A DNA stretch of 64,000 nucleotides from Candidatus Latescibacterota bacterium. GTDB lineage: Bacteria > Latescibacterota > CBDEFO01. The notes beneath the pieces were generated by a model. It made no database searches, was not told where the DNA came from, and saw only the letters and a program-made list of their open reading frames with translations. The position numbers were made by a program, and so were the translations under genes. Positions 1-64,000 of this stretch are shown one piece after another. How positions within the stretch are numbered: position 1 is the stretch's first letter; every line of letters starts with the position of its first letter. The DNA is taken from positions 320,001 through 384,000 of the forward strand of contig CBDEFO010000007.1 in assembly GCA_965237525.1 (NCBI GenBank), in the 5' to 3' direction.

Positions 1-992
1 TTAAATACAGCGGCTTCACTGTGATCTATACTGAGGGTAAGGACGAAGATGGGGAGGAGAGGGAGGATGAGAGGGTTCCTGAAAACCTTAAGGTTGGAGA
101 AGAGTTGAACTTGCTGGGGTTGTTTCCCCAGCAGCATTTTACCAAACCTCCTCCCAGATACACTGAGGCAAGCTTGGTTAAGGAACTGGAGGCCAAGGGG
201 ATAGGCCGTCCGAGCACTTATGCTGATATAACCAGTAAGATCAAAAGCAGAAGTTACGTGAAAGAGGATAGGAGAAAATTCGTTGCGACGGATCTGGGGA
301 TGGATGTAAACACTCTGCTTGTGGGGGCTTTCCCTGATATTTTCGACGTAAAGTTCACGGCGATGATGGAGGATGAACTGGACAGGATAGAGGAGGGTGA
401 GGTCAACTGGGTGGAAGTGGTGGATAAGTTCTACACTTCGTTTGAAGAAACTCTTTCCGATGTGAAGGAGCGCCGAAAGGAGATTAAGGAATCCCTTCAG
501 GAAAAATCGGGGGTAAAGTGTGATCTTTGCGGTAGGGAAATGGTAATAAAATGGGGGAGAAATGGGAAGTTCATGGCGTGTCCAGGGTATCCTGAGTGCA
601 AGAATACCAAGCCTCTGGAGGAGGAAGAGATCGAAGCGGTAGGACGTAAGTGTGAAAAGTGCGGCGGCAATATGGTCACAAGGAGCGGACGCTACGGGAA
701 GTTCTTAGCTTGCTCGAATTACCCTGAGTGTAAGAACACCAAGCCCTTTACCCTGGGAATAGCTTGTCAACAAGATAGCTGCGGCGGAGAGTTATTAGAA
801 AGGAAAACGGGTAAGGGGAGAATGTTTTATGGATGCAGTAATTATCCTGAGTGTAAATTCGCCTCCTGGGATCGTCCTGTAAGTCAAAGGTGTCCCGCAT
901 GCGGAGCTGATTTTATGGTGGAGAAGACTTCTCAAAAGAAAGGGGATTTCCTCAAGTGCCTTAACTGCCAAGGGGAGTTTCCTGTAGGATAG
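1..992 (+). CDS. topA: DNA topoisomerase I, C-terminal part (5' end outside window)
   Basis: HFTKPPPRYTEASLVKELEAKGIGRPSTY motif followed by several C4 zinc-ribbon repeats (e.g. GRNGKFMACPGYPEC). Confidence 0.96.
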   Translation, partial: KYSGFTVIYTEGKDEDGEEREDERVPENLKVGEELNLLGLFPQQHFTKPPPRYTEASLVKELEAKGIGRPSTYADITSKIKSRSYVKEDRRKFVATDLGMDVNTLLVGAFPDIFDVKFTAMMEDELDRIEEGEVNWVEVVDKFYTSFEETLSDVKERRKEIKESLQEKSGVKCDLCGREMVIKWGRNGKFMACPGYPECKNTKPLEEEEIEAVGRKCEKCGGNMVTRSGRYGKFLACSNYPECKNTKPFTLGIACQQDSCGGELLERKTGKGRMFYGCSNYPECKFASWDRPVSQRCPACGADFMVEKTSQKKGDFLKCLNCQGEFPVG

Positions 993-1062
993 ATGATGCT
1001 GAATACTCAAGAATTTGAACTTATGCCTTGTGCGAGACTAATTTATCTTAAGAAGGGATCTT

Positions 1063-2043
1063 TTGTATTCTAACTGGGGCAACTTACAGGTGTTATCTTA
1101 CCTATCGTTCAAAACATGGATCGAAGAGTTCCTATCTTATTTAGAAAAGGAACGTCATCTGTCTGTGTATACGGTCGAGTCTTACAGATGCGATCTTCAG
1201 CAGTTTTCTGCTTCCATGACAGATTACGGGGGGATAGAGGATGTGAGTGTGACAGAGATCGATAAGGAAGCGATTCGGTGCTTCTTGAGCTTTTTGACGG
1301 ATTCTGGATTGAAGAAGAAATCAATAGTTCGGAAGCTTTCGGCGATCAGGTCTTTTTGCAGGTATCTGTGCAGAAGGGGGATTTTAGAATCCGATCCTAG
1401 CGCCGGGATGGCCTCAGTGAAGTTAGATGAAAGGCTTCCAGCTTTCTTGAGCGTGAAGCAGACAAGGCAGGCCGTGGAGATGCCGCAGGACGATCTTTTA
1501 GGATCAAGGGACAGGGCTATTCTGGAAGTGCTCTACGGAGGGGGCCTGAGGTTAGGTGAGCTTGTAGGATTGGATGTGTGGGACATGGACACTGTAAAGG
1601 AAACTGTGAAAGTAATGGGAAAAGGGGGAAAGGAGAGGATTGTCCCGATAGGGAGCATGGCGTCCCAGGCTCTGTGGAGTTATCTGGACGCAAGGGGGCT
1701 ATTGGCTGGGAAGGCAAAAGATGACAAGTCCGGGGGCAGGTCTGTAAGGGCACGACTCGGTGACAAAGATGCGCTCTTTTTGAACAGTAGAGGGAGAAGG
1801 TTGACGGACAGGGGAGTTCGGAAGATAGTTGTGGGCTATATTTCGAAAGTGACAAAGGGAAAACAGGCAAGTCCCCACGTGTTGAGGCATAGTTTCGCGA
1901 CTCATCTATTAGACAGAGGGGCAGACCTGAGGGCAGTGCAGGAGCTCTTGGGACATTCGAAGCTTTCGACGACTCAGATGTACACGCATGTGACCCTGGA
2001 TCGTCTGAAGAAGGCATACGAAAAGGCTCATCCGAGAGCTTAA
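1063..2043 (+). CDS. xerC: Tyrosine recombinase XerC (true start may be slightly downstream)
   Basis: RDRAILEVLYGGGLR, GKGGKERIVP, HVLRHSFATHLL, LLGHSKLSTTQMYTH, AHPRA end; topA-xerC-hslVU synteny. Confidence 0.93.
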   Translation: MYSNWGNLQVLSYLSFKTWIEEFLSYLEKERHLSVYTVESYRCDLQQFSASMTDYGGIEDVSVTEIDKEAIRCFLSFLTDSGLKKKSIVRKLSAIRSFCRYLCRRGILESDPSAGMASVKLDERLPAFLSVKQTRQAVEMPQDDLLGSRDRAILEVLYGGGLRLGELVGLDVWDMDTVKETVKVMGKGGKERIVPIGSMASQALWSYLDARGLLAGKAKDDKSGGRSVRARLGDKDALFLNSRGRRLTDRGVRKIVVGYISKVTKGKQASPHVLRHSFATHLLDRGADLRAVQELLGHSKLSTTQMYTHVTLDRLKKAYEKAHPRA

Positions 2044-2153
2044 AAAGTAACAGAAGTCAGTACACAGGATACAGGGCAGCCCTGCTTCTTCGAAGAAAAG
2101 TAGCAGCATACAGGGAAGGGAGAAGGTGCCCTGTCTACTTCTTTAGGAGGTAA

Positions 2154-2699
2154 TTGTACTTGGAAGCGCTGAAGTTGAGGGCTACTACAGTCCTGGGCGT
2201 AAGGCACAAGGGCAAGTGTGCAATGGGGGCTGACGGTCAGGTGGGTATGGGAGATACTGTGATGAAGCATAGGGCTCGGAAGGTGAGGAGGATCTACAAT
2301 AACAGTGTTCTTGCCGGATTTGCAGGAGGAGCGGCTGACGGATCAACGCTTTTGGAGAGGTTCGAGTCGAAATTAGAAGAATTCAGCGGAAATATTCAGA
2401 GAGCCGTTGTTGAGCTTTCCAGGGATTGGAGGTCTGACAGGACGCTGAGGCGTTTAGACGCACTTTTGGTAGTGATGGATCCAGATCATTCTTACATTGT
2501 GTCTGGAGAGGGGGATCTGATAGAGCCGGACGATGGAGTGGTGGCGATAGGTTCGGGAGGTGCGTACGCCTTGGCGGCTTCAAGGGCTTACATGGATGTG
2601 TCGGATCTGAGTGCCAGCTCTATAGTAGAACGATCTTTGAAGGTGGCAGCTTCTATCTGTATCTATACAAACGATGAGATAATTATAGAAGAACTATAA
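2154..2699 (+). CDS. hslV: ATP-dependent protease subunit HslV
   Basis: N-terminal TTVLGVR, ADGQV, GFAGG, AIGSGG, ICIYTN motifs. Confidence 0.96.
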   Translation: MYLEALKLRATTVLGVRHKGKCAMGADGQVGMGDTVMKHRARKVRRIYNNSVLAGFAGGAADGSTLLERFESKLEEFSGNIQRAVVELSRDWRSDRTLRRLDALLVVMDPDHSYIVSGEGDLIEPDDGVVAIGSGGAYALAASRAYMDVSDLSASSIVERSLKVAASICIYTNDEIIIEEL

Positions 2700-2796
2700 A
2701 CCCAGTAGACAGTAGTCAGCAGACAGTAGGCATGCCGTCTCCCCTTTCTCCTTGTTTACTGTATGCTGTTTGCTGTCTACTATCTTGGAGGGGATT

Positions 2797-4158
2797 GTGG
2801 AGGAACTGACGCCGAAGCAGATCGTGAGAGAATTGGATAAGTACATCATAGGTCAGGAAAAGGCAAAAAGAGCAGTGGCGATAGCCTTAAGAAACAGATG
2901 GCGCAGACAGCAGGTTCCTGATGAACTTAGAGAAGAGATAATGCCCAATAATATCATTATGATCGGGCCGACAGGCGTGGGAAAGACGGAGATAGCAAGA
3001 AGGCTTGCAAATTTAGCGAATGCGCCGTTCGTAAAGATTGAGGCGTCAAAGTTTACTGAGGTCGGATATGTAGGGCGGGACGTGGAGTCAATGATAAGGG
3101 ATCTGATGGATATTGCGGTAAATATGGTAAAGGGGCAGAAAAGTTTTGAAGTTGCCGAGGAAGCAGAACAATTAGCGGAGGAAAGACTTTTAGATATCCT
3201 GCTGCCGCTACCTACTACAGCCGACAAGAAACTCGACAATGACCTGCAGGCGGACAATGAGTCTCAGGCAAGCTGGGAAAGGACAAGGGAAAAGCTAAGG
3301 AGACAACTTTACGAGGGAAAGTTAGATAAAAGGATGGTGGAGCTTGATCTGCCAAAGGATAAGCTCCCGATGGTGGAGATATTCTCGCCTTGGGGAGGGG
3401 TAGAGGAGATGGGGATCAACGTCCAGGAGATGTTGGGGGGAATAATACCACAAAGGACGAAAAAAAGACTAGTACCTGTGCCTGAAGGAAAAAAGATTCT
3501 GGCCCAAGAGGAGGCACAGAAGTTGATAGATATGGATGAGGTGGTAGGTGAGGCAGTAAAGCGGGTGGAGAATTCCGGGATAGTGTTCGTAGATGAGATA
3601 GACAAAATCACAGGGGGCGACGTAAAGGGCTCAGCGGACGTATCCAGAGAGGGCGTCCAGAGAGATATTCTGCCGATTGTTGAGGGATCGAGTGTGACGA
3701 CGAAGTACGGGATGGTCAGAACAGATCACATCCTGTTTATCTCTGCGGGGGCCTTTCATGCGTCGAAACCCTCTGATCTGATCCCCGAGCTCCAAGGGCG
3801 CTTCCCGATCAGAGTGGAGTTGGATAGTCTAAAAGCTGAGGATTTCGTAAGAATATTGACTGAACCCAAGAACGCTCTTTTGAAGCAGTACACGGCCTTA
3901 TTGGAGACTGAGGGTGTAAAGATCTCATTTGGAAAAGAGGCTATCATGGAGATAGCCAAGGTGGCCGATACGGTAAATCAGAGGATGGAGAACATCGGAG
4001 CACGAAGGCTGCACACCGTAATGACTACATTATTGGAAGATATTCTATTTTCCTTGCCCGGTTCATGCCAAAAAATAATAAGGATAACTCCAAAGGTAGT
4101 AAAAGAAAAGCTCCAAGAGATCGTAGAAGATGAGGATCTGAGCAGGTATATACTGTAA
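2797..4158 (+). CDS. hslU: ATP-dependent protease ATPase HslU (GTG start at 2797 after GGAGG)
   Basis: [57 protein letters not shown]. Confidence 0.97.
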
Positions 4159-4390
4159 AAACAGTAGACAGGAGCCCCCGATAGATTCGATCAGGGCTAC
4201 AAGGGGCACCTCCTCCTCTGCCTTGAGTTGGCTTCGTCTGATGCCGGTGGAGTGGCACCTTTGCTGGGGAGACAACGAGCCACGAAGTGGGTGCCACCAA
4301 GTGGGGTGGGCGAAGCAATTTCGTGGACTGTAGAGAGGGGAGGAGAGGGATAGCCTGTGTGCTATCTACTGAAATTAAGGGAGCTCCAAA

Positions 4391-5338
4391 TTGAACGAAG
4401 ATTTCATATCTATATCTGATCTTTCTGGAGATGAGATTCTTAAGCTTCTTGAAATTTCGTTAGATATAAAAAACTCAAGCGTTGACTCCTTGCGGAAGAA
4501 CAACAAGAGGCCGTTTGAGGGTAAGACGATAGCTTTGATATTTGAGAAGCCCTCGTTGAGGACAAGGGTGACATTTGAAGCGGCTATAGCTCACCTGGGA
4601 GGATATGCTATTCATCTCCAGCAGGCGGATCTAGAACTTGGTAAGAGAGAGAGTCCGGCGGATATAGCCCGGAATCTGGAAAGATGGGTGGACTGCATCG
4701 TGGCACGTACATTCGATCACAAGACCATAGTTGAGCTTGCAGATTCTTCAAAGATCCCGGTGGTGAACGCCTTAAGCGATAGGGAACATCCGTGCCAGGC
4801 TCTGGCTTTCGCGATGACTATGGTAGAACGTCGACTCCGTGTGGAAAAGGTGGGAAATCTGAAGGGACTGAACATGGCGTTTGTTGGGGACGGGAATAAT
4901 GTGGCTCATTCTATGATGTTGCTCTGTCCCGTAGTGGGGATGAATTTTGTGATCTCCTGTCCAGAGGGCTACGGGCCGGACGAGGAGATAATGAGCAAAG
5001 CTTTAGGTTTGGCAAGTGATGCGGGCACGCGGATGGAGATTGTGGAGAACAAGGATGATGCTGTCAGGAATGCGGATGTGATCTACACGGACACGTGGAC
5101 GAGTATGGGACAGGAGGATGAAGCTGAGGAACGGTCTAAAGCGTTTTGTGGTTATCAGGTGAATATGGAACTTTTAGATAAGGCTAAGAACGGTTGTCTG
5201 GTGAGTCACTGTCTTCCGGCTTACAGGGGGAAGGAGATCACAGATGAGGTTTTGGACAGCCCGCGTTCTATAGCGTTCGATGAGGCGGAGAACAAGCTGT
5301 ACGTTCAAAAGGCTGTGTTGCTGAGACTTTTGAAGTGA
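4391..5338 (+). CDS. argF: Ornithine carbamoyltransferase
   Basis: KPSLRTR, HPCQ, GDGNNVA, DTWTSMGQE, HCLP motifs. Confidence 0.88.
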   Translation: MNEDFISISDLSGDEILKLLEISLDIKNSSVDSLRKNNKRPFEGKTIALIFEKPSLRTRVTFEAAIAHLGGYAIHLQQADLELGKRESPADIARNLERWVDCIVARTFDHKTIVELADSSKIPVVNALSDREHPCQALAFAMTMVERRLRVEKVGNLKGLNMAFVGDGNNVAHSMMLLCPVVGMNFVISCPEGYGPDEEIMSKALGLASDAGTRMEIVENKDDAVRNADVIYTDTWTSMGQEDEAEERSKAFCGYQVNMELLDKAKNGCLVSHCLPAYRGKEITDEVLDSPRSIAFDEAENKLYVQKAVLLRLLK

Positions 5339-5368
5339 TCGCAGTCCGAAAAGATCTGCATTGTAAAG

Positions 5369-7189
<1,821 letters not shown>

Positions 7190-7219
7190 TGGCATAGGTC
7201 AAAAGAGACATGAAGGAAG

Positions 7220-7510
7220 ATGACAATGGTGGAGCAGACAATCTTGGGACAGAACGTGTGTAACGTTTCGGTGTTATCTGTGGCTATTGCGCCGGACGTC
7301 TCTTTCGCAGACAGCCGTAATCTCCAAGAGGTCAGCAGTCAGATAGAGGTCTATCTGGATGTCATTGCCAACGCAGTATCTGAGAGTGGTGGTACCATCT
7401 TGACTGCCAACGTATGCGCCAAGGGATATGAGATTCTGGCACTCTTCGGAGCGCCCATCTCCGTGGACGACCATCCTCGACAGACAGTTCAGGGCGCTCT
7501 CAACAGTATC
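7220..7510 (+). pseudogene. Remnant of a class III adenylate/guanylate cyclase domain
   Basis: GGTI...ILALFGAPISVDDHPRQTVQGAL resembles GGTIDKFxGDxIxALFGAPxxxxDHAxRAVxAAL, but the catalytic GD is lost and downstream sequence is unrelated. Confidence 0.5.
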
Positions 7511-7881
7511 TGGCGTTTTCAAGGCGACAAGGACTGTGCTTTCTGCCCTATGTGGCTGTCTCCAATACACTGCCTTTGGCCCGCCTGTGCATCGTGCGAT
7601 TCGTCTGCGGGATCGTTCTACTCCCGGATGCTTGCTCATTACGCGCCCGGTTTTGGAGGTCTCCAAAGATCTTGTCGGAACGATCCATCCGCGTCGAGTG
7701 AGGACGACATGGCCCCAGAAAAGTTAAATCTCTGCCTTTGAGGTCCAGGAAAGGTAGATCATCGCTCTGCGGTGCTGATGCTTTATATTTCATCCATATC
7801 CGGCGTGGATGTCCTAATGCAGGAGTCGAGAGAGAAGCACTTTTCAATGTTTTCAGGTCATAAACGTAGAGAGCTATTTCC

Positions 7882-8754
7882 ATGATCGCAAGTATGACAG
7901 GGTTCGGCAGGGGAGAGGCTGAGGGTGGTGAGAGCCGGACGACGGTTGAGATAAGGTCTGTGAACGGACGTTTCTCTGAAATCTCTGTGCGCCTTCCAAG
8001 ACAGTTTGTAGATCTGGAGCAGAAGATTAAGGAAGGTGTCGGCAAATCTATCTCAAGGGGGAAAATAAGTGTGTCAGTATCCTGGGAGAGCAAAGTGGAA
8101 AGCCCTGTCCGCTTAAATGTGGATGTTCTCAGAGCTTATCGAGAGGTTTTGTCAAAGGTAAAGGATGAGTTAGGGGTGGAAGGCAGGGTAGACCTTTCTG
8201 TGCTTCTGGGTATGCCCGATGTATTTAAGCAGGAGGAAGAGAAACTGGACAGGGAGTCTGCATGGAGTTTGATGCAGAAGGCGTGCGATATGGCGTTGTC
8301 AGAGCACAGCCAGATGAGAAAAAGGGAGGGAGAAGAACTGAGCGTGGATTTCAGAAAGAGAATAGACATCCTGGAGAATCTGAGAGAAAGGATTGAGGAA
8401 CTTGCTGCTTTGAAAGTGGAGGCAACAAGGGAAAGGTTGAAGGAGAAGATCCAGAGGCTCCTGGAAGATACCCAAATAGATGAGATGAGGCTCTATATGG
8501 AAGTAGCAGTGCTGGCTGAAAAGAGCGACGTGACTGAAGAGTGTGTGAGATTCCACAGTCACAATAGTCAATTTCTAGCCACCTTGGACAATGGCGGGCC
8601 GGTGGGAAGGAGGCTAAATTTCCTGCTCCAGGAGATAGGTCGAGAGATAAATACTATAGGTGCCAAGGCTAACGATGCTGACATATCTCACCTCGTAGTG
8701 GATATCAAAGAGGAAGTAGAAAGACTGCGCGAGCAGGTTCAAAATGTGGAGTGA
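7882..8754 (+). CDS. yicC: YicC/YloC family endoribonuclease
   Basis: SMTGFGR, EIRSVNGR, GRRLNFLLQEIGREINTIG, REQVQNVE. Confidence 0.95.
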   Translation: MIASMTGFGRGEAEGGESRTTVEIRSVNGRFSEISVRLPRQFVDLEQKIKEGVGKSISRGKISVSVSWESKVESPVRLNVDVLRAYREVLSKVKDELGVEGRVDLSVLLGMPDVFKQEEEKLDRESAWSLMQKACDMALSEHSQMRKREGEELSVDFRKRIDILENLRERIEELAALKVEATRERLKEKIQRLLEDTQIDEMRLYMEVAVLAEKSDVTEECVRFHSHNSQFLATLDNGGPVGRRLNFLLQEIGREINTIGAKANDADISHLVVDIKEEVERLREQVQNVE

Positions 8755-8856
8755 TATGGAATTGAAGGTGGTGCGACCACAGCGGGTGGGACGATCACTG
8801 CGGCACGATAATGACGTAGTAGCTAGTAAGCGGAGCGTACAGGGGAAAAGAGCAGG

Positions 8857-9453
8857 GTGAAATGGAAGGGATTCATACTGGTGCTGTCAGCTCCTTCGGG
8901 TACGGGAAAGACTACTATAAGGAAAGGGGTGGTAGAAAAGAGCCAAGATGTGGTTTACTCCGTATCGGCGACGACGCGGCCAAAAAGGGAAGGTGAGGAG
9001 GACGGTGTAGATTACGTCTTTCTGTCGGAGGATGAATTTAAGCATAGATTGGATCAGGGAGATTTTGCAGAGTGGACACAGTATCAGGGATTCTTGTACG
9101 GGACTCTAAGAAAAACGCTTGTGGATGCTTTGAGCAACGAGAAAGTGATAATTTCAGTTGTGGAGGTTGGTGGGGCGAGGAATCTCAAGAAGATTTTTTC
9201 TAAGGACTGTGCGACGGTGTTCATAGCTCCGCCGTCGATAGACGTGTTAGAAAAGAGGTTGAAGGCAAGGCGGACAGATTCAAGGGACGTCATAAAAAGG
9301 AGGTTGAACGCCGGTCGCAAGGAGATGGAGAATATAGCTGAATATGATTATGTTATAGTTAATGAGAATCTGCACGATTCTATCCTTCGGATTCAGGCGA
9401 TCATAGAGGCGGAACGGCATCGCACGAAAAGGTTAATAACGATTTTTGATTAA
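8857..9453 (+). CDS. gmk: Guanylate kinase
   Basis: APSGTGKTT P-loop, SVSATTRPKREGEEDGVDY. Confidence 0.96.
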   Translation: MKWKGFILVLSAPSGTGKTTIRKGVVEKSQDVVYSVSATTRPKREGEEDGVDYVFLSEDEFKHRLDQGDFAEWTQYQGFLYGTLRKTLVDALSNEKVIISVVEVGGARNLKKIFSKDCATVFIAPPSIDVLEKRLKARRTDSRDVIKRRLNAGRKEMENIAEYDYVIVNENLHDSILRIQAIIEAERHRTKRLITIFD

Positions 9454-9483
9454 CAACTGAAGATGCTTTAAGGGGGTAGTTAT

Positions 9484-9687
9484 ATGGCTGAGGTCTCTTT
9501 AGGGGATCTGGATGAAAGGGGAATTAGTAGGTATGAGTTCATAGTTGCGGTATCCAAGGAGGTGAGAAGAATAAATCAAAAAAGAAGGATTGAAGGAGTG
9601 GTAGACGGCACGAATCCTACTACTATAGCTATAAAAAGGGTTCTTGAAGGAAAAGGCGAAATTGTGCACAAAGACCGCAAAGAATAG
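9484..9687 (+). CDS. rpoZ: RNA polymerase omega subunit
   Basis: SRYEFIVAVSKEVRRIN...PTTIAIK; position between gmk and coaBC. Confidence 0.8.
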   Translation: MAEVSLGDLDERGISRYEFIVAVSKEVRRINQKRRIEGVVDGTNPTTIAIKRVLEGKGEIVHKDRKE

Positions 9688-9699
9688 ATTGTTCGCAGG

Positions 9700-10920
9700 A
9701 TGAGCAGCATGAACAGGGAAAGTCTAAAGGGAAGACGCATAATCTTAGGCCTGACGGGTGGAATCGCCGCATATAAGGCTGTGGAGGTATTAAGAGTCCT
9801 GAAAGAAGCTGGCGCAAGTGTGACAGTGGTTATGACCAGAACAGCTCAGGAGTTCGTGGGGCGCGCCACGTTTGAGACCCTTTCGGAAAATAGGGTGGAG
9901 TCTGATCTTTTCCCAAGGGAAGGCAGGATAATGGATACGGTGCACATATCTTTGGCAGATTGGGCTGATCTGCTGCTGATAGCTCCTGCGACTGCGAATA
10001 TCATAGGAAAGGTGGCAGGCGGGATAGCTGATGATCTTCTTTCCTGTGTGGTTATGGCTACAGCGGCCCCGGTTGTGTTCGCCCCAGCTATGGAGACGAA
10101 CATGCTGATAAATCCTATCGTACAGGGAAATATACAGAAATTGGAGGATTTAGGCTACAGGTTCATACAGACAGGCGAGGGCTTCCTAGCCTCCGGAAAG
10201 ATGGGCAAAGGGAGACTGGCAGAGGTAGATATTATAGTGGATACTGCAGCACAGGCCTTGCAAAAATCTGAGGAACTAGTGGGGAAAAAGGTTTTGGTGA
10301 CTGCGGGGAGAACGGAGGAGGACATAGATCCTGTAAGGTTCATAACGAACAAGTCTACGGGAAAGATGGGCTACGCTTTAGCCAAAAGGGCGTTAGAAAG
10401 GGGAGCTGATGTCTGTTTGATAAGCGGGCCATCGAGTTTGACTCCGCCTTTGGGCGCAAGAGTCGAAAGTATCAGATCTGTAAGACAGATGAAGAATAAG
10501 GTGGAGGCGGAGTTTGAGTCCTCAGATGTGGTGCTTATGGCTTCTGCTGTGTCCGATTTTCGTCCTAAGGTGAGATCAAAGGAAAAGTTGAAAAAAGACA
10601 AAGGGAATATGACACTTGAATTGGAACAGACTGAGGACATCGCCAAAAGCTTGGGAAAGAAAAAAGGGAAGAGGATTCTGGTGGGTTTTTCTATGGAGAC
10701 CGAAGATGAGGTTGAGAGGACGAAAAGGAAGCTCGAGGACAAGAATTGGGATATAGCAGTGGCTAACAACGTATTGGTAGAGGGCGCAGGTTTCGGCACT
10801 GATACTAATGTGGTCACTATAATCTCCACAGATGGTAGCGTAGAATCGCTTCCCAAGATGAGCAAACTGAATGTGGCAGAAGTGGTTTTAGACAGGGTTG
10901 TAAAGCTCCTAAACAAATAG
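9700..10920 (+). CDS. coaBC: Bifunctional phosphopantothenoylcysteine decarboxylase/synthetase
   Basis: TGGIAAYK, APATAN, PAMETNM, DPVRFITNKSTGKMG, AVSDF. Confidence 0.96.
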   Translation: MSSMNRESLKGRRIILGLTGGIAAYKAVEVLRVLKEAGASVTVVMTRTAQEFVGRATFETLSENRVESDLFPREGRIMDTVHISLADWADLLLIAPATANIIGKVAGGIADDLLSCVVMATAAPVVFAPAMETNMLINPIVQGNIQKLEDLGYRFIQTGEGFLASGKMGKGRLAEVDIIVDTAAQALQKSEELVGKKVLVTAGRTEEDIDPVRFITNKSTGKMGYALAKRALERGADVCLISGPSSLTPPLGARVESIRSVRQMKNKVEAEFESSDVVLMASAVSDFRPKVRSKEKLKKDKGNMTLELEQTEDIAKSLGKKKGKRILVGFSMETEDEVERTKRKLEDKNWDIAVANNVLVEGAGFGTDTNVVTIISTDGSVESLPKMSKLNVAEVVLDRVVKLLNK

Positions 10921-11087
10921 ACAGCAAGGCAGGCCCCTGATGGATTCAATCGGGGGCAGGGAAAGGCATGTCGCGGCGAACCCACACGGCAGTGGAGGGG
11001 GAGAAGTTGCAACAAGCCACGAGGGGGTTCGCTCAAATTTTGGAGGGCAGATGCGCGGGTCTGCCCCTGCTGAATAGAGTGAACTGT

Positions 11088-11771
11088 ATGGATGCAAGGA
11101 AAGAAACTTACGGTGTTTTGAACTTGGCCAAGAGATTCATAGGTCAGAAGATCGAAATGGGCGAGGATGAGTTTGTTTTCAAAGAAAAGATTTGGAGCGA
11201 CCCGGTGTCCAACAAGAAGCTGTTGCACGATTTTTACTTAGAGATCAAGGACTGCCAAAAGTGCAGGTTGGGGGCGACAAGGACTAATTTTGTCTTCGGT
11301 GTCGGGGATCCAGAGGCGGATATTCTGTTTATCGGGGAAGCACCGGGGAGGGATGAGGATTTGCAGGGCGAGCCGTTCGTGGGGAGGGCAGGACAGCTTT
11401 TGACAAAGATAATCGAATCGCTTAAGTTGAAAAGGGAAGATGTGTATATAGCTAATATGTTGAAGTGCCGACCTCCGAACAATAGAGATCCCCAGACGGA
11501 CGAGATAGAGATGTGCAGGTCCTACTTGGACAGACAGATAGAGATCATCCAGCCTAACGTAATCTGTGCTTTGGGGAGGATAGCTGCTCAGGCCCTTTTG
11601 AGTACTTCCATGAGTCTTACGGCTTTAAGGGGTAAGATGCACCATTACAAAGGAGCGAAGGTGATTGTAACCTATCATCCTGCTGCGCTTCTGAGGAACC
11701 CTCAGTGGAAAAAACCCACGTGGGAGGATATGAAGATGTTGAGGAGGGAATACGACGGAGTGGAGCTATAA
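11088..11771 (+). CDS. udg: Family-4 uracil-DNA glycosylase
   Basis: [32 protein letters not shown]. Confidence 0.93.
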
Positions 11772-11977
11772 AATAGTAGACAGCAAACAGTAGATAGGGG
11801 CACCGCCTCCCCTACCTTGAGTCCCCGATTGAAACCTATCGTGGATCAGGATTTAGCACATTTTCCCCAACTCAGAGAGAAATTGTCGTCCCAGTTCTAC
11901 AGAAGTCTCTAGCTCACAGAGGTTCCGAAAACCTGTATGATCTTAAACTGAAAATTCCGAAGAGCGGGAAGGACAGT

Positions 11978-13378
11978 ATGGCTGAAGTTTCATATGAAAG
12001 GGTAATGCCTCAGGCTGTGGATGTAGAGACTGCGGTGTTAGGGGCGATGCTGATCGATAAAGGGGCGATTGCGAAGGTTATTGAGATTCTGGCTGAAGAC
12101 TCCTTCTACAGGGACGCTCACAGGAAGATATATTCTACGCTGGTATCTCTCTTTGAAAGGGATGAAGAGGCAGATCAGATCACGGTCTCCGAGGAGTTGA
12201 GAAGAAGGGGTCAGCTTGAGGAGGTAGGAGGAGCGTATTATCTCGCGACACTGGCGGGAGATGTGGCGACTTCAGCCAACGTTGAATATCACGCTAAGAT
12301 CGTTTTAAACAAAGCCTTATTAAGAAAGCTTATAACCTTTTCGACCCAGATAACCAGTGAGTCTTATGAGGATGGGGGGGATGTGCGCGAATTGATCGAC
12401 AGGGCTGAGGAGAGGATATTCAGTCTGTCGGAAAAATTGATGAATCTCCGAACAGGATTCACAGCAATAGAGAACATTCTGCACGAGGAGTTTGATGAGC
12501 TTGAGAAGGCGCATAAAAGGACAGATTATCTGCCGGGATTGCGGTCAGGCTACCGTGAGCTTGACGATATGACGGCTGGGTTTCAAAGGGGAGATCTTAT
12601 TATTGTAGCGGGCCGCCCCTCTATGGGTAAGACCGCCCTCGGGCTCTGTGTGGCTCGAAATGTAGCTGTGGACAGGCAAGTAGGTGTCGGGATATTCAGC
12701 CTTGAGATGTCCGGGAGCCAGTTGGTTCAAAGGCTTATGTGTGCCGAGGCGAGTGTAGATTCACAAAAGCTGAGGACGGGGGGATTGAGGGATGATGAAT
12801 GGAATCGCTTGGCTAGAAATGTGGGTAAGCTTGCCGAGGCTCCTCTTTATATAGATGATACTCCTTCGATCAATGTCTTAGCGATGAAGGCAAAGACACG
12901 GAGGCTACTATCTGAGCACAGTGTCGGTTTAGTCATAGTGGATTATCTCCAGTTAATGTCATTTCACATGAGATCCGAGAACAGGCAGCAGGAGATTTCT
13001 TATATATCCAGGTCTTTAAAGTCTATGGCAAAAGAGCTGCGCATTCCTGTAATAGCTATATCACAGCTTTCACGGGCGGTGGAGCTGAGGGGGGGGGACA
13101 GGAGACCGCAGCTGTCGGATTTAAGAGAAAGCGGCGCTATCGAGCAGGACGCAGATGTGGTGATGTTCGTCTATCACCCGTCGATGTATGACGAGAAGGA
13201 TGAAGAGGGGAATCCGATAGAAGAAGGCGTGGCGGAGATTATTATCCGCAAGCAGAGGAACGGTCCCACAGGGACAGTGAAGCTCTCATGGGTGGATAAA
13301 TATGCGGCGTTCCGGGAATTGGAAACTGACAGGCAGGAGAGTGATATGCCCGACTGGGAGGTTGAAAGTGTTGACTAA
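11978..13378 (+). CDS. dnaB: Replicative DNA helicase
   Basis: GRPSMGKT, VDYLQL, SQLSR, DLRESGAIEQDAD, KQRNGPTG. Confidence 0.97.
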   Translation: MAEVSYERVMPQAVDVETAVLGAMLIDKGAIAKVIEILAEDSFYRDAHRKIYSTLVSLFERDEEADQITVSEELRRRGQLEEVGGAYYLATLAGDVATSANVEYHAKIVLNKALLRKLITFSTQITSESYEDGGDVRELIDRAEERIFSLSEKLMNLRTGFTAIENILHEEFDELEKAHKRTDYLPGLRSGYRELDDMTAGFQRGDLIIVAGRPSMGKTALGLCVARNVAVDRQVGVGIFSLEMSGSQLVQRLMCAEASVDSQKLRTGGLRDDEWNRLARNVGKLAEAPLYIDDTPSINVLAMKAKTRRLLSEHSVGLVIVDYLQLMSFHMRSENRQQEISYISRSLKSMAKELRIPVIAISQLSRAVELRGGDRRPQLSDLRESGAIEQDADVVMFVYHPSMYDEKDEEGNPIEEGVAEIIIRKQRNGPTGTVKLSWVDKYAAFRELETDRQESDMPDWEVESVD

Positions 13379-14756
13379 AGCAGGGTTCATCTTCAAGATC
13401 ACTTTAGTGATAATGAGCGTCTTTCTTTGGAACTTAAAGGGGATTTGTCAGCCTCTGGATAGAGGGAAAACGGAGGCGGGTATATCGCTTGGGAGTGTGG
13501 CAGTGGACGACGAGCAGTGGTTCAGGTTTAACCTAAGACCGGAGTTTTCTTACAAGAAGTTTGGGATAGGACTCGATTTGGAACTCTTTATGGATAGCGA
13601 CGGGGATTTTTCAGATAAGTCGTGGGACTTTGAATCTGGGTCGAAATCGCTCAATAGCGTTCTGAGAAAGATATATTACATCAGATACGGCGATCCGGGC
13701 GAGAGAGTTCACATAAGACTGGGCGCACTGGAAGACGTGTCTTTAGGATATGGGTTCATAATGGAGGGTTACAGGAACACCTTGAGGTATCCAGGCGTCA
13801 AGAAGACGGGGATCCAGTTGGAGTTGAGGGGGCTATCAAGTTCCCAATTCGGACTAGAGTTTGTGTTGAACGATTTTCAGGATTTGGATCGAAAGGGGGG
13901 GCTTCTGGGAGGTCGCGTGGCGGTCAAGCCGTCAATTGGGGATTTAGAGGCGGGCTTTACGTTTGTTATGGATATAAATCAATACGGTGGATTGGGTCTT
14001 TCAGACGGATCTTTCCCGGCGGATACTCTCTCTGCAGATGCTTTCGGGATGTGGGGGATAGACTTAGGTTATCCTTTAGTTGAGCGCAAAAATCTGAATT
14101 TGGCAGTCTACGGTCAGTATGCGCGAAACGTGGACGATGTAGATGAAAACGGAGATACTATAGATACTAAAATGGATACTATAGATACTATAGGATGGGG
14201 TTGGGGGGCACCGGGGATCAGGTTGAAGGCCGGTCCCCTGCTTGCAAAGGTGGAATACAGGCACATTGAGAACAGATTTGAACCTGAGTATTTCAACAGT
14301 CTCTATGAGATCGAAAGGGCAGTTGCAGGCGCGCAGGGTGTGTTTACGAAGGAGGATTCACTCCGAAGTGCGGATCTGGACGGCGTATTTGGAAAGATAA
14401 GCTCAAACTTTTCCGATGTTTTTGGACTGTCTGTAAGTTATCAGAACTTGACAGGAGAAGAGGACGCAGGCGATCAGAGGTTTTTGGCTAGCGCATATGT
14501 CCTGCCTGAGATGTTAGCCCAGATTCCGAGGCTCAACAGAGCACAGGTCTATTATGAAAAGTATAACATAGATACGGATGAAGCTGGGTTTTTGGAAAGG
14601 ACTCCCGATACGCTCTTCGGGTACTTGGTAGGCTTCGACATCGTTGACGGTCTGGGCGTTTTAGTGGACGCAAAATTCTTGCATTCCCTGGATGAGGAGG
14701 GAAAGATCGAAACTGAGGAAGTGTTGAACTTTCAAGCTCACTGGAACTTATTTTAA
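13368..14756 (+). CDS. Exported hypothetical protein, probable outer-membrane beta-barrel
   Basis: Signal-peptide-like N-terminus overlapping dnaB stop, alternating beta-strand pattern, C-terminal Phe. Confidence 0.6.
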   Translation: MLTKAGFIFKITLVIMSVFLWNLKGICQPLDRGKTEAGISLGSVAVDDEQWFRFNLRPEFSYKKFGIGLDLELFMDSDGDFSDKSWDFESGSKSLNSVLRKIYYIRYGDPGERVHIRLGALEDVSLGYGFIMEGYRNTLRYPGVKKTGIQLELRGLSSSQFGLEFVLNDFQDLDRKGGLLGGRVAVKPSIGDLEAGFTFVMDINQYGGLGLSDGSFPADTLSADAFGMWGIDLGYPLVERKNLNLAVYGQYARNVDDVDENGDTIDTKMDTIDTIGWGWGAPGIRLKAGPLLAKVEYRHIENRFEPEYFNSLYEIERAVAGAQGVFTKEDSLRSADLDGVFGKISSNFSDVFGLSVSYQNLTGEEDAGDQRFLASAYVLPEMLAQIPRLNRAQVYYEKYNIDTDEAGFLERTPDTLFGYLVGFDIVDGLGVLVDAKFLHSLDEEGKIETEEVLNFQAHWNLF

Positions 14757-15447
14757 AGACATTTGTGGGCGCGAACCGGTGTTGAAGTAGTGAGGAGATG
14801 GTGGGACAAGCCATCCCCGATAGATTCAATCGGGGAAGTGGTTAGCCCATTTATCCCTATCTTCAGGGCAGACCCGTGGGTCTGCCCCTGCTAATTTTAG
14901 GCCGATCTGAGCATAAGAGCCGGAAGTAGGATAGTGGACGTTGCAGCTCTTGCTTACAAAGAATTTAAAACGATCTTCCAAGGTAGGACGAATGAAGGGT
15001 ATGGGCGATTATAAGCATGACTACGATTGTGGTTTTGAGGGCCAAAAGATACCGACATGTTGGGTTGTAGTGAGAGGTAGTTACTATTCCTCGAATGAAG
15101 GCGCTGAATAGTCCTGTACATATGAGTATCTATATGGCTATCCATCCGAATCTTCTGAAGCGTTGTGTAATGTCATGAAGTGCGCGGTCATTCTGAGGAT
15201 TGGATGAGATCTTCTTTGAGGTCGGTGTGATCCGGCAAAGAGGAAGATGGTTCGTCCTGTCCAGAAGAGGACGGATAAGAGATGACTGAAAGTTTGAACA
15301 TCCCGAATCTGAGCAAATCTCTCTCCGAATAAGTAGACAGCTTACGAATAAGTAGACAGCTTACGGGAATAGATTGCTTCGCAGATCCTTTGCTTTGCTC
15401 TGTGCTAAAGGCTCTGCGCTTTCCCGCTAGATCAAGAGCAGGTCTGT

Positions 15448-15807
15448 CTACTGCCTTAAGTATCTTCTTAGCATATCCATCAGTTTTGAGTTTCCAAGAC
15501 TTTCGGCTATCTCGGCGTGCTTCCAGGCCAGGTCGTATTGTTCCTGGATGGCGTAGATTTCACCGAGGTTCTTGTGAGCTTTGGCATTTTTGGGATCGAT
15601 TTGAATAGCTTTCTTGTAGGACTCTATGGCCTCCTGAACTTTGCCCTGGCTGTAGTGGAGAATACCCAGGTTGTAGTGTCCCTCGGAAAATTCTGGGTAT
15701 GATTCGCCCACTTTTTTCTGCGCTTCTACAGCGTCGCTTACATCTTTGTCAAGCGCGAACTCAGAAAGCCACCGGAAGACACCCTTTTTTCTATGTGATC
15801 TATCCAC
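15448..15807 (-). CDS. Tetratricopeptide repeat protein
   Basis: HYNLGILHYSQGKVQEAIESYKKAIQIDPKNAKAHKNLG. Confidence 0.85.
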   Translation of the reverse strand: MDRSHRKKGVFRWLSEFALDKDVSDAVEAQKKVGESYPEFSEGHYNLGILHYSQGKVQEAIESYKKAIQIDPKNAKAHKNLGEIYAIQEQYDLAWKHAEIAESLGNSKLMDMLRRYLRQ

Positions 15808-16447
15808 TATATTCCTGGCCTCTTACTCCAAGGTTCAGGTCTCTGTGAAATATATCACGGGATTCAACAAAGAACCTGAAGTATTTTGCAGTCTCTTTCT
15901 GAATTGGATCTGAATTGATCTGAATTAATTCATCCTGAAATGGGTCCTGAAGTTTTAGATCGTCCGGAGTTCTCCTCTCTAAAGTGGAGGCGACAGAGGA
16001 AGACGCTCTCTGTTCTCGGTTGATTGCAGCCATCATTTCCTCTATATAACCTTCGAGTCTGATAACTTCTTCAGCCTTGAATTCTACAATTTCGTCAGCG
16101 TATCTGTTTAACTTTTCCAAAATCGCGTATAGTCGGTCGCAGGTGTGCTTGTATTCTTCGAAAAGCGGCACGTAGGCTCCGAAGTGCTCTTCTTCATATT
16201 GGTCTACTGTTATTTTGTCCCGGAATCTGTCGTTGAAGTGCTTCCAGCGGTCGAGGACTATGGGGGCTCTGTTTCGCGCTCTGTCAAGAGTTGATTCCCA
16301 GCCGAAGGCGCTCGCTCTGTCCACCTTTTCAAGTCGCTTGGCGAAGTCTCTTACCGTGTAGAGTTCCATAATAAATACATTTACGAAGGCATGCATACAG
16401 CCTAAATATTCTGTAAGGGATATTTTATGCTCTTGCCCTATGTCCAA
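15800..16447 (-). CDS. Hypothetical helical protein
   Basis: 215-aa ORF with RBS, overlapping the TPR gene; operon context. Confidence 0.65.
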   Translation of the reverse strand: MDIGQEHKISLTEYLGCMHAFVNVFIMELYTVRDFAKRLEKVDRASAFGWESTLDRARNRAPIVLDRWKHFNDRFRDKITVDQYEEEHFGAYVPLFEEYKHTCDRLYAILEKLNRYADEIVEFKAEEVIRLEGYIEEMMAAINREQRASSSVASTLERRTPDDLKLQDPFQDELIQINSDPIQKETAKYFRFFVESRDIFHRDLNLGVRGQEYSG

Positions 16448-16460
16448 AGTATTCCTCCGT

Positions 16461-17117
16461 TTAGAGTTCCCTGGGTTTGGAAAGACTCAATTTTAGCATC
16501 TCATCGTAGTCGAATAGGATAGCCTCAGCGATGGTCGTCACTTTGTTCGCGGGATTTAAAGCCTCGTTGACGCTTGTCTTGAGCTCCATCCAGTGTTCCC
16601 ATATTTCGGTCTGTCTTTCTATAAGTTCTTGGTCTTTGATCTCCCGTCCTGGTTCAAAGTTGAGTTCGCAGGCGTAGAGTCGTTCTGGGGTAGTCGGATC
16701 GTACAAGGGGATACCGTACTTGCGGCATATTAGCGGTCGTGATTCGTAGATGGAGCAGGCGTCGTTCACAAGGGCTGGGCAGGGGAGTCTGAGTCCGAGC
16801 GATGAGATCTCTTCACCGTTGTCTACAAGAAGCGCGCCGGATTCTTCGGCTCTTTGACGGATTAGGTCTTTTTTTTCACGCAGATAGATAGTTGCTCTTT
16901 CTTGCATCTTGTTGCGGGCAGAAGTATCTAATCTTTTGACAGCGCGCGAGACCAGGGCTGCGTCGATGAGCGTGATCCTGAACATCTGACTGCAGCAGGA
17001 TGAGCATCCTTTGCCACACAGTATCTGGTCCTGATAGATGCGAAGATTACGGTCAAACTCCTGTTCTACAAGACCTACGATGAATCTATATTTTTCAAAT
17101 ACTTCTTTTGTATTCAT
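16461..17117 (-). CDS. YkgJ-family (CxxxCxxCC) Fe/Zn cysteine-cluster protein
   Basis: CGKGCSSCC, CPAL, CSIYESRPLICR. Confidence 0.85.
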   Translation of the reverse strand: MNTKEVFEKYRFIVGLVEQEFDRNLRIYQDQILCGKGCSSCCSQMFRITLIDAALVSRAVKRLDTSARNKMQERATIYLREKKDLIRQRAEESGALLVDNGEEISSLGLRLPCPALVNDACSIYESRPLICRKYGIPLYDPTTPERLYACELNFEPGREIKDQELIERQTEIWEHWMELKTSVNEALNPANKVTTIAEAILFDYDEMLKLSLSKPREL

Positions 17118-17278
17118 AAACTGAGTACCAAGGAAGGAATCTTCTATTTGTCAGAATTTACAATGAAAAATGCCGAAAGAACAAGCTTTCTTCCGGCACA
17201 AATTTGTAGGAGGCAGAGCCGTCTGTCTGCCTTGAGTTGCGCGGACACATGGGTACGCGCCTACTGTTTACTGCCTAT

Positions 17279-17755
17279 TTATTTTAAGGAAATATCGTGC
17301 AGTTCGCTATCCTTTTGCGGGTGATTCTGAGCTTCGGGGGTCTCGCTTCCGTCCAAAAGACCGTTCAGTGCCTCCAAAAGGGCATCTATATCGACTCCGT
17401 AGCCTTCAGCCGCGGGGCCCAGAACATGCTGTTCAGTGATGCTGCAGCTGGAACATCCGCCCAGATGAAAGTTGGACATAACTACTTCTGCGTTGGTATG
17501 GAGCCGTAAGGCTTCAGCGACGGTCATGTCTTTGTGAAATATGGCATCTCCGTTGAGCTTTCTGAACTCCTTCTTTATCATACTGCCCATCTGTTGCTTC
17601 ATATCTTCGCTGGAGACATTTACGTGCCTTCGAACACCATCTATAGAATCTTTTATAAATTCCAGCTCTTCTTTCAGCTTAGACGCGCCTCTCAGATTGA
17701 TCACGTAAAGTGTAAGAAGGACTGTCAAGCCTCCGTAAAGGACTACGCTTTCCAT
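17279..17755 (-). CDS. Membrane-anchored protein with C-terminal CxxC (DUF1858-like redox) domain
   Basis: N-terminal TM helix, coiled coil, DMTVAEAL...FHLGGCSSC...GVDIDALLEALN. Confidence 0.65.
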   Translation of the reverse strand: MESVVLYGGLTVLLTLYVINLRGASKLKEELEFIKDSIDGVRRHVNVSSEDMKQQMGSMIKKEFRKLNGDAIFHKDMTVAEALRLHTNAEVVMSNFHLGGCSSCSITEQHVLGPAAEGYGVDIDALLEALNGLLDGSETPEAQNHPQKDSELHDISLK

Positions 17756-17811
17756 AGTTGCACCACCTTTTTAGTCTGCTAGACAGGGGGCAAGGCGCCT
17801 GTCTACTTGGT

Positions 17812-18090
17812 CTAAGGTATATATTCTGCTAATTCGCTATCAACATCCTTAGGGTCTACTTCCTCACCGTTGTTGAGCCTTTCTATTATGCGTTCTATTA
17901 TCCTTTTGGCTTCTTCCTTTTTAAACTCTTTGATAAAGCCGTTGTAGAAGTGTTCGCCGGCCATGGCTCTGTTTATCTCTGTTTCTTTATCGTGATCGTC
18001 TAACTCCGTGTAATAGACGACGTCGTATCCTCTTTCGTGATACCCTCCCTCTTTGTAGATTTCGAACATGATCCTCTCAGATTCTAGCAT
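17812..18090 (-). CDS. Small acidic hypothetical protein
   Basis: 92-aa ORF with AGGAG RBS directly after the activase gene. Confidence 0.7.
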   Translation of the reverse strand: MLESERIMFEIYKEGGYHERGYDVVYYTELDDHDKETEINRAMAGEHFYNGFIKEFKKEEAKRIIERIIERLNNGEEVDPKDVDSELAEYIP

Positions 18091-18153
18091 ACTTCTACTC
18101 CTTATCAGATGCCGCTCAAGTTGAAAGCCTGAGCGACATCTTTTCTACAGATA

Positions 18154-21100
18154 CTATGCGGTTACGAGTTCTCCCTCTTTTTGGGTTACCTCGACTCCAT
18201 CGAGGGTTCCCTTTTCTGTCAATTCCCGTCTGAGTCGGTCTTCGAACTCTTTCAGCCTATCCTCGATCTTTGCCGTCTTCTCTTTTTCACGGACCATGTC
18301 CTCCATGTATCTCTTGAGGAAGTAATCGATTGTCTCAACCCTGATCTTGATAGATCCTGCGGGTTTATTTTCATCGATGTCCTTAAACGAAAAAGAGGGC
18401 GTTCCGGAGTCTTCGACGATCTCTTCTACTACTGTGTAGATAGGAGCGTCGTGTCCACATTTGAAGCTGGAGAGTTCTAAAGCGACCAGGTTGGGATGTC
18501 TGGCTGTAAATTTTGCTGCCCAGACCTTGCGGCTCGTGTTCTCGCTGTAGGAGTTCTTCCAGGCGTCGGAGATGTCCAACGGATGGGATATTATGCCCTG
18601 TTCAACCTCTTCTCCGAAGAGTTCCCAAAGGATGTCATCGTCTATGGGAAGTGAGTCCTCGGCGAAGACAGGATATCCGAGCTTTTGGAACTCCTCCATT
18701 ATTTCGTGATTTATTCCTGGATCGTTGTGGTATGGACGTCCCAGCAGGACTATACCGAGCTTGTCTTCGGCTTTGAGCATATCGAGGACTTCTCTTCCTT
18801 TGCCTCTCTGAACTACATTATTGAAGTGATCTAAAGCCTTGTAGCCCTCCTCGACAGCTCTTCTGTTCTCCTCTTTGGAGAGTCCGAACTTGGGTCCGAA
18901 CTCCTCGAACATCTGCTTCTGGAAGAGCTTGGGTTCGTCTATGGTGACGAACGTATCCAGGTATTCGATTCCCATTTTTTCGAAGAGGTTGCCCTCTTTG
19001 ATGAATGCGGCTTTGACCGCCTCAGGCGTGGTTGTGACTGTGGGACACGCTCTGCTGCTCTGTACGTTGACCAGATCGGTCGGGATGGAGTCTATCATGG
19101 GGAAGAAGATGTAATCCAGCGGCTTCTTCTTGTGATGCACGTACAGGAGGTTATGGACGTGCGGTATAGCTACCTTGCTGGGGAAGCAGGGGTCTATCGA
19201 GCCACGCTTTGCTCCCTCTTTGTACAGTTCCTGTGTGGTGAAATCCGAATAGACGAGGTTCCTGGGAGGGATTCCTATCGCCTCAAAGTATGCGCTAAAG
19301 AGAGGATTCTGGGAGTACATATTCAAAAGGCGGGGTATGCCTATTCTGATCTCCTGGCGCCTTTTCATCTTCCGGAGGTTCTCTTTGGCTTTCGACGTTA
19401 TGGCGTATTTGGGGATCGGGTCTGCCACTATTTCGGGTTTGTAGCTTTTCCAGACCTCTTTTGCGGCTACCTCGACGAGGTTGGGGTTTTGGGCTTTGGC
19501 TTCATCGAGTCCCTGCTTGATTCCCCGCATGTCCTCTATATCTTCGACGAGTCCCTTTTCACAGCTATTTCCCACGATGAGTCTCTTAAAGCCGGTCTCT
19601 ATGGGTACCTTGGATTTTTTGGATCCTGCGTCTTGGACCTCTTCGTCGCTGACCTTTACGTCTATGAATGTCCTGAGGCACTTGTTCTTGCAGAAGAAAC
19701 AGCGGGTGTTCTCGTCTCTGTGGGTCTGGTAAGTGATAGCTTCGACTGCATCCAGACCGATAAATGAAGTCTCTTTTCCGTTCTCCCACAGCCTTACAGC
19801 TTCAATGGCTGAGCCTATTGCTCCGCTCTCTCCGCAGTGCTCGTGGACGATAATTCTGGCTTTTTCCTGCTGGTCTTTGAACCTGGCCTCTATGAAGTCC
19901 ACCTGTGCCTTTACGGCAGCCAGGTTGTACTGTGTGCCGCCCTGAAGGACGAAGTTGGTTCCGAGCTTTGCCAGATTCGGTATCTGTGAGACGTAGAGCC
20001 AGATGTTTTTGGGGAGGACGTTGGCAAGCCCCGCCATTATCTCCTCGGGCTTCCAACCCTGTCTCTGGAAGTCAACTATGTCGGACTGCATGAAGACTGC
20101 GCAACCGTAGCCGAACATGGGCATAGACTCCGCGCCGAAGGCTATATCGGCAAAATCCTCGACGGTAAATCCGAAGCCTTCCGCAGTACCCTGGAGGAAA
20201 TAGCCGTTTCCTGCTGAGCACTGTGTGTTGAGCTTGAAGTCTTTGACCTGGCGGTTCTTGAGGATCATGATCTTGATGTCCTGTCCGCCTACATCGCAGA
20301 TGACGTCAACTTCATCGTAGAACCTGAGGGCGGCTTCAGTGTGTGCGACGGTTTCGACTAACGCTACGTCTGCGGCGACCGCATCTTTCAGGACGTCTTT
20401 TGCGTAACCTGTCGTGCCGACTCCCAGGACCTTTAGCGTTGCTCCCTGCTCCTCAACCTGCTCTCGTACCTTTCCTACGACCTCTATGGTGTCCTCGATG
20501 GGATTTCCCTTTGAAAGCTGGTAGGATTTGACAAGGACGTTTCTGTCCTTGTCCAAAAGGACAGCCTTTGTGGAGGTTGAGCCGCCGTCGATTCCGATGC
20601 AGCCTTCGACGACCTGTCCGGGGGAGAAGGTGGCAGGGATGAACTTTTTCGTCTTATATTTTTCCATGAAAGCCTCAAGTTCATCGGCAGTTTCGCTGAG
20701 TCCCTTTCCTCCCGCCTTCTGCTTCTCCTCAAGACGACCGACGTTCATGTAGTGCTCTAAGTCAGCTGTGCCTTTATAGACGCCTATTTCTGGTTCCTCC
20801 CCTTTTCCGAATTCGACTGCGCCTATGGCGGCGAAGTACTGGGCGTTTTCGGGGACTTTGATGAGGTCTTGAGGGTCTACACCCTCAGGCAGGGGGTAGT
20901 TTCTCTCCTCCCAGACTTTGGGTATGTTGTACTTCCAGGCTTCGGTCATACCTCTTATGAAGGTGTTGGGTCCACCAAGGAGCAGAACTTCTGGCCTTAG
21001 TGTGTTTCCTCTCGTTAAGACGCTTAAGTTTTGTCCTATGATGGCTTCAAAGAGGGACGCCATAATTTCATCTCGGGGAACGCCCGATTTTTGATGGCTG

Positions 21101-21663
21101 TTGACGTCTGTCTCGGCAAAGACGCCGCACTTTCCTGCGACAGGGTGGAGCTTGATGTCGAAGTATCCCTGGTCGCAGAGCTCCTCCGGCGGGATGCGCA
21201 GCTTCGCATTGATCTTGTCTATTACTGCCCCGGTTCCCCCTGCGCATTTGTCGTTCATGCTGGGGATCTTCCTCTTTCTGCCGGTCTCGGGGTCCTCCTG
21301 GAAGATGATGATCTTGGCATCCTGACCTCCGAGCTCTATGACCGATCCTACCTCAGGATGGAGCTTTTCGACGGCCAGGGATACAGCGTTGACTTCCTGG
21401 ACGAACTTTCCACCTATGTAGCCCGCAACCGAGTTACCGCCGCTCCCTGTTATAAAGATTCGATAATTCTCCGTAGGGAGTCCAAACTCGCCCTCTATTC
21501 GATCTAAGAACTCCATCACCTTTTCCGGCTGTCTGGTATCGTGCCGCTGGTAGTCCTTCAAGAGGATTTCGTCTGTGTCCGGGTTGACTACGATGAATTT
21601 TACGGTGGTGGATCCTACGTCCAGTCCGATCATCAAGCTATCTATAGTATTTTCCGCGCTCAT
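18154..21663 (-). CDS. BadF/BadG/BcrA/BcrD double-ATPase acyl-CoA dehydratase activase fused to a DUF2229-type domain (PlsA/Ger-like)
   Basis: Two ASKHA ATPase domains (GLDVGSTT...ELGGQDAK...MNDKCAGGTG; GIDGGSTST...DVGGQDIK...CSAGNG), CxxCxNxC linker, DPCFPSK, SFKCGHD. Confidence 0.88.
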   Translation of the reverse strand: MSAENTIDSLMIGLDVGSTTVKFIVVNPDTDEILLKDYQRHDTRQPEKVMEFLDRIEGEFGLPTENYRIFITGSGGNSVAGYIGGKFVQEVNAVSLAVEKLHPEVGSVIELGGQDAKIIIFQEDPETGRKRKIPSMNDKCAGGTGAVIDKINAKLRIPPEELCDQGYFDIKLHPVAGKCGVFAETDVNSHQKSGVPRDEIMASLFEAIIGQNLSVLTRGNTLRPEVLLLGGPNTFIRGMTEAWKYNIPKVWEERNYPLPEGVDPQDLIKVPENAQYFAAIGAVEFGKGEEPEIGVYKGTADLEHYMNVGRLEEKQKAGGKGLSETADELEAFMEKYKTKKFIPATFSPGQVVEGCIGIDGGSTSTKAVLLDKDRNVLVKSYQLSKGNPIEDTIEVVGKVREQVEEQGATLKVLGVGTTGYAKDVLKDAVAADVALVETVAHTEAALRFYDEVDVICDVGGQDIKIMILKNRQVKDFKLNTQCSAGNGYFLQGTAEGFGFTVEDFADIAFGAESMPMFGYGCAVFMQSDIVDFQRQGWKPEEIMAGLANVLPKNIWLYVSQIPNLAKLGTNFVLQGGTQYNLAAVKAQVDFIEARFKDQQEKARIIVHEHCGESGAIGSAIEAVRLWENGKETSFIGLDAVEAITYQTHRDENTRCFFCKNKCLRTFIDVKVSDEEVQDAGSKKSKVPIETGFKRLIVGNSCEKGLVEDIEDMRGIKQGLDEAKAQNPNLVEVAAKEVWKSYKPEIVADPIPKYAITSKAKENLRKMKRRQEIRIGIPRLLNMYSQNPLFSAYFEAIGIPPRNLVYSDFTTQELYKEGAKRGSIDPCFPSKVAIPHVHNLLYVHHKKKPLDYIFFPMIDSIPTDLVNVQSSRACPTVTTTPEAVKAAFIKEGNLFEKMGIEYLDTFVTIDEPKLFQKQMFEEFGPKFGLSKEENRRAVEEGYKALDHFNNVVQRGKGREVLDMLKAEDKLGIVLLGRPYHNDPGINHEIMEEFQKLGYPVFAEDSLPIDDDILWELFGEEVEQGIISHPLDISDAWKNSYSENTSRKVWAAKFTARHPNLVALELSSFKCGHDAPIYTVVEEIVEDSGTPSFSFKDIDENKPAGSIKIRVETIDYFLKRYMEDMVREKEKTAKIEDRLKEFEDRLRRELTEKGTLDGVEVTQKEGELVTA

Positions 21664-21760
21664 ATATATCCGCTCCTATGGGTATTTATAGCTAAACATA
21701 GCCAATCGTTTCAAGGAGGAGGAACCGGGGTTTTCCCCTGGCTCCTCCTGTAAGTTCTCC

Positions 21761-23536
21761 CTATGCGGCTTTGTTTGCGTCCTTTTTGCCTTCTTCTGCA
21801 TCCATGCGTTCTTTTATGTGCAGGACGAAGTTAGATGCAACGCTTACGAATCCTTTCTGATGAGGAACCTTGTACATAGGCCGCTTGAGTTCGGGGTGTC
21901 TTTCAACGTAGTCTTTGACGTCCGCTACTGCGAGCCCGGTCTTTTCGAGGGCTTCTTTGAACTCGTTCTTGGCCTTGATCTTCGCCTCTCCGAGTGCCAT
22001 TTGTACTCTGGAGTGGGCGTTAATCTCGCCTTCACCGGACGTCTCAACAGGGAGGTAGATCATGTCCTTGTACTGGGATGTGACTGCGGCTTGCGCGCCA
22101 TCGCTCTGAGTGCTGGGCATGCAGCCGAACGGCTTCATGGAGAGCACCATGTGACAGAGGTCTTTGTTGCTGTAGTAGATGTTCTTGGCGACCTCGAGGT
22201 GCCCTTCACCGCCTCCTGCTCTGGAGTTGTAGAAGGTGTGCCCGAGCCTCTGGAGCTCGTACTGGTCGGTGAGCCCGTGAGCTGTACCTCCCAGGGCTTC
22301 GCGGATCTTATCGTATTCTCTCTTAAAAATCTTCTCTGCAATTGAAAGGGTTCCCAATGTTTTCCTGTAGGCAAAAGCGTTGGAGAGGCGCCCCCGGAGA
22401 TTCCACCACTCGGGCGGCTCTTCGCCTTCCTTTATACCATTTCTGTCCACTGTCTCCTGCTTTGCCTGGTGAATCATGTACGTAATCCACGTCCCGATGG
22501 GCTCTACTAACACCTGAGCGTTTTCTCTTTCCAGGAAGCGGAACATGTTGAAGTTGCCGTCGCCCTCTGTGGTCTGCGCCCAAAACTCGCCCGTAATCTT
22601 GACTAGAGGCTTGACTCTGGTGCGGTCCACATCTATCTCATTGAGGCGATCTCTGACCTGTTCAAGGGCACTGATGTATTTGTCGCCGAATAGCTGCTCT
22701 AGAAATTTACCTAGATATAGAGATTTGTCGAAGACGCTGGGGAACTTTTTCAGAAAACTCCCAATTTTTCCTTCTAACTGTAAGGGTTTTTTGTTCTTTA
22801 TTACGTCATGCATATCGTCCATGCACTCCTTCATGACCCTTTCTGTTTCCCCTTCGTTCACCTCGTAGGGCCTAATCTCATAGCACACTTCATTTATTAG
22901 ATCGCCCATGTTAAGGGCGTTGAGTATTCCGAGGAAGAAGTCGAGGTTCATCTCAAGTCCGGCTTCGACCTCCGCCTGGTCGAGTCCGCCGGACTGCGAG
23001 AAGAGGAGGACTCTGAAGCCGTCGAAGCCTGAATTTCTAAGGGCGAGTCTATATTCGGCTTCGTACATTCCGAACCTGCATGGACCGCACGCCCCTGCGG
23101 TGAAGAAGACGTAGTCATCAATTATGTCTTTCCTGTCCATCCCCCCTTCCTCCAGCTTCTGGAGGTACTGGACGAGGTTGCCTACTGTGAAGTATGTGGG
23201 ATTGCACTGTCCGTTGTTGCCGTATTCCTTGCCGAGTTGGAAGGCCGCAACATCGGGGGTGGGAACGCTTTTGCACTTGTAGCCAAGGGATTCTAAGGCT
23301 CCGTGAATCAGGTGTTCGTGCTTCCAGGTGAGCCCGCCGAAGAGGATAGTCGTGTGATCTCTTTGATCGGCGGTGAAGGCGTTTTCTACGGGCTTTTCGA
23401 AGTGGTGTATATGCTTCTCTTCGATTCCTTCCTTCTCCATCAACCGCTTTCTTTCCTCTTCGAGCTTCTGCCGTATATCATCCTCGATTGAGGAGATCTC
23501 CAGAAGTCCGCCATTTACGATTGGCTGGGTCGCCAT
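21761..23536 (-). CDS. 2-hydroxyacyl-CoA dehydratase-like reductase subunit (PlsR-like)
   Basis: QCNPTY, GACGPCRFGMY, ITGEF, GGEG, PFGCMP motifs; upstream of the activase. Confidence 0.82.
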   Translation of the reverse strand: MATQPIVNGGLLEISSIEDDIRQKLEEERKRLMEKEGIEEKHIHHFEKPVENAFTADQRDHTTILFGGLTWKHEHLIHGALESLGYKCKSVPTPDVAAFQLGKEYGNNGQCNPTYFTVGNLVQYLQKLEEGGMDRKDIIDDYVFFTAGACGPCRFGMYEAEYRLALRNSGFDGFRVLLFSQSGGLDQAEVEAGLEMNLDFFLGILNALNMGDLINEVCYEIRPYEVNEGETERVMKECMDDMHDVIKNKKPLQLEGKIGSFLKKFPSVFDKSLYLGKFLEQLFGDKYISALEQVRDRLNEIDVDRTRVKPLVKITGEFWAQTTEGDGNFNMFRFLERENAQVLVEPIGTWITYMIHQAKQETVDRNGIKEGEEPPEWWNLRGRLSNAFAYRKTLGTLSIAEKIFKREYDKIREALGGTAHGLTDQYELQRLGHTFYNSRAGGGEGHLEVAKNIYYSNKDLCHMVLSMKPFGCMPSTQSDGAQAAVTSQYKDMIYLPVETSGEGEINAHSRVQMALGEAKIKAKNEFKEALEKTGLAVADVKDYVERHPELKRPMYKVPHQKGFVSVASNFVLHIKERMDAEEGKKDANKAA

Positions 23537-23643
23537 ATTGCACCTCTCTTCTCTATTAAGGTTGTCTACTGGTTGTCTACTGGTTGTCTACTGTTCTATT
23601 AAGGTTGTCTACTGTCGTTTCTTGCTCTTTTTCTGCTACTATG

Positions 23644-24069
23644 TCAAAAATTTACTATCCCTTGTGAACCGTATTTTAGTGTCTCATCTACAATTGAGTT
23701 CAAATCGAGATTGTTTTTTGCATCGCTTCTGACTACGGCTGTGTATATCACTTCCTTAACAGTACCTATGATACAGGAGGATACGACATGGACATTGCAC
23801 TCCCTAACTATGCCCATCTCTATTCCCAGTTTTAGGGCAGAGGCTACCATCCCGTGGAGTTTATCATCGAATTCCTGCAACTTTCGGTTGAATTCTTCAT
23901 CTACTCCGCTTGCGTGGTCGAAGAGTATCTTGGTGAGTTCTCTGTTTGACGACAGGAACTCCATAATTATGAAAATGTTGTCTCTTAATTGTTGACGGGG
24001 TTCGGGAGCATGAGGTGAAAGATCTATTCTCTTTATTTTGCCTGAAATCTCGTCTAAGACATGGTCTAA
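23644..24069 (-). pseudogene. TetR-family regulator, C-terminal part only; truncated at IS
   Basis: Frame stays open upstream of the track ORF (LDHVLDEISGKIKRID...) to the IS end; LKLGIEMGIVR...V..CIIG pattern typical of TetR C-domains; no HTH on the far side of the IS. Confidence 0.65.
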
Positions 24070-25588
24070 AAGCCTTGTGAAAAACCCTTAGATTCAGAAA
24101 ATAGTATAAAACAAGCATTGATAAAGCAGCTCCGATGTATTATATTATGTTATTGATAATATTATACATGGAGGAAACAATGACCCCACAAAAGCAGGAA
24201 CAGACAAATCCGATGTTTCACTATTTTCAGATGGAGGATTTAGTTCCCGAGGATCATATCCTTCGTCAGATTGATGAGGCAGTTGATTTTTCATTTGTAC
24301 GAGACGTTGTATCAGATTGTTATTGCCCTGACAATGGCAGACCCGGTATTGATCCTGAATTAGTTGTTCGAATGATCCTTATTGGCTATCTGTATAATTT
24401 GAGTGAGAATCGGCTCTGTCAGGAAGTGGGGATGCATGCGGCATATCGGTTGTTTTGTCATCAGACATTTGATGATGCGGTTCCGGATAGGAGCACGATC
24501 AACAAGCTTCGCAATCACAAGTGGGCATCCAGTGGGTTGTTTGAACGGATAATGCGTCAGGTAGTCCAGTGTTGCATAGATGTCGGTCTTGTGAGCGGTA
24601 AACACCTTAGTGTCGACGGCACTCAGATACAAGCTGATGCTTCAGTGAAAAGTATTGAGCCGATAGAACCCCCTGTTTCTCTTGATGATTATCTCAAGGG
24701 AATCGGTTTTGAAGGTGATAAGACAAAGGGTAGGTCCGGGCATCCTCAGGATAAAGACTTTCATGGTGAAAAGTGGACGAACCAAACACACCGTTCGACT
24801 ACAGACCCCGACGCGCGCTTATACAGCAAATCGAAGGGCAAAGGGGCTTTTCTCTCGTTTATGGGCCATGATCTGATCGACACAAAAAGCAGAGTAATCC
24901 TTGAGACTCAGGGCACGCAGGCGACAGGGACAGCAGAGCCCGAAAGTGCCCTTAAGATGGTAGATGACCTTGAAACATACACCATGCCCAAAGACATTCA
25001 GACACTTAGTGCCGATACCGGTTACGGTTCTGGTAATTTTATCGCTGATGTACTTGACCGGGGAATCATACCCCATATTCCTCTGCGAGCCGATGAGAAG
25101 ATTGAACCGATTCCTACATGGAAAAACAAGACAAATCCAGCACATATTCAGGCCGAACGGGATAGAAAAGTGCGAGAGGCGAAAGCCAGAAATCATGCAC
25201 GGTCTATCTCATTAACAGCTGACTACAAACTCTCCCGGAGACTCCGTAAACGCAGTGAACATATCTTTGCTGAAGCCAGGCAACAATACGGTATGGGACG
25301 AGCCCGTTACAGAGGACCAGCCTCACTGAATGAACAGTTGAATCTTGTTGCAACAGTACAGAATCTCAAGAGGCTTGTATCTTTCATAAGAAGGGGGAAA
25401 GCGTCTATGTGTGCCCTGTCTGTCAAAGACAGTGCATCCTGTTCTTCAAACAGCTCCTATTCCTTGCTGACCAGAACTCTGATAAGACTATTTTGCTTAT
25501 TCCACAGCAAAACGATACGATATGCTACTCTTTGACCCATAATCGGCGCTTCAGACGCTGCCTGGGACATAACTATTTCACAAGGCTT
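24070..25588 (+). mobile_element. IS1182-family insertion sequence, copy 1 (1519 bp)
   Basis: Terminal IRs AAGCCTTGTGAAA / TTTCACAAGGCTT; CTAA on both flanks (24066-69, 25589-92); transposase 24135..25535. Confidence 0.93.
24135..25535 (+). CDS. IS1182-family DDE transposase
   Basis: VPEDHILRQID, GRPGIDP, VDGT, TDPDAR, ADTGY, SEHIFAEAR. Confidence 0.93.
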   Translation: MYYIMLLIILYMEETMTPQKQEQTNPMFHYFQMEDLVPEDHILRQIDEAVDFSFVRDVVSDCYCPDNGRPGIDPELVVRMILIGYLYNLSENRLCQEVGMHAAYRLFCHQTFDDAVPDRSTINKLRNHKWASSGLFERIMRQVVQCCIDVGLVSGKHLSVDGTQIQADASVKSIEPIEPPVSLDDYLKGIGFEGDKTKGRSGHPQDKDFHGEKWTNQTHRSTTDPDARLYSKSKGKGAFLSFMGHDLIDTKSRVILETQGTQATGTAEPESALKMVDDLETYTMPKDIQTLSADTGYGSGNFIADVLDRGIIPHIPLRADEKIEPIPTWKNKTNPAHIQAERDRKVREAKARNHARSISLTADYKLSRRLRKRSEHIFAEARQQYGMGRARYRGPASLNEQLNLVATVQNLKRLVSFIRRGKASMCALSVKDSASCSSNSSYSLLTRTLIRLFCLFHSKTIRYATL

Positions 25589-25796
25589 CTAATACGAGAC
25601 AAAAAAACTTCCGAAGTTATGTAGCTATTTTTGAATCTATGTCATACTCCACGGCTGTAAGACCTCACATAGTCTGCATCGCCGTTATTCGTATATCTGC
25701 TGGGGACCCGCGCGCCACGCGCCTTAAGTCGAGTCGTGCCGAGCCCCTTGACAGATTCTTAATTCAAGCGATAGCTTCCTCCAGTTCGAGTTCAGG

Positions 25797-27670
25797 TTAA
25801 CGTTTAGGTATCTCAATTTGAAGGAGGCTGTCTTTGTCAGTAGGGACTGCGCTAGTTATAGGAGAATCATATTCGGGCAGGGGTACATCCCTCATGTTGG
25901 CGTAGACCGGATGTCTGCCCTTTTCCTTGAACCAGTCGCGCGTGGTGGCGTTCATGAACATCTTCTCGATTATCTGCCTCCACCCAACGCCGGTGTTGTA
26001 AGCGCAGAAGGAAATTTCTCCCATCTGCGTGGCGTAGGGGATAATGCACATCTCTGTGCGGCGGAAGTCGTAGGTGAAGAGGTCCTGAAACCACATTCCG
26101 GCGATGAAGAGGATTAGCCACTCGTCCTCTTTTCTGTTTTCGTTGTCTTCTCCTCCGAGCTTGCCCCCAAGTGACCCCCCACTCTGTTTGTCAAACTTCT
26201 TCAGCAGGTCTCTGAGTTTGAAATTTCCGGGCGCTTTGTCGGGGTTGTAGTTTCTCAGAAGTGAAAGGGCAATCTGGAATTTGGTTAGCGCCGGGCCTCT
26301 GTTTGTGTCGGTCATGACTTTTATGTCTTCAAAGAAGCGTTCGACGTTTATGACCTGGGGGAGCGGGGCCCACTCTTTTGTATTCTCTTGTTGACCAGAA
26401 GAGCGGTCGAGATACCGCAGTTGGGATGGCATCCGCACTTCATCGTGCCCCAGTCTGATCCCGCTCCTTTTATTAGGTCTGTCAGATCTGCAATTGCTCC
26501 TGCGGCTGAGATGGGGAACCAGTCCCTCAAGGGCTCGGTGATGCCTGTCTGCGTCTTGGCGTCGTGCGCAAGGTGAGACAGCGTGTATCTTTGTCTTTCT
26601 CTCAGTTCGTCTGTGATGTCTTCGTCTCTTCCCGTGAAAGATACTGGCTGAAAGGCGATAAAGCTGATCTTGTTGGCGTTTTCGACTGCAAAGTCTATAA
26701 CAGGTCCGACCTGGTCGTCGTTGATCGTGTTGACTATAGTAACCACCAGCACGACATCTATTCCAGCTTTGTAAAGGTTTTCGATTGCCCTTAATTTAAC
26801 GTCGAAAAGATTGCTGATTTTTCTGTGGGCGTGGTTCTTGTTTCCCACGCCGTCGAACTGGAGGTAGGCGATCCTCAATCCCGCATCTCTGGCCTTCTCG
26901 GCAAATCCTGGCTCCTGTGCAAAGCGTATTCCGTTTGTAGCAGCCTGTATGCTGAAGTAGCCTATCTCTTCGGCGTAGGCTACTGATTCCAGGAAAATGG
27001 GCGAGATGGTGGGTTCCCCGCCTGAGAACTGGATGGACATTTGCCTTTTGGGCTTAATAGTAAGTGAGTCGTCTAATATCTTTTTTATCTCATCAAACGT
27101 CAGTTCGTGGACGTAGCCGACCTGGTTTGCGTCCATAAAGCAGGGATCGCACATCATATTGCAGCGGTTGGTCAGGTCAACGGTAAGGACAGAGCCTCTG
27201 CCGTACTGGATGGAGGATGTGCCATGGTTGTGAAGGGTATCTGTGATCGCTTTGAAGTCCCTGCCTGGATAGAGCCTTTCGATGCGATCGAAGAATTTGG
27301 GGTCTATGGATATTGTGTCCGTGAAGAGCCCGTGCTTAGGACAGGTCTTCTCCATTACTATCTTGCCGTCCTTTTGGAGGATACTAGCTTTGATCTCTCC
27401 GGGGTGCCCTTCAGTCAGGAGGCTCAAGTCCTCCTCGCCGGAGAGTATCTTTTCCCTTACCTCTTTGACGCACTTGGGACAGAGAGAGTCCGTCTCTCTT
27501 GGCCAACCTAATTTGGGTCTGGAACGTTCCTTGCTCTTCATAAGGGGCTGGGGTGCCCACTTTGGCTGAACAGGATTACCAGGCTTAATTCTATTGAAGG
27601 TCTGAAAGATAGTCCACGTCACTGCTGCTGTTCTGGTAAGCGCAAATTCTAAGGCTTTGGTAGTGTTCAT
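25797..27670 (-). CDS. Radical SAM protein of the tetraether synthase (Tes/GDGT-MAS, MJ0619) family; frameshift near 26385
   Basis: SLCPKC...KTCPKH, DLTNRCNMMCDPCF, IAYLQFDG, FQPVSFTGR, HPNCG in ORF 26348..27670; continues as GMWFQD, MCIIPY, SFCAYN in ORF 25797..26438. Confidence 0.85.
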
Positions 27671-27941
27671 GTGTTCTCCCCCAAATTTGAAGAACTTCTC
27701 TTTACCTTTTTAAGGTTTCCCTACTCTTATGAAACTGATCAGGCTCAAGTCCGTTGCTTTCACTGCTAATAGTTGCTATTTCCATTTGGTGCGTGTACTT
27801 GTCTTATCCGTCACGCTCGCGATAATTATACCTGTTTGTAGAGACAGAACAAAAGTATTTTCACTTAACAGGCGTTTTACACGTCTTTTCGGTCAGAATG
27901 TAGGCTGAATGGTTCGGCATAGTAAAGTTATTGATATTTAG

Positions 27942-29460
27942 AAGCCTTGTGAAATAGTTATGTCCCAGGCAGCGTCTGAAGCGCCGATTATGGGTCAAAG
28001 AGTAGCATATCGTATCGTTTTGCTGTGGAATAAGCAAAATAGTCTTATCAGAGTTCTGGTCAGCAAGGAACAGGAGCTGTTTGAAGAACAGGATGCACTG
28101 TCTTTGACAGACAGGGCACACATAGACGCTTTCCCCCTTCTTATGAAAGATACAAGCCTCTTGAGATTCTGTACTGTTGCAACAAGATTCAACTGTTCAT
28201 TCAGTGAGGCTGGTCCTCTATAACGGGCTCGTCCCATACCGTGTTGTTGCCTGGCTTCAGCAAAGATATGTTCACTGCGTTTACGGAGTCTCCGGGAGAG
28301 TTTGTAGTCAGCTGTTAATGAGATAGACCGTGCATGATTTCTGGCTTTCGCCTCTCGCACTTTTCTATCCCGTTCGGCCTGAATATGTGCTGGATTTGTC
28401 TTGTTTTTCCATGTAGGAATCGGTTCAATCTTCTCATCGGCTCGCAGAGGAATATGGGGTATGATTCCCCGGTCAAGTACATCAGCGATAAAATTACCAG
28501 AACCGTAACCGGTATCGGCACTAAGTGTCTGAATGTCTTTGGGCATGGTGTATGTTTCAAGGTCATCTACCATCTTAAGGGCACTTTCGGGCTCTGCTGT
28601 CCCTGTCGCCTGCGTGCCCTGAGTCTCAAGGATTACTCTGCTTTTTGTGTCGATCAGATCATGGCCCATAAACGAGAGAAAAGCCCCTTTGCCCTTCGAT
28701 TTGCTGTATAAGCGCGCGTCGGGGTCTGTAGTCGAACGGTGTGTTTGGTTCGTCCACTTTTCACCATGAAAGTCTTTATCCTGAGGATGCCCGGACCTAC
28801 CCTTTGTCTTATCACCTTCAAAACCGATTCCCTTGAGATAATCATCAAGAGAAACAGGGGGTTCTATCGGCTCAATACTTTTCACTGAAGCATCAGCTTG
28901 TATCTGAGTGCCGTCGACACTAAGGTGTTTACCGCTCACAAGACCGACATCTATGCAACACTGGACTACCTGACGCATTATCCGTTCAAACAACCCACTG
29001 GATGCCCACTTGTGATTGCGAAGCTTGTTGATCGTGCTCCTATCCGGAACCGCATCATCAAATGTCTGATGACAAAACAACCGATATGCCGCATGCATCC
29101 CCACTTCCTGACAGAGCCGATTCTCACTCAAATTATACAGATAGCCAATAAGGATCATTCGAACAACTAATTCAGGATCAATACCGGGTCTGCCATTGTC
29201 AGGGCAATAACAATCTGATACAACGTCTCGTACAAATGAAAAATCAACTGCCTCATCAATCTGACGAAGGATATGATCCTCGGGAACTAAATCCTCCATC
29301 TGAAAATAGTGAAACATCGGATTTGTCTGTTCCTGCTTTTGTGGGGTCATTGTTTCCTCCATGTATAATATTATCAATAACATAATATAATACATCGGAG
29401 CTGCTTTATCAATGCTTGTTCTATACTACTTTCTGAATCTAAGGGTTTTTCACAAGGCTT
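27942..29460 (-). mobile_element. IS1182-family insertion sequence, copy 2 (1519 bp)
   Basis: Same IRs; TTAG on both flanks (27938-41, 29461-64); transposase 27995..29395. Confidence 0.93.
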
Positions 29461-29488
29461 TTAGTGTCTTATGCTCTTAAACTTTTGC

Positions 29489-29517
29489 TTGACTTTGCAT
29501 CGCCATAGTGTTATACT
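29489..29517 (+). promoter_or_regulatory. Near-consensus sigma70 promoter with extended -10
   Basis: TTGACT (29489-94), 17-bp spacer ending TGT, TATACT (29512-17). Confidence 0.65.
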
Positions 29518-29539
29518 ATTAGCCTGTGTGTCTGTCCCT

Positions 29540-29634
29540 GAATAGCTACTCTAGAAATTTACCTATATGTCGAAGGCGATGGGGAACTTTTTCAGAAAAA
29601 CTCCCAATTTTGCCTTCTAACTGGAAGGGTTTTT
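29540..29634 (+). repeat. Degenerate copy of 22688..22791 (internal to the PlsR-like gene)
   Basis: Manual alignment: 5 substitutions, one 10-nt gap and one 1-nt gap over ~100 bp. Confidence 0.9.
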
Positions 29635-29704
29635 AGAATCACCGTATCGATACTTCTTGTCCTTAAGTAAGGAGATACTTGATGTGTTTTTTGATAGGTA
29701 TTAG

Positions 29705-31224
29705 AAGCCTTGTGAAATAGTTATGTCCCATGGCAGCGTCTGAAGCGCCGATTATGGGTCAAAGAGTAGCATATCGTATCGTTTTGCTGTGGAATAAGCA
29801 AAATAGTCTTATCAGAGTTCTGGTCAGCAAGGAACAGGAGCTGTTTGAAGAACAGGATGCACTGTCTTTGACAGACAGGGCACACATAGACGCTTTCCCC
29901 CTTCTTATGAAAGATACAAGCCTCTTGAGATTCTGTACTGTTGCAACAAGATTCAACTGTTCATTCAGTGAGGCTAGTTCTCTGTAACGGGCTCGTCCCA
30001 TACCGTGTTGTTGCCTGGCTTCAGCAAAGATATGTTCACTGCGTTTACGGAGTCTCCGGGAGAGTTTGTAGTCAGCTGTTAATGAGATAGACCGTGCATG
30101 ATTTCTGGCTTTCGCCTCTCGCACTTTTCTATCCCGTTCGGCCTGAATATGTGCTGGATTTGTCTTGTTTTTCCATGTAGGAATCGGTTCAATCTTCTCA
30201 TCGGCTCGCAGAGGAATATGGGGTATGATTCCCCGGTCAAGTACATCAGCGATAAAATTACCAGAACCGTAACCGGTATCGGCACTAAGTGTCTGAATGT
30301 CTTTGGGCATGGTGTATGTTTCAAGGTCATCTACCATCTTAAGGGCACTTTCGGGCTCTGCTGTCCCTGTCGCCTGCGTGCCCTGAGTCTCAAGGATTAC
30401 TCTGCTTTTTGTGTCGATCAGATCATGGCCCATAAACGAGAGAAAAGCCCCTTTGCCCTTCGATTTGCTGTATAAGCGCGCGTCGGGGTCTGTAGTCGAA
30501 CGGTGTGTTTGGTTCGTCCACTTTTCACCATGAAAGTCTTTATCCTGAGGATGCCCGGACCTACCCTTTGTCTTATCACCTTCAAAACCGATTCCCTTGA
30601 GATAATCATCAAGAGAAAAAGGGGGTTCTATCGGCTCAATACTTTTCACTGAAGCATCAGCTTGTATCTGAGTGCCGTCGACACTAAGGTGTTTACCGCT
30701 CACAACACCGACATCTATGCAACACTGGACTACCTGACGCATTATCCGTTCAAACAACCCACTGGATGCCCACTTGTGATTGCGAAGCTTGTTGATCGTG
30801 CTCCTATCCGGAACCGCATCATCAAATGTCTGATGACAAAACAACCGATATGCCGCATGCATCCCCACTTCCTGACAGAGCCGATTCTCACTCAAATTAT
30901 ACAGATAGCCAATAAGGATCATTCGAACAACTAATTCAGGATCAATACCGGGTCTGCCATTGTCAGGGCAATAACAATCTGATACAACGTCTCGTACAAA
31001 TGAAAAATCAACTGCCTCATCAATCTGACGAAGGATATGATCCTCGGGAACTAAATCCTCCATCTGAAAATAGTGAAACATCGGATTTGTCTGTTCCTGC
31101 TTTTGTGGGGTCATTGTTTCCTCCATGTATAATATTATCAATAACATAATATAATACGTCGGAGCTGCTTTATCAATGCTTGTTCTATACTACTTTCTGA
31201 ATCTAAGGGTTTTTCACAAGGCTT
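29705..31224 (-). mobile_element. IS1182-family insertion sequence, copy 3 (1520 bp)
   Basis: Same IRs; TTAG on both flanks (29701-04, 31225-28); transposase 29759..31147. Confidence 0.93.
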
Positions 31225-31258
31225 TTAGTAAGGATTTTAGATAAAGGATTGCAGAAAA

Positions 31259-33040
31259 ATGCCCAATATACTGCTGGTCTATCCAGAAAACCCTATTACG
31301 TTTTGGAGCTTTTCTGAATCTTTGAAGCTGCTGGGGAAAAAAGCGGCTCAGCCCCCGTTAGGATTATTGGGGGTGGCTGCGCTGCTGCCCGAAGGGTATA
31401 ATCCAAGACTGATCGATATGAATGTTGAACCGCTCACGGACGAAGCGATTGAAGGAGCGGACGCGGTTTTATGTTCTTCGATGATAATTCATCAAGAGTC
31501 TGTAAGGGAAATAATTGACAGGTGTAATCGTCTGGAAACTCCTATCATGTTGGGTGGACCGTATCCGACCCAGTACCACGATTTGATAGAGGGCAACGCT
31601 ACTTTTTTCTTAGGCGAGGCGGAAAATGGGTTTGCCGATGCCCTGGAGGAGATGTTGTACTCACCTGGGGAGATCAAAAGGAGCGTAATAGATACGAAAG
31701 GCCAGTTCCGAAGTTTAGAGGAGGTTCCACTCCCGAGGTACGATCTACTTGATTTATCCGATTATGTTGGAATGATTATTCAACTTACCCGCGGCTGTCC
31801 TGAAAAATGTACTTTTTGCGACATCCCGGGACTCTATGGAAGGACGACCCGACTGAAGACAGAGGAGTTGGTTATCCGAGAAATGGACTACCTTTATGAG
31901 TTGGGATGGCGTGGATCTGTTATGTTTGCCGACGATAATTTCGTGGGTAATCAGGAGGAAGTTTTGATGAAGTTAGAAAAAATCATCCCCTGGCAAAAAG
32001 AGCGCTGCTATCCCTTTCATTTTTATACTCAAGCCAGCCTGAAAATGTACGATAATCCAGATCTAATGGAGGCCATGTATCAGGCGGGATTCGATTCCGT
32101 CTTTATCGGATTGGAATCTCCGTCGGCGGAAAGTCTCAAGTTTATGGGCGCTCAAAAGAACCTGGTCAAGGGGAAATCAATGCTTGAAAAGGTCCTCGAG
32201 ATCGAAAAGAGGTACTTTAAAGTCTGGGCGGGTTTTATAGTCGGCTTCGACACCGATCCGGATGATATATCCGAAATAATGATCGATTTTATCAACAGCG
32301 TTAATATCGAAATAGCTATGGTCGGACCTTTAGGCGTTATGAGGGGCACACCTGACTATATAAGGTATAATAGAGCAGGTAGATTGACCGACAAGCTGTA
32401 CACGGGGAATTCGGGAATCTTTACAGACCAGTTGAGCTACATACCTCACGACAGAGATGGCAACCAGATAGATCCCAGCGTGATAATGGGACGTCACAAG
32501 AAGATTGTAGAGACCCTAAACAGCCCCAAAGTTTACTTCAAGCGCGCTCTCAAGTATTTGAAGATTAAGGAAAGAGCACCGATTGTTGTTCCTCCGGTCG
32601 GGAAATCTGAAATTAGAGGATTGTTCAATTCTATCTATAGACAGGGCCTTAGGGGGAACTACAAGTGGCAATATTGGTCGTTTCTAGCTAAGGTCTGTAT
32701 ATACAATCTGAAGGATTTTCCTTCAGCTGTCAGGAGCGCTATCTTCGGCCATCATTTGATTACAATTACTCAGCAGGCGTCTGACGTGCACGAGTTGAAT
32801 TCCTACCTGGATAAGTCGCTAAAACAGTTGAGTAAGAGTTACGATCAGTTGATAAAGGGATACGAAACGTCTTCAGCTGAGATGTGGGAATTTGGGAGGG
32901 AACTAATTAAAGGGGCAAAGAAACGATACGGAAAGATCAAAGCCGACTATCAGGGGCAGGTGGAGGATGTTTACAATAGCTTTCTAGAAGAGGCGCAGAA
33001 GGTTATAGCTTCGTGTAAGTCCAAGAGATCCATTTTATAG
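31259..33040 (+). CDS. B12-binding radical SAM protein, DUF4070/HpnP-like class
   Basis: ILLVYPENPITFWSF...PPLGLL, GGPY, TRGCPEKCTFC, FADDNF, GFIVGFDTD. Confidence 0.88.
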   Translation: MPNILLVYPENPITFWSFSESLKLLGKKAAQPPLGLLGVAALLPEGYNPRLIDMNVEPLTDEAIEGADAVLCSSMIIHQESVREIIDRCNRLETPIMLGGPYPTQYHDLIEGNATFFLGEAENGFADALEEMLYSPGEIKRSVIDTKGQFRSLEEVPLPRYDLLDLSDYVGMIIQLTRGCPEKCTFCDIPGLYGRTTRLKTEELVIREMDYLYELGWRGSVMFADDNFVGNQEEVLMKLEKIIPWQKERCYPFHFYTQASLKMYDNPDLMEAMYQAGFDSVFIGLESPSAESLKFMGAQKNLVKGKSMLEKVLEIEKRYFKVWAGFIVGFDTDPDDISEIMIDFINSVNIEIAMVGPLGVMRGTPDYIRYNRAGRLTDKLYTGNSGIFTDQLSYIPHDRDGNQIDPSVIMGRHKKIVETLNSPKVYFKRALKYLKIKERAPIVVPPVGKSEIRGLFNSIYRQGLRGNYKWQYWSFLAKVCIYNLKDFPSAVRSAIFGHHLITITQQASDVHELNSYLDKSLKQLSKSYDQLIKGYETSSAEMWEFGRELIKGAKKRYGKIKADYQGQVEDVYNSFLEEAQKVIASCKSKRSIL

Positions 33041-33087
33041 CTTTACGCTTGATAAGTTATGGTTAAGTTACGGCTTCGGCTCTCTGA

Positions 33088-34581
33088 TCAGATGACCGGA
33101 TCTAATTCCGGGTCGTCTCTTTCCACTCTTTCTTGCAATGTGCTGAAGAATTCTTCACGATTCGGCGTGGCAAGTGCGGTCAAGTTGGAGACAGGATCGA
33201 GGTTTTGTACCTGATCTTCGACCCCAAATGTCTTCCAGACGTTCCACAGTCCTTTCAGGCTCAAGCCAGAGATGCCTTTTACGACCCGATCCAAGCGTCT
33301 CAGGGGGTTATAGAACGAAAGGTACGCTTTCTTTATCTTCTCCTCGATGAGTTCTGCCGGTACACTATCTCGATGAAAGACTGCCTTGGTTCCGGAAAAA
33401 TTCGCCCAGTTGTCGTCGAAGATACGATCTTTAGTTCTGTCCCAGTCCACCGTCCCCGGGTAAGGCGTCAAAATAGAAAATTGAGCTTGATGGGCGTCCA
33501 GTTGCCTGGCGTAAGCGATGGTGCGATCGATGTCCGCTTCGGTCTCGTACATAAAACCGATAATAAAAGAGGTGAGCGCTCGGATGCCGTGATGGCGCAA
33601 AAGCTCAACCGCTAGCATTCCTGTATCGAGTTTCATCGCTTTGTTGCAATGCTTGAGAACGTGCTCATTTCCCGATTCAAGTCCAAGAAAGACATTGGAG
33701 CAGCCAGCCTTGGCCATGTGTTCCACAAGGTCAGGATTTTTGACCAGAATATCAGCTCGAGATTGACACCACCAGTAAACCTGCAATTTGCGTTCGATGA
33801 TCTCTGCGCAGAGCTCATGAATGCGCTTGACATTCGTTGTTAAAAGGTCGTCGACCAGTAATACCCCCTTAAATCCAAATTCTTCCAACAATAGCTCCAT
33901 CTCGTCGACTGAAAGTTGTGCCTCGCGCGAGCGCCATTTCCTCTTTTGATACAAAGTCGGCACAGAACAGAACGTGCAGGCGTACGGACAACCGCGGCTG
34001 GTGATCATACTGGTCACAGCCACGCCCCTCAGCCGCGTGGCTTTATAAGGTTCCATGTTCAAAAGGTGACGCGCCGGACCCGGCAGATTATCGACTGTCT
34101 CTATATCGGGACGCTGCGGATTGTCCACCACGACGCCATCTTCTTTATCGTACCACGACAGGCTCGGAACTTTGGTGGGATCAAAGCGCGAGCCCTTTTT
34201 GGCAAGTTCCCGCGCCAGAGCAGAAGCAGCAAGCTCTCCCTCGCCGCGGATAACAAAATCGACACAGTCGAGCTTGAGGGTCGTCTGAGTTGTAAAGGTC
34301 ACATGCGTTCCACCCAGCAACACACGGCAGCCAGCATCGTGCGCATTCCGGGCGTACTCCAGTGCCGAAGGATACTGCGGCGTGGTGCACGTAATGCCCA
34401 CCAGGTCGAACCCGTCGTACGATTCGGTTCCCTCATAGAAGGTCATATCCCGCACTTCGACCTCGTGACCATCTGCAGCAAGTTTGCCCGCAACGTAGAG
34501 TAATCCCAAGGGTGGGAGGATGACACGGGTGGCGTGATAGAGCGAATGCATAGGGGGCGTAATCAACAATATTTTCAGCAT
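33088..34581 (-). CDS. B12-binding radical SAM protein (class B methylase/cyclase-like)
   Basis: PPLGLLY, GGTH, RGEGE, TSRGCPYACTFC, GLESGN, TPYPGT. Confidence 0.88.
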   Translation of the reverse strand: MLKILLITPPMHSLYHATRVILPPLGLLYVAGKLAADGHEVEVRDMTFYEGTESYDGFDLVGITCTTPQYPSALEYARNAHDAGCRVLLGGTHVTFTTQTTLKLDCVDFVIRGEGELAASALARELAKKGSRFDPTKVPSLSWYDKEDGVVVDNPQRPDIETVDNLPGPARHLLNMEPYKATRLRGVAVTSMITSRGCPYACTFCSVPTLYQKRKWRSREAQLSVDEMELLLEEFGFKGVLLVDDLLTTNVKRIHELCAEIIERKLQVYWWCQSRADILVKNPDLVEHMAKAGCSNVFLGLESGNEHVLKHCNKAMKLDTGMLAVELLRHHGIRALTSFIIGFMYETEADIDRTIAYARQLDAHQAQFSILTPYPGTVDWDRTKDRIFDDNWANFSGTKAVFHRDSVPAELIEEKIKKAYLSFYNPLRRLDRVVKGISGLSLKGLWNVWKTFGVEDQVQNLDPVSNLTALATPNREEFFSTLQERVERDDPELDPVI

Positions 34582-35004
34582 CTAACTCTCCGTATAATCA
34601 CATTTCATTAAATAGAGAAATAGACTGAATTTCTGGGGATTTGCATGCTTGGTGTAGAGGCAATTTTATCGTAGTGAAGGGCCATCGGAGCTTTGAGCCA
34701 CCTATGACGTTGGCTAGCGGAAGACCGCTTTTGAAGCTGTCTGCTTTTGCTAACCAGCAATCATACTCTTTCCAGATGCAGTACAGATACTTGAAGCATT
34801 CTAATTCATTATCCTATACAAATAAAGGTATTTAAGCTTAACAGCTATTTTCGGCCTATTTTCGGTCGTATCACGCTTTAAGCGGTGAAAAGAGTGCTCC
34901 TACCGTTCAACGGTCAATGGTCGAAACGAAAAACTCTAAAATCGAACGTGCCAAATCTCAGCTTTCAGTGGATAAGCATTTTGCTGCTATTTATAGGCTC
35001 TTTA

Positions 35005-36051
35005 TTACACTTCAAGACTGAGCGATGCCGCTGCCTCTCTTATCTGCTTCCAGGTAGCATCTTCCACAAAGATGCCTTTTTCTTGTCTCTTCTGCCGTTC
35101 TCTTTCTTCTTTTTCACCGGGGATGAGTATTTCGTCGAATCCGGGCGCAAGCCGGGAGCTCTTAACGTGGTCTTTTAGGCTCTGGACCTGCTCTGTGAAG
35201 TAGTCGAGAGGCTTGAAGCTGGATATATCTATGGCCATCGCAAAGATCCCGTTTGCTCCTTTCAGGGGAGAATTAGCCTGACTACATCCGGCCCCCGTAA
35301 GCGCTCCCGACAGGATGTCGATCATAAAGGCAAGCCCAAATCCCTTATGTCCAGCTATGTCCCCCAACGGCAGAACGGATCCCTGGGGCGAACCGTAGAA
35401 GTCCGCTGGGTCTGTCGTGGGATTTCCCTCTGAGTCGATGATCCATCCCTTTGGGGTGCGTTCGTTTCTGTTCCTCTGAATTCTGACCTTGCCCTCTGCG
35501 ACGACGCTGCAGCTTATGTCCAGCGTTATGTGCCCCCTATCCACTGTGGGAACGGATATGCTGATAGGATTAGGAGAAAGCCTCCTTTCTCTTCCGCCCC
35601 AGGGAGACATAATCTGTCCACCGCCGTGATTGTTGACCATCATAACCCCGACCATGCCTTCTTTTGAGGCGATAGGGGTGTACTCGCCGAGCCTTCCAAC
35701 GTGGTTGGAGTTGAAGCTTCCGACTGCGCTGATTGAGCATTCTTTTGCTTTCTGGACGGCGATCTCCATCGCCTTAATGCCTGTGGGATGTCCAAACCCC
35801 CAGTTTCCGTCTAAGAGGGCTGTAGTTGGAGTCTCTGTGTCTATCTGTGTCTCTGCCTGTGGGATTATTTTGCCCTCTTTTATGAACTGGATGTACTGGG
35901 GCATCCTTATGACTCCGTGGGAATCGTGTCCTGTAAGGTTGGAGTTTACCAGGACTCGTGATACTATTTGGGCTGTCTCCTTTGACGCTCCTGTTGCCTT
36001 GAATATCTGTTCTGTGATTTGGGTTAACTCTTCAACTTTGAATATAGGCAA
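35005..36051 (-). CDS. Ldh_2-family (type 2 malate/L-lactate dehydrogenase-like) oxidoreductase; TTG start after AAGGAG
   Basis: GHDSHG, NHVGRLG, PNPISI, GHKGFGL, IPGE. Confidence 0.9.
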   Translation of the reverse strand: MPIFKVEELTQITEQIFKATGASKETAQIVSRVLVNSNLTGHDSHGVIRMPQYIQFIKEGKIIPQAETQIDTETPTTALLDGNWGFGHPTGIKAMEIAVQKAKECSISAVGSFNSNHVGRLGEYTPIASKEGMVGVMMVNNHGGGQIMSPWGGRERRLSPNPISISVPTVDRGHITLDISCSVVAEGKVRIQRNRNERTPKGWIIDSEGNPTTDPADFYGSPQGSVLPLGDIAGHKGFGLAFMIDILSGALTGAGCSQANSPLKGANGIFAMAIDISSFKPLDYFTEQVQSLKDHVKSSRLAPGFDEILIPGEKEERERQKRQEKGIFVEDATWKQIREAAASLSLEV

Positions 36052-36223
36052 TTGGATCTCCTTTTGTAGAAATTTTGGCAGAATGCCGGCACTCACAAAT
36101 AACGGTATTCTGCCATCTGGGGCTCGCGGCGGATAGCTCCCAAGGCGGCAGGCTCGCCGTGCCTTCACTTTATCTCTGGATAATTGGTGAGGATACCGCT
36201 ATCAAAGGAATTCGGATAGTCTC

Positions 36224-36608
36224 TTATCTCAAGGCTCTATCCGTATGAGCAGTTGACATTCCTCTGACCAGATGACGGGGTCTGATGCCGGGGCGTTTGA
36301 TTCCCGAAAACTGAAAATATTTGAACGTATGATCGGCATGAAGCGTGTGCTCTATCCTCTTGGGGGCGGCTACGAGCTCTCCGGGATCTAATTGATAGAC
36401 CTTCTTTGTCCCATCGGGGTGTCTCAGAGTGACTGTAGGTATTCCCTCTCTAAAGAGCCAGTATTCGTCGAAGTCGCGGTAGTGGAGCTCTACAGGAGTG
36501 TTTGGTGGAAGCATATATTCGTGAAAGGAAGGAATATCTATTTCGTCGAGGAATCTCGGACAACTGGGGGGATATTCTTTCTTTCCTGGCAAGTTTTATA
36601 ACGCACAT
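36224..36608 (-). CDS. Small cupin-like protein; apparent +1 frameshift near 36593
   Basis: ELHYRDFDEYWLF...PGELVAAPKRIEHTL; ATG at 36608 joins with one extra base. Confidence 0.5.
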
Positions 36609-36696
36609 ATCGACCGTGATGTCCATAATAGCCATAAGATTGTATTTCTACTTGTAGAATTGAAAAACTTCGCACCAAACCAAAGCTTATTTGGCC

Positions 36697-37449
36697 TTAC
36701 CGCGTCTTTCTTATTTTATCTCTTATTTGGGCGGCTTTTTCAAATTCTTGATTGGCCACGGCGTGTTTGAGCTGTTCTTCAAGATCTGCTTTTGGACTCT
36801 GCGGCCTCGTGCGTTGCACGACTTCTGCCCAGTTTTTCAGAAAGGCTATCTCCCAGCTTGTTTCAATTTCATCCTCTTTCTTGTATTCTCTGAAAAAGCA
36901 TTCAATCTCAAGTATTCCTTTTTCTATGTTTTGCAATGCTTTCTTGTAGTCCTTTTTCTGAAGGCGAATGGAGCCCTTAGCTTTGGTGTTCATCATTAAT
37001 TACGTAGGGCCTGTATTGTTGAAACTCCCATTTGTCGTCCTCACTTGACGGCGTATTTTCTTACAAAGTCGAAGACGTTCAAGTTTCTTTTGTGTGTCTC
37101 TTTCTACGCCTTCGTATTCCTCAAGACCGAGTAAGCTCAGGTATCTGTAGTAGTATTGTATGGCTTCACACTGGAGTTTGGCGCAATCGTTGCTATCCAG
37201 TCCGAATCCCTCTTCTGTTCCATATTTGGTTCTATACTGTTCGATGGAGGAAAGATAATATTCCAAGAGGGATTCCTTGCCGTATGGCCTCCGTCCGTCA
37301 GGTCTTCCCGACACCTCCATCTGCCTGAGTCCCATACTGATGCGCAACTGTATCTTCTCTTTTCCGTCGCTCCCCTTTATCTTTCTGACGGATATTTGAT
37401 CGGATTTGTAGTCCCATCCTTCAAGTATGGGTGTTATATCCTTGTTCAT
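36697..37449 (-). CDS. UvrB/UvrC-motif-containing protein broken by three +1 frameshifts (36997-37090)
   Basis: GRPDGRRP, EAIQYYYRY, then DFVRKYA..EDDKWEFQQYRPYV in shifted frames; C-terminal UVR motif QEFEKAAQIRDKI. Confidence 0.75.
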
Positions 37450-37521
37450 ATTAACGATCCTGTAAGAAATCACTTACCAGACAATAGCATCATCACTTAG
37501 GCCTGCTTGTCCTGTGCAGTC

Positions 37522-37812
37522 CTAGCATCGAGCCATTTTTTTCAAGGATTGGGGACTCTCGCCGAAGCGGTGACCTATTAAAAGCCCGGCTACGCTTAAA
37601 TCCTCATCTAATTCTGGCCAGTGGATAAATGCTCCATCCCCGAAGATTTCAAAATGGTTGCGTTCCTTCGGTGTCCCATGCCATAAACGAGGGTACCAGA
37701 CCAAGGGCACAATAATGGTACGGTCATCTACCAGGTCCACTGTCAGTGCATCGTCGCTCACGTTGACCTGTTGTGCACGGGCATCCTGCATATCACCGAC
37801 CAAAGAATTCAT
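37522..37812 (-). CDS. DUF2442-family putative antitoxin
   Basis: LTVDLVDDRTIIVPLVWYPRL...IHWPELDEDLSV. Confidence 0.85.
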   Translation of the reverse strand: MNSLVGDMQDARAQQVNVSDDALTVDLVDDRTIIVPLVWYPRLWHGTPKERNHFEIFGDGAFIHWPELDEDLSVAGLLIGHRFGESPQSLKKMARC

Positions 37813-37871
37813 AGTTGCTCACCTGACTGATAATCAATAGTCGCACAGAGTGTTCAGATTCGCGAATAGGC

Positions 37872-38943
37872 TCACAATTCCTCGAGACCCCGAGAACGCG
37901 ATACCTCCTGTCCTACTAATTGCACCTCATAGGACATTGGATACTCCAGGATACTTTCATAAAGCATCTTTTGGTCTGGGATTCTTGACAATATACTCTT
38001 CTCATACTCGGTAAGTCCTTGGCCAAACAGAAACTCCCGTAACTTTTCTAACTTACCCTCTGCGACTCTCAGGACAACTTGAATTTGCTCTGAGTCAAGG
38101 TCATTAAAGAAAATCACGGACTCCTCTATGTCTTTGTTCAATCCGATTGATTTTATGTGATGCAGAAGGCTCTCCATCGTTTTTCCGTCTGACGCAATAG
38201 TCTTTCGGATCTTCCGCCTTAGTCTAACTCGCCTTATTTTATCAACGGAGACACCGATCGATATCAAGAGACCCAGCGACAAGACCGCGGAGATGGCTAG
38301 CTTGGCAAGGTTTGTCCACACTCCCCCTGCTAATAAATCCCCAATGAAACTACCGCTATCTTGTACCGAGAATTTGGTGCTGAGGTCTATGATTTGCGCG
38401 CCGCGTACCACTCCATCAAATCGGGCTGTGTCAAAAGATATGTCGGGTTTCGTAGAAGAACAGAGAACTCCAATCCGAACAGATGTGCCTTCATTAAATG
38501 CCAGAAACTCTATGTTTAGGGTGTCTGGTGTCACCCGCGATAAAGAGCAGAAATCTCCGTATCCTTCGGTTTGTTTGACGACCTCCGCACTCAGGATTTT
38601 TGTTCCTTCAGGGGGCAGCCACCTCAAATAGTGGATGTCAGATCCGTCAATATCTGTCTGTCCCGAATTCATTATACCGAATTCAAGATTGGCAAGATTG
38701 GCAATGGACTGCCCACGATACGCAATGGTGACATCACGCGCAATCTTGTTGTCGGGGTCAAGAAGAGTTATCTTCTGAATCCCTTCAACGGTGATTTCTC
38801 CGTCCTTCTTGTGACAAGAAATAGAGCACGACAGGAATTGCTAGAGCAAGTATAAGAAACAGAAACTGAAAGAGGATGGCTACTTTGCTCCTTACAAGAC
38901 GCTCAAAGCGACCACTTGGTCGGTCGGCCTCTGTGGACCTCAT
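37872..38943 (-). CDS. Hypothetical membrane protein; +1 frameshift near 38800
   Basis: ATG 38943 gives MRST...ILFQFLFLILALAIPVVLYFL (TM); after one extra base it continues EITVEGIQ... into ORF 37872..38672. Confidence 0.55.
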
Positions 38944-39031
38944 GAACTTCTCTCTTGTGATTCTGCTTGTGACAAAATGAGATTATTATTGGGAGATCAA
39001 AATTATTAAATTGAAGGACTAGCAAAGTGTT

Positions 39032-39232
39032 TCACAATTCCTTACACTTGCCTGCATGAAAATCCGCTATGGCCTTATTGGCCAGATCATCAAGCCTTCC
39101 TGATTGAACATCATTTTCAAACTGTTTGTCCCATTTCTGCGCATCAAACTTATCAAACCATTCTCTCAGAACGGCTAATTCATTTTTTGGTAACCGAGCA
39201 ATTGCTTCTTCAATTTCTTTTACAGCTTCCAT
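39032..39232 (-). CDS. Putative addiction-module antitoxin
   Basis: EIEEAIARLP...WDKQFENDVQSGRLDDLA...GKCKEL; overlapping GTG starts MKHFASPS, a toxin-like start that stops after 9 codons. Confidence 0.7.
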   Translation of the reverse strand: MEAVKEIEEAIARLPKNELAVLREWFDKFDAQKWDKQFENDVQSGRLDDLANKAIADFHAGKCKEL

Positions 39233-39522
39233 TTGGTTTACCCCCGTCGGTAATCAAGTTTGGATTAAAGTACGATTCTAAGCTCTTTTCATTTCCTAAA
39301 ATTCTGTTTTCTTTGAGAATGCTTCTTTTCGGTCAATATTTATATTATTCTTAGTGATAACTCAATAAACTTCTTAATATTACAAGTTAAAAAATTAATG
39401 GTCAAGTACTTTTTTTGTTTTTTCAATAACCTCATCTGGGAGCATAGTTTTGCCTTGACGAATTTCCCGATATTCCCTAAATTGTTGATTCAGAGCGGGC
39501 ACTTATAAGGAATAATCTGAAG

Positions 39523-40275
39523 ATGGCTGATAGCACCTACGATCTGAAAATATCAAGCTTGCGTGAGGTTGTGGAGAAGAGCGACTTTGCAGGTCCTCCG
39601 ACTATTGATCTGGTGGCAAGAGCACAGAGGGGCGTGAGGCAAAAGGGTCGAAGACTGGGGGTCTTTCCGGCGTCGTTTAACCCCATTACTGTATCTCACG
39701 CCGAACTCATCTTCGAAGCGGCAGAGTCTGCCAGTTTAGATGAGATACTCCTGGTGTTGGACAAAAGGGCAATGGATAAAGAGATCTTCGGAGCCTCCTT
39801 GGAGGATAGGCTTTTTATGCTTATTCTGTTCTCACAAGACAGCCCGAGTATCTCTGTGGGGTTATCCAATAAAGGCCGTTTCTTGGACAAGCTCCCACCG
39901 TTGGAGAAGCTATATCCTCCGGATACGGAGATTTTCTTCATCGTGGGCTATGACACTATCGCAAGAGTGCTGGACAGGAAGTATTACGAAGACAGGGATT
40001 CTTCGCTTGATAGCCTCTTTGCAAAGAGCAAGTTTCTGGTGGCAAACAGGGGGGATAAGGGAATAGATGAAGTACATAATCTATTTGAGATGGAGGAAAA
40101 CAGGAGATTTTGTGACAGGGTGGATGTTCTTAAGATATCGGAACTTACAGCTTTTATCTCATCTACCAAGGTTAGAGATCGCACAAAAGAAGGGAAGCGC
40201 ATTGGCGACCTTGTGCCTCCCCAGATCGAGTCCTTTATTCAAAGGATGGGACTCTACAGAGCAAGTAGACAGTAG
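39523..40275 (+). CDS. Nicotinamide/nicotinate-nucleotide adenylyltransferase-like cytidylyltransferase
   Basis: ASFNPITVSH, GYDT..R, ISSTKVR motifs. Confidence 0.8.
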   Translation: MADSTYDLKISSLREVVEKSDFAGPPTIDLVARAQRGVRQKGRRLGVFPASFNPITVSHAELIFEAAESASLDEILLVLDKRAMDKEIFGASLEDRLFMLILFSQDSPSISVGLSNKGRFLDKLPPLEKLYPPDTEIFFIVGYDTIARVLDRKYYEDRDSSLDSLFAKSKFLVANRGDKGIDEVHNLFEMEENRRFCDRVDVLKISELTAFISSTKVRDRTKEGKRIGDLVPPQIESFIQRMGLYRASRQ

Positions 40276-40307
40276 AGTATGCAGGGTACCGGCGCCTATA
40301 CCCTTAA

Positions 40308-40403
40308 GATTTCTTCGCTGCCCCTTGACTTCGCTCTGGGCTTCGGCTCGCAATGACTGATGGGAAGAGGTATCATTGCGCGGAGATTTATCCCGAAGCA
40401 ATC
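40308..40403. repeat. Intergenic palindromic element between convergent genes
   Basis: GATTTCTTCG...CGCAATGA paired with TCATTGCG...CGAAGCAATC; related half at ~15371. Confidence 0.6.
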
Positions 40404-40433
40404 GCCGTTGGACCGTCTTGCTCTATATGCCCT

Positions 40434-41399
40434 CTATCGTATCTTCAGCGTCTCCTCCAATCCCATAAGCGTGGAATACATCGCCTGTAGTGCCGTAATG
40501 GGAATAGAATTTTTTCGGGCATCCTCGATCATGGGACCTACACAGGTGCTAAACTCAGTAGGATACCCTTTCTGTATATCCTGGAGAGCGGAGTGAGTAG
40601 CTTTACTGCTGGCTAAGGGTGCTGTCATCACCCGCTCAACTGCATCCTCTACTGCACCCTGACACCACGTTTTGACGTGATAGGGACCAAGATCAATCAA
40701 GGGGATCCCTTTTGCTTCAGCTAAAGCGCTGAGTTCGCGAACCATGCCAACGTACTCCCTGGCGAGTAGCCGGTTTGATAAAGCGTCAGCATTATTCTGT
40801 CTTGCGAGGGTAGCAATAAGTCCAATCGGTATCCAGCCTACCATCTTTGACCACGTGGAGGACAGCACAGAATCGGAGGCTTGTGTGGTGAGACCTGCCT
40901 TTTGGAATATATCTACACTATATGCAACCCGCTCCGACGTCCCGCCGTCCAGTTCGCCAAATTGTGTAAGCCCATCGTACGTCCATTTCACCACACCTGG
41001 CTCCGGACGTTCCCCTGCGACGACGGCCACAGCCCCGATCACCTTTTCTTTCCCGAACGTGTTGACTAAAAGTTCATCCTTTATCACTCCGTTCTGTACA
41101 GAGGACACCGAATCGCGAACGTGTATATGTTCTGTATTCATCAGCGCTGCCTGTGTGTCCTGGGCCTTCATAGCGAAGATCAGGATATCGCATTCCCGGA
41201 CGCTTTGCGGATCATCTATGGCATCGATCTGAACTGTGAATTCCCGAAGCCCGGTGAGACGGAGTCCGTCCTTTCGAATGGACTCAATATGAGCTCCCGG
41301 GCGACCTACTATAGCTATCTCACATTCTCCACTTTTGGCTACAAGCGCTGCAATAGTGCCGCCCAGTCCGCCAGGTCCAACAATTACCACCTTTTTCAT
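40434..41399 (-). CDS. panE: Ketopantoate reductase family protein
   Basis: VGPGGLGG Rossmann motif, K...QNG, WSK, SALQDI. Confidence 0.75.
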   Translation of the reverse strand: MKKVVIVGPGGLGGTIAALVAKSGECEIAIVGRPGAHIESIRKDGLRLTGLREFTVQIDAIDDPQSVRECDILIFAMKAQDTQAALMNTEHIHVRDSVSSVQNGVIKDELLVNTFGKEKVIGAVAVVAGERPEPGVVKWTYDGLTQFGELDGGTSERVAYSVDIFQKAGLTTQASDSVLSSTWSKMVGWIPIGLIATLARQNNADALSNRLLAREYVGMVRELSALAEAKGIPLIDLGPYHVKTWCQGAVEDAVERVMTAPLASSKATHSALQDIQKGYPTEFSTCVGPMIEDARKNSIPITALQAMYSTLMGLEETLKIR

Positions 41400-41458
41400 G
41401 GTCCGTTCCGTTCCTTCCTTAATTTCGTAGGGCGCGGGTTTACTCCGCCCTTACATTG

Positions 41459-42589
41459 TCATAGAGAGCCTCGATCCGCAATGGACACCTTCATCTCTAC
41501 TCTCTCTAATGGATTATCTCTTCTATCTTTTTGAACCTGTACTATCTTCTCTGCCACGTCGATACCCTCTATCGCCTGACCGAAAACGGTGTATTTCCCA
41601 TCCAAGTGAGTCACAGGGGCTACGCATATAAAAAACTGGCTGCCAGCGCTGTTCGGATCAGAAGACCTCGCCATCGATAGTGTCCCCGGTAGATGCTTAC
41701 GGGAGTTGAACTCAGCGTCGATGGTGTATCCCGGGTCACCTGTCCCGTCGTCGGAGCGGTCAGCGTTCTTACTGTTGCGATCACCTCCCTGAATCATAAA
41801 CCTGGGGATCACGCGGTGAAAGGTCGTCCCGTTATAGAATCCCGTTTTGGCGAGTTTTTTGAAGTTAGCCACGTGGTTTGGGGCATCTTTGAGGAAGAAC
41901 TCAAGCACTATCTTTCCGAACTTGGTCTCGATGACAGCAACTTCGTTAGGATCATCGGGATCTTTCTTCAAGGCGTCTTCTCTATGCTTCTGTACGCTGT
42001 TGTTCAGTTGATTTTTGATATTTGAAGCTTCCTTACCAATCTGGTTCGCTTTTTCTACCACATCGCCCTCCTGGTATCTTTTCTCAAGATCAGATAAAGT
42101 TTTGTCGAGGTCGTCAAGTCTCTTTTCAGATTCGGAAGTTGCGATCCCGAAGCCGGCAGCGTCTGAAACACTTTGCCACCCGGACTTTATAGCTTTTTGG
42201 GCCTTTCTGATGGCGTCTCTTGCATCAGATTCGGCCTGCCTGTCGGCGTTGCTCTTAGCCAGATCGGCTTTCTGCCTGGCCAAGAGAGCTGACTTTTTGG
42301 CGGCCTCGTAGTCCTTTTGCTGGATCTTCGCCTCGGCTTCAGCAAGCGCATTTTGTGATTCCGCCAGGTCAGCCCGGGCGTACTTCTCGGCACCTGCGGC
42401 CCGTGCAGCTTGTATAGCCCCTTCAGCTTCGCCTATCTCCTTTTGAGGGACATTAGAACACCCCAAGGAAGTAAACAGTAGGCAGTAGGCAGTGGACAGG
42501 GCAACCCAGCCCATCCCTATCTTGGAAACAGCCCTGTCTGTGCGTGTCCGCACACAGACAGCTGTGCCAAGGGTATTAGATTTGATCAT
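41459..42589 (-). CDS. Lipoprotein with Ala-rich coiled-coil (DUF4398-like) N-terminus and cyclophilin PPIase domain
   Basis: LGC lipobox; FHRVIPRFMIQGGD, SMAR, SAGSQFFI, LDGKYTVFG. Confidence 0.88.
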   Translation of the reverse strand: MIKSNTLGTAVCVRTRTDRAVSKIGMGWVALSTAYCLLFTSLGCSNVPQKEIGEAEGAIQAARAAGAEKYARADLAESQNALAEAEAKIQQKDYEAAKKSALLARQKADLAKSNADRQAESDARDAIRKAQKAIKSGWQSVSDAAGFGIATSESEKRLDDLDKTLSDLEKRYQEGDVVEKANQIGKEASNIKNQLNNSVQKHREDALKKDPDDPNEVAVIETKFGKIVLEFFLKDAPNHVANFKKLAKTGFYNGTTFHRVIPRFMIQGGDRNSKNADRSDDGTGDPGYTIDAEFNSRKHLPGTLSMARSSDPNSAGSQFFICVAPVTHLDGKYTVFGQAIEGIDVAEKIVQVQKDRRDNPLERVEMKVSIADRGSL

Positions 42590-42659
42590 CTGTCACCCCT
42601 TTCGTTATAAATTTAGGTGCCGCATCAAGAAATAGCACTAAAATCCAGCAATGAATAGT

Positions 42660-42708
42660 GTAGGGGTAGTGTTCCCCTGCCCTTAGGGCGAGGAGACCTC
42701 GCCCCTAC
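42660..42708. repeat. GTAG-type REP doublet; related copies at 11044, 14864, 17206, 41427
   Basis: GTAGGGG...GCCC and GGGCGAGGAGACCTCGCCCCTAC palindromes. Confidence 0.65.
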
Positions 42709-42915
42709 ACGGTGTTCAATTAGTACTAGATAACTCTGAAGAGTATACTAGGCAAGGGCGCTATTTCACAATGTGGTGTCTATGGCTAAAGAAGAGAATA
42801 ACTTAACTCTATAAAGTTAGGGAAAACCTGTGTCCAAGTCAAGATGAAAGTGAATGTGCAGTCGGGAGTTTTGAATCAGATAGATTCAGATTGGATGAGA
42901 TCTTAAGTATTCTTT

Positions 42916-45300
42916 TTATGACATTCTTCCAATTTTCCCTTTCAGTCCAATCGCGCGATCGACAGCGGAGAGGAAAGCTACCAAACCGAGGTTGGCTTCA
43001 TCTGTGTCTAAATGGTCACTTTCGGATTTCTTAACCAGGTACTTGTAGATTCCCAGAGAGAGGGCAATTGAGGCTACTTCCCCTTGTTCGTCTTCTTTAA
43101 GGGACGTTTTAACTCCCTCTTTCCAATCTTCTAACGTGTCTATCAGTCCCTCGAGGACTAATACAGCTTCGAGGTACCTTTCTCTTTGATAGGCATTTAT
43201 TGAGGCTTGGATAACCTGTCTTGTCTCTGCGCGCTCTCGTGGAGCAAGAAAGGAAGATCTGCTGCCAAGTCTGGCTCCTGCGGATTTTAGAAGGTCTGTT
43301 ACGTATAGGTCTCGTCTGTAGGCATCCAATCCTACTAATCTGTAGAAGGTCTTGCCGTCTCCTGCCATCTCTGCGATTGATGAGAGCAGTTGTCTTTTGA
43401 TTATGGGTGATTTGAGCTGGGGATAGGCATCAAAGCAGAGCCATACGATGTCCGTCTCTCCAAGCTCTGCAAGGGCGTCTACTACGACGGGGAGTATCTG
43501 ATGGTTTCTCCTTTCGTCCTGCGCCAATTTCTTGAGGGCATCTATTGCTTTTCTATCTCCGATCTTTCCCAGGGACATAACAGAGTTTATGCGGACCTGA
43601 AGGTCCGGGTCATATAGGTGGTCTATAAGGGGCTTTGTCCCTTCGTGAGAGCCTATCTGTCCTATCGCCCATGCTGCCTGGGGCTGTATGTTGGCTTCGG
43701 GGTCGTCCAGCTTTTCTATCAAGGCTGTTAGAGCTTTTTTGTGTCCTATCTCTCCCAGGGATCTTGCTGTCTGACGTCTGACTTCCTGGCTGGGGTCGTT
43801 CAGTGCTCTTATCAGGTCGTCCACAGCCAGGGGACTCTTCAGCACTCCCAGGATCCTTGCGGTTCTGAACCTGTCGCTTTCAGTATCGGACCTGGAGAAC
43901 AAGTACAGGTTGTAGAATACGCTGAAGGGGTTGGATGTCCACAGGTTTCTTATGACTTCGCCTGCTCCAACTTGGCTCGACTCTTTGACGTCGGGAAAGA
44001 AGTGTCCGCTGATAAGGGTCAAGGCAGAAGATAGCAAGAATATAATCTGAAGGCTCCCAACTGGGAAGTTTCCGATGGATAACTGCACCTCGGACAAGGC
44101 TTCGGCTAGGTATCCTCCCGCTATGGGGGCGATAAAGGCAGCTATTCCTGAGAACATGGCGTAGATAGCAATGTAGATAGATCTCCTCTTTTCGGGAGTG
44201 ACCCTTAAAAGTAGGTTGAAGGAGGTTAAGGTGATAGCTGCGGTGGACATGCCGCCAAGAATGTGGACTACGGGGATAAGCTGGTAGTTATCCTTTGTGT
44301 TGAACATCCACAGGATAGGCAGGAACATGGCGATTGAGGTGCTTATCTTGAGTATGGGTTTATTGCTGAATTTATCGGAGAGGAATCCCCAAAAAGGGTA
44401 TGAAAGGATGGTGCTCAGCGTTCCAAGGGCGGTAAAGAGGGCTATCGTGGAGTAGTTTATCTTAAGCTCTTCTATCATGAAGACGGCGTAAAAAGGAGCT
44501 GCGATTCCAGTGGCGAAGGACCAAAAGGCGATAAAGAGGGAGAACTTCAGGAAATTCTTATCCTGGAAGGGTATCTTCCAAAGATAAGATATACTCAAAT
44601 TCTCTTCTCTTTTTGCAGGAGGCTCAGGCCTTTGAAGGAAGAAGATAGTATCCAGTGCGATGAAGACAAAGGCGACTCCAAAGATTATTAGAAAGCCGTT
44701 GTATCCTTCGGGGAAGCCCTCAGGTCGACCGCTGAATTTGTCCAGGACTTTTCCGGCACCCAATGCGACCAGCATGCCCACTGCTCCGCCGACGGTGTTT
44801 CGTCTGCCGAAGAACCTGCCCCTCATATTTTCGGGCACCAGGTCGGAGGTCCATACCGTCCAGGCTGGTACTGCCATTGAAAAGGCGAGACTGGAGAGGA
44901 ATATAAGGGCTACTAAGGTGGTAATCCAGAGGTCTTGCGGGATAAAAAATGGTATGAAGATGGGCAGCGTCCACAGCGTTCTGAAGGTTTCGGCAAGTGA
45001 TACTACATAGGCTTTTCTGCGGCGGAGTTTCTCGACGAAGATGGACGCAACGGGCTGGAAGAGATTGGTCAGCGCCGGAAGGGAAGCAAGGATTCCTATC
45101 TGGAAATTAGAGGCTCCAAGAGTAAGCGCCAGCCCTGTGAAGAATACTCCGTTGGTGAGGCTGAACCAGCTTGTTCCGAATATACTCTGAAAGATGATCA
45201 GCCTCATCCCTTTGAGCATCTGGACTCTTGTAAGTTCGTTGCGAAGTTCTTCGGGTACTTCAGTTGGTCCAGGCTTGTTTCTCGGAAACTTACTTCTCAT
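42916..45300 (-). CDS. MFS transporter fused to C-terminal HEAT repeats
   Basis: ~12 TM helices with DLVPENMRGRFFG; HEAT repeats (DPSQEVRRQTARSLGEIG). Confidence 0.85.
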   Translation of the reverse strand: MRSKFPRNKPGPTEVPEELRNELTRVQMLKGMRLIIFQSIFGTSWFSLTNGVFFTGLALTLGASNFQIGILASLPALTNLFQPVASIFVEKLRRRKAYVVSLAETFRTLWTLPIFIPFFIPQDLWITTLVALIFLSSLAFSMAVPAWTVWTSDLVPENMRGRFFGRRNTVGGAVGMLVALGAGKVLDKFSGRPEGFPEGYNGFLIIFGVAFVFIALDTIFFLQRPEPPAKREENLSISYLWKIPFQDKNFLKFSLFIAFWSFATGIAAPFYAVFMIEELKINYSTIALFTALGTLSTILSYPFWGFLSDKFSNKPILKISTSIAMFLPILWMFNTKDNYQLIPVVHILGGMSTAAITLTSFNLLLRVTPEKRRSIYIAIYAMFSGIAAFIAPIAGGYLAEALSEVQLSIGNFPVGSLQIIFLLSSALTLISGHFFPDVKESSQVGAGEVIRNLWTSNPFSVFYNLYLFSRSDTESDRFRTARILGVLKSPLAVDDLIRALNDPSQEVRRQTARSLGEIGHKKALTALIEKLDDPEANIQPQAAWAIGQIGSHEGTKPLIDHLYDPDLQVRINSVMSLGKIGDRKAIDALKKLAQDERRNHQILPVVVDALAELGETDIVWLCFDAYPQLKSPIIKRQLLSSIAEMAGDGKTFYRLVGLDAYRRDLYVTDLLKSAGARLGSRSSFLAPRERAETRQVIQASINAYQRERYLEAVLVLEGLIDTLEDWKEGVKTSLKEDEQGEVASIALSLGIYKYLVKKSESDHLDTDEANLGLVAFLSAVDRAIGLKGKIGRMS

Positions 45301-45751
45301 CGGTCTTATTGGAATCGTTCAAATTGTCCTCCTTCTCACCTTCTATGGTTTGGTGGGACCATGCTGTTCCCCTGCGGGGAGTATAGAGTACTTTTTCCTT
45401 CTCTTCCTTTTCCTTACAGGGGTGGCACAGGCTTGCAGTTGGAATTGCTTCTAATCTGTCTTTGCCTATGTCGCTGCCGCATACTTCGCACGTGCCATAT
45501 GTTTTGTCTTCTATCTTTTCTAACGCTAAATCGATGTCGTTGAGTTCTATCCTGTTGCTATCTCCAAGCGCCATCAGCAGTTCCAGGGAGGACGATACTG
45601 ACGCACTATCGGTGGCTGTGTCGGCCTGATCGGAGGGACGCTCATGCTGAAGCTGTCTAATATTCTCCTCCTGGAAGTCAATTCCCTTTATGATCTCCTG
45701 TTGACGTTCCAGCAGAAGTTTCTTATAGAATTGTAACTCCTTTTTCTTCAT
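45290..45751 (-). CDS. dksA: DksA/TraR family C4 zinc-finger protein
   Basis: DQADTA coiled-coil tip, ALEKIEDKTYGTCEVC, RLEAIPTASLCHPC. Confidence 0.8.
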   Translation of the reverse strand: MKKKELQFYKKLLLERQQEIIKGIDFQEENIRQLQHERPSDQADTATDSASVSSSLELLMALGDSNRIELNDIDLALEKIEDKTYGTCEVCGSDIGKDRLEAIPTASLCHPCKEKEEKEKVLYTPRRGTAWSHQTIEGEKEDNLNDSNKTDEK

Positions 45752-46007
45752 CAAAACCTCCAATAGAAAACCTGCCGAATCCTCCCCTAAAAGTTCTTTC
45801 GATACTTTTTGGAGGCCCCTTTCATCGTGGGGAGAAAAGCAAAATTACAGTCAATATGAATTGTCAGAAAATAATAACGCCTGAGCTCCAAAAAAGATCC
45901 TGATCTTTTTTCAAAAAAAGTTCTTTCAACATTCTTTGGGACTTCGATTAGAATTTCATGGATATTGCGCCCAAATAAAGGATAATGCCGATCAGTTGTC
46001 AAGTAAA

Positions 46008-46354
46008 GGTTTTCTCTCCTGTTTCGTATTATTCCCTAACTCTTTGTCTTATTTGGAGATAAAGGCTATTGACTTTCTTCTTGTTCCGTGTTACTTTATG
46101 GTATTCCCGTCTGTTCCAGTAGAAATTTAGTAGAAGTTTGGTAGAAAAGTCAAGGTCAATCGCTTCGACAACTTCAAAGAAGTAATGCCAGAGGACAAGA
46201 TGGACCGCAGGGATATTCCAGTGGATCGATGACTACAACAGAAAGCGTTTCCATTGGTCCCTGGGATGCAGAACTCCACAAGAACGGGAAAGAAGATTTT
46301 ATCTGCTCCTTCAGGGTGCTCAATAGATGTCGACTTTCTGGGGGTCACTATACA
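46008..46354 (+). repeat. Promoter plus IS3-family 3'-end remnant module, copy 1
   Basis: Aligns with 54499..54842; TTGACT-17-TACTTT (46069-97); encodes WIDDYNRKRFHWSLGCRTPQE; ends ...GGGGTCACTATACA. Confidence 0.75.
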
Positions 46355-46470
46355 TCCTCTATCATTTTCTGCTTTTATCTGGAAATGGGAATAGATTTTA
46401 TCAAGCACCTTATCTTGGGATAGTTATGTCTAGTTTAGCTATGGATGGAGCAGTTGTATAAGGAGGGACT

Positions 46471-49191
46471 ATGAGGCCCGCAACAGAGCTTGCCTGGGTA
46501 CACAGAGGCTTTGAGGAGTTTTCCAAAGGCTCATTCGACAATGGGGGAGATAACCTCTATGTGAACGCCAGGGGAACCATAGAAACGATCCACAGGTTTG
46601 ATGTCAATAACGACGGCTATGTGGACATTGTGTTCCCCAACTCGCATGGCTACATCGAGCGCGGACCCACATGGATTTACACCCAGGCAGAGGGCAGAGA
46701 CTGGCCCAGGCACGAGCTGCCTAACGACAGTGGGTGGATGAGTCGGGTCGTGGATGTCGACGGCGATGGGTACCTCGACCTGATCGTAGTGAATGCGGAG
46801 AACGGCGTTACATCGGAGCTGGACTCGTACATTTACTGGGGCGGCGCTGACGGGCTGAGCGGAGATCGCACCGAGCTTCCTACTGCAGGCGCGTACGATG
46901 TGGCCCTCTTTGACCTCACGGGTAACGGGTGCTTAGACATCATCCTGCCATCGGCATGGGTCGACCACCACAACGCGGGAAAACCCCGACTCATGCACGT
47001 GTATGAGCAGGTAGAGCCACGCAGGTTCAGAGACGCATCAGAGCGCTACGGGCTTCTCGGCGTCGCGGCCCTCTCGGTCGCCTGCGAAGACCTGAACGGA
47101 GACGGCTGGCCTGATCTTGTTGTGGCCAACTACCGCGAGGAATTCGAGTACGATATCGACTCTTTCATTTACTGGGGAACAGAAGACGGCTTTGACACTA
47201 TTTCGCCTCTCATGCTTCCCTCTCATTATGCTATGCAGGTTGTTCTGAGCGATCTGAATGGAGACGGGGCTAAGGAGGTCATCTTCACCGGAGGGAACAG
47301 GATCTATATCTACTGGAACAGGGGAGGCAGCTTTCGTCCCGACGACCTCACGGTTCTGGAAGCCGAAGGCAACACCACCATGTTCAGCCGGGGCGCAATA
47401 CGTGTGGAAGTAGCCGATGTGGATGGCGACGGCAGGAACGAGCTTGTCCTTGCCACGCTGGAAGGAGTAGAGATACGGGCACAGGACGACCTGCACAACG
47501 TGGCGGCCCTGCTGCCGATGAAGTACTGTAGCTGGGTGGAGAGCGCTGACCTCGACGGTGACGGACGGCTCGACTTGTTGACGTCCAGGTACCAGAACGG
47601 AAAGACATATGAGTCTGAATCGGCTGTTTTCTGGAACGGCCCGGAAGGATTCTCGTGCAACCGCGCCACCTGGCTTTCCACGGCGGGTGCAGTGGGCTGC
47701 ACCGCGGGAGACCTGGACGGCGATGGTAGACCAGAGATCATTTTCAACAATACACTTCGCGGCCCGTCCCAGTTCGATCCGGATTTTCCTGTATATGTCT
47801 ATCTCGGTAACGAGGGATGCGAGTACGACCCTTCTCGGAGGCTGGAGCTTCCGACAGGAGGGGAAGCCAACACCTATGCATTGGCTGATCTGGATCTGGA
47901 CGGTTATGCTGATCTAGCGTTTACGTCGCCGGAAGGCCTCCGGGTATTTCACGGCGGCCCCGACGGACTGGTGCCGGACAGGTACTCCATCTTGCCATGC
48001 CAAGCGCAGAAGATTCACTACGTGCTGGTCGGTGACTTCAACCGCGACGGCTGGCTGGACTTGCTTGCAGTCGCCTACACCTACGACGACAAGCCCGAGA
48101 CCATGGCCAACTCGTCGGTGATCTTCTACGGCGCACCTTCCGGATTTTCCCCCGAGCGTTCAACCGTACTGCCGACATATTGCGGCGGAAACGCTCAGCT
48201 CGCCGACGTCAACAAAGACGGCTGGCTCGACATCATCGTCTATAACAAACGAGGATACCTGTCGATGTACCTTGGAGGTCCTGACGGATACTCTGAAGAG
48301 AGGATCTGGAAGGTCCCCCTCAAAGGATCCGGTGCAGGCGGCGTGGCCGCCATCACCTGCGCCGACCTGAATGCCAATGGATGGCTGGACTTGATCGCGG
48401 TGGTCATGGGTCACTACACCCGCGACGACAGCGGATTCTACATCCTTTATGGGGGCCCTGATGGTTATTCCCAGGACAGAATCGAATTCCATCCCACAGA
48501 CGCTTCAAGCATCCTGGTATCCGTTGCGGATCTCAACAACGATGGGAACTTGGACCTCCTTGTCCCGGCTTATTCGACTAAGTTCTCCCGGGAGTTGCCA
48601 GCCTACATCTTCTGGGGTGATGGAAAGAGTTTCGACTTCGCGAATCCCCTGGTGATCCCCTGCGATTCCTCGTGTGCTTTCATGGCTGTTGACATAACTG
48701 GCAATGGGTACCTCGACCTGTTTACGGTCTGCCACCGCAATGATCTGGGACACCAGGTGGACTCCCTGCTCTTCTGGAACGGACCTGAGGGGATTTCATT
48801 CGACCGGGTGACCCGTTTGCCGGGTCTGGGACCCCATCTTGTATCTCCACGGGACTTCGGAAATGCCTACACCCGTGAGCCGCACGAGAATTATCTTTCC
48901 CCGGCCTACGATATGAATGGCGCCAAGCCGGTCAGGTTGAGCTGGAAGGCGGAGAAGCCTGAAAAAACGCAGCTCAGGTTCCAGCTTCGCTGGGCGGCGA
49001 GCCAAGACAAGCTTAAAAGTGTCCACTGGAAAGGACCGGCAGGGGAGGGAAGTTTCTATGAAGAGTCAGGGGAGCAGATCAATGGAGTGGATAGGGGTGC
49101 CAGATGGCTGCAGTACAAGGCGACGCTGGTTTACCTGAACGGCTGCCGTTCGCCGAAGCTGGAGGAAGTCCGCGTGGATTTCGAACGGTAA
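46471..49191 (+). CDS. FG-GAP/VCBS repeat beta-propeller protein
   Basis: More than a dozen DxNxDGxxDL repeats followed by YWG/FWN. Confidence 0.88.
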   Translation: MRPATELAWVHRGFEEFSKGSFDNGGDNLYVNARGTIETIHRFDVNNDGYVDIVFPNSHGYIERGPTWIYTQAEGRDWPRHELPNDSGWMSRVVDVDGDGYLDLIVVNAENGVTSELDSYIYWGGADGLSGDRTELPTAGAYDVALFDLTGNGCLDIILPSAWVDHHNAGKPRLMHVYEQVEPRRFRDASERYGLLGVAALSVACEDLNGDGWPDLVVANYREEFEYDIDSFIYWGTEDGFDTISPLMLPSHYAMQVVLSDLNGDGAKEVIFTGGNRIYIYWNRGGSFRPDDLTVLEAEGNTTMFSRGAIRVEVADVDGDGRNELVLATLEGVEIRAQDDLHNVAALLPMKYCSWVESADLDGDGRLDLLTSRYQNGKTYESESAVFWNGPEGFSCNRATWLSTAGAVGCTAGDLDGDGRPEIIFNNTLRGPSQFDPDFPVYVYLGNEGCEYDPSRRLELPTGGEANTYALADLDLDGYADLAFTSPEGLRVFHGGPDGLVPDRYSILPCQAQKIHYVLVGDFNRDGWLDLLAVAYTYDDKPETMANSSVIFYGAPSGFSPERSTVLPTYCGGNAQLADVNKDGWLDIIVYNKRGYLSMYLGGPDGYSEERIWKVPLKGSGAGGVAAITCADLNANGWLDLIAVVMGHYTRDDSGFYILYGGPDGYSQDRIEFHPTDASSILVSVADLNNDGNLDLLVPAYSTKFSRELPAYIFWGDGKSFDFANPLVIPCDSSCAFMAVDITGNGYLDLFTVCHRNDLGHQVDSLLFWNGPEGISFDRVTRLPGLGPHLVSPRDFGNAYTREPHENYLSPAYDMNGAKPVRLSWKAEKPEKTQLRFQLRWAASQDKLKSVHWKGPAGEGSFYEESGEQINGVDRGARWLQYKATLVYLNGCRSPKLEEVRVDFER

Positions 49192-49515
49192 GAGGCTGGA
49201 CGTGTAGCTCCATCGACGAGCTATGAATTGGCTTGTACAGAAGAAAGTATACAGTCTGTATATAATTCCTACAAAACTTATGATAATTATGACTTAACAG
49301 AATGATATTTTTAATATTACAGGTTTTTTCTTAATATTTCAGTGGTGTCTTATATAGCTCAAATAGCTGTATATTAGGTTCTTAGCATAGAAAACTGTAT
49401 ATGCCTTAGGTATGCTCCCTTGAGATAGGGCCATTGCAAGGGAGCAGGCTGATATTTTTTAAAGTGTTTGGATTCCTCTAACCAGATGCATCGAAAGTAA
49501 GAAAGGAGGTGTGTC

Positions 49516-50637
49516 ATGTTTAGCTTTATACAGCTATTTGTCAGCAGGACTATCCCTTTCTTGCTACTTGTGCTAGTGCCAGCGATTTGTTTGGCACGGA
49601 TGGCCCAGGGCGAGGCCAATCAGACCGTGCAAGCTGATCCACCATTCTCGGGCACTATCTTCATCGACCCGGACATCATCACCTCGTCAGACCCGACCAC
49701 GTTTCAGAGGGTCTCGTACTCCGGGCAGGGTTCTCGAAGGATGTTTGACCGACGAGTCAATAACTGGATCACTGTGAATGCATACGTGTTCAACGCAAGC
49801 TTTGACGACGGACTGACCGCCGAGATTCAGGTCAATCCGGAATTCGGCAGCTCTTCTGCTGCTTTGGGGGAGGCGCAGAAGTACGGGTGGGTAATCGGTC
49901 AACTGCCGACCACGCTTCGAGCCGACACGCAGACTGTCTGGATTCACAAAGGCACTCAGCCATTTGGAGGCGGGAACAATAATCTGCTCATCCATACCGG
50001 CCAGGCCGACCTCTACGAGGATGACGGTATTCTTGAGGAGACATTGTTTCACGAGGCGGCGCACACGTCGCTCGACGCAGATCACGCCGCCGCATCCGGT
50101 TGGCTAGCCGCCCAGACTGACGATGGCGAGTTCATCTCCACGTATGCGAGCGATTTTCCAGACCGAGAAGATATTGCAGAGAGCTTCCTAGTCTATTTGG
50201 CGGTGCGTTATCGGTCAGATCGGATATCCCAGTCACTTGAAGAGAGGATATTGCAGACAATCCCAAACCGGATTTCCTACTTTGACAATCAATCATTCGA
50301 TATGTATCCGATCGATTCGGCAAGTGTAGTCATAGAGGGAGTTGGTTATGAAGTGCCGAAGGAATTCGCCCTATCCCAGAATTATCCCAATCCATTCAAC
50401 CCCCAGACAGTGATCCATTACGATCTTCTTGTCCAAAGTCATGTTAATATATCTCTCTTTAATATTATGGGACAGAAGGTTACGACATTGGTGGACGGTT
50501 ATAGATCAGCTGGCAGTTACTGTGTAGTATGGAATGGAAAAGATAACAATCAAAAGAACCTTGCCAGCGGAGTGTATCTGTATCGGATGGAGGCGGATGG
50601 ATTTGTGCAGACGAGGAAGCTGTTAATAGCGAAATAG
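49516..50637 (+). CDS. Secreted zincin-like protein with C-terminal FlgD-Ig / T9SS-type sorting domain
   Basis: Signal peptide, HEAAH and EDIAESF, LSQNYPNPFNPQT...WNGKD...ASGVYLYR. Confidence 0.8.
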   Translation: MFSFIQLFVSRTIPFLLLVLVPAICLARMAQGEANQTVQADPPFSGTIFIDPDIITSSDPTTFQRVSYSGQGSRRMFDRRVNNWITVNAYVFNASFDDGLTAEIQVNPEFGSSSAALGEAQKYGWVIGQLPTTLRADTQTVWIHKGTQPFGGGNNNLLIHTGQADLYEDDGILEETLFHEAAHTSLDADHAAASGWLAAQTDDGEFISTYASDFPDREDIAESFLVYLAVRYRSDRISQSLEERILQTIPNRISYFDNQSFDMYPIDSASVVIEGVGYEVPKEFALSQNYPNPFNPQTVIHYDLLVQSHVNISLFNIMGQKVTTLVDGYRSAGSYCVVWNGKDNNQKNLASGVYLYRMEADGFVQTRKLLIAK

Positions 50638-51156
50638 AGTCTGTCGGCAGAATCGTCATCTAATAACCCAGAAATCGCTTCATATATGCCAGTGGGGGAA
50701 TATATCATCAGTGTCAAAAGAATAGATTCTACAGTGATATCCCCCCTGTGCAGGCGTTATCGGATTATTTCTGGGAAGAGTCTGTAGTGGTCCAGATGTT
50801 CTTTAACTTATAGCCAAGTTCTTGTGGGATCCCTTTAAAAGGAAGGAAAAGCGTGGTAGCAGCTTGGGAGTGGAGGAGCTTTTTATACAGAGCCCGAGAG
50901 TTTGACATCAACACCGTAAGATACACCGATCCTCGAGGAGGAGCTATCAACTTTTGGGTGGGTCCGGATCAGGACCTACGCGTTTGATTAAAATTAAAAT
51001 GTTGGGATGTCAGGAGTAGTCTTTCACCGAAAGGGATGTATATCTGAAGTTCGGATATCACACCTAAATAGAAAGATATGAGAAATACTTCGTATATAAG
51101 CAAGTTACCTGCCATTGTGACCTGACCCCACCCAGAAGATAGCGAAAAATCACCTC

Positions 51157-51429
51157 ATGAACGATTCATTAGTGCAGGATTTTGCGATAATGAAAGCGAC
51201 AGGTGAGATCTTGTGGGCGCCCATCATCCCGTGCTTCATATCGTCCAGGTGGAAACTAGCGTTTGGCCTGTTGCCGACTTTCTGGTCTGCCGGGCATATG
51301 TCTGATGCTGATCTGCGTTCTGCACTTTGTCTAATCATTGGGCTGATTTACCAGGTTCTTTTGCTGGTTTTGCTGCTAAAGCGATTCAACCGAGTCGAGC
51401 GACATCAATCCAACGCATCCTACCAATGA
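51157..51429 (+). CDS. Small hypothetical membrane protein or fragment
   Basis: Hydrophobic 90-aa ORF overlapping the next start (ATGA). Confidence 0.35.
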   Translation: MNDSLVQDFAIMKATGEILWAPIIPCFISSRWKLAFGLLPTFWSAGHMSDADLRSALCLIIGLIYQVLLLVLLLKRFNRVERHQSNASYQ

Positions 51430-52083
51430 CGATCAACGCATACTGTACCAGGAATCGGTTTGTGTTTCTGCTAATTGCGCTGGCAATTGTGCTTCTCGGT
51501 TATCCGTACCTGGCAGACACTCGAGTTGGAGCGTTTTTGGGTGGGATGATCTCGCTCGTTTTGATGATCGCGAGTGGGTACGCCGTTTGGGTTCGGAAGC
51601 GGGTGTTCTTCTTTGCGTGCGGGTTGATGTTAATTACGACTACTACTGAGTATTATGTCGCTCGTGGCAGGCAGCCGGGGGAATCCGCTGGTTGAGGGGG
51701 CATTCTCCGTTTTCTACGCGTATATGACAGTCGTTATTTTTCTGGAAGTTCTTGGGACAGATCAGGTTCGCCGGGATACCATCTATGGCGCAGTATGTGT
51801 CTACCTGCTCATTGGGTTAACGTTTGGGTCGCTGTATGACTTGATCGAGACCCTGTATCCTGGCTCCTTCAGGGCTAACGTAATTGCAGATCCAGCGCAA
51901 CATCTGGGGTGGCGAAAGCTGATCTTTTACAGCTTCATGACCCTTACGACAGTTGGGTACGGGGATATTACACCGGTTACTTCTCCAGCACAATCGCTGG
52001 CTATTGCCGAGGGTACCCTGGGCGTGCTCTATGTGGCTGTTTTGATTGCGCGCATAGTTGGAATTTACATCAGCTCAAAATGA
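51426..52083 (+). CDS. Two-TM potassium/ion channel family protein; +1 frameshift near 51647
   Basis: TIYGAVCVYLLIG, YSFMTLTTVGYGDITP; N-terminal half in ORF 51327..51695. Confidence 0.8.
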
Positions 52084-52133
52084 GAACTAGTAGGATGTCG
52101 GCTTGAATCTTTACAATTTCTAAGGAGAGTCTT

Positions 52134-52300
52134 ATGGCTACCAAGAAAATCAGATATACCGGGTTGGGTCATATGGGTGGAGGAATGACTGAACATCTGT
52201 TGAAGAACGGCTTCACAGTAACAGTATAAGACGTAAACCCCAACGCTATAGCTTCTCTCCAAAGACCAGGGTCCTTGACGGCAGGCTCATCGAAAGCGAA
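52134..52300 (+). pseudogene. N-terminal remnant of a 3-hydroxyisobutyrate/6PGD-family dehydrogenase
   Basis: MATKKIRYTGLGHMGGGMTEHLLKNGFTVTV*DVNP with in-frame stop; RBS AAGGAG. Confidence 0.7.
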
Positions 52301-52758
52301 TCCCCCTGTGTAGAAGAGATCTTACAGATATGCAGGCAGCGAAATAGAATTGGGGGAAATCAAGATGATCTAAACGAGTTGTATTGCAAAGACGATATGT
52401 TCTTCAGCCTAGCAAAACACATCGTGTTTACATCTGAGAAATCACCGGACTGGTGACTCAGGAGATTCTGCGAAGGTGTGGATAGTGCACCTTCCGACGG
52501 ACGGACACAGGGTCGCTGTCAAAATCGCACGGGTGCCAGCAGTTAGCGATAACCTTACGATCCACCGCACAAATTCATTGACACCCTCTGTCCAATTTTG
52601 TATCTTCCCTCCTCGTTAGCCTACTCCTTACGTAGCTACCAATCCGTCAGATTCCCCATAGAATTACTTAGCAAGAAAATAACGCAGTGTTGTGTTGACT
52701 GTGATAGAAATTGTCATTAGTATTAAAGGTAACGCTACAGCATTAAGTTCCTTTATAA

Positions 52759-52878
52759 CTGGCAGATGGTTATGATATTCGCACAATTGAGGAATTACTC
52801 GGCCATAAGGCTGTCAAAACGACAATGATTTATACTCACGTTCTAAACCGTGGTAGAAACGGAGTGGTCGAGGGCTAA
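52759..52878 (+). pseudogene. intI: Integron integrase C-terminal remnant
   Basis: [36 protein letters not shown] matches the IntI box II C-terminus. Confidence 0.8.
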
Positions 52879-53061
52879 CTCTGTACGTCAACCAGGTAAC
52901 CAGGAGGTGACCATCAAGAGATGGGCATGTACGGGAGCTTTGATCAGCGGGTCAGACTGGGCTGTCTGACCGTGCAGAGCACTGTCCGTGTATTCGAGAA
53001 GCGGTATAGGTGAATTGTGTCTTTTTGGCGAGTAATCTTACTGCAAACGGAGGGTGTAACC

Positions 53062-53906
53062 ATGCTATCACCACAACAGGTCGAACACTACCACCGCGAG
53101 GGGTACAGCGTCTATCCGGGATTCCTGTCCGGGGGAGAGGTCGCGGCCTTTCACGCCGAGATGGAGGCCATCACCGCGGACAATACGCTTGCACATCACG
53201 ACAACACGCGTCTGGAGATGGAGCCGAAGCAGGCCCCGGATGGGACCCTGGTCCGGCGTATCTACGAGCCCTGCACTTACTACGAGCGCTTCCGGGAGTT
53301 CTCCGAATCGGACCGATTACTGGATTGTGTGGAGCAGTTACTCGGCTCGAATATCCTTTTCCATTACAGCAAAATTAACATGAAGCCTGCCGGGATCGGA
53401 TCACCCGTTGAATGGCATCAGGATCTCTCCTACTACCCCCTTACGAACCGGGACTCCGTCTCTATCCTCTTCTACCTGGGGATGACGCCACCGTGCAAAA
53501 CGGTTGCCTGCAGGTGATCCCACGTCGCCATCAGACATCCTTGATGGAGCATAGCTCTGACGGGCTTTTCCGCGGCAGGGTAACAGAGCCGGTGGACGCG
53601 ACGCAGGCGGTGCCGCTAGAAGGCGAAGTGGGCTCGGCCATCTTTATGAGCTGTATGACCCCGCACGCCTCTGTCACGAACACGTCAAGAGAGCCGCGTC
53701 GGACACTCATTCTGAGTTACCGGGCCGCGGATGCATACCTGATCTATTGTGGTGAGATAACGGGGTTTGTCGAAGAGCACGTCCGACTGGTGCGCGGTCA
53801 GCGCTCCCCTGTGGCCCGTCTCACGATGGACGAATTCCCAATTCCCCAGTATGAGAGTAAGCTCGTGTCACTCTATGAATTGCAGGAGCAGACCCGCGAC
53901 GATTGA
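53062..53906 (+). CDS. Phytanoyl-CoA dioxygenase (PhyH) family; frameshift near 53479
   Basis: KINMKP...WHQD in first ORF; DDATVQNGCLQVIP, HAS..N, RR in second. Confidence 0.85.
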
Positions 53907-54498
53907 TGATCTGCTCACTGTCCCCAACGATGTTGTCAAGAATCGTTGACCCCCGATAGATTCAATCGGGTGTGACCCGTGTGAACGCTCTTATAAGGAA
54001 CCACACATGATTGAGATCTCGGCTACGACCCCGTTTGCCGCACCGCCCACGTGGGCGGTACTGGAACGACTGGACTTAGACGCTAAAATAAGCTTGGATT
54101 AAATTTAGCCAAACCGTTACCAACTTCTGCCAGTTGAAAACTTTAGCCCCAATGCCACACGATTGACCGAAAGGATTTTAAGGTTAGCTTGGGATGAACG
54201 TGTGCCTTACATGCCTTTCGTGTCTCTTCCCAAAAGTCAGATTGACTCAAGTTTCTATAATTGCTTATTTATCATAATCCTATATCTGATTGAGACCATC
54301 TGATTCGGCACAGAATAAATAAAGAAATAGAAAAATTTAAGCAAGACACTCCTGCCTTGCTGAATCAAAAACTTTGTACAACTCAACAGCTCTATGCTTA
54401 AACCTCTCTGCTTTGCCAATCATCTCTTCTACCTTATATCTCTGTGCCAAAATCTTCACAGCAAGCCCTGCAAGAGCATCTGACTTGTAGTCAGATAT

Positions 54499-54842
54499 GG
54501 TTTTTCCTTTCGGTTTAATGTGTTTCCCTAACTTGTTGTTCTGTATTTAGATAAGGGCTATTGACTTTATTCTTGTTTAGTGTTATTTTATGGTATTCCC
54601 GCTCGTTCAGTAGAAATCTAGTAGAAGTTAGTAGAAGAATCAAGGTCGATCGGTTCGACAACTTCAAAGAAGTAATGCCAGAGGACAAGGCGGACCGCAG
54701 GGATATTCCAAAGGATCGATGACGACAACAGAAAGCGTTTCCATTCGTCCTTGGGATATAAGACCCGAGAAGACTAGAGGAAACAGTTTTATCTGCTACC
54801 CCAGCTTGCGTAATTGATGTCGCTTTCCAGGGAGGCAGTACA
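54499..54842 (+). repeat. Promoter plus IS3-family 3'-end remnant module, copy 2
   Basis: TTGACT-17-TATTTT (54561-89); encodes IDDDNRKRFHSSLGYKT; ends ...GGGAGGCAGTACA. Confidence 0.75.
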
Positions 54843-54858
54843 AAAGAGGAGGCTCAAC

Positions 54859-55521
54859 ATGGCAGGGACAGAAAAGGGGTTCTCGGAGAACGACAGGAAG
54901 GTGCTCGACGTCACGTTTAATTCGACAGGGGAGAGCGTCAACAACGCGTGGGGCTGGCGGATTCCCCGGAACCCGGATCGGGTGACAGGTGAGTTAACGG
55001 AAGCCGAGCAAGAGGTCACCGAGATGGCCCGGAAGGATACTCGCCAGACGCGCGAGGTCTCACGCGTGAAAACCTACACATACTGGGCGCCGTTCAACTA
55101 CGACAACGTAACCGTGGAGTTGGGACGTCCCGGGACTGGAGTCGAATTCAACATGGACGGTGCGGAATTAGACATCTATCCGTACGGTGCCATTACGATT
55201 GAGGAGGAAGAACCCATAGTCGCGGTCACCGTCATCGGGAGCGGCTGTTCTAACCAAGCCTGTGTGTGGTTAGAGGGGGAGCCCGTGGAATGGAAATATC
55301 CTCGGACCGGCGTGCGCATGATGAAACGCGACCTTTGGGGGATGCACGTACGCTACGACGCGTGGCGGTCCACGGACGAAAGCTGGAACGACGCTGGCCT
55401 GAGCAGCGCGCGATTTGATCTGCCGGACTGTAGGAAGGTCATCGTGGGTGGAAGCTCAGTGGGTGCAGACCCGCACTACTGCATGCGCATCATCCGGGTC
55501 GACGTGAAGGAGAACCTCTGA
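54859..55521 (+). CDS. Hypothetical protein
   Basis: ATG after GAGGAGG RBS; 220-aa open frame. Confidence 0.65.
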   Translation: MAGTEKGFSENDRKVLDVTFNSTGESVNNAWGWRIPRNPDRVTGELTEAEQEVTEMARKDTRQTREVSRVKTYTYWAPFNYDNVTVELGRPGTGVEFNMDGAELDIYPYGAITIEEEEPIVAVTVIGSGCSNQACVWLEGEPVEWKYPRTGVRMMKRDLWGMHVRYDAWRSTDESWNDAGLSSARFDLPDCRKVIVGGSSVGADPHYCMRIIRVDVKENL

Positions 55522-56071
55522 CGGGTGCGCTTAGATGTGTGTCTCAAAAGCTCGTTCCCACTTCCTCCGGGGAAGAGACAAGGTGACACGGTGATTGGGA
55601 GATTCCGGTCTTGAGGGGAAGAATTGTTTCGGCCACATGGCGGAGCTGTTGGACGTTGTCGTCAATCCGTTAGGCCGCTATGGAATGGCGAAAAGGAAAA
55701 CAGTGGACAACGCAGTGCGCCGCTTCCTGCTTCGCAACGCATGCCTTTATGCATGGCAAATCCGCAAGTAAAAGGGAGATTGAGAGATGGCTGAGAGACT
55801 CATCTTCCGAAATGCCGCAAGCCCGGCCATCGGCTCTGCACAGTATGACATGCAGTCATAAGATTTTCACATAAAGATGTCGTGATATGTGAATGGTAGG
55901 AGCCGTTTTCAACGGCGATGATTACTTGCATCGCTTCGTTGTAGGCTTCGCCTGTGCGCAGATAAAATCTGCTCCTACCGCTCACGTATTGGATGAATTC
56001 ATGACGACATTCACATTTTAAATCGGTATCAGTGGTTCACAGCGTAGAAATGTCTCGAGGAGGATCTTGCC

Positions 56072-57559
56072 TTGACTCACATCCACAATCAGAGCCCGCT
56101 CGTATCGAAGCATTTGTTCATCGACGATCGGTTTGTCGAGGAACTGTCTGGTCTGAAACGTCGCTTCCACCAAGCCGTCAAGTGTGATGAAAATCCCGTT
56201 ATCCGCGCAGAGAAGCCCTGGGAGAAGGACGCGGCTTTCATCGATTCGGCGATCGCCATCTACGACGAAGCGCAGGGCATCTTCCGAGCATGGTATCAGG
56301 GCGGAGCATGCTACGGTCCTGAGGATGGTTCGAACATGTGCTATGCCACCTCACAGGACGGGATCCACTGGGACAAGCCTTCGCTGGGTTTGATCGAGTT
56401 CGAAGGGAACAAGGACAACAACATCGTGCTGATGGCCAATTGCATGATGCACGATCCTGCACCGATTATGGATCGGATCGATCCCGACCCTCAACGTCGC
56501 TACAAGGCGGTCTGGTGGGGAGGCAGGAAGGACCCATCCCAGAAAAACGGGTGGCAGCTAGGCCATTGCGTCGGATTCTCTCCGGACGGTATTCATTGGC
56601 ACGAGCACCCGGAGAATCCGGTCTGGCCCGGGGACGCCGAAGTGGCGGTGCCCGCCGGCTTGGAGCGAACCTCGGGCAGATTTGCGATGTACAGCAGTGC
56701 TGACGGCTATGGGATGCGGGTTACCGGGCGGAGTGAAAGTGACGATTTCGTCCATTGGGACCTTCCGCCCAAGTTCCTCCTCCAGCCTGATGACGAAGAT
56801 CCTCCAGGCACTGAAGTCGCGGGTCTGGCGCCGATCAATTATGAGGGCACACAGCTCGGGATGCTCTGGATTTCCCGTAATCTGCCCGAGTTTACCAAGC
56901 AGGAATGGCAGCAGATTGTCGAACAGAATAAACGCCAGGGGTTCTTCGGTCCACCGATCGAGATGAACAATGTCCGATGCCGCGTGATGTACACCGAACT
57001 CGCCGCAAGCCCCGACGGTGTCAACTGGCAGCGCGTCCATCGCCAGCCTCTGTTCCCCTTCGGCCCCGAGGGGAGTTGGGATGAGTGTATCTGCCTGGCC
57101 GCGAGGCCGTTCGCACACGAGGACAAGATATACGTCTATTACACCGGCCATGGACGCACCAAACCCACGCCTGGCTGCACGGGACCTGAGAAGATCGGCC
57201 AGTGGAACGTCGAAACCGGTTTAGCTACGTTGCGCCTGGACGGGTTCGCCTCACTGGAGGCGTACTCATCGCCGGGCGTGCTCGTCACCAAGACGTTTCC
57301 TTTCAAAGGGACGGGCGTTGTGGTCAACACAGATGCAGGGAAGGGATCGGTTCGGCTGGAAATACTCGACGATCAAGGCCAACCGATCCCCGGGTTCACT
57401 AGGGAACAAGCCCGGCCGATTACGGGCAACCACCTGCGGGCGCGGGCAGCCTGGACCTCCGAGGCTGCCCCGACAGACCTTCGGGGCCGCCGCACCCGAT
57501 TGAAGCTTTATATAGAAAACGGCCATCTGTACTCGCTGTCGATCACTGCCGACGGATAG
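56072..57559 (+). CDS. GH32/GH43-like five-bladed beta-propeller protein
   Basis: NPV..PWE, YATSQDGIHW, SPDGIHW, SDDFVHW Asp-boxes, GLATLRLDGFAS. Confidence 0.75.
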   Translation: MTHIHNQSPLVSKHLFIDDRFVEELSGLKRRFHQAVKCDENPVIRAEKPWEKDAAFIDSAIAIYDEAQGIFRAWYQGGACYGPEDGSNMCYATSQDGIHWDKPSLGLIEFEGNKDNNIVLMANCMMHDPAPIMDRIDPDPQRRYKAVWWGGRKDPSQKNGWQLGHCVGFSPDGIHWHEHPENPVWPGDAEVAVPAGLERTSGRFAMYSSADGYGMRVTGRSESDDFVHWDLPPKFLLQPDDEDPPGTEVAGLAPINYEGTQLGMLWISRNLPEFTKQEWQQIVEQNKRQGFFGPPIEMNNVRCRVMYTELAASPDGVNWQRVHRQPLFPFGPEGSWDECICLAARPFAHEDKIYVYYTGHGRTKPTPGCTGPEKIGQWNVETGLATLRLDGFASLEAYSSPGVLVTKTFPFKGTGVVVNTDAGKGSVRLEILDDQGQPIPGFTREQARPITGNHLRARAAWTSEAAPTDLRGRRTRLKLYIENGHLYSLSITADG

Positions 57560-57701
57560 TCGGAATGGGACGGAGGGATGTTCAACGTTGCCGTGATCAG
57601 ACGAGGCATATCGGCCTTGGGTTTTGCCCCGCATAGATAGGAAAGGCTACCAACATGTTACCAGGTCGCACTGAGTCAGAGCTGACTTTCAGCAACCAGC
57701 C

Positions 57702-57932
57702 GTGTCCAGCGTCGAATGGAATGGTTCAGCGTACTGTATCACCAGACCATACAGTGCGAAGAAGAACAAGCCAGAAGACGGAGGTGTGGAGTTTCCACAC
57801 TGTCTCGGTGAAGTGTTCAACGGACTGATTGCTGAGGCGTTCTCTATCGAGGGGTCTATGAACGACCGCAGTTCGAGGAAGAAGGGCAAGAAGCGAAACC
57901 CGGAAGTTGGACTCATCAAGAGAGGTATGTAG
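57702..57932 (+). pseudogene. Gene fragment, possibly the C-terminus of a SAM methyltransferase
   Basis: EFPHCLGEVFNGLIAEAFSIE resembles methyltransferase C-termini; no N-terminus present. Confidence 0.3.
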
Positions 57933-58035
57933 TGGGCGAGTTTACCATAGTGGCGAGAGCGAAGCAGGATAACTGCTGATCCGCGTTGGCGGTCTAGCCA
58001 TCCGTGGCAAGGAACGCCCAACCGGCTGGCACATC

Positions 58036-58164
58036 CTATAACACGTGTACCCGCGGCTTCTGTCGCTTCGTTCCCTCCGGCCAACAGCCTGTGTCACGTC
58101 GGTTGCTGATAAGCACAACCGACGCGCCGATCCGCCTGCGCCAGTTCGGGAACAAACGTTATGG
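58036..58164 (+). other. attC-like integron recombination site
   Basis: CTATAAC (58036-42) ... GTTATGG (58158-64); arms TGTACCCG / CGGGAACA; internal hairpin CGTCGGTTG...CAACCGACG. Confidence 0.65.
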
Positions 58165-58186
58165 GAAATGTTAAAGGAGGTACGCA

Positions 58187-59251
58187 ATGAAGTATGAACG
58201 TATACCTGTGTATTTAGTCACATTGCTTTCCACATTGTTCTTCGCCAAGCTCGATCAGATAATAGCAAACGATGCACCTGTTGTTGTAAGTGTCGGCAAA
58301 AGTATTAGCCCTCGTAAAGATGTACCGGTCAGAATGGTATCAGAATCTGTATCAATCACAATTGACAACACTATTGCGCGGGTTTACTGCACCTTCGATT
58401 TTCACAATGAAGGCCCCTCTGACACACTAGAAGTTGGATTCCCGAGGGGGTGGGAAAAGGATCTCTACGACTTCCTAGCTAAGGTGGACGGTAAGTTTGT
58501 GCCTGTACGAACTGGAGCACATAAACCCATACACCCGTTTAACTTGGATAAGATCGTCGATTGGAAAATATTTGAAGTGCCTTTCTTGACTAAGGGCAGC
58601 AAGGTGAAAGTACGTAATTGGTATTGGACTGTTTTATCTAATACGAAGTACGACGGACTGTCCGACCAACGATTCGTATACATCCTGAAAACGGGTGCAC
58701 TGTGGGCAGGAACTATTGGCGATGCTACAATCACCATTACCCTGCGGAACACCCATCCTGACCAGATTACAAAGCTAGAACCGTCCGGTTACGTTCAGGA
58801 AGGTCAAAGAATCACTTGGCAATTCAGGGATTTTGAGCCGAAGGAAGACATAGAAATTCATCTTATGCAAGATTTTCTCTATGGACGACTCCTTCGGTCT
58901 CAGATGTTGCTCAAACAAGACCCAAATAACGCCGAAGGTCATTTTCTATCCGGGACAGTGTATTTCAATCAAGAAGGGGTTTTTAGTTCAAAAGCTCAGG
59001 ATTCGTTCTCCAAAGCCCTAAGTCTCAATCCCAAATTATGGGATGCTCGATGGTATCTTGTGGCTATTTACTATTTAAAAGAAAACTGGGATGCACTTCA
59101 ATATGAACTCGAAACAATAATAGAGGGTAATCCTGAATACATTTGTAGGGATGAGGCCTTCTCGAACTATATGTACGCGGATTTGCCAACTCACATACCA
59201 CAAGGATTCTTAGAGAGTGTTCGTCACCACCTAAGCGAAATAGAGAAATAA
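58187..59251 (+). CDS. Exported protein (DUF4424-like N-domain plus TPR); cassette-like gene
   Basis: Signal peptide; VRMVSE, VGFP, YILKTGALWAGTIG; TPR-like C-terminus; flanked by GTTATGGGAA and TTCCCATAAC. Confidence 0.75.
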   Translation: MKYERIPVYLVTLLSTLFFAKLDQIIANDAPVVVSVGKSISPRKDVPVRMVSESVSITIDNTIARVYCTFDFHNEGPSDTLEVGFPRGWEKDLYDFLAKVDGKFVPVRTGAHKPIHPFNLDKIVDWKIFEVPFLTKGSKVKVRNWYWTVLSNTKYDGLSDQRFVYILKTGALWAGTIGDATITITLRNTHPDQITKLEPSGYVQEGQRITWQFRDFEPKEDIEIHLMQDFLYGRLLRSQMLLKQDPNNAEGHFLSGTVYFNQEGVFSSKAQDSFSKALSLNPKLWDARWYLVAIYYLKENWDALQYELETIIEGNPEYICRDEAFSNYMYADLPTHIPQGFLESVRHHLSEIEK

Positions 59252-59324
59252 GTTAGCACTTCCCATAACATTCAGAGAAACGATGGCCAAAATTTGAAAG
59301 ACCCAAAATGGGGGGAACGCCGTT

Positions 59325-61447
59325 ATGTTCAGAGCGATTCTTTTGGTATATTTCAGTTTTCTGTCTGTTCATGCCGTGGCCTTTGAAACAAGCCTCGGAC
59401 CATTTGAGAGCCGTAAACGTTTTCGGTCTCCATCTGATTCTCTACGACTCCATAGCGCCCCATCTATCCACTCGTGGGTCATAAAGAATCTAAAAGTAAT
59501 ATCAGGTGCCGAAATTGCATACGATCAAAAACGCTTTAGGACTCTAGCAACAGGTCTATTTGTAGCTGAAAACTCGGGCAGCATTAGAAGCCTTGTGAAA
59601 AACCCTTAGATTCAGAAAATAGTATAAAACAAGCATTGATAAAGCAGCTCCGATGTATTATATTATGTTATTGATAATATTATACATGGAGGAAACAATG
59701 ACCCCACAAAAGCAGGAACAGACAAATCCGATGTTTCACTATTTTCAGATGGAGGATTTAGTTCCCGAGGATCATATCCTTCGTCAGATTGATGAGGCAG
59801 TTGATTTTTCATTTGTACGAGACGTTGTATCAGATTGTTATTGCCCTGACAATGGCAGACCCGGTATTGATCCTGAATTAGTTGTTCGAATGATCCTTAT
59901 TGGCTATCTGTATAATTTGAGTGAGAATCGGCTCTGTCAGGAAGTGGGGATGCATGCGGCATATCGGTTGTTTTGTCATCAGACATTTGATGATGCGGTT
60001 CCGGATAGGAGCACGATCAACAAGCTTCGCAATCACAAGTGGGCATCCAGTGGGTTGTTTGAACGGATAATGCGTCAGGTAGTCCAGTGTTGCATAGATG
60101 TCGGTCTTGTGAGCGGTAAACACCTTAGTGTCGACGGCACTCAGATACAAGCTGATGCTTCAGTGAAAAGTATTGAGCCGATAGAACCCCCTGTTTCTCT
60201 TGATGATTATCTCAAGGGAATCGGTTTTGAAGGTGATAAGACAAAGGGTAGGTCCGGGCATCCTCAGGATAAAGACTTTCATGGTGAAAAGTGGACGAAC
60301 CAAACACACCGTTCGACTACAGACCCCGACGCGCGCTTATACAGCAAATCGAAGGGCAAAGGGGCTTTTCTCTCGTTTATGGGCCATGATCTGATCGACA
60401 CAAAAAGCAGAGTAATCCTTGAGACTCAGGGCACGCAGGCGACAGGGACAGCAGAGCCCGAAAGTGCCCTTAAGATGGTAGATGACCTTGAAACATACAC
60501 CATGCCCAAAGACATTCAGACACTTAGTGCCGATACCGGTTACGGTTCTGGTAATTTTATCGCTGATGTACTTGACCGGGGAATCATACCCCATATTCCT
60601 CTGCGAGCCGATGAGAAGATTGAACCGATTCCTACATGGAAAAACAAGACAAATCCAGCACATATTCAGGCCGAACGGGATAGAAAAGTGCGAGAGGCGA
60701 AAGCCAGAAATCATGCACGGTCTATCTCATTAACAGCTGACTACAAACTCTCCCGGAGACTCCGTAAACGCAGTGAACATATCTTTGCTGAAGCCAGGCA
60801 ACAACACGGTATGGGACGAGCCCGTTACAGAGGACCAGCCTCACTGAATGAACAGTTGAATCTTGTTGCAACAGTACAGAATCTCAAGAGGCTTGTATCT
60901 TTCATAAGAAGGGGGAAAGCGTCTATGTGTGCCCTGTCTGTCAAAGACAGTGCATCCTGTTCTTCAAACAGCTCCTGTTCCTTGCTGACCAGAACTCTGA
61001 TAAGACTATTTTGCTTATTCCACAGCAAAACGATACGATATGCTACTCTTTGACCCATAATCGGCGCTTCAGACGCTGCCTGGGACATAACTATTTCACA
61101 AGGCTTTTAGAGGAACCTACTATGGCGTGATTTCTTACCTTTCGGTAGAGGACTACAATAGGTTCAGGGGAGCAAGGAAGGATTTTGAATATGCGCAGAA
61201 AGATACTATTGAATATCTCCAATATCGGGCCGAAGGTACCGGCTTTATCCGTTTGGACAATCACGTCATATCAGTCGATCTTACAAGTCAGAACGCGGCT
61301 AATTTGCTTCAGGTAAGAGACCCAGTTGTTGAGTTCTGGATCAGAGTCATCGATAAAGATTCCAAGCCTATAGGCTGGTATCTTACTCATGATGAATTCG
61401 TAACCAAGGTACATCAGAGATCCTACACCAATGGACTTAGACGTTAA
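59325..61447 (+). pseudogene. Hypothetical exported protein interrupted by IS copy 4
   Basis: Removing the IS and one TTAG restores ...ENSGSIRGTYYGVISYLSVEDY... in frame. Confidence 0.8.
59588..61106 (+). mobile_element. IS1182-family insertion sequence, copy 4 (1519 bp)
   Basis: Same IRs; TTAG duplication (59584-87, 61107-10); transposase 59653..61053. Confidence 0.93.
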
Positions 61448-61499
61448 AATAAGCCTGGATCAAAGTTCGCCCAACCGCTACGAGCTTCTGGCACTGGTG

Positions 61500-61640
61500 G
61501 AAGCGAGGTTGCAGAATGACGGCCGCTGGTGCGTCCAGTTGGAGAAACTGACCACGGAGATGATCTCGTATGACTACATGGGTCGGTTCGAGACGTTCCA
61601 GCATGACTTCCGAATTCTACTCGAGAGTCTCGGAGCCGAC
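61500..61640 (+). pseudogene. Sulfotransferase-family fragment
   Basis: YDYMGRFETFQHDFRILLESLG resembles the YDFIGRFExLxxD motif. Confidence 0.45.
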
Positions 61641-61644
61641 GATT

Positions 61645-61682
61645 GCCTAACCATCCGTTGCAACTGAACTGAGTCGTTAGAC
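61645..61682 (+). other. Internally deleted attC-like site
   Basis: GCCTAACCATCCGTTGCA joined to CTGAACTGAGTCGTTAGAC; only 38 bp. Confidence 0.5.
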
Positions 61683-61707
61683 TGAGGGGCCTGGCGAAAG
61701 GAAAAAA

Positions 61708-62556
61708 ATGGAAAACGCAGTGTGCCGTACCTATCGCTACATCAAGGTCCGCCCGATCGCCGGTGCGCTCGGCGCCGAAATCGAAGGCGTGGATATCGGG
61801 CGGCCCCTGGAACGTGAAGTCGTTTCGGAGATCCGCCAGGCCTTCCTCGACCATCTGGTGATCTTCTTCCGCAACCAAGAACTCACTCCACAGGAGCAGC
61901 TCGCCTTTGCCCAGCAGTTCGGCCAGCCAATGGAATACCCACAGATGAAGGGACTGCCCGAATGTCCGTTGATCACAGCGGTGATCAAGCTGGAGCACGA
62001 GCAGGTGAATTTCGGCGGCGTCTGGCATTCTGACACCACTTATCTGGAGCGTCCGCCGATGGCGAGCATGCTCTACGCGGTCGAGATTCCGCCCTACGGC
62101 GGCGATACGATTTTCGCCAACCAGTATATGGCCTACGAGACCCTCTCGGAGGGTCTTAAGAAGACGCTCGAAGGCCTGGTCGGCGTCAACACCTCGACGA
62201 AACCCGAGGTCGCCAAGACGCGAGAGGACCGCTTACGCGACGCAGGCGCGGAACTGAAAGTGCTAGGCGCAGCGCATCCTGTGGTTCGCACGCACCCGGA
62301 GACTGGGCGCAAGGCGCTTTACGTCAACAACGCCCACACGACGCACTTCGAGGGTTGGACGGAGCAGGAGAGCCGGTCTCTGCTCGACTACCTCTTCGAG
62401 CACCAAGTCAGGACTGAGTTCACCTGCCGCTTTCGCTGGGGGCAAGGCTCCCTCGCCCTCTGGGATAATCGCTGCGCCCAGCACAATCCAGTGAATGACT
62501 ATCAGGGGTTCAGGCGCATAATGCATCGTGTCACGCTGGCCGGACGATCAAGATGA
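61708..62556 (+). CDS. tauD: TauD/TfdA family alpha-ketoglutarate dioxygenase
   Basis: GAEIEGVD, WHSDTT, GGDT, HPVVRTHPETG, WDNRCAQH. Confidence 0.88.
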   Translation: MENAVCRTYRYIKVRPIAGALGAEIEGVDIGRPLEREVVSEIRQAFLDHLVIFFRNQELTPQEQLAFAQQFGQPMEYPQMKGLPECPLITAVIKLEHEQVNFGGVWHSDTTYLERPPMASMLYAVEIPPYGGDTIFANQYMAYETLSEGLKKTLEGLVGVNTSTKPEVAKTREDRLRDAGAELKVLGAAHPVVRTHPETGRKALYVNNAHTTHFEGWTEQESRSLLDYLFEHQVRTEFTCRFRWGQGSLALWDNRCAQHNPVNDYQGFRRIMHRVTLAGRSR

Positions 62557-62728
62557 GGGTTCCGCCCCTTCTGCTGTGGTATTACCCAATCATTGGTTAC
62601 ATAGTCCACATTTGAGTCTTGCATAAGTAGAGATTATTTTGTATATTTAGTGTAACAAGATAGTAGCTTTAATCTACAATGCCAACGAATCCATGGGGAT
62701 CGCTTCCCCGTAGGAGTACGAAGAGCGT

Positions 62729-62771
62729 AAAAGCCGATGACTGGGTACCCCATCGAGTCGTCGGCTTTTTT
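62729..62771. terminator. Stem-loop with A-tract and T-tract
   Basis: AAAAGCCGATGACT...AGTCGTCGGCTTTTTT. Confidence 0.5.
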
Positions 62772-62889
62772 GTTGGAAGACGCAAAGGAGGCAAAACTTA
62801 TGAAAAAAAATAAAAAGAAAATAGGTCGAAAGACGAAGCTAACGCCTAAGCTACAAGAGGCATTATGCAACATCCTCCAGGAGGGCTAA

Positions 62890-64000
62890 TTGGAACAATC
62901 AGTATTGGTACGGTTAGGGGTCTGCGCAGCTATCGGGGCACTCGGTTGGGTCGTTCCCGCGCCGGACGGGATCAGCACGAGCGGGTGGCACCTGGTCGGG
63001 ATTTTCGTCGCCACCATTGCAAGTTTCCTCATCAAGCCGTTGGCGATGGGGCCCATGGTTCTGCTGGCTCTGGTTGCGCTTGCGGCCACAGGCACGATCG
63101 AATTGAAAGCCCTGCTGCATGGGTTTGGAGACCAGACCGTGTGGCTGGTGGTCGCCGCGTTCCTGATCGCCGGCACGGTTGAGCGAACCGGGTTCGGCAG
63201 GCGCATCGCGTTGTTGCTGGTCAAGCGCCTCGGTAGGTCCATGCTGGGCCTTGGCTATGCGCAGTGTGGTGCGGAGCTCATCCTTGGGCCAGTGGTGCCG
63301 TCCAACACCGCGCGCGGCGGCGGGATCCTCGCGCCGATCGCCCAATCCCTCGCCAGGTCGTTGCAGTCGGAGCCAGATACCGAGACTCGCGAGAAAGCTG
63401 GGGCATACCTGACCCTGGTGGGTGCCCACGCCAATCTGATCACCGCGGCAATGTTCATGACCGGTATGGCGGCGAACCCATTGGTTGCCAATGCGGCTGC
63501 AGATGTACTCGGCATCGAATTCGGCTGGGGCGCGTGGGCCCTCGGCGGCTTGGTGCCGGGGCTGGTCGGTCTCGGACTGCTGCCGTTGTGGATGCGCTTG
63601 TTGTCTACGCCGGAGTTGAAGAGCACCGCAGAGGCTCAGAAGCGGGCTACTCAAGAGCTCGACGGGATGGGTGCCCTTTCGCGCGAGGAGAAGATTACGG
63701 GGGCCGTTTTCGTGCTCCTGCTGGTTCTGTGGTCGACGAAGCCAATTAACGGTATGGGCACGGCACTCGTTGCCTGGATCGGCGTGCTGGTTCTGCAGCT
63801 GACCGAAGTCGACGCGTGGGACGACGTCAAGAACAACGCCAAGGCTTGGGACTGTCTCGTATGGCTGGGCGGCCTGCTTACTATGGCCAACGCTCTCAAA
63901 GGCCTGGGCGTCGTCGACTGGTTTGCCGTGTCCGTGCAGACCCAGGTCTCCGGGCTTTCCGGCCTTGTCGTTGTTGTGACGCTGGGCCTCATCTACTTCT
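62890..64000 (+). CDS. DASS-family anion symporter (CitT/TtdT-like); runs off the window and is absent from the ORF track
   Basis: Read manually: GWHLVGIFVATI, WLVVAAFLIA, TGFGRRIA, PSNTARGGGI, MFMTGMAANP, AWDCLVWLG. Confidence 0.9.
   Translation, partial: MEQSVLVRLGVCAAIGALGWVVPAPDGISTSGWHLVGIFVATIASFLIKPLAMGPMVLLALVALAATGTIELKALLHGFGDQTVWLVVAAFLIAGTVERTGFGRRIALLLVKRLGRSMLGLGYAQCGAELILGPVVPSNTARGGGILAPIAQSLARSLQSEPDTETREKAGAYLTLVGAHANLITAAMFMTGMAANPLVANAAADVLGIEFGWGAWALGGLVPGLVGLGLLPLWMRLLSTPELKSTAEAQKRATQELDGMGALSREEKITGAVFVLLLVLWSTKPINGMGTALVAWIGVLVLQLTEVDAWDDVKNNAKAWDCLVWLGGLLTMANALKGLGVVDWFAVSVQTQVSGLSGLVVVVTLGLIYF

Follow-up and report, generated by a model that had tools for sequence, protein, structure and literature searches.

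PlsA/PlsR-like and Tes-like genes in one locus of a likely Latescibacterota bacterium: candidates for ether and membrane-spanning lipid synthesis

The brGDGTs, which bacterial enzymes couple, methylate and cyclise, are widely used proxies for palaeotemperature and pH. Among described systems close to the locus considered here, PlsA/PlsR (C. perfringens CPE1195/1194, and single-gene forms) and T. maritima Ger have two activase domains and DUF2229, with a PlsR-homologous half after them. Anaerobic chemistry has been described for PlsA/Ger, and alkyl and vinyl ether products are indistinguishable from sequence. Carbon–carbon coupling of lipid tails, the reaction of Tes/GDGT-MAS (MJ0619; 7TOL/7TOM), is as yet unconfirmed for any bacterial Tes (PMC11868695; 2026 sponge preprint). 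Archaeal GDGT tailoring enzymes (GrsA/B, Gmm, Cgm/Pgm, Ted) combine B12-binding and radical SAM domains and cluster with lipid synthases. In Solibacter usitatus, a proven brGDGT producer with 17% mono/diethers and no ElbD (PMC10087280), the PlsAR pair Acid_0921/Acid_0922 and a second Tes homologue, Acid_2410, have already been proposed for brGDGT synthesis (Halamka et al., PMC10087280).

The locus lies in a window of 64,000 nucleotides from genome G000, whose host is likely a sponge-associated member of the Latescibacterota; that the lineage is not acidobacterial, as an earlier note on this DNA had supposed, was confirmed. Its features are as follows.

15448..15807, minus strand: TPR protein, 119 aa (Pfam TPR_1, E 1e-17), final gene of the accessory run
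15800..16447, minus strand: orf215, 215 aa, without a Pfam or NCBIfam match
16461..17117, minus strand: CxxCxxCC-family putative Zn/Fe-chelating protein, 218 aa (PF03692, E 1.6e-6)
17279..17755, minus strand: CxxC redox-disulfide protein, 158 aa, with hydrophobic N-terminus (TIGR03980, 48.5 bits, cut-off 44.95)
17812..18090, minus strand: orf92, acidic, 92 aa, travelling with the reductase
18154..21663, minus strand: PlsA/Ger-like activase, 1169 aa, with two ASKHA ATPase domains (PF01869 twice) and DUF2229 (PF09989)
21761..23536, minus strand: PlsR-like Fe-S reductase/dehydratase subunit, 591 aa, by profile matches, four invariant Cys and modelled fold
23644..24063, minus strand: tetR remnant without the N-terminal HTH, matching residues 54-196 of an intact TetR at 33% identity
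24066..25592, plus strand: IS1182-like copy 1, with DUF772 and DDE domains and YTAR target ends
25797..27670, minus strand: long-form Tes-like radical SAM gene; the assembly copy has a frameshift, the full product being 623 aa
27938..29464, minus strand: IS1182-like copy 2, intergenic, target site empty in congener G001 and run X5
29465..29700: original intergenic piece, holding a 114-bp copy (82% identical) of the plsR-like gene interior
29701..31228, minus strand: IS1182-like copy 3, target site empty in G001
31259..33040, plus strand: B12a, HpnP-like B12 radical SAM protein, 593 aa (B12-binding, radical SAM and DUF4070 domains)
33088..34581, minus strand: B12b, 497-aa B12 radical SAM protein that tracks Tes by co-occurrence and clustering

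The gene inventory of the earlier note (Tes-family gene, TetR, reductase, activase, five small genes, two B12 genes) was thus found in place and on the strands given, all within 15448..34581; it had left out the three IS copies, the truncation of tetR, and the frameshift in tes. The minus-strand genes do not form the single run described there, because in the present assembly an IS element sits between tes and tetR.

The domain layout suggests that the locus proteins are orthologues of the Solibacter set: PF01869 and PF09989 fall at 356-621 and 773-1005 in the locus activase (353-621 and 771-1003 in Acid_0922), PF04055 at 166-328 in the Tes-like protein (166-330 in Acid_2410), and, to judge by the numbering of Acid_0921/0922, plsR probably precedes plsA there too. 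The S. usitatus genes are scattered (locus tags 0921/0922, 2410, 5929, 5783), whereas here they are clustered; a canonical Acid_5929-type Tes is absent from G000.

With relatives of ether-forming and tail-welding enzymes encoded alongside B12b, the host likely makes ether lipids, and possibly membrane-spanning ones too. Judged from sequence, there is about an even chance that this is an accessory membrane-lipid remodelling locus, in which an ether module (PlsA/PlsR-like) and a Tes module, usually found apart, are joined with a partner B12 enzyme. The activase would drive low-potential electrons, at the expense of ATP, through the Fe-S clusters of DUF2229 and the PlsR-like subunit to an ester carbonyl, likely in the glycerol esters of phospholipids, yielding an alkyl or vinyl ether. 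The Tes-like enzyme would abstract hydrogen from a chain end, hold the resulting radical at its C-terminal [Fe4S4] cluster, and couple it to a second chain; since its N-terminal cluster has been lost (see below), the small CxxC protein, encoded beside Tes in relatives, may supply electrons. B12b would tailor the spanning lipid by methylation or cyclisation, and the expected products would be ether-bound membrane-spanning lipids of brGDGT or related type. A bolder version is unlikely to hold in full: that this is a near-complete gene set for tailored ether-bound spanning lipids outside Acidobacteria, with the long-form Tes, an enzyme of three cofactors, a true tetraether synthase fed by the small CxxC protein anchored in the membrane, the reversed PlsR-PlsA pair the ether step, and B12b the enzyme still missing for brGDGT methylation or ring formation. 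Were it true, sponge-associated Latescibacterota would be a source of marine branched tetraethers.

Assignment of the Tes-like protein to the Tes family holds up, in that both fold and catalytic ligands are retained. It is 30% identical to GDGT-MAS 7TOM, and its model (pLDDT 84) keeps the four-domain fold (TM 0.69/0.85 to 7TOM, the latter target-normalised; Foldseek E 2e-36). With residues mapped via the 7TOL alignment (20-residue tag offset), the radical SAM CX3CX2C motif (C170/174/177) and rubredoxin C-C-C-H ligands (C64/C67/C110/H113) are present in 62 of 62 sequences, as are C418, C541, C555 and M525, the last matching the C-terminal cluster ligand Met439; Y545, the Tyr459 equivalent, is in 61. 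The three cysteines C418, C541 and C555 would be those binding the C-terminal [Fe4S4] cluster. Unlike MJ0619, the protein lacks the N-terminal [Fe4S4] motif (C73, C77, C80, His), found in only two of the 62 rows, both canonical; it also carries a 55-residue N-terminal extension, and its host is a bacterium with fatty-acid lipids. Against NF045702 the intact copy scores 326.9 bits, below the equivalog cut-off of 450, whereas the canonical bacterial Tes proteins of loci L262 and L116 score 578 and 595. In L116 a canonical Tes adjoins a long-form one, a pairing that suggests a division of labour.

Conservation of Tes–reductase linkage, a check proposed in the earlier note, largely failed. The two are linked in none of 80 Tes loci (33 with 10 kb on both sides) and only two of 80 reductase loci (29 with 7 kb or more downstream); among the 168 genomes of the phylum, G000 alone carries both; and of 50 genomes with Tes outside the phylum, 28 gave no reductase match. 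This near-exclusive distribution within the phylum is what might be expected if two independent lipid modules were adjacent by chance, the reductase making mono-/diethers or plasmalogens, and Tes with B12b acting on some other lipid-like substrate (such as a specialised or ACP-derived lipid, or by closing a ring within one molecule), with no tetraether formed. The paired Tes genes of L116 are consistent with such independence, as is the different lipid cluster in which some acidobacteria carry long-form Tes (MMPL/dehydratase/acyltransferase-type, as read from ORFs, in several Acidobacteriota loci), and so is the congener G001, in which tes-tetR is deleted and the reductase retained. On the other side, the ancestral run began with tes, the two exceptional reductase loci (L116 and L130) have reductase, orf92 and Tes linked, and the small genes accompany Tes in one family and, in L143, the reductase. 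Chance adjacency is a serious possibility, if on balance a somewhat unlikely one.

In relatives, the CxxC gene is immediately downstream of tes in all three family-f12 genomes, and its C101 and C104 are invariant in 54 sequences; orf215 occurs in five of the 168 genomes of the phylum and is the second gene after tes in three of these, and the order tes-CxxC-orf215 is found in three genomes. Orf92 is in 16 of 80 reductase loci and also follows the activase in G014, G147 and G148; the TPR gene is near the reductase in eight of 80. In L143, the reductase and four small genes are together, including orf215, a TPR copy 61% identical to that here, and a CxxCxxCC-family gene (52% identical) in the same position.

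The earlier note placed both B12 genes in the lipid locus; B12b proved to be tied to Tes, and B12a not. B12b orthologues (68-75%) are in 11 of 168 phylum genomes, ten of which carry long-form Tes; B12b is clustered with tes in three other genomes (G119, G128, G129), and in G010 a relative adjoins a canonical Tes. In G001, which lacks tes, B12b has two 1-nt insertions (frameshifts), with none in eight neighbours (9.5 kb), although these could be assembly errors. What is new is that the B12b subfamily and two small genes (CxxC and orf215) track Tes: they co-occur with it, adjoin it and seem to decay along with it. B12b is a candidate lipid methylase or cyclase: it clusters with Tes as the archaeal tailoring enzymes do with lipid synthases, and shares their B12-binding and radical SAM build. 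Among the matches listed, its best NCBIfam scores (BchE 195, HpnJ 171) are far under cut-off, and no GrsA/B, Gmm or Cgm/Pgm model is among the 25 of 28 NCBIfam matches listed. B12a shares all three domains, including DUF4070, with HpnP and HpnP-like proteins (PMC10697835), and is 30-36% identical to alphaproteobacterial and cyanobacterial HpnP-like members. Unlike that of the hopanoid C-2 methylase HpnP, however, its host genome (96.6% complete) has no match to the squalene-hopene cyclase model TIGR01507, with only weak partial PF13243 matches, in two of five relatives. B12a is unlinked to Tes and probably a bystander. As regards Mss, the membrane-spanning lipid synthase of T. ethanolicus and T. 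maritima, a SPASM domain is absent from B12a, B12b and the Tes-like protein.

The activase has the double PF01869 plus PF09989 (BBD) core of PlsA/PlsR-Ger and is 30% identical over ~1100 aa to PlsA-type proteins, the comparison covering Listeria, Fusobacterium, Collinsella and Haliovirga members. In a tree where four named members represent the PlsA family, the ATPase domain of the activase branches as their sister (99/93) and not from within them, and its branch is long. The 591-aa subunit is 20-24% identical to PlsR-type proteins, has C111/C150/C153/C472 invariant, and is modelled with a HAD/BCR fold; its profile matches PlsR and the C-half of PlsA with E values of 1e-13 to 1e-27 (3.5e-13 for Fusobacterium PlsR-type, 1e-25 for the Listeria C-half), with no match to YjiM or HGD. 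As proposed in the earlier note, the pair groups with PlsA/PlsR, apart from 2-hydroxyacyl-CoA dehydratase activators; the contrary grouping, with catabolic 2-hydroxyacyl-CoA dehydratases or benzoyl-CoA reductases, did not occur in either tree or profile search. Those catabolic systems have a single-domain activator (HgdC, YjiL, BzdQ) with PF06050 subunits; in Pfam and NCBIfam searches, PF06050 is absent from the pair and benzoyl-CoA reductase models are far below cut-off. Relative to PlsA/PlsR-Ger, this is a separate, well-supported clade with reversed gene order, longer subunits and the additional conserved orf92.

That divergence could conceivably mean that the enzymes of this clade use ATP to reduce, at low potential, something other than a lipid, the lipid reading being drawn from distant homology. 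The 30% identity and long stem branch, the reversed gene order, a fold common to HAD, DCCP and benzoyl-CoA reductases, and the frequent location of these genes in loci without nearby lipid genes would fit. The homology, however, is colinear with both PlsA/PlsR halves; same-phylum orthologues (as read in G148) are flanked by phospholipid head-group genes (CDP-alcohol phosphatidyltransferase, nucleotidyltransferase, LPG-synthase-TM); and S. usitatus, with a matching layout, makes its ethers without ElbD. A non-lipid substrate is improbable.

The locus has a longer history than its present arrangement. Its three 1527-bp IS1182-like elements make up 24% of 15448..34581, and G000 has 134 full copies; copy 1 scores 262 bits against NF033551, slightly below the cut-off of 270. 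The same 236 bp as at 29465..29700 recurs between IS pairs at C8:1482278 and C3:405220. In the window, tes carries a 2-nt insertion near 26384-26388 that breaks its frame into ORFs of 440 and 213 aa. On contig C4 (G000:C4:36938-38809), flanked by two IS copies, lies a 623-aa copy with the frame intact; across 2.3 kb the two copies differ in this insertion and a single substitution. Three studies supplied X1, X2 and X3, whose read contigs are free of the insertion at full depth; it is also missing from those of X9 and X16, and was seen in one low-depth X5 contig. The tetR remnant lacks ~60 N-terminal residues (the DNA-binding part) relative to an intact relative; X2 and X3 contigs continue past 24069 without the IS, leaving tetR uninterrupted, and an intact TetR homologue precedes the same reductase in G147/G148, where tetR-plsR-plsA-orf92 recurs. 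In the IS-free congener G001, gene order matches, the IS sites are empty, and the DNA upstream of tes is present. The order B12b, B12a, tes-tetR-plsR-plsA-small genes is older than the IS insertions; later IS activity split it, took the 5' part of tetR in the present strain, and copied tes onto another contig. The IS abundance, the duplicated IS-tes-IS and IS-236 bp-IS units, and the damaged tetR and tes could be taken as signs of an IS-shuffling or mis-assembly artefact with decaying genes, but the G001 arrangement, the undamaged tes and tetR of other runs, and the recurrence in G147/G148 make this very improbable. From present data, tes-to-plsA linkage likely exists in several strains.

The locus unites a putative ether-forming reductase clade and the long-form Tes, a putative tail-coupling enzyme. 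It yields a short list of candidate genes for bacterial ether and spanning lipid synthesis (a ranking of candidates, not a new kind of system), and G000 and G001 form a natural congener pair with and without tes. The activase, reductase, tes and B12b are all represented among the RNA contigs of one study, which favours the remodelling reading; counting against it, G000 encodes a haem-copper oxidase, while the chemistry described for PlsA/Ger is anaerobic.

All of the genes that the earlier note named in its candidate ether and membrane-spanning lipid cluster are present in the window; missing from its account were three near-identical 1527-bp IS1182-like elements, which make up 24% of the interval. 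The window lies at G000:C7:320001-384000. Its source genome, G000 (4.58 Mb in 8 contigs, 96.6% complete), carries 134 full-length copies of one such element, 98-100% identical and with a YTAR target, for ~4.5% of its length; there are none at the corresponding locus of its sole congener, G001. The nearest homologues, and the proteins of same-phylum genomes, bear the names Latescibacteria and Handelsmanbacteria, which points to Latescibacterota as the probable phylum.

Features of the window, and of a related unit on contig C4
23649-27694, tes and tetR, absent from G001
24066-31228, IS1182-like elements
29526-29634, 114-bp copy of the plsR-like gene interior, 82% identical, intergenic, upstream of B12a
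31259-33040, forward strand, B12a (B12 radical SAM)
33088-34581, reverse strand, B12b (B12 radical SAM)
59653-61053, IS1182-like element
G000:C4:35144-40540 (locus L001), duplicate IS-tes-IS unit, outer target sites CTAA and TTAA

The reductase pair (PlsR-like, 591 aa; PlsA/Ger-like activase, 1169 aa) had been expected not to group with catabolic 2-hydroxyacyl-CoA dehydratases or benzoyl-CoA reductases (HAD/BCR), and profile and tree both side with the PlsA/PlsR types. In the activase, two PF01869 domains are combined with DUF2229, a core that PMC13159169 reports in all alkyl-ether producers (the account of PlsA/PlsR used here draws on PMC12838417, PMC10087280, and PMC13159169). PlsA-type proteins of Listeria, Fusobacterium, Collinsella, and Haliovirga share 30% identity with it over ~1100 residues, while YjiL and the Azoarcus activators match in a single domain only. 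A 73-homologue profile of the 591-aa protein, with four invariant cysteines, matches the PlsR-type half of four named PlsA-types (E 3.5e-13 to 1.6e-27), whereas YjiM and the HGD subunits are not hit (E about 1). A PDB sequence search with the 591-aa protein gave no match. A tree built on 50 rows of the second ATPase domain (long stem, midpoint root; PlsA/Ger types represented by the four named ones rather than by those characterised from C. perfringens and T. maritima) places the window clade (100/100) beside the four named PlsA-types as their sister (99/93), apart from HAD activators. Profile search and tree together led to the rejection of a catabolic HAD/BCR. Most other Latescibacterota families have a different double-ATPase activase clade (loci L006-L030, ~1000-1090 aa, 33% identity), distinct from the window's clade and from named PlsA alike.

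For the Tes-like protein, GDGT-MAS is the sole full-length relative in the PDB (30%, E 1e-66), and the predicted model superposes on 7TOM. Of the residues named in PMC9433317, the protein keeps those of the radical SAM motif and rubredoxin site, as well as equivalents of Met439 and Tyr459 plus three conserved cysteines, but not the C73/C77/C80 motif; its predicted complement is two [Fe4S4] clusters and one Fe. The NF045702 score is 327, against a cut-off of 450 that two canonical bacterial Tes exceed; on paper the protein is predicted to work like Tes, from outside that equivalog. Its PF04055 domain spans residues 166-328, compared to 166-330 in S. usitatus Acid_2410. Both Acid_2410 and Acid_0922, whose layout matches that of the activase, are proposed for brGDGT synthesis in the accessible part of PMC10087280, as are bacterial Tes homologues in that of PMC8941075; their activity is still called unconfirmed in the available text of PMC11868695 and bioRxiv 10.64898/2026.06.23.733905.

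In the likeliest mechanism, the reductase would use ATP to drive an electron transfer that turns the esters of phospholipids into ethers, as PlsA/PlsR and Ger suggest. By analogy with GDGT-MAS (PMC13459092), the Tes-like enzyme would couple chain ends via its C-terminal cluster. B12b, given its linkage and what is described for B12 radical SAM enzymes acting on archaeal lipids (PMC11214058 and bioRxiv 10.1101/2025.10.20.683597), would methylate or cyclise the product. That the CxxC protein might replace the lost cluster as electron donor is a guess. We give such a joint pathway of ether formation, tail coupling, and B12b tailoring roughly an even chance.

Conservation of the gene linkage elsewhere, a check set in the earlier note, largely failed to hold up for Tes plus reductase. 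Among 589 confirmed Tes loci from GTDB genomes, the best 80 (33 of them with 10 kb on both sides) contain no reductase, no TetR, and none of the small unknown genes. Among the best 80 of 576 metagenome reductase loci (29 with at least 7 kb downstream), the activase is found in 67, orf92 in 16, and long-form Tes (the window type, as opposed to the canonical type passing NF045702) in two. Fifty of the best-80 Tes genomes, mostly those with longer contigs, were searched whole: the reductase orthologue was close in 12, distant in 10, and missing from 28. In the phylum (168 genomes, many incomplete), there are 27 with Tes matches (26 long-form, one canonical) and seven with the reductase; only G000 has both. 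One locus, L130, has the order plsR-plsA-orf92-long Tes, and in another, L143, the five small genes (TPR, orf215, CxxCxxCC protein, CxxC protein, and orf92) all accompany the reductase, ordered as in the window. The CxxC protein and orf215 occur together in five of the 168 genomes: G000, G001, and three of family f12, in which both genes come immediately after tes and the search for a reductase found none. Clustering the neighbours of Tes all against all, which was noisy with shadow ORFs, gave no widely conserved partner, and atlas searches with orf215 and orf92 returned unnamed clusters or low scores only.

Independent lipid modules lying side by side would suit these mostly separate distributions, and suit the L130 order less well; we hold this somewhat unlikely. 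A non-lipid substrate for the reductase is a decidedly weaker candidate: the predicted structure of the PlsR-like protein has a HAD/BCR fold, but in genome G148 genes for a CDP-alcohol phosphatidyltransferase, a nucleotidyltransferase, and LPG-synthase-TM surround the orthologous tetR-plsR-plsA-orf92 run. In several Acidobacteriota (L036, L037, L045, L059, L090, and L104), long-form Tes is in another gene cluster, with partners that by ORF reading are an MMPL-like exporter, a FabZ-like dehydratase, an acyl- and a glycosyltransferase, and a B12 radical SAM protein.

B12b orthologues (68-75%) are found in 11 of the 168 genomes; ten of these also have long-form Tes, and G001 does not. The gene adjoins tes in G128 and G129, is one gene apart in G119, and is unlinked in six; 16 Tes genomes have no orthologue. 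Since these genomes come from four related families, independent events are few, and a Fisher test of B12b against Tes by genus (7/9 vs 0/40) is given no weight. In G001, B12b has two 1-nt insertions, with none in eight other locus genes (9.5 kb), consistent with decay once tes was gone, or possibly with assembly error. More distant relatives (40-44%) adjoin canonical Tes (G010) or radical SAM/SPASM genes (G030, G018, G013), the SPASM proteins being presumably Mss- or Gms-like. G119 also has two equally scoring long-form tes copies (C1:2301049 and 3379825; L288, L302), the second such genome in the phylum.

Distant B12b relatives paired with radical SAM/SPASM or canonical Tes
L295:5892-8742
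L297:6368-9229
L298:4408-7241
L262:4153-7245

The window tes is broken by a 2-nt insertion. The contig C4 copy, flanked by two IS, is intact (623 aa), with a single further base difference over 2.3 kb; the mismatch between its outer target sites makes composite transposition and recombination or mis-assembly equally likely origins. In runs X1, X2, and X3, from three studies, contigs at full depth are free of the insertion, and the same holds for X9 and RNA run X16, while a single depth-2 contig in X5 agrees with the window. The frameshift is therefore either an allele that is rare or an error of assembly. Measured against an intact relative, tetR lacks its first ~53 residues, and no second copy of the missing 5' part was found in G000. 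Since X2 and X3 contigs extend 231-233 nt beyond 24069 in sequence unlike IS, tetR is probably whole in those strains.

The congener G001, a single contig at 95% nucleotide identity, has at this locus B12b, B12a, the plsR-like and plsA-like genes, and the five small genes in window order, free of IS. No tes was found elsewhere in G001. Its retained DNA upstream of tes, its empty target sites for IS copies 2 and 3, and the presence of its deletion joint in X5 indicate that tes is native to the locus, lost in G001 and copied in G000. Recent IS-borne arrival is rejected by that upstream DNA in an IS-free congener, and by grouping with same-phylum Tes (FastTree only). With the frameshift on one side and the G001 contig on the other, it is very improbable that the cluster is an artefact.

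Low-depth RNA contigs (one study, labelled "sponge metagenome"; the habitat reading leaves out runs with small word shares) partly span the activase, the reductase, tes, and B12b, a signal that could come from DNA carry-over; the five small genes and most of B12a are uncovered, which is not evidence of silence. Promoter and terminator scans gave signals near shuffle levels or IS-derived. The 114-bp plsR-like copy, missing from G001, would be antisense to the reductase mRNA if transcribed with B12a; the IS-236 bp-IS unit carrying it is also at G000:C8:1482278 and C3:405220.

B12a has the HpnP-like three-domain build described in the accessible text of PMC10697835. No squalene-hopene cyclase was found in G000, and among B12a orthologues in 57 of the 168 genomes only that of G000 is near tes, leaving a hopanoid methylase or dedicated pathway member unsupported; five neighbourhoods examined shared no other window gene. 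Most probably B12a is either a bystander or a lipid methylase that acts more widely. Five radical SAM genes stand in a row within 9 kb at G000:C8:1894417-1903184.

The locus is real, native, IS-damaged, and dispensable, and combines candidates already proposed. Sponge Latescibacterota are named as possible ether-lipid producers via ElbD or Ger homologues in bioRxiv 10.64898/2026.06.23.733905, and bacterial gms clusters with tes or mss are in print. A search of the literature outside subscription journals, which does not show absence from print, found no paper on tes clustered with plsAR or on a bacterial B12 enzyme linked to Tes. What is added is a B12 enzyme that tracks Tes, together with accessory genes and a congener that naturally lacks tes. 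For testing, L116:6581-10339 is better suited than the window, with canonical and long-form Tes in tandem straight after plsR-plsA-orf92. A possible test organism is Brevibacillus laterosporus (L305, NZ_CP011076.1), a cultured member of the Bacillota whose pair (48%/41% identical, in canonical activase-first order) branches within the window's clade, the branch being long.

Follow-up and report, generated by a model that had tools for sequence, protein, structure and literature searches.

A long-form Tes-like radical SAM gene with an altered ligand set, frameshifted at its native locus and intact in an IS-flanked copy in Latescibacterota

The genome of a Candidatus Latescibacterota bacterium (G000) carries two copies of a long-form bacterial relative of the archaeal radical SAM enzyme GDGT-MAS (Tes), one frameshifted at its native locus and one intact on another contig. 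By analogy with GDGT-MAS, we lean towards the reading that the intact twin encodes a tail-coupling synthase for bacterial membrane-spanning ether lipids. The analysed window of 64,000 nucleotides lies on contig C7, and the intact twin lies on contig C4. The features of the window used below are as follows.

15448..18090, minus strand: five small co-oriented genes (a 92-aa orphan, a 158-aa protein with a TIGR03980 redox-disulfide domain, a 218-aa CxxCxxCC protein, a 215-aa orphan and a 119-aa TPR protein)
18154..21663, minus strand: Ger/PlsA-like ATP-dependent activase-reductase, 1169 aa (PF01869 twice and PF09989, the BBD)
21761..23536, minus strand: PlsR-like reductase subunit, 591 aa (fold match; plsA follows in 67/80 related loci)
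23644..24065, minus strand: 3' remnant of a TetR-like regulator (weak PF17932 match, E 4.7e-4, below the cut-off; frame open up to IS copy 1)
24070..25588, plus strand: IS copy 1, with an IS1182/IS5-like DDE transposase of 466 aa (flanked by CTAA on each side; inserted in the tetR-like gene)
25797..27670, minus strand: long-form Tes-like radical SAM gene, frameshifted (from ORFs, motifs and profile match)
26384..26385: 2-nt insertion relative to the C4 copy, which breaks the frame after residue 428
27671..27941, minus strand: upstream region of the Tes-like gene (27694-27941 retained in the congener G001, joined directly to the plsR-like 5' region)
27942..29460, minus strand: IS copy 2 (flanked by TTAG on each side; site empty in G001)
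29705..31224, minus strand: IS copy 3 (absent at the corresponding G001 site)
31259..33040, plus strand: B12-binding radical SAM protein with DUF4070, 593 aa
33088..34581, minus strand: B12-binding radical SAM protein, 497 aa (its close orthologue tracks the Tes-like gene)

Results

Motifs of the Tes-like gene

The gene is read in two pieces, a 5' ORF of 440 aa (26348-27670), which is out of frame from residue 429, and an overlapping 3' frame. Both pieces match the Tes model NF045702, at the adjoining model positions 2-346 and 346-483. The motifs that the original prediction listed as kept were all found in their places on the minus strand. The rubredoxin motif C64/C67...C110/H113 (27481-27334; PF23545 match) and the radical SAM CxxxCxxC, C170/C174/C177 (27163-27142; PF04055 match), are each present in 113/113 aligned long-form proteins. 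FQPVSFTGR is present as well, and the candidate ligands towards the C-terminus are C418 in HPNCG (26419), M525 in GMWFQD (26096), C541 and Y545 in MCIIPY (26048 and 26036) and C555 in FCAYN (26006).

An insertion after the first CxxC had also been noticed, and it is a feature of the whole group: the rubredoxin spacer has 42 aa in 120/120 long-form proteins compared with 20 aa in 119/120 canonical bacterial Tes. The amphipathic N-terminal extension could be upheld in part. Residues 3-26 form a predicted helix. Its amphipathicity is significant when a profile of the family is scored (p 0.0002-0.003 over three windows) but not for the single protein (p 0.12-0.40). A promoter and terminator scan gave no usable signal. 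The RNA run X8 contained short near-identical contigs on the gene, and such contigs cannot show transcription. RNA runs with this gene bear the label sponge metagenome, and the host is a probable sponge symbiont.

Relationship to GDGT-MAS

The proposed homology to Tes/GDGT-MAS is well supported. A 623-aa homologue, P0002, matched 7TOL by phmmer with an E of 2e-67 over residues 93-572. An AlphaFold model of the intact protein (pLDDT 81.9, from a 113-row alignment) matched 7TOM/7TOL in Foldseek with an E of 1e-30 and a TMt of 0.81, and its comparison with 7TOL by VIA gave Z 32.0 and rmsd 3.1 over 451 aligned residues, the next-best other protein being MoaA with Z 19. Identity to GDGT-MAS is only 29-30%.

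The long-form protein probably works like Tes. We do not file it as Tes, because the intact twin reaches 327 bits on NF045702, where the cut-off is 450, and because it lacks the N-cluster ligands, which are the second defining feature. Three relatives score 317-344 bits, and the canonical protein P0122 of the same phylum scores 578 bits. The TrsS radical SAM model NF045646 gave 215 bits, below its cut-off of 490, and an Atlas search with P0002 returned only 'putative radical SAM' clusters, mostly from Acidobacteriota.

The PDB chain numbering of 7TOL equals the numbering of PMC9433317 plus 20. With this offset applied to the alignment, C110/H113 correspond to C33/H36 of GDGT-MAS, M525 to Met439 and Y545 to Tyr459, and C418, C541 and C555 align to C338, C455 and C470. 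We infer from the alignment that these last three columns hold the cysteine ligands of the C-terminal cluster, because they are Cys in 120/120 canonical bacterial Tes. The equivalents of C418, M525, C541, C555 and Y545 are all present in those 120 proteins, and in the long form C418 is kept in 113/113, M525, C541 and C555 in 112/113 each and Y545 in 111/113. Thus, the equivalence of the C-terminal Cys, Met and Tyr residues to those of MJ0619, on which the original prediction was staked, holds in both alignment and conservation. Compared with GDGT-MAS MJ0619 (7TOL/7TOM; NF045702; PMC9433317, PMC8941075), the long form shares the fold, the rubredoxin site with three Cys and one His, the SAM cluster, FQPVSFTGR and the C-terminal cluster residues together with the Met439 and Tyr459 equivalents, and it differs in an N-terminal helix extension of about 55 aa, the longer spacer and the bacterial host.

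Altered ligand set

The auxiliary-cluster motif CPxxCGLCxxH, reported as absent from this gene, is absent throughout the clade. Its position, that of MJ0619 C73/C77/C80/H83 (ligand numbers from PMC9433317), is occupied by TLHNHGTSSIQYG, and the four ligands align to T145/H149/S152/Q155. By pattern search the N-cluster motif occurs in 0/120 long-form proteins and in 0/98 full-length locus proteins (106 in all, of which 8 incomplete ones were dropped) compared with 119/120 canonical proteins, and the C77/C80/H83 columns are kept in 120/120 canonical bacterial Tes. In the long form H149, S152 and S153 are invariant (113/113). So are two extra cysteines, C412 and C414 (113/113), which are Leu and Ser in MJ0619; in canonical Tes, Cys fills the 412 column in 2/120 proteins and the 414 column in 44/120. 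The resulting CxCHxxCG is found in 119/120 long-form proteins and in 98/98 full-length locus proteins.

From the missing motif it had been concluded that the enzyme works with one fewer cluster. The loss of the N-cluster cysteines is borne out, but the reduced cluster count is not established, because the clade has gained an invariant CxC beside C418 and keeps invariant His and Ser at C77/C80. The ligand set therefore appears rewired and not simply reduced, and C412/C414 together with H149 may be a candidate replacement metal site. The 158-aa redox protein of the window was considered as a general stand-in for the lost cluster and rejected, as it is carried by 0/80 GTDB loci (best 80 of at least 589). 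In our literature search, outside which subscription journals lay, no paper on a lost N cluster or a CxC motif in bacterial homologues was found.

Spread of the long form

The long-form clade has at least 589 related stretches in GTDB, and the best 80 of these come mostly from Acidobacteriota, Myxococcota and Gemmatimonadota and match at 56-69%. Within the phylum of the window, the long form was found in 26/168 genomes (G000 included) and the canonical form in one. The description of the gene as 'a bacterial variant' is thus right in that it is a bacterial Tes homolog, but it is no singular case and belongs to a clade with hundreds of genomes. In a FastTree tree of 54 picked rows, with archaeal sequences left out and a midpoint root, the long form and canonical bacterial Tes are set apart with 100% local support and a long branch between them. 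Such a branch from canonical Tes could mean a changed reaction, which would speak against tail coupling. Canonical bacterial Tes such as P0122 keep the N-cluster columns; the C-terminal cluster residues are invariant in both groups. In one genome of the phylum (G010), a homologue of the 497-aa B12 enzyme (42%) likewise comes after the canonical Tes gene.

The weaker 'second Tes homolog' in published lists for Acidobacteria probably represents the long-form clade. In S. usitatus, Acid_5929 is probably of the canonical bacterial Tes type. Acid_2410 (714 aa, 30.1% to MA_1486; PMC10087280 supplement) stands at a similar distance from archaeal Tes and is long like the long form, and from length and identity alone we take it as a putative member of the clade. 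The E. aggregans homologue (32%; PMC8941075) stands at a similar distance from archaeal Tes and may belong to the clade as well. Both proteins have been put forward in the literature as candidates for the brGDGT synthase. The same S. usitatus sources give a PlsR/PlsA pair of 589 and 1188 aa and a 597-aa B12 radical SAM protein, compared with 591, 1169 and 593 aa here; judging by locus tags its genes are scattered, whereas those of the window stand in one row.

Neighbouring genes

On the minus strand the Tes-like gene is followed by IS copy 1, the TetR remnant, the 591-aa gene, the 1169-aa gene and the five small genes, and the B12 genes lie beyond IS copies 2 and 3. The 1169-aa protein has the two PF01869 domains and the PF09989 domain by which Ger/PlsA is defined, an architecture described as conserved in Ger (PMC13159169). 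The 591-aa protein had no match in Pfam, NCBIfam or PDB sequences and no PF06050 match up to an E of 1. When its model was searched with Foldseek, the 11 top-listed rows were all benzoyl-CoA reductase, 2-hydroxyacyl-CoA dehydratase or double-cubane proteins (prob 0.90-1.00, with borderline E of 1e-3 to 1e-2), and the modelled fold fits PlsR. The pair shares with the Ger/PlsA-PlsR ether-lipid reductases (PMC13159169, PMC13274423) the BBD in the larger protein and a putative BCR/HAD-type fold in the smaller one. It differs from them in that its 591-aa subunit is without a Pfam match and has borderline fold E-values, and whether the product is an alkyl or a vinyl ether is not readable from sequence.

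This arrangement is not general. In metagenomes the long-form Tes gene stands 0.5-2.5 kb behind plsR-plsA in 2/80 loci (29 loci with at least 8 kb downstream). Among the best 80 of at least 589 GTDB loci, plsA/plsR was found near the long-form gene in 0/80 within the fetched flanks, which are longer than 15 kb in 43/80. In the phylum, 26/168 genomes carry long-form tes and 7/168 carry plsR, and both occur together only in G000. That the plsA/plsR link is not general speaks against the tail-coupling reading. A clade-wide conserved neighbourhood was also not found, as the largest neighbour clusters span 5-7/80 loci (best 80 of at least 589; overlapping ORFs excluded). Five picked distant acidobacterial loci, with 21 ORFs scanned, contained genes typical of fatty-acyl clusters (FabA/Z, KS, MMPL, acyltransferase and AMP ligase), which speaks for a role in tail coupling.

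The 497-aa B12 enzyme is a more specific partner. Its close orthologue (at least 68%) was found in 11/168 genomes of the phylum, and 10/11 carry the Tes-like gene. The eleventh carrier is the congener G001, in which tes is lost and the 497-aa orthologue has two frameshifts while 9 other matched window genes are in one piece. In two genomes of family f7 (G078 and G079) the orthologue is the next neighbour of the Tes-like gene, and these are the only carriers of either among 31 f7 genomes. Fifteen genomes of the g25 group have the Tes-like gene without the 497-aa partner, and related genomes in these co-occurrence counts are not independent. The 593-aa DUF4070 protein is HpnP-like. A role as hopanoid methylase was rejected for it, as squalene-hopene cyclase was not found in G000 (96.6% complete). 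The surrounding genes are a further, independent argument that the substrate is a lipid.

Native locus and IS-flanked copy

The transposase of the IS copies scores 262 bits on the IS1182 model (cut-off 270) and 151 bits on the IS5 model (cut-off 140). G000 holds 133-134 full IS copies, and G001 holds 2 at 98% identity. The 5.4-kb IS-gene-IS unit formed with IS copies 1 and 2 recurs on C4 at 99.8% identity. Among 31 segments of 0.3-8 kb between IS copies, no other one is duplicated. On C4 the unit, with CTAA and TTAA directly outside it, sits in an 8.4-kb block that is bounded by CTAA and includes, besides the unit, a third IS and 1.5 kb of further DNA; the corresponding G001 site is empty. The arrangement resembles IS1182/IS5-type composite transposons: a passenger gene lies between two inverted IS copies and is found again at a second site, where a 4-bp target repeat stands at the outer ends of the block. 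Here, however, the passenger is a chromosomal lipid enzyme. Because the block holds the third IS and the 1.5 kb, recombination between IS copies and clean transposition are equally possible.

The window is the native locus of the Tes-like gene. Synteny with the congener G001 (a single contig, 98% complete) holds at about 95%, but window positions 23650-27693, that is, tetR, IS copy 1 and the Tes-like gene, are missing there. The DNA upstream of the Tes-like gene is still present in G001 and abuts the plsR region, and the sites of IS copies 2 and 3 are empty. In addition, a separate 4-bp target repeat flanks each of IS copies 1 and 2, and three f12 genomes of the same phylum (74-75% identity) carry the 158-aa and 215-aa genes directly after the Tes-like gene. 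In view of the retained upstream DNA, the separate target repeats and the downstream genes of the f12 relatives, a recent horizontal arrival on the IS unit was rejected. Most likely G001 deleted the gene, which is dispensable in this congener. C4 is unlikely to be a haplotype duplicate, since nothing but the IS-bounded unit is shared, the flanks being different, and since G001 has no insert at the C4 site. The order of events would then be that two IS copies landed on either side of the gene at the native locus, that the IS-gene-IS unit was copied to C4, as is evident from the near-identical duplicate at a site empty in the congener, and that the original copy then likely took the 2-nt slip.

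Frameshift in the window copy

The frameshift noticed in the original prediction is the 2-nt insertion at 26384-26385, and an intact natural allele is found on C4 (G000:C4:36938-38809, 623 aa). P0002, which is read in a single frame of 623 aa, differs from this twin by two residues and is 98% identical over the 5' ORF of the window. The insertion cuts off M525, C541, Y545 and C555, four of the five coupling-centre residues, so that no C-terminal cluster would be possible in the window product, and the window copy is likely a dead gene. Eight sequencing runs were compared with the gene, seven of which cover the insertion site, all in the form of contigs. A programmed frameshift can be excluded because the C4 twin is intact and in frame; 6/7 runs are also in frame.

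The insertion is probably a real slip in a redundant copy, though a sequencing or consensus error, with both copies intact, keeps a substantial if smaller share of the probability. An error would agree with the insertion extending an AG dinucleotide run, with its being the sole difference between the window and C4 copies inside the gene, and with its absence from six of the covering runs (X1, X2, X3, X6, X7 and X9); 28/133 full IS copies in the assembly also have a broken transposase frame, from decay or error. However, a contig of run X5 bridges the site and carries the insertion with no other difference, albeit at depth 2 and possibly from the source sample, and two other runs carry different frame-breaking insertions in the gene, of 5 nt at 26152 (X8, depth 6.6) and of 1 nt at 25955 (X3, depth 3.7). 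Moreover, a redundant copy is free to decay, and minority alleles are dropped from contigs.

Discussion

In GDGT-MAS, two SAM-derived hydrogen abstractions take place at the tail ends, and a sulfur of the C-terminal cluster keeps the first radical; both the rubredoxin site and the N cluster are surface-located with unclear roles, and bacterial phospholipids bind in the pockets (PMC9433317; PMC13459092). By inference from this enzyme, the 5'-deoxyadenosyl radical would take H from one tail in the twin. The resulting tail radical would wait on a sulfur atom of the [4Fe-4S] cluster at the C-terminus until another radical derived from SAM allowed the C-C bond between two fatty-acyl or alkyl tails to form. 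The loss of the N cluster need not stop catalysis, because it is a surface cofactor without a known role in GDGT-MAS. The Ger/PlsA-PlsR pair would be responsible for the step from ester to ether, and the B12 radical SAM proteins for methylating or cyclising the chains, by analogy with Gmm, which clusters with Gms (PMC11214058). The products would be brGDGT-like or diacid-ether lipids.

The main competitor, to which we give roughly half the weight of tail coupling or slightly less, is that the clade acts on lipid by other chemistry or on another substrate, for example by cross-linking or cyclising a specialised fatty-acyl metabolite, by intramolecular macrocyclisation only, by desaturation or by sulfur insertion from the C-terminal cluster. 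The rewired ligands and the long branch are in line with this, as are some close homologues found in aryl-polyene-like fatty-acyl clusters with an MMPL exporter and an acyltransferase and the want of a single conserved neighbourhood over 80 loci (best 80 of at least 589). Moreover, S. usitatus has Tes homologues of 40% and 30% according to the published work, and therefore one of them may do something else. Set against this, the long form has retained all residues that are linked to Csp3-Csp3 coupling in GDGT-MAS, and a reductase of the ester-to-ether type, a membrane-lipid function, adjoins the gene here and in 2/80 metagenome loci. Action on a soluble cofactor, as in the old label 7,8-dihydro-6-hydroxymethylpterin dimethyltransferase that many homologues carry and that survives in the Pfam domain name Zn_ribbon_HMPTM, is very improbable: PMC9433317 could not corroborate the activity for MJ0619 and found lipid in the pocket, and the neighbours in the window are lipid-type genes. 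Tail coupling is the preferred reading; the low identity to GDGT-MAS, the score below the Tes cut-off and the dispensability of the gene in G001 count against it.

A total of 456 bacterial Tes homologues have been named as brGDGT candidates, with 40-42% and 32% types in Acidobacteria (PMC8941075), and for S. usitatus the two Tes homologues, the PlsA/PlsR pair and a Grs-like protein were proposed as a pathway (PMC10087280; bioRxiv 2022.04.07.487437). At a strict cut-off, Tes homologues were found in only 3/14 acidobacteria that produce iso-diabolic acid (PMC13159169), which speaks against tail coupling. Bacterial Tes homologues are described as still unvalidated (PMC11868695; PMC13159169; PMC13274423), and in the portions of the literature consulted none was shown to couple tails. 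In favour of tail coupling, sponges contain C30-C31 membrane-spanning diacid ether lipids (bioRxiv 2026.06.23.733905). The same 2026 preprint reports Latescibacterota with ger homologues, whereas its tes-bearing MAGs are all Acidobacteriota (10.64898/2026.06.23.733905).

A bolder combination of these points, which we regard as unlikely to hold in full, is that the long-form clade is the bacterial membrane-spanning-lipid synthase with its N cluster swapped for a C412/C414-H149 metal site, that the host, with the whole pathway in one row (ether reductase, tail-coupling enzyme and B12 methylase or cyclase), would be a source of the C30-C31 diacid ether lipids of sponges, and that the synthase was rescued by an IS-mediated copy as the original broke.

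In conclusion, brGDGTs are widely used climate proxies whose building enzymes are unproven in Acidobacteria and most other producers, and bacterial Tes homologues are the standing candidates for building them. The clade is common, the brGDGT-synthase hypothesis is in print, and the copy in the window is broken. The locus described here contributes a naturally intact twin, a duplication mediated by IS elements, an exchange of ligands, a specific partner among the B12 enzymes and a new group of hosts, the last of which extends the candidates to a probable Latescibacterota sponge symbiont, compared with the Acidobacteriota-only tes MAGs of the 2026 survey. The 497-aa B12 enzyme is a candidate chain methylase, and chain methylation is the step that sets the temperature proxy. 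The Tes-like gene, of which an intact allele exists in nature, the Ger/PlsA-PlsR pair and the two B12 radical SAM genes form a compact test set, and the apparent cofactor swap offers a natural test of the purpose of the N-terminal cluster of GDGT-MAS.

Insertion sequence expansion and possible DNA shuffling

A single 1.5-kb IS1182/IS5-like element is present in 134 full copies, at least 98% identical, across the whole genome (G000), with a strict YTAR target, and three of these copies lie in the window:

24070-25588, forward strand, IS copy 1
27942-29460, reverse strand, IS copy 2
29705-31224, reverse strand, IS copy 3

In the congener G001 the element has 2 copies at the 98% level, with about 5 at 88%, and the burst in G000 is very recent. 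On contig C4, a 1.5-kb segment bounded by two IS copies (40541-42035) adjoins the transposed Tes-like gene. The opening 824 bp of this segment match a stretch of contig C8 (1708306-1709130) at 97% identity, and that stretch likewise adjoins an IS, which suggests IS-mediated shuffling of DNA. Between IS copies 2 and 3, about 110 bp (window 29526-29634) show 82% identity to an internal coding stretch of the plsR-like gene, and G001 lacks this fragment at the equivalent site.

Surroundings of the plsR-like and plsA genes

Short tandem GGTTGTCTACT-type repeats (window 23555-23615) lie immediately upstream of the plsR-like start, and this region is 18 bp shorter in G001. Downstream of plsA, a 92-aa orphan (window 17812-18090) recurs in 16 of the 80 plsR loci with 43-65% identity. 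It has no match to any family, and is possibly an accessory subunit of the reductase.

Long-form genes in other genomes and the B12 radical SAM

Five acidobacterial long-form genes (L009, L011, L018, L029 and L083) are found within aryl-polyene-like fatty-acyl clusters, which encode FabA/Z, KS, MMPL, lipid A-type acyltransferase, B12 radical SAM and LolA-like proteins. In the same phylum, G069 has two equally scoring long-form copies on its contig C1 (2301049-2302809 and 3379825-3381585), one of them about 2.3 kb from an orthologue of the following protein:

33088-34581, window, 497-aa B12 radical SAM
4687-6179, comparison locus L092, counterpart
Comparison loci L137, L138 and L142, counterparts

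The occurrence of this B12 radical SAM tracks the Tes-like gene in four families, and its gene carries two frameshifts in G001, which lost tes. We propose the 497-aa protein as a candidate methylase of membrane-spanning lipids.
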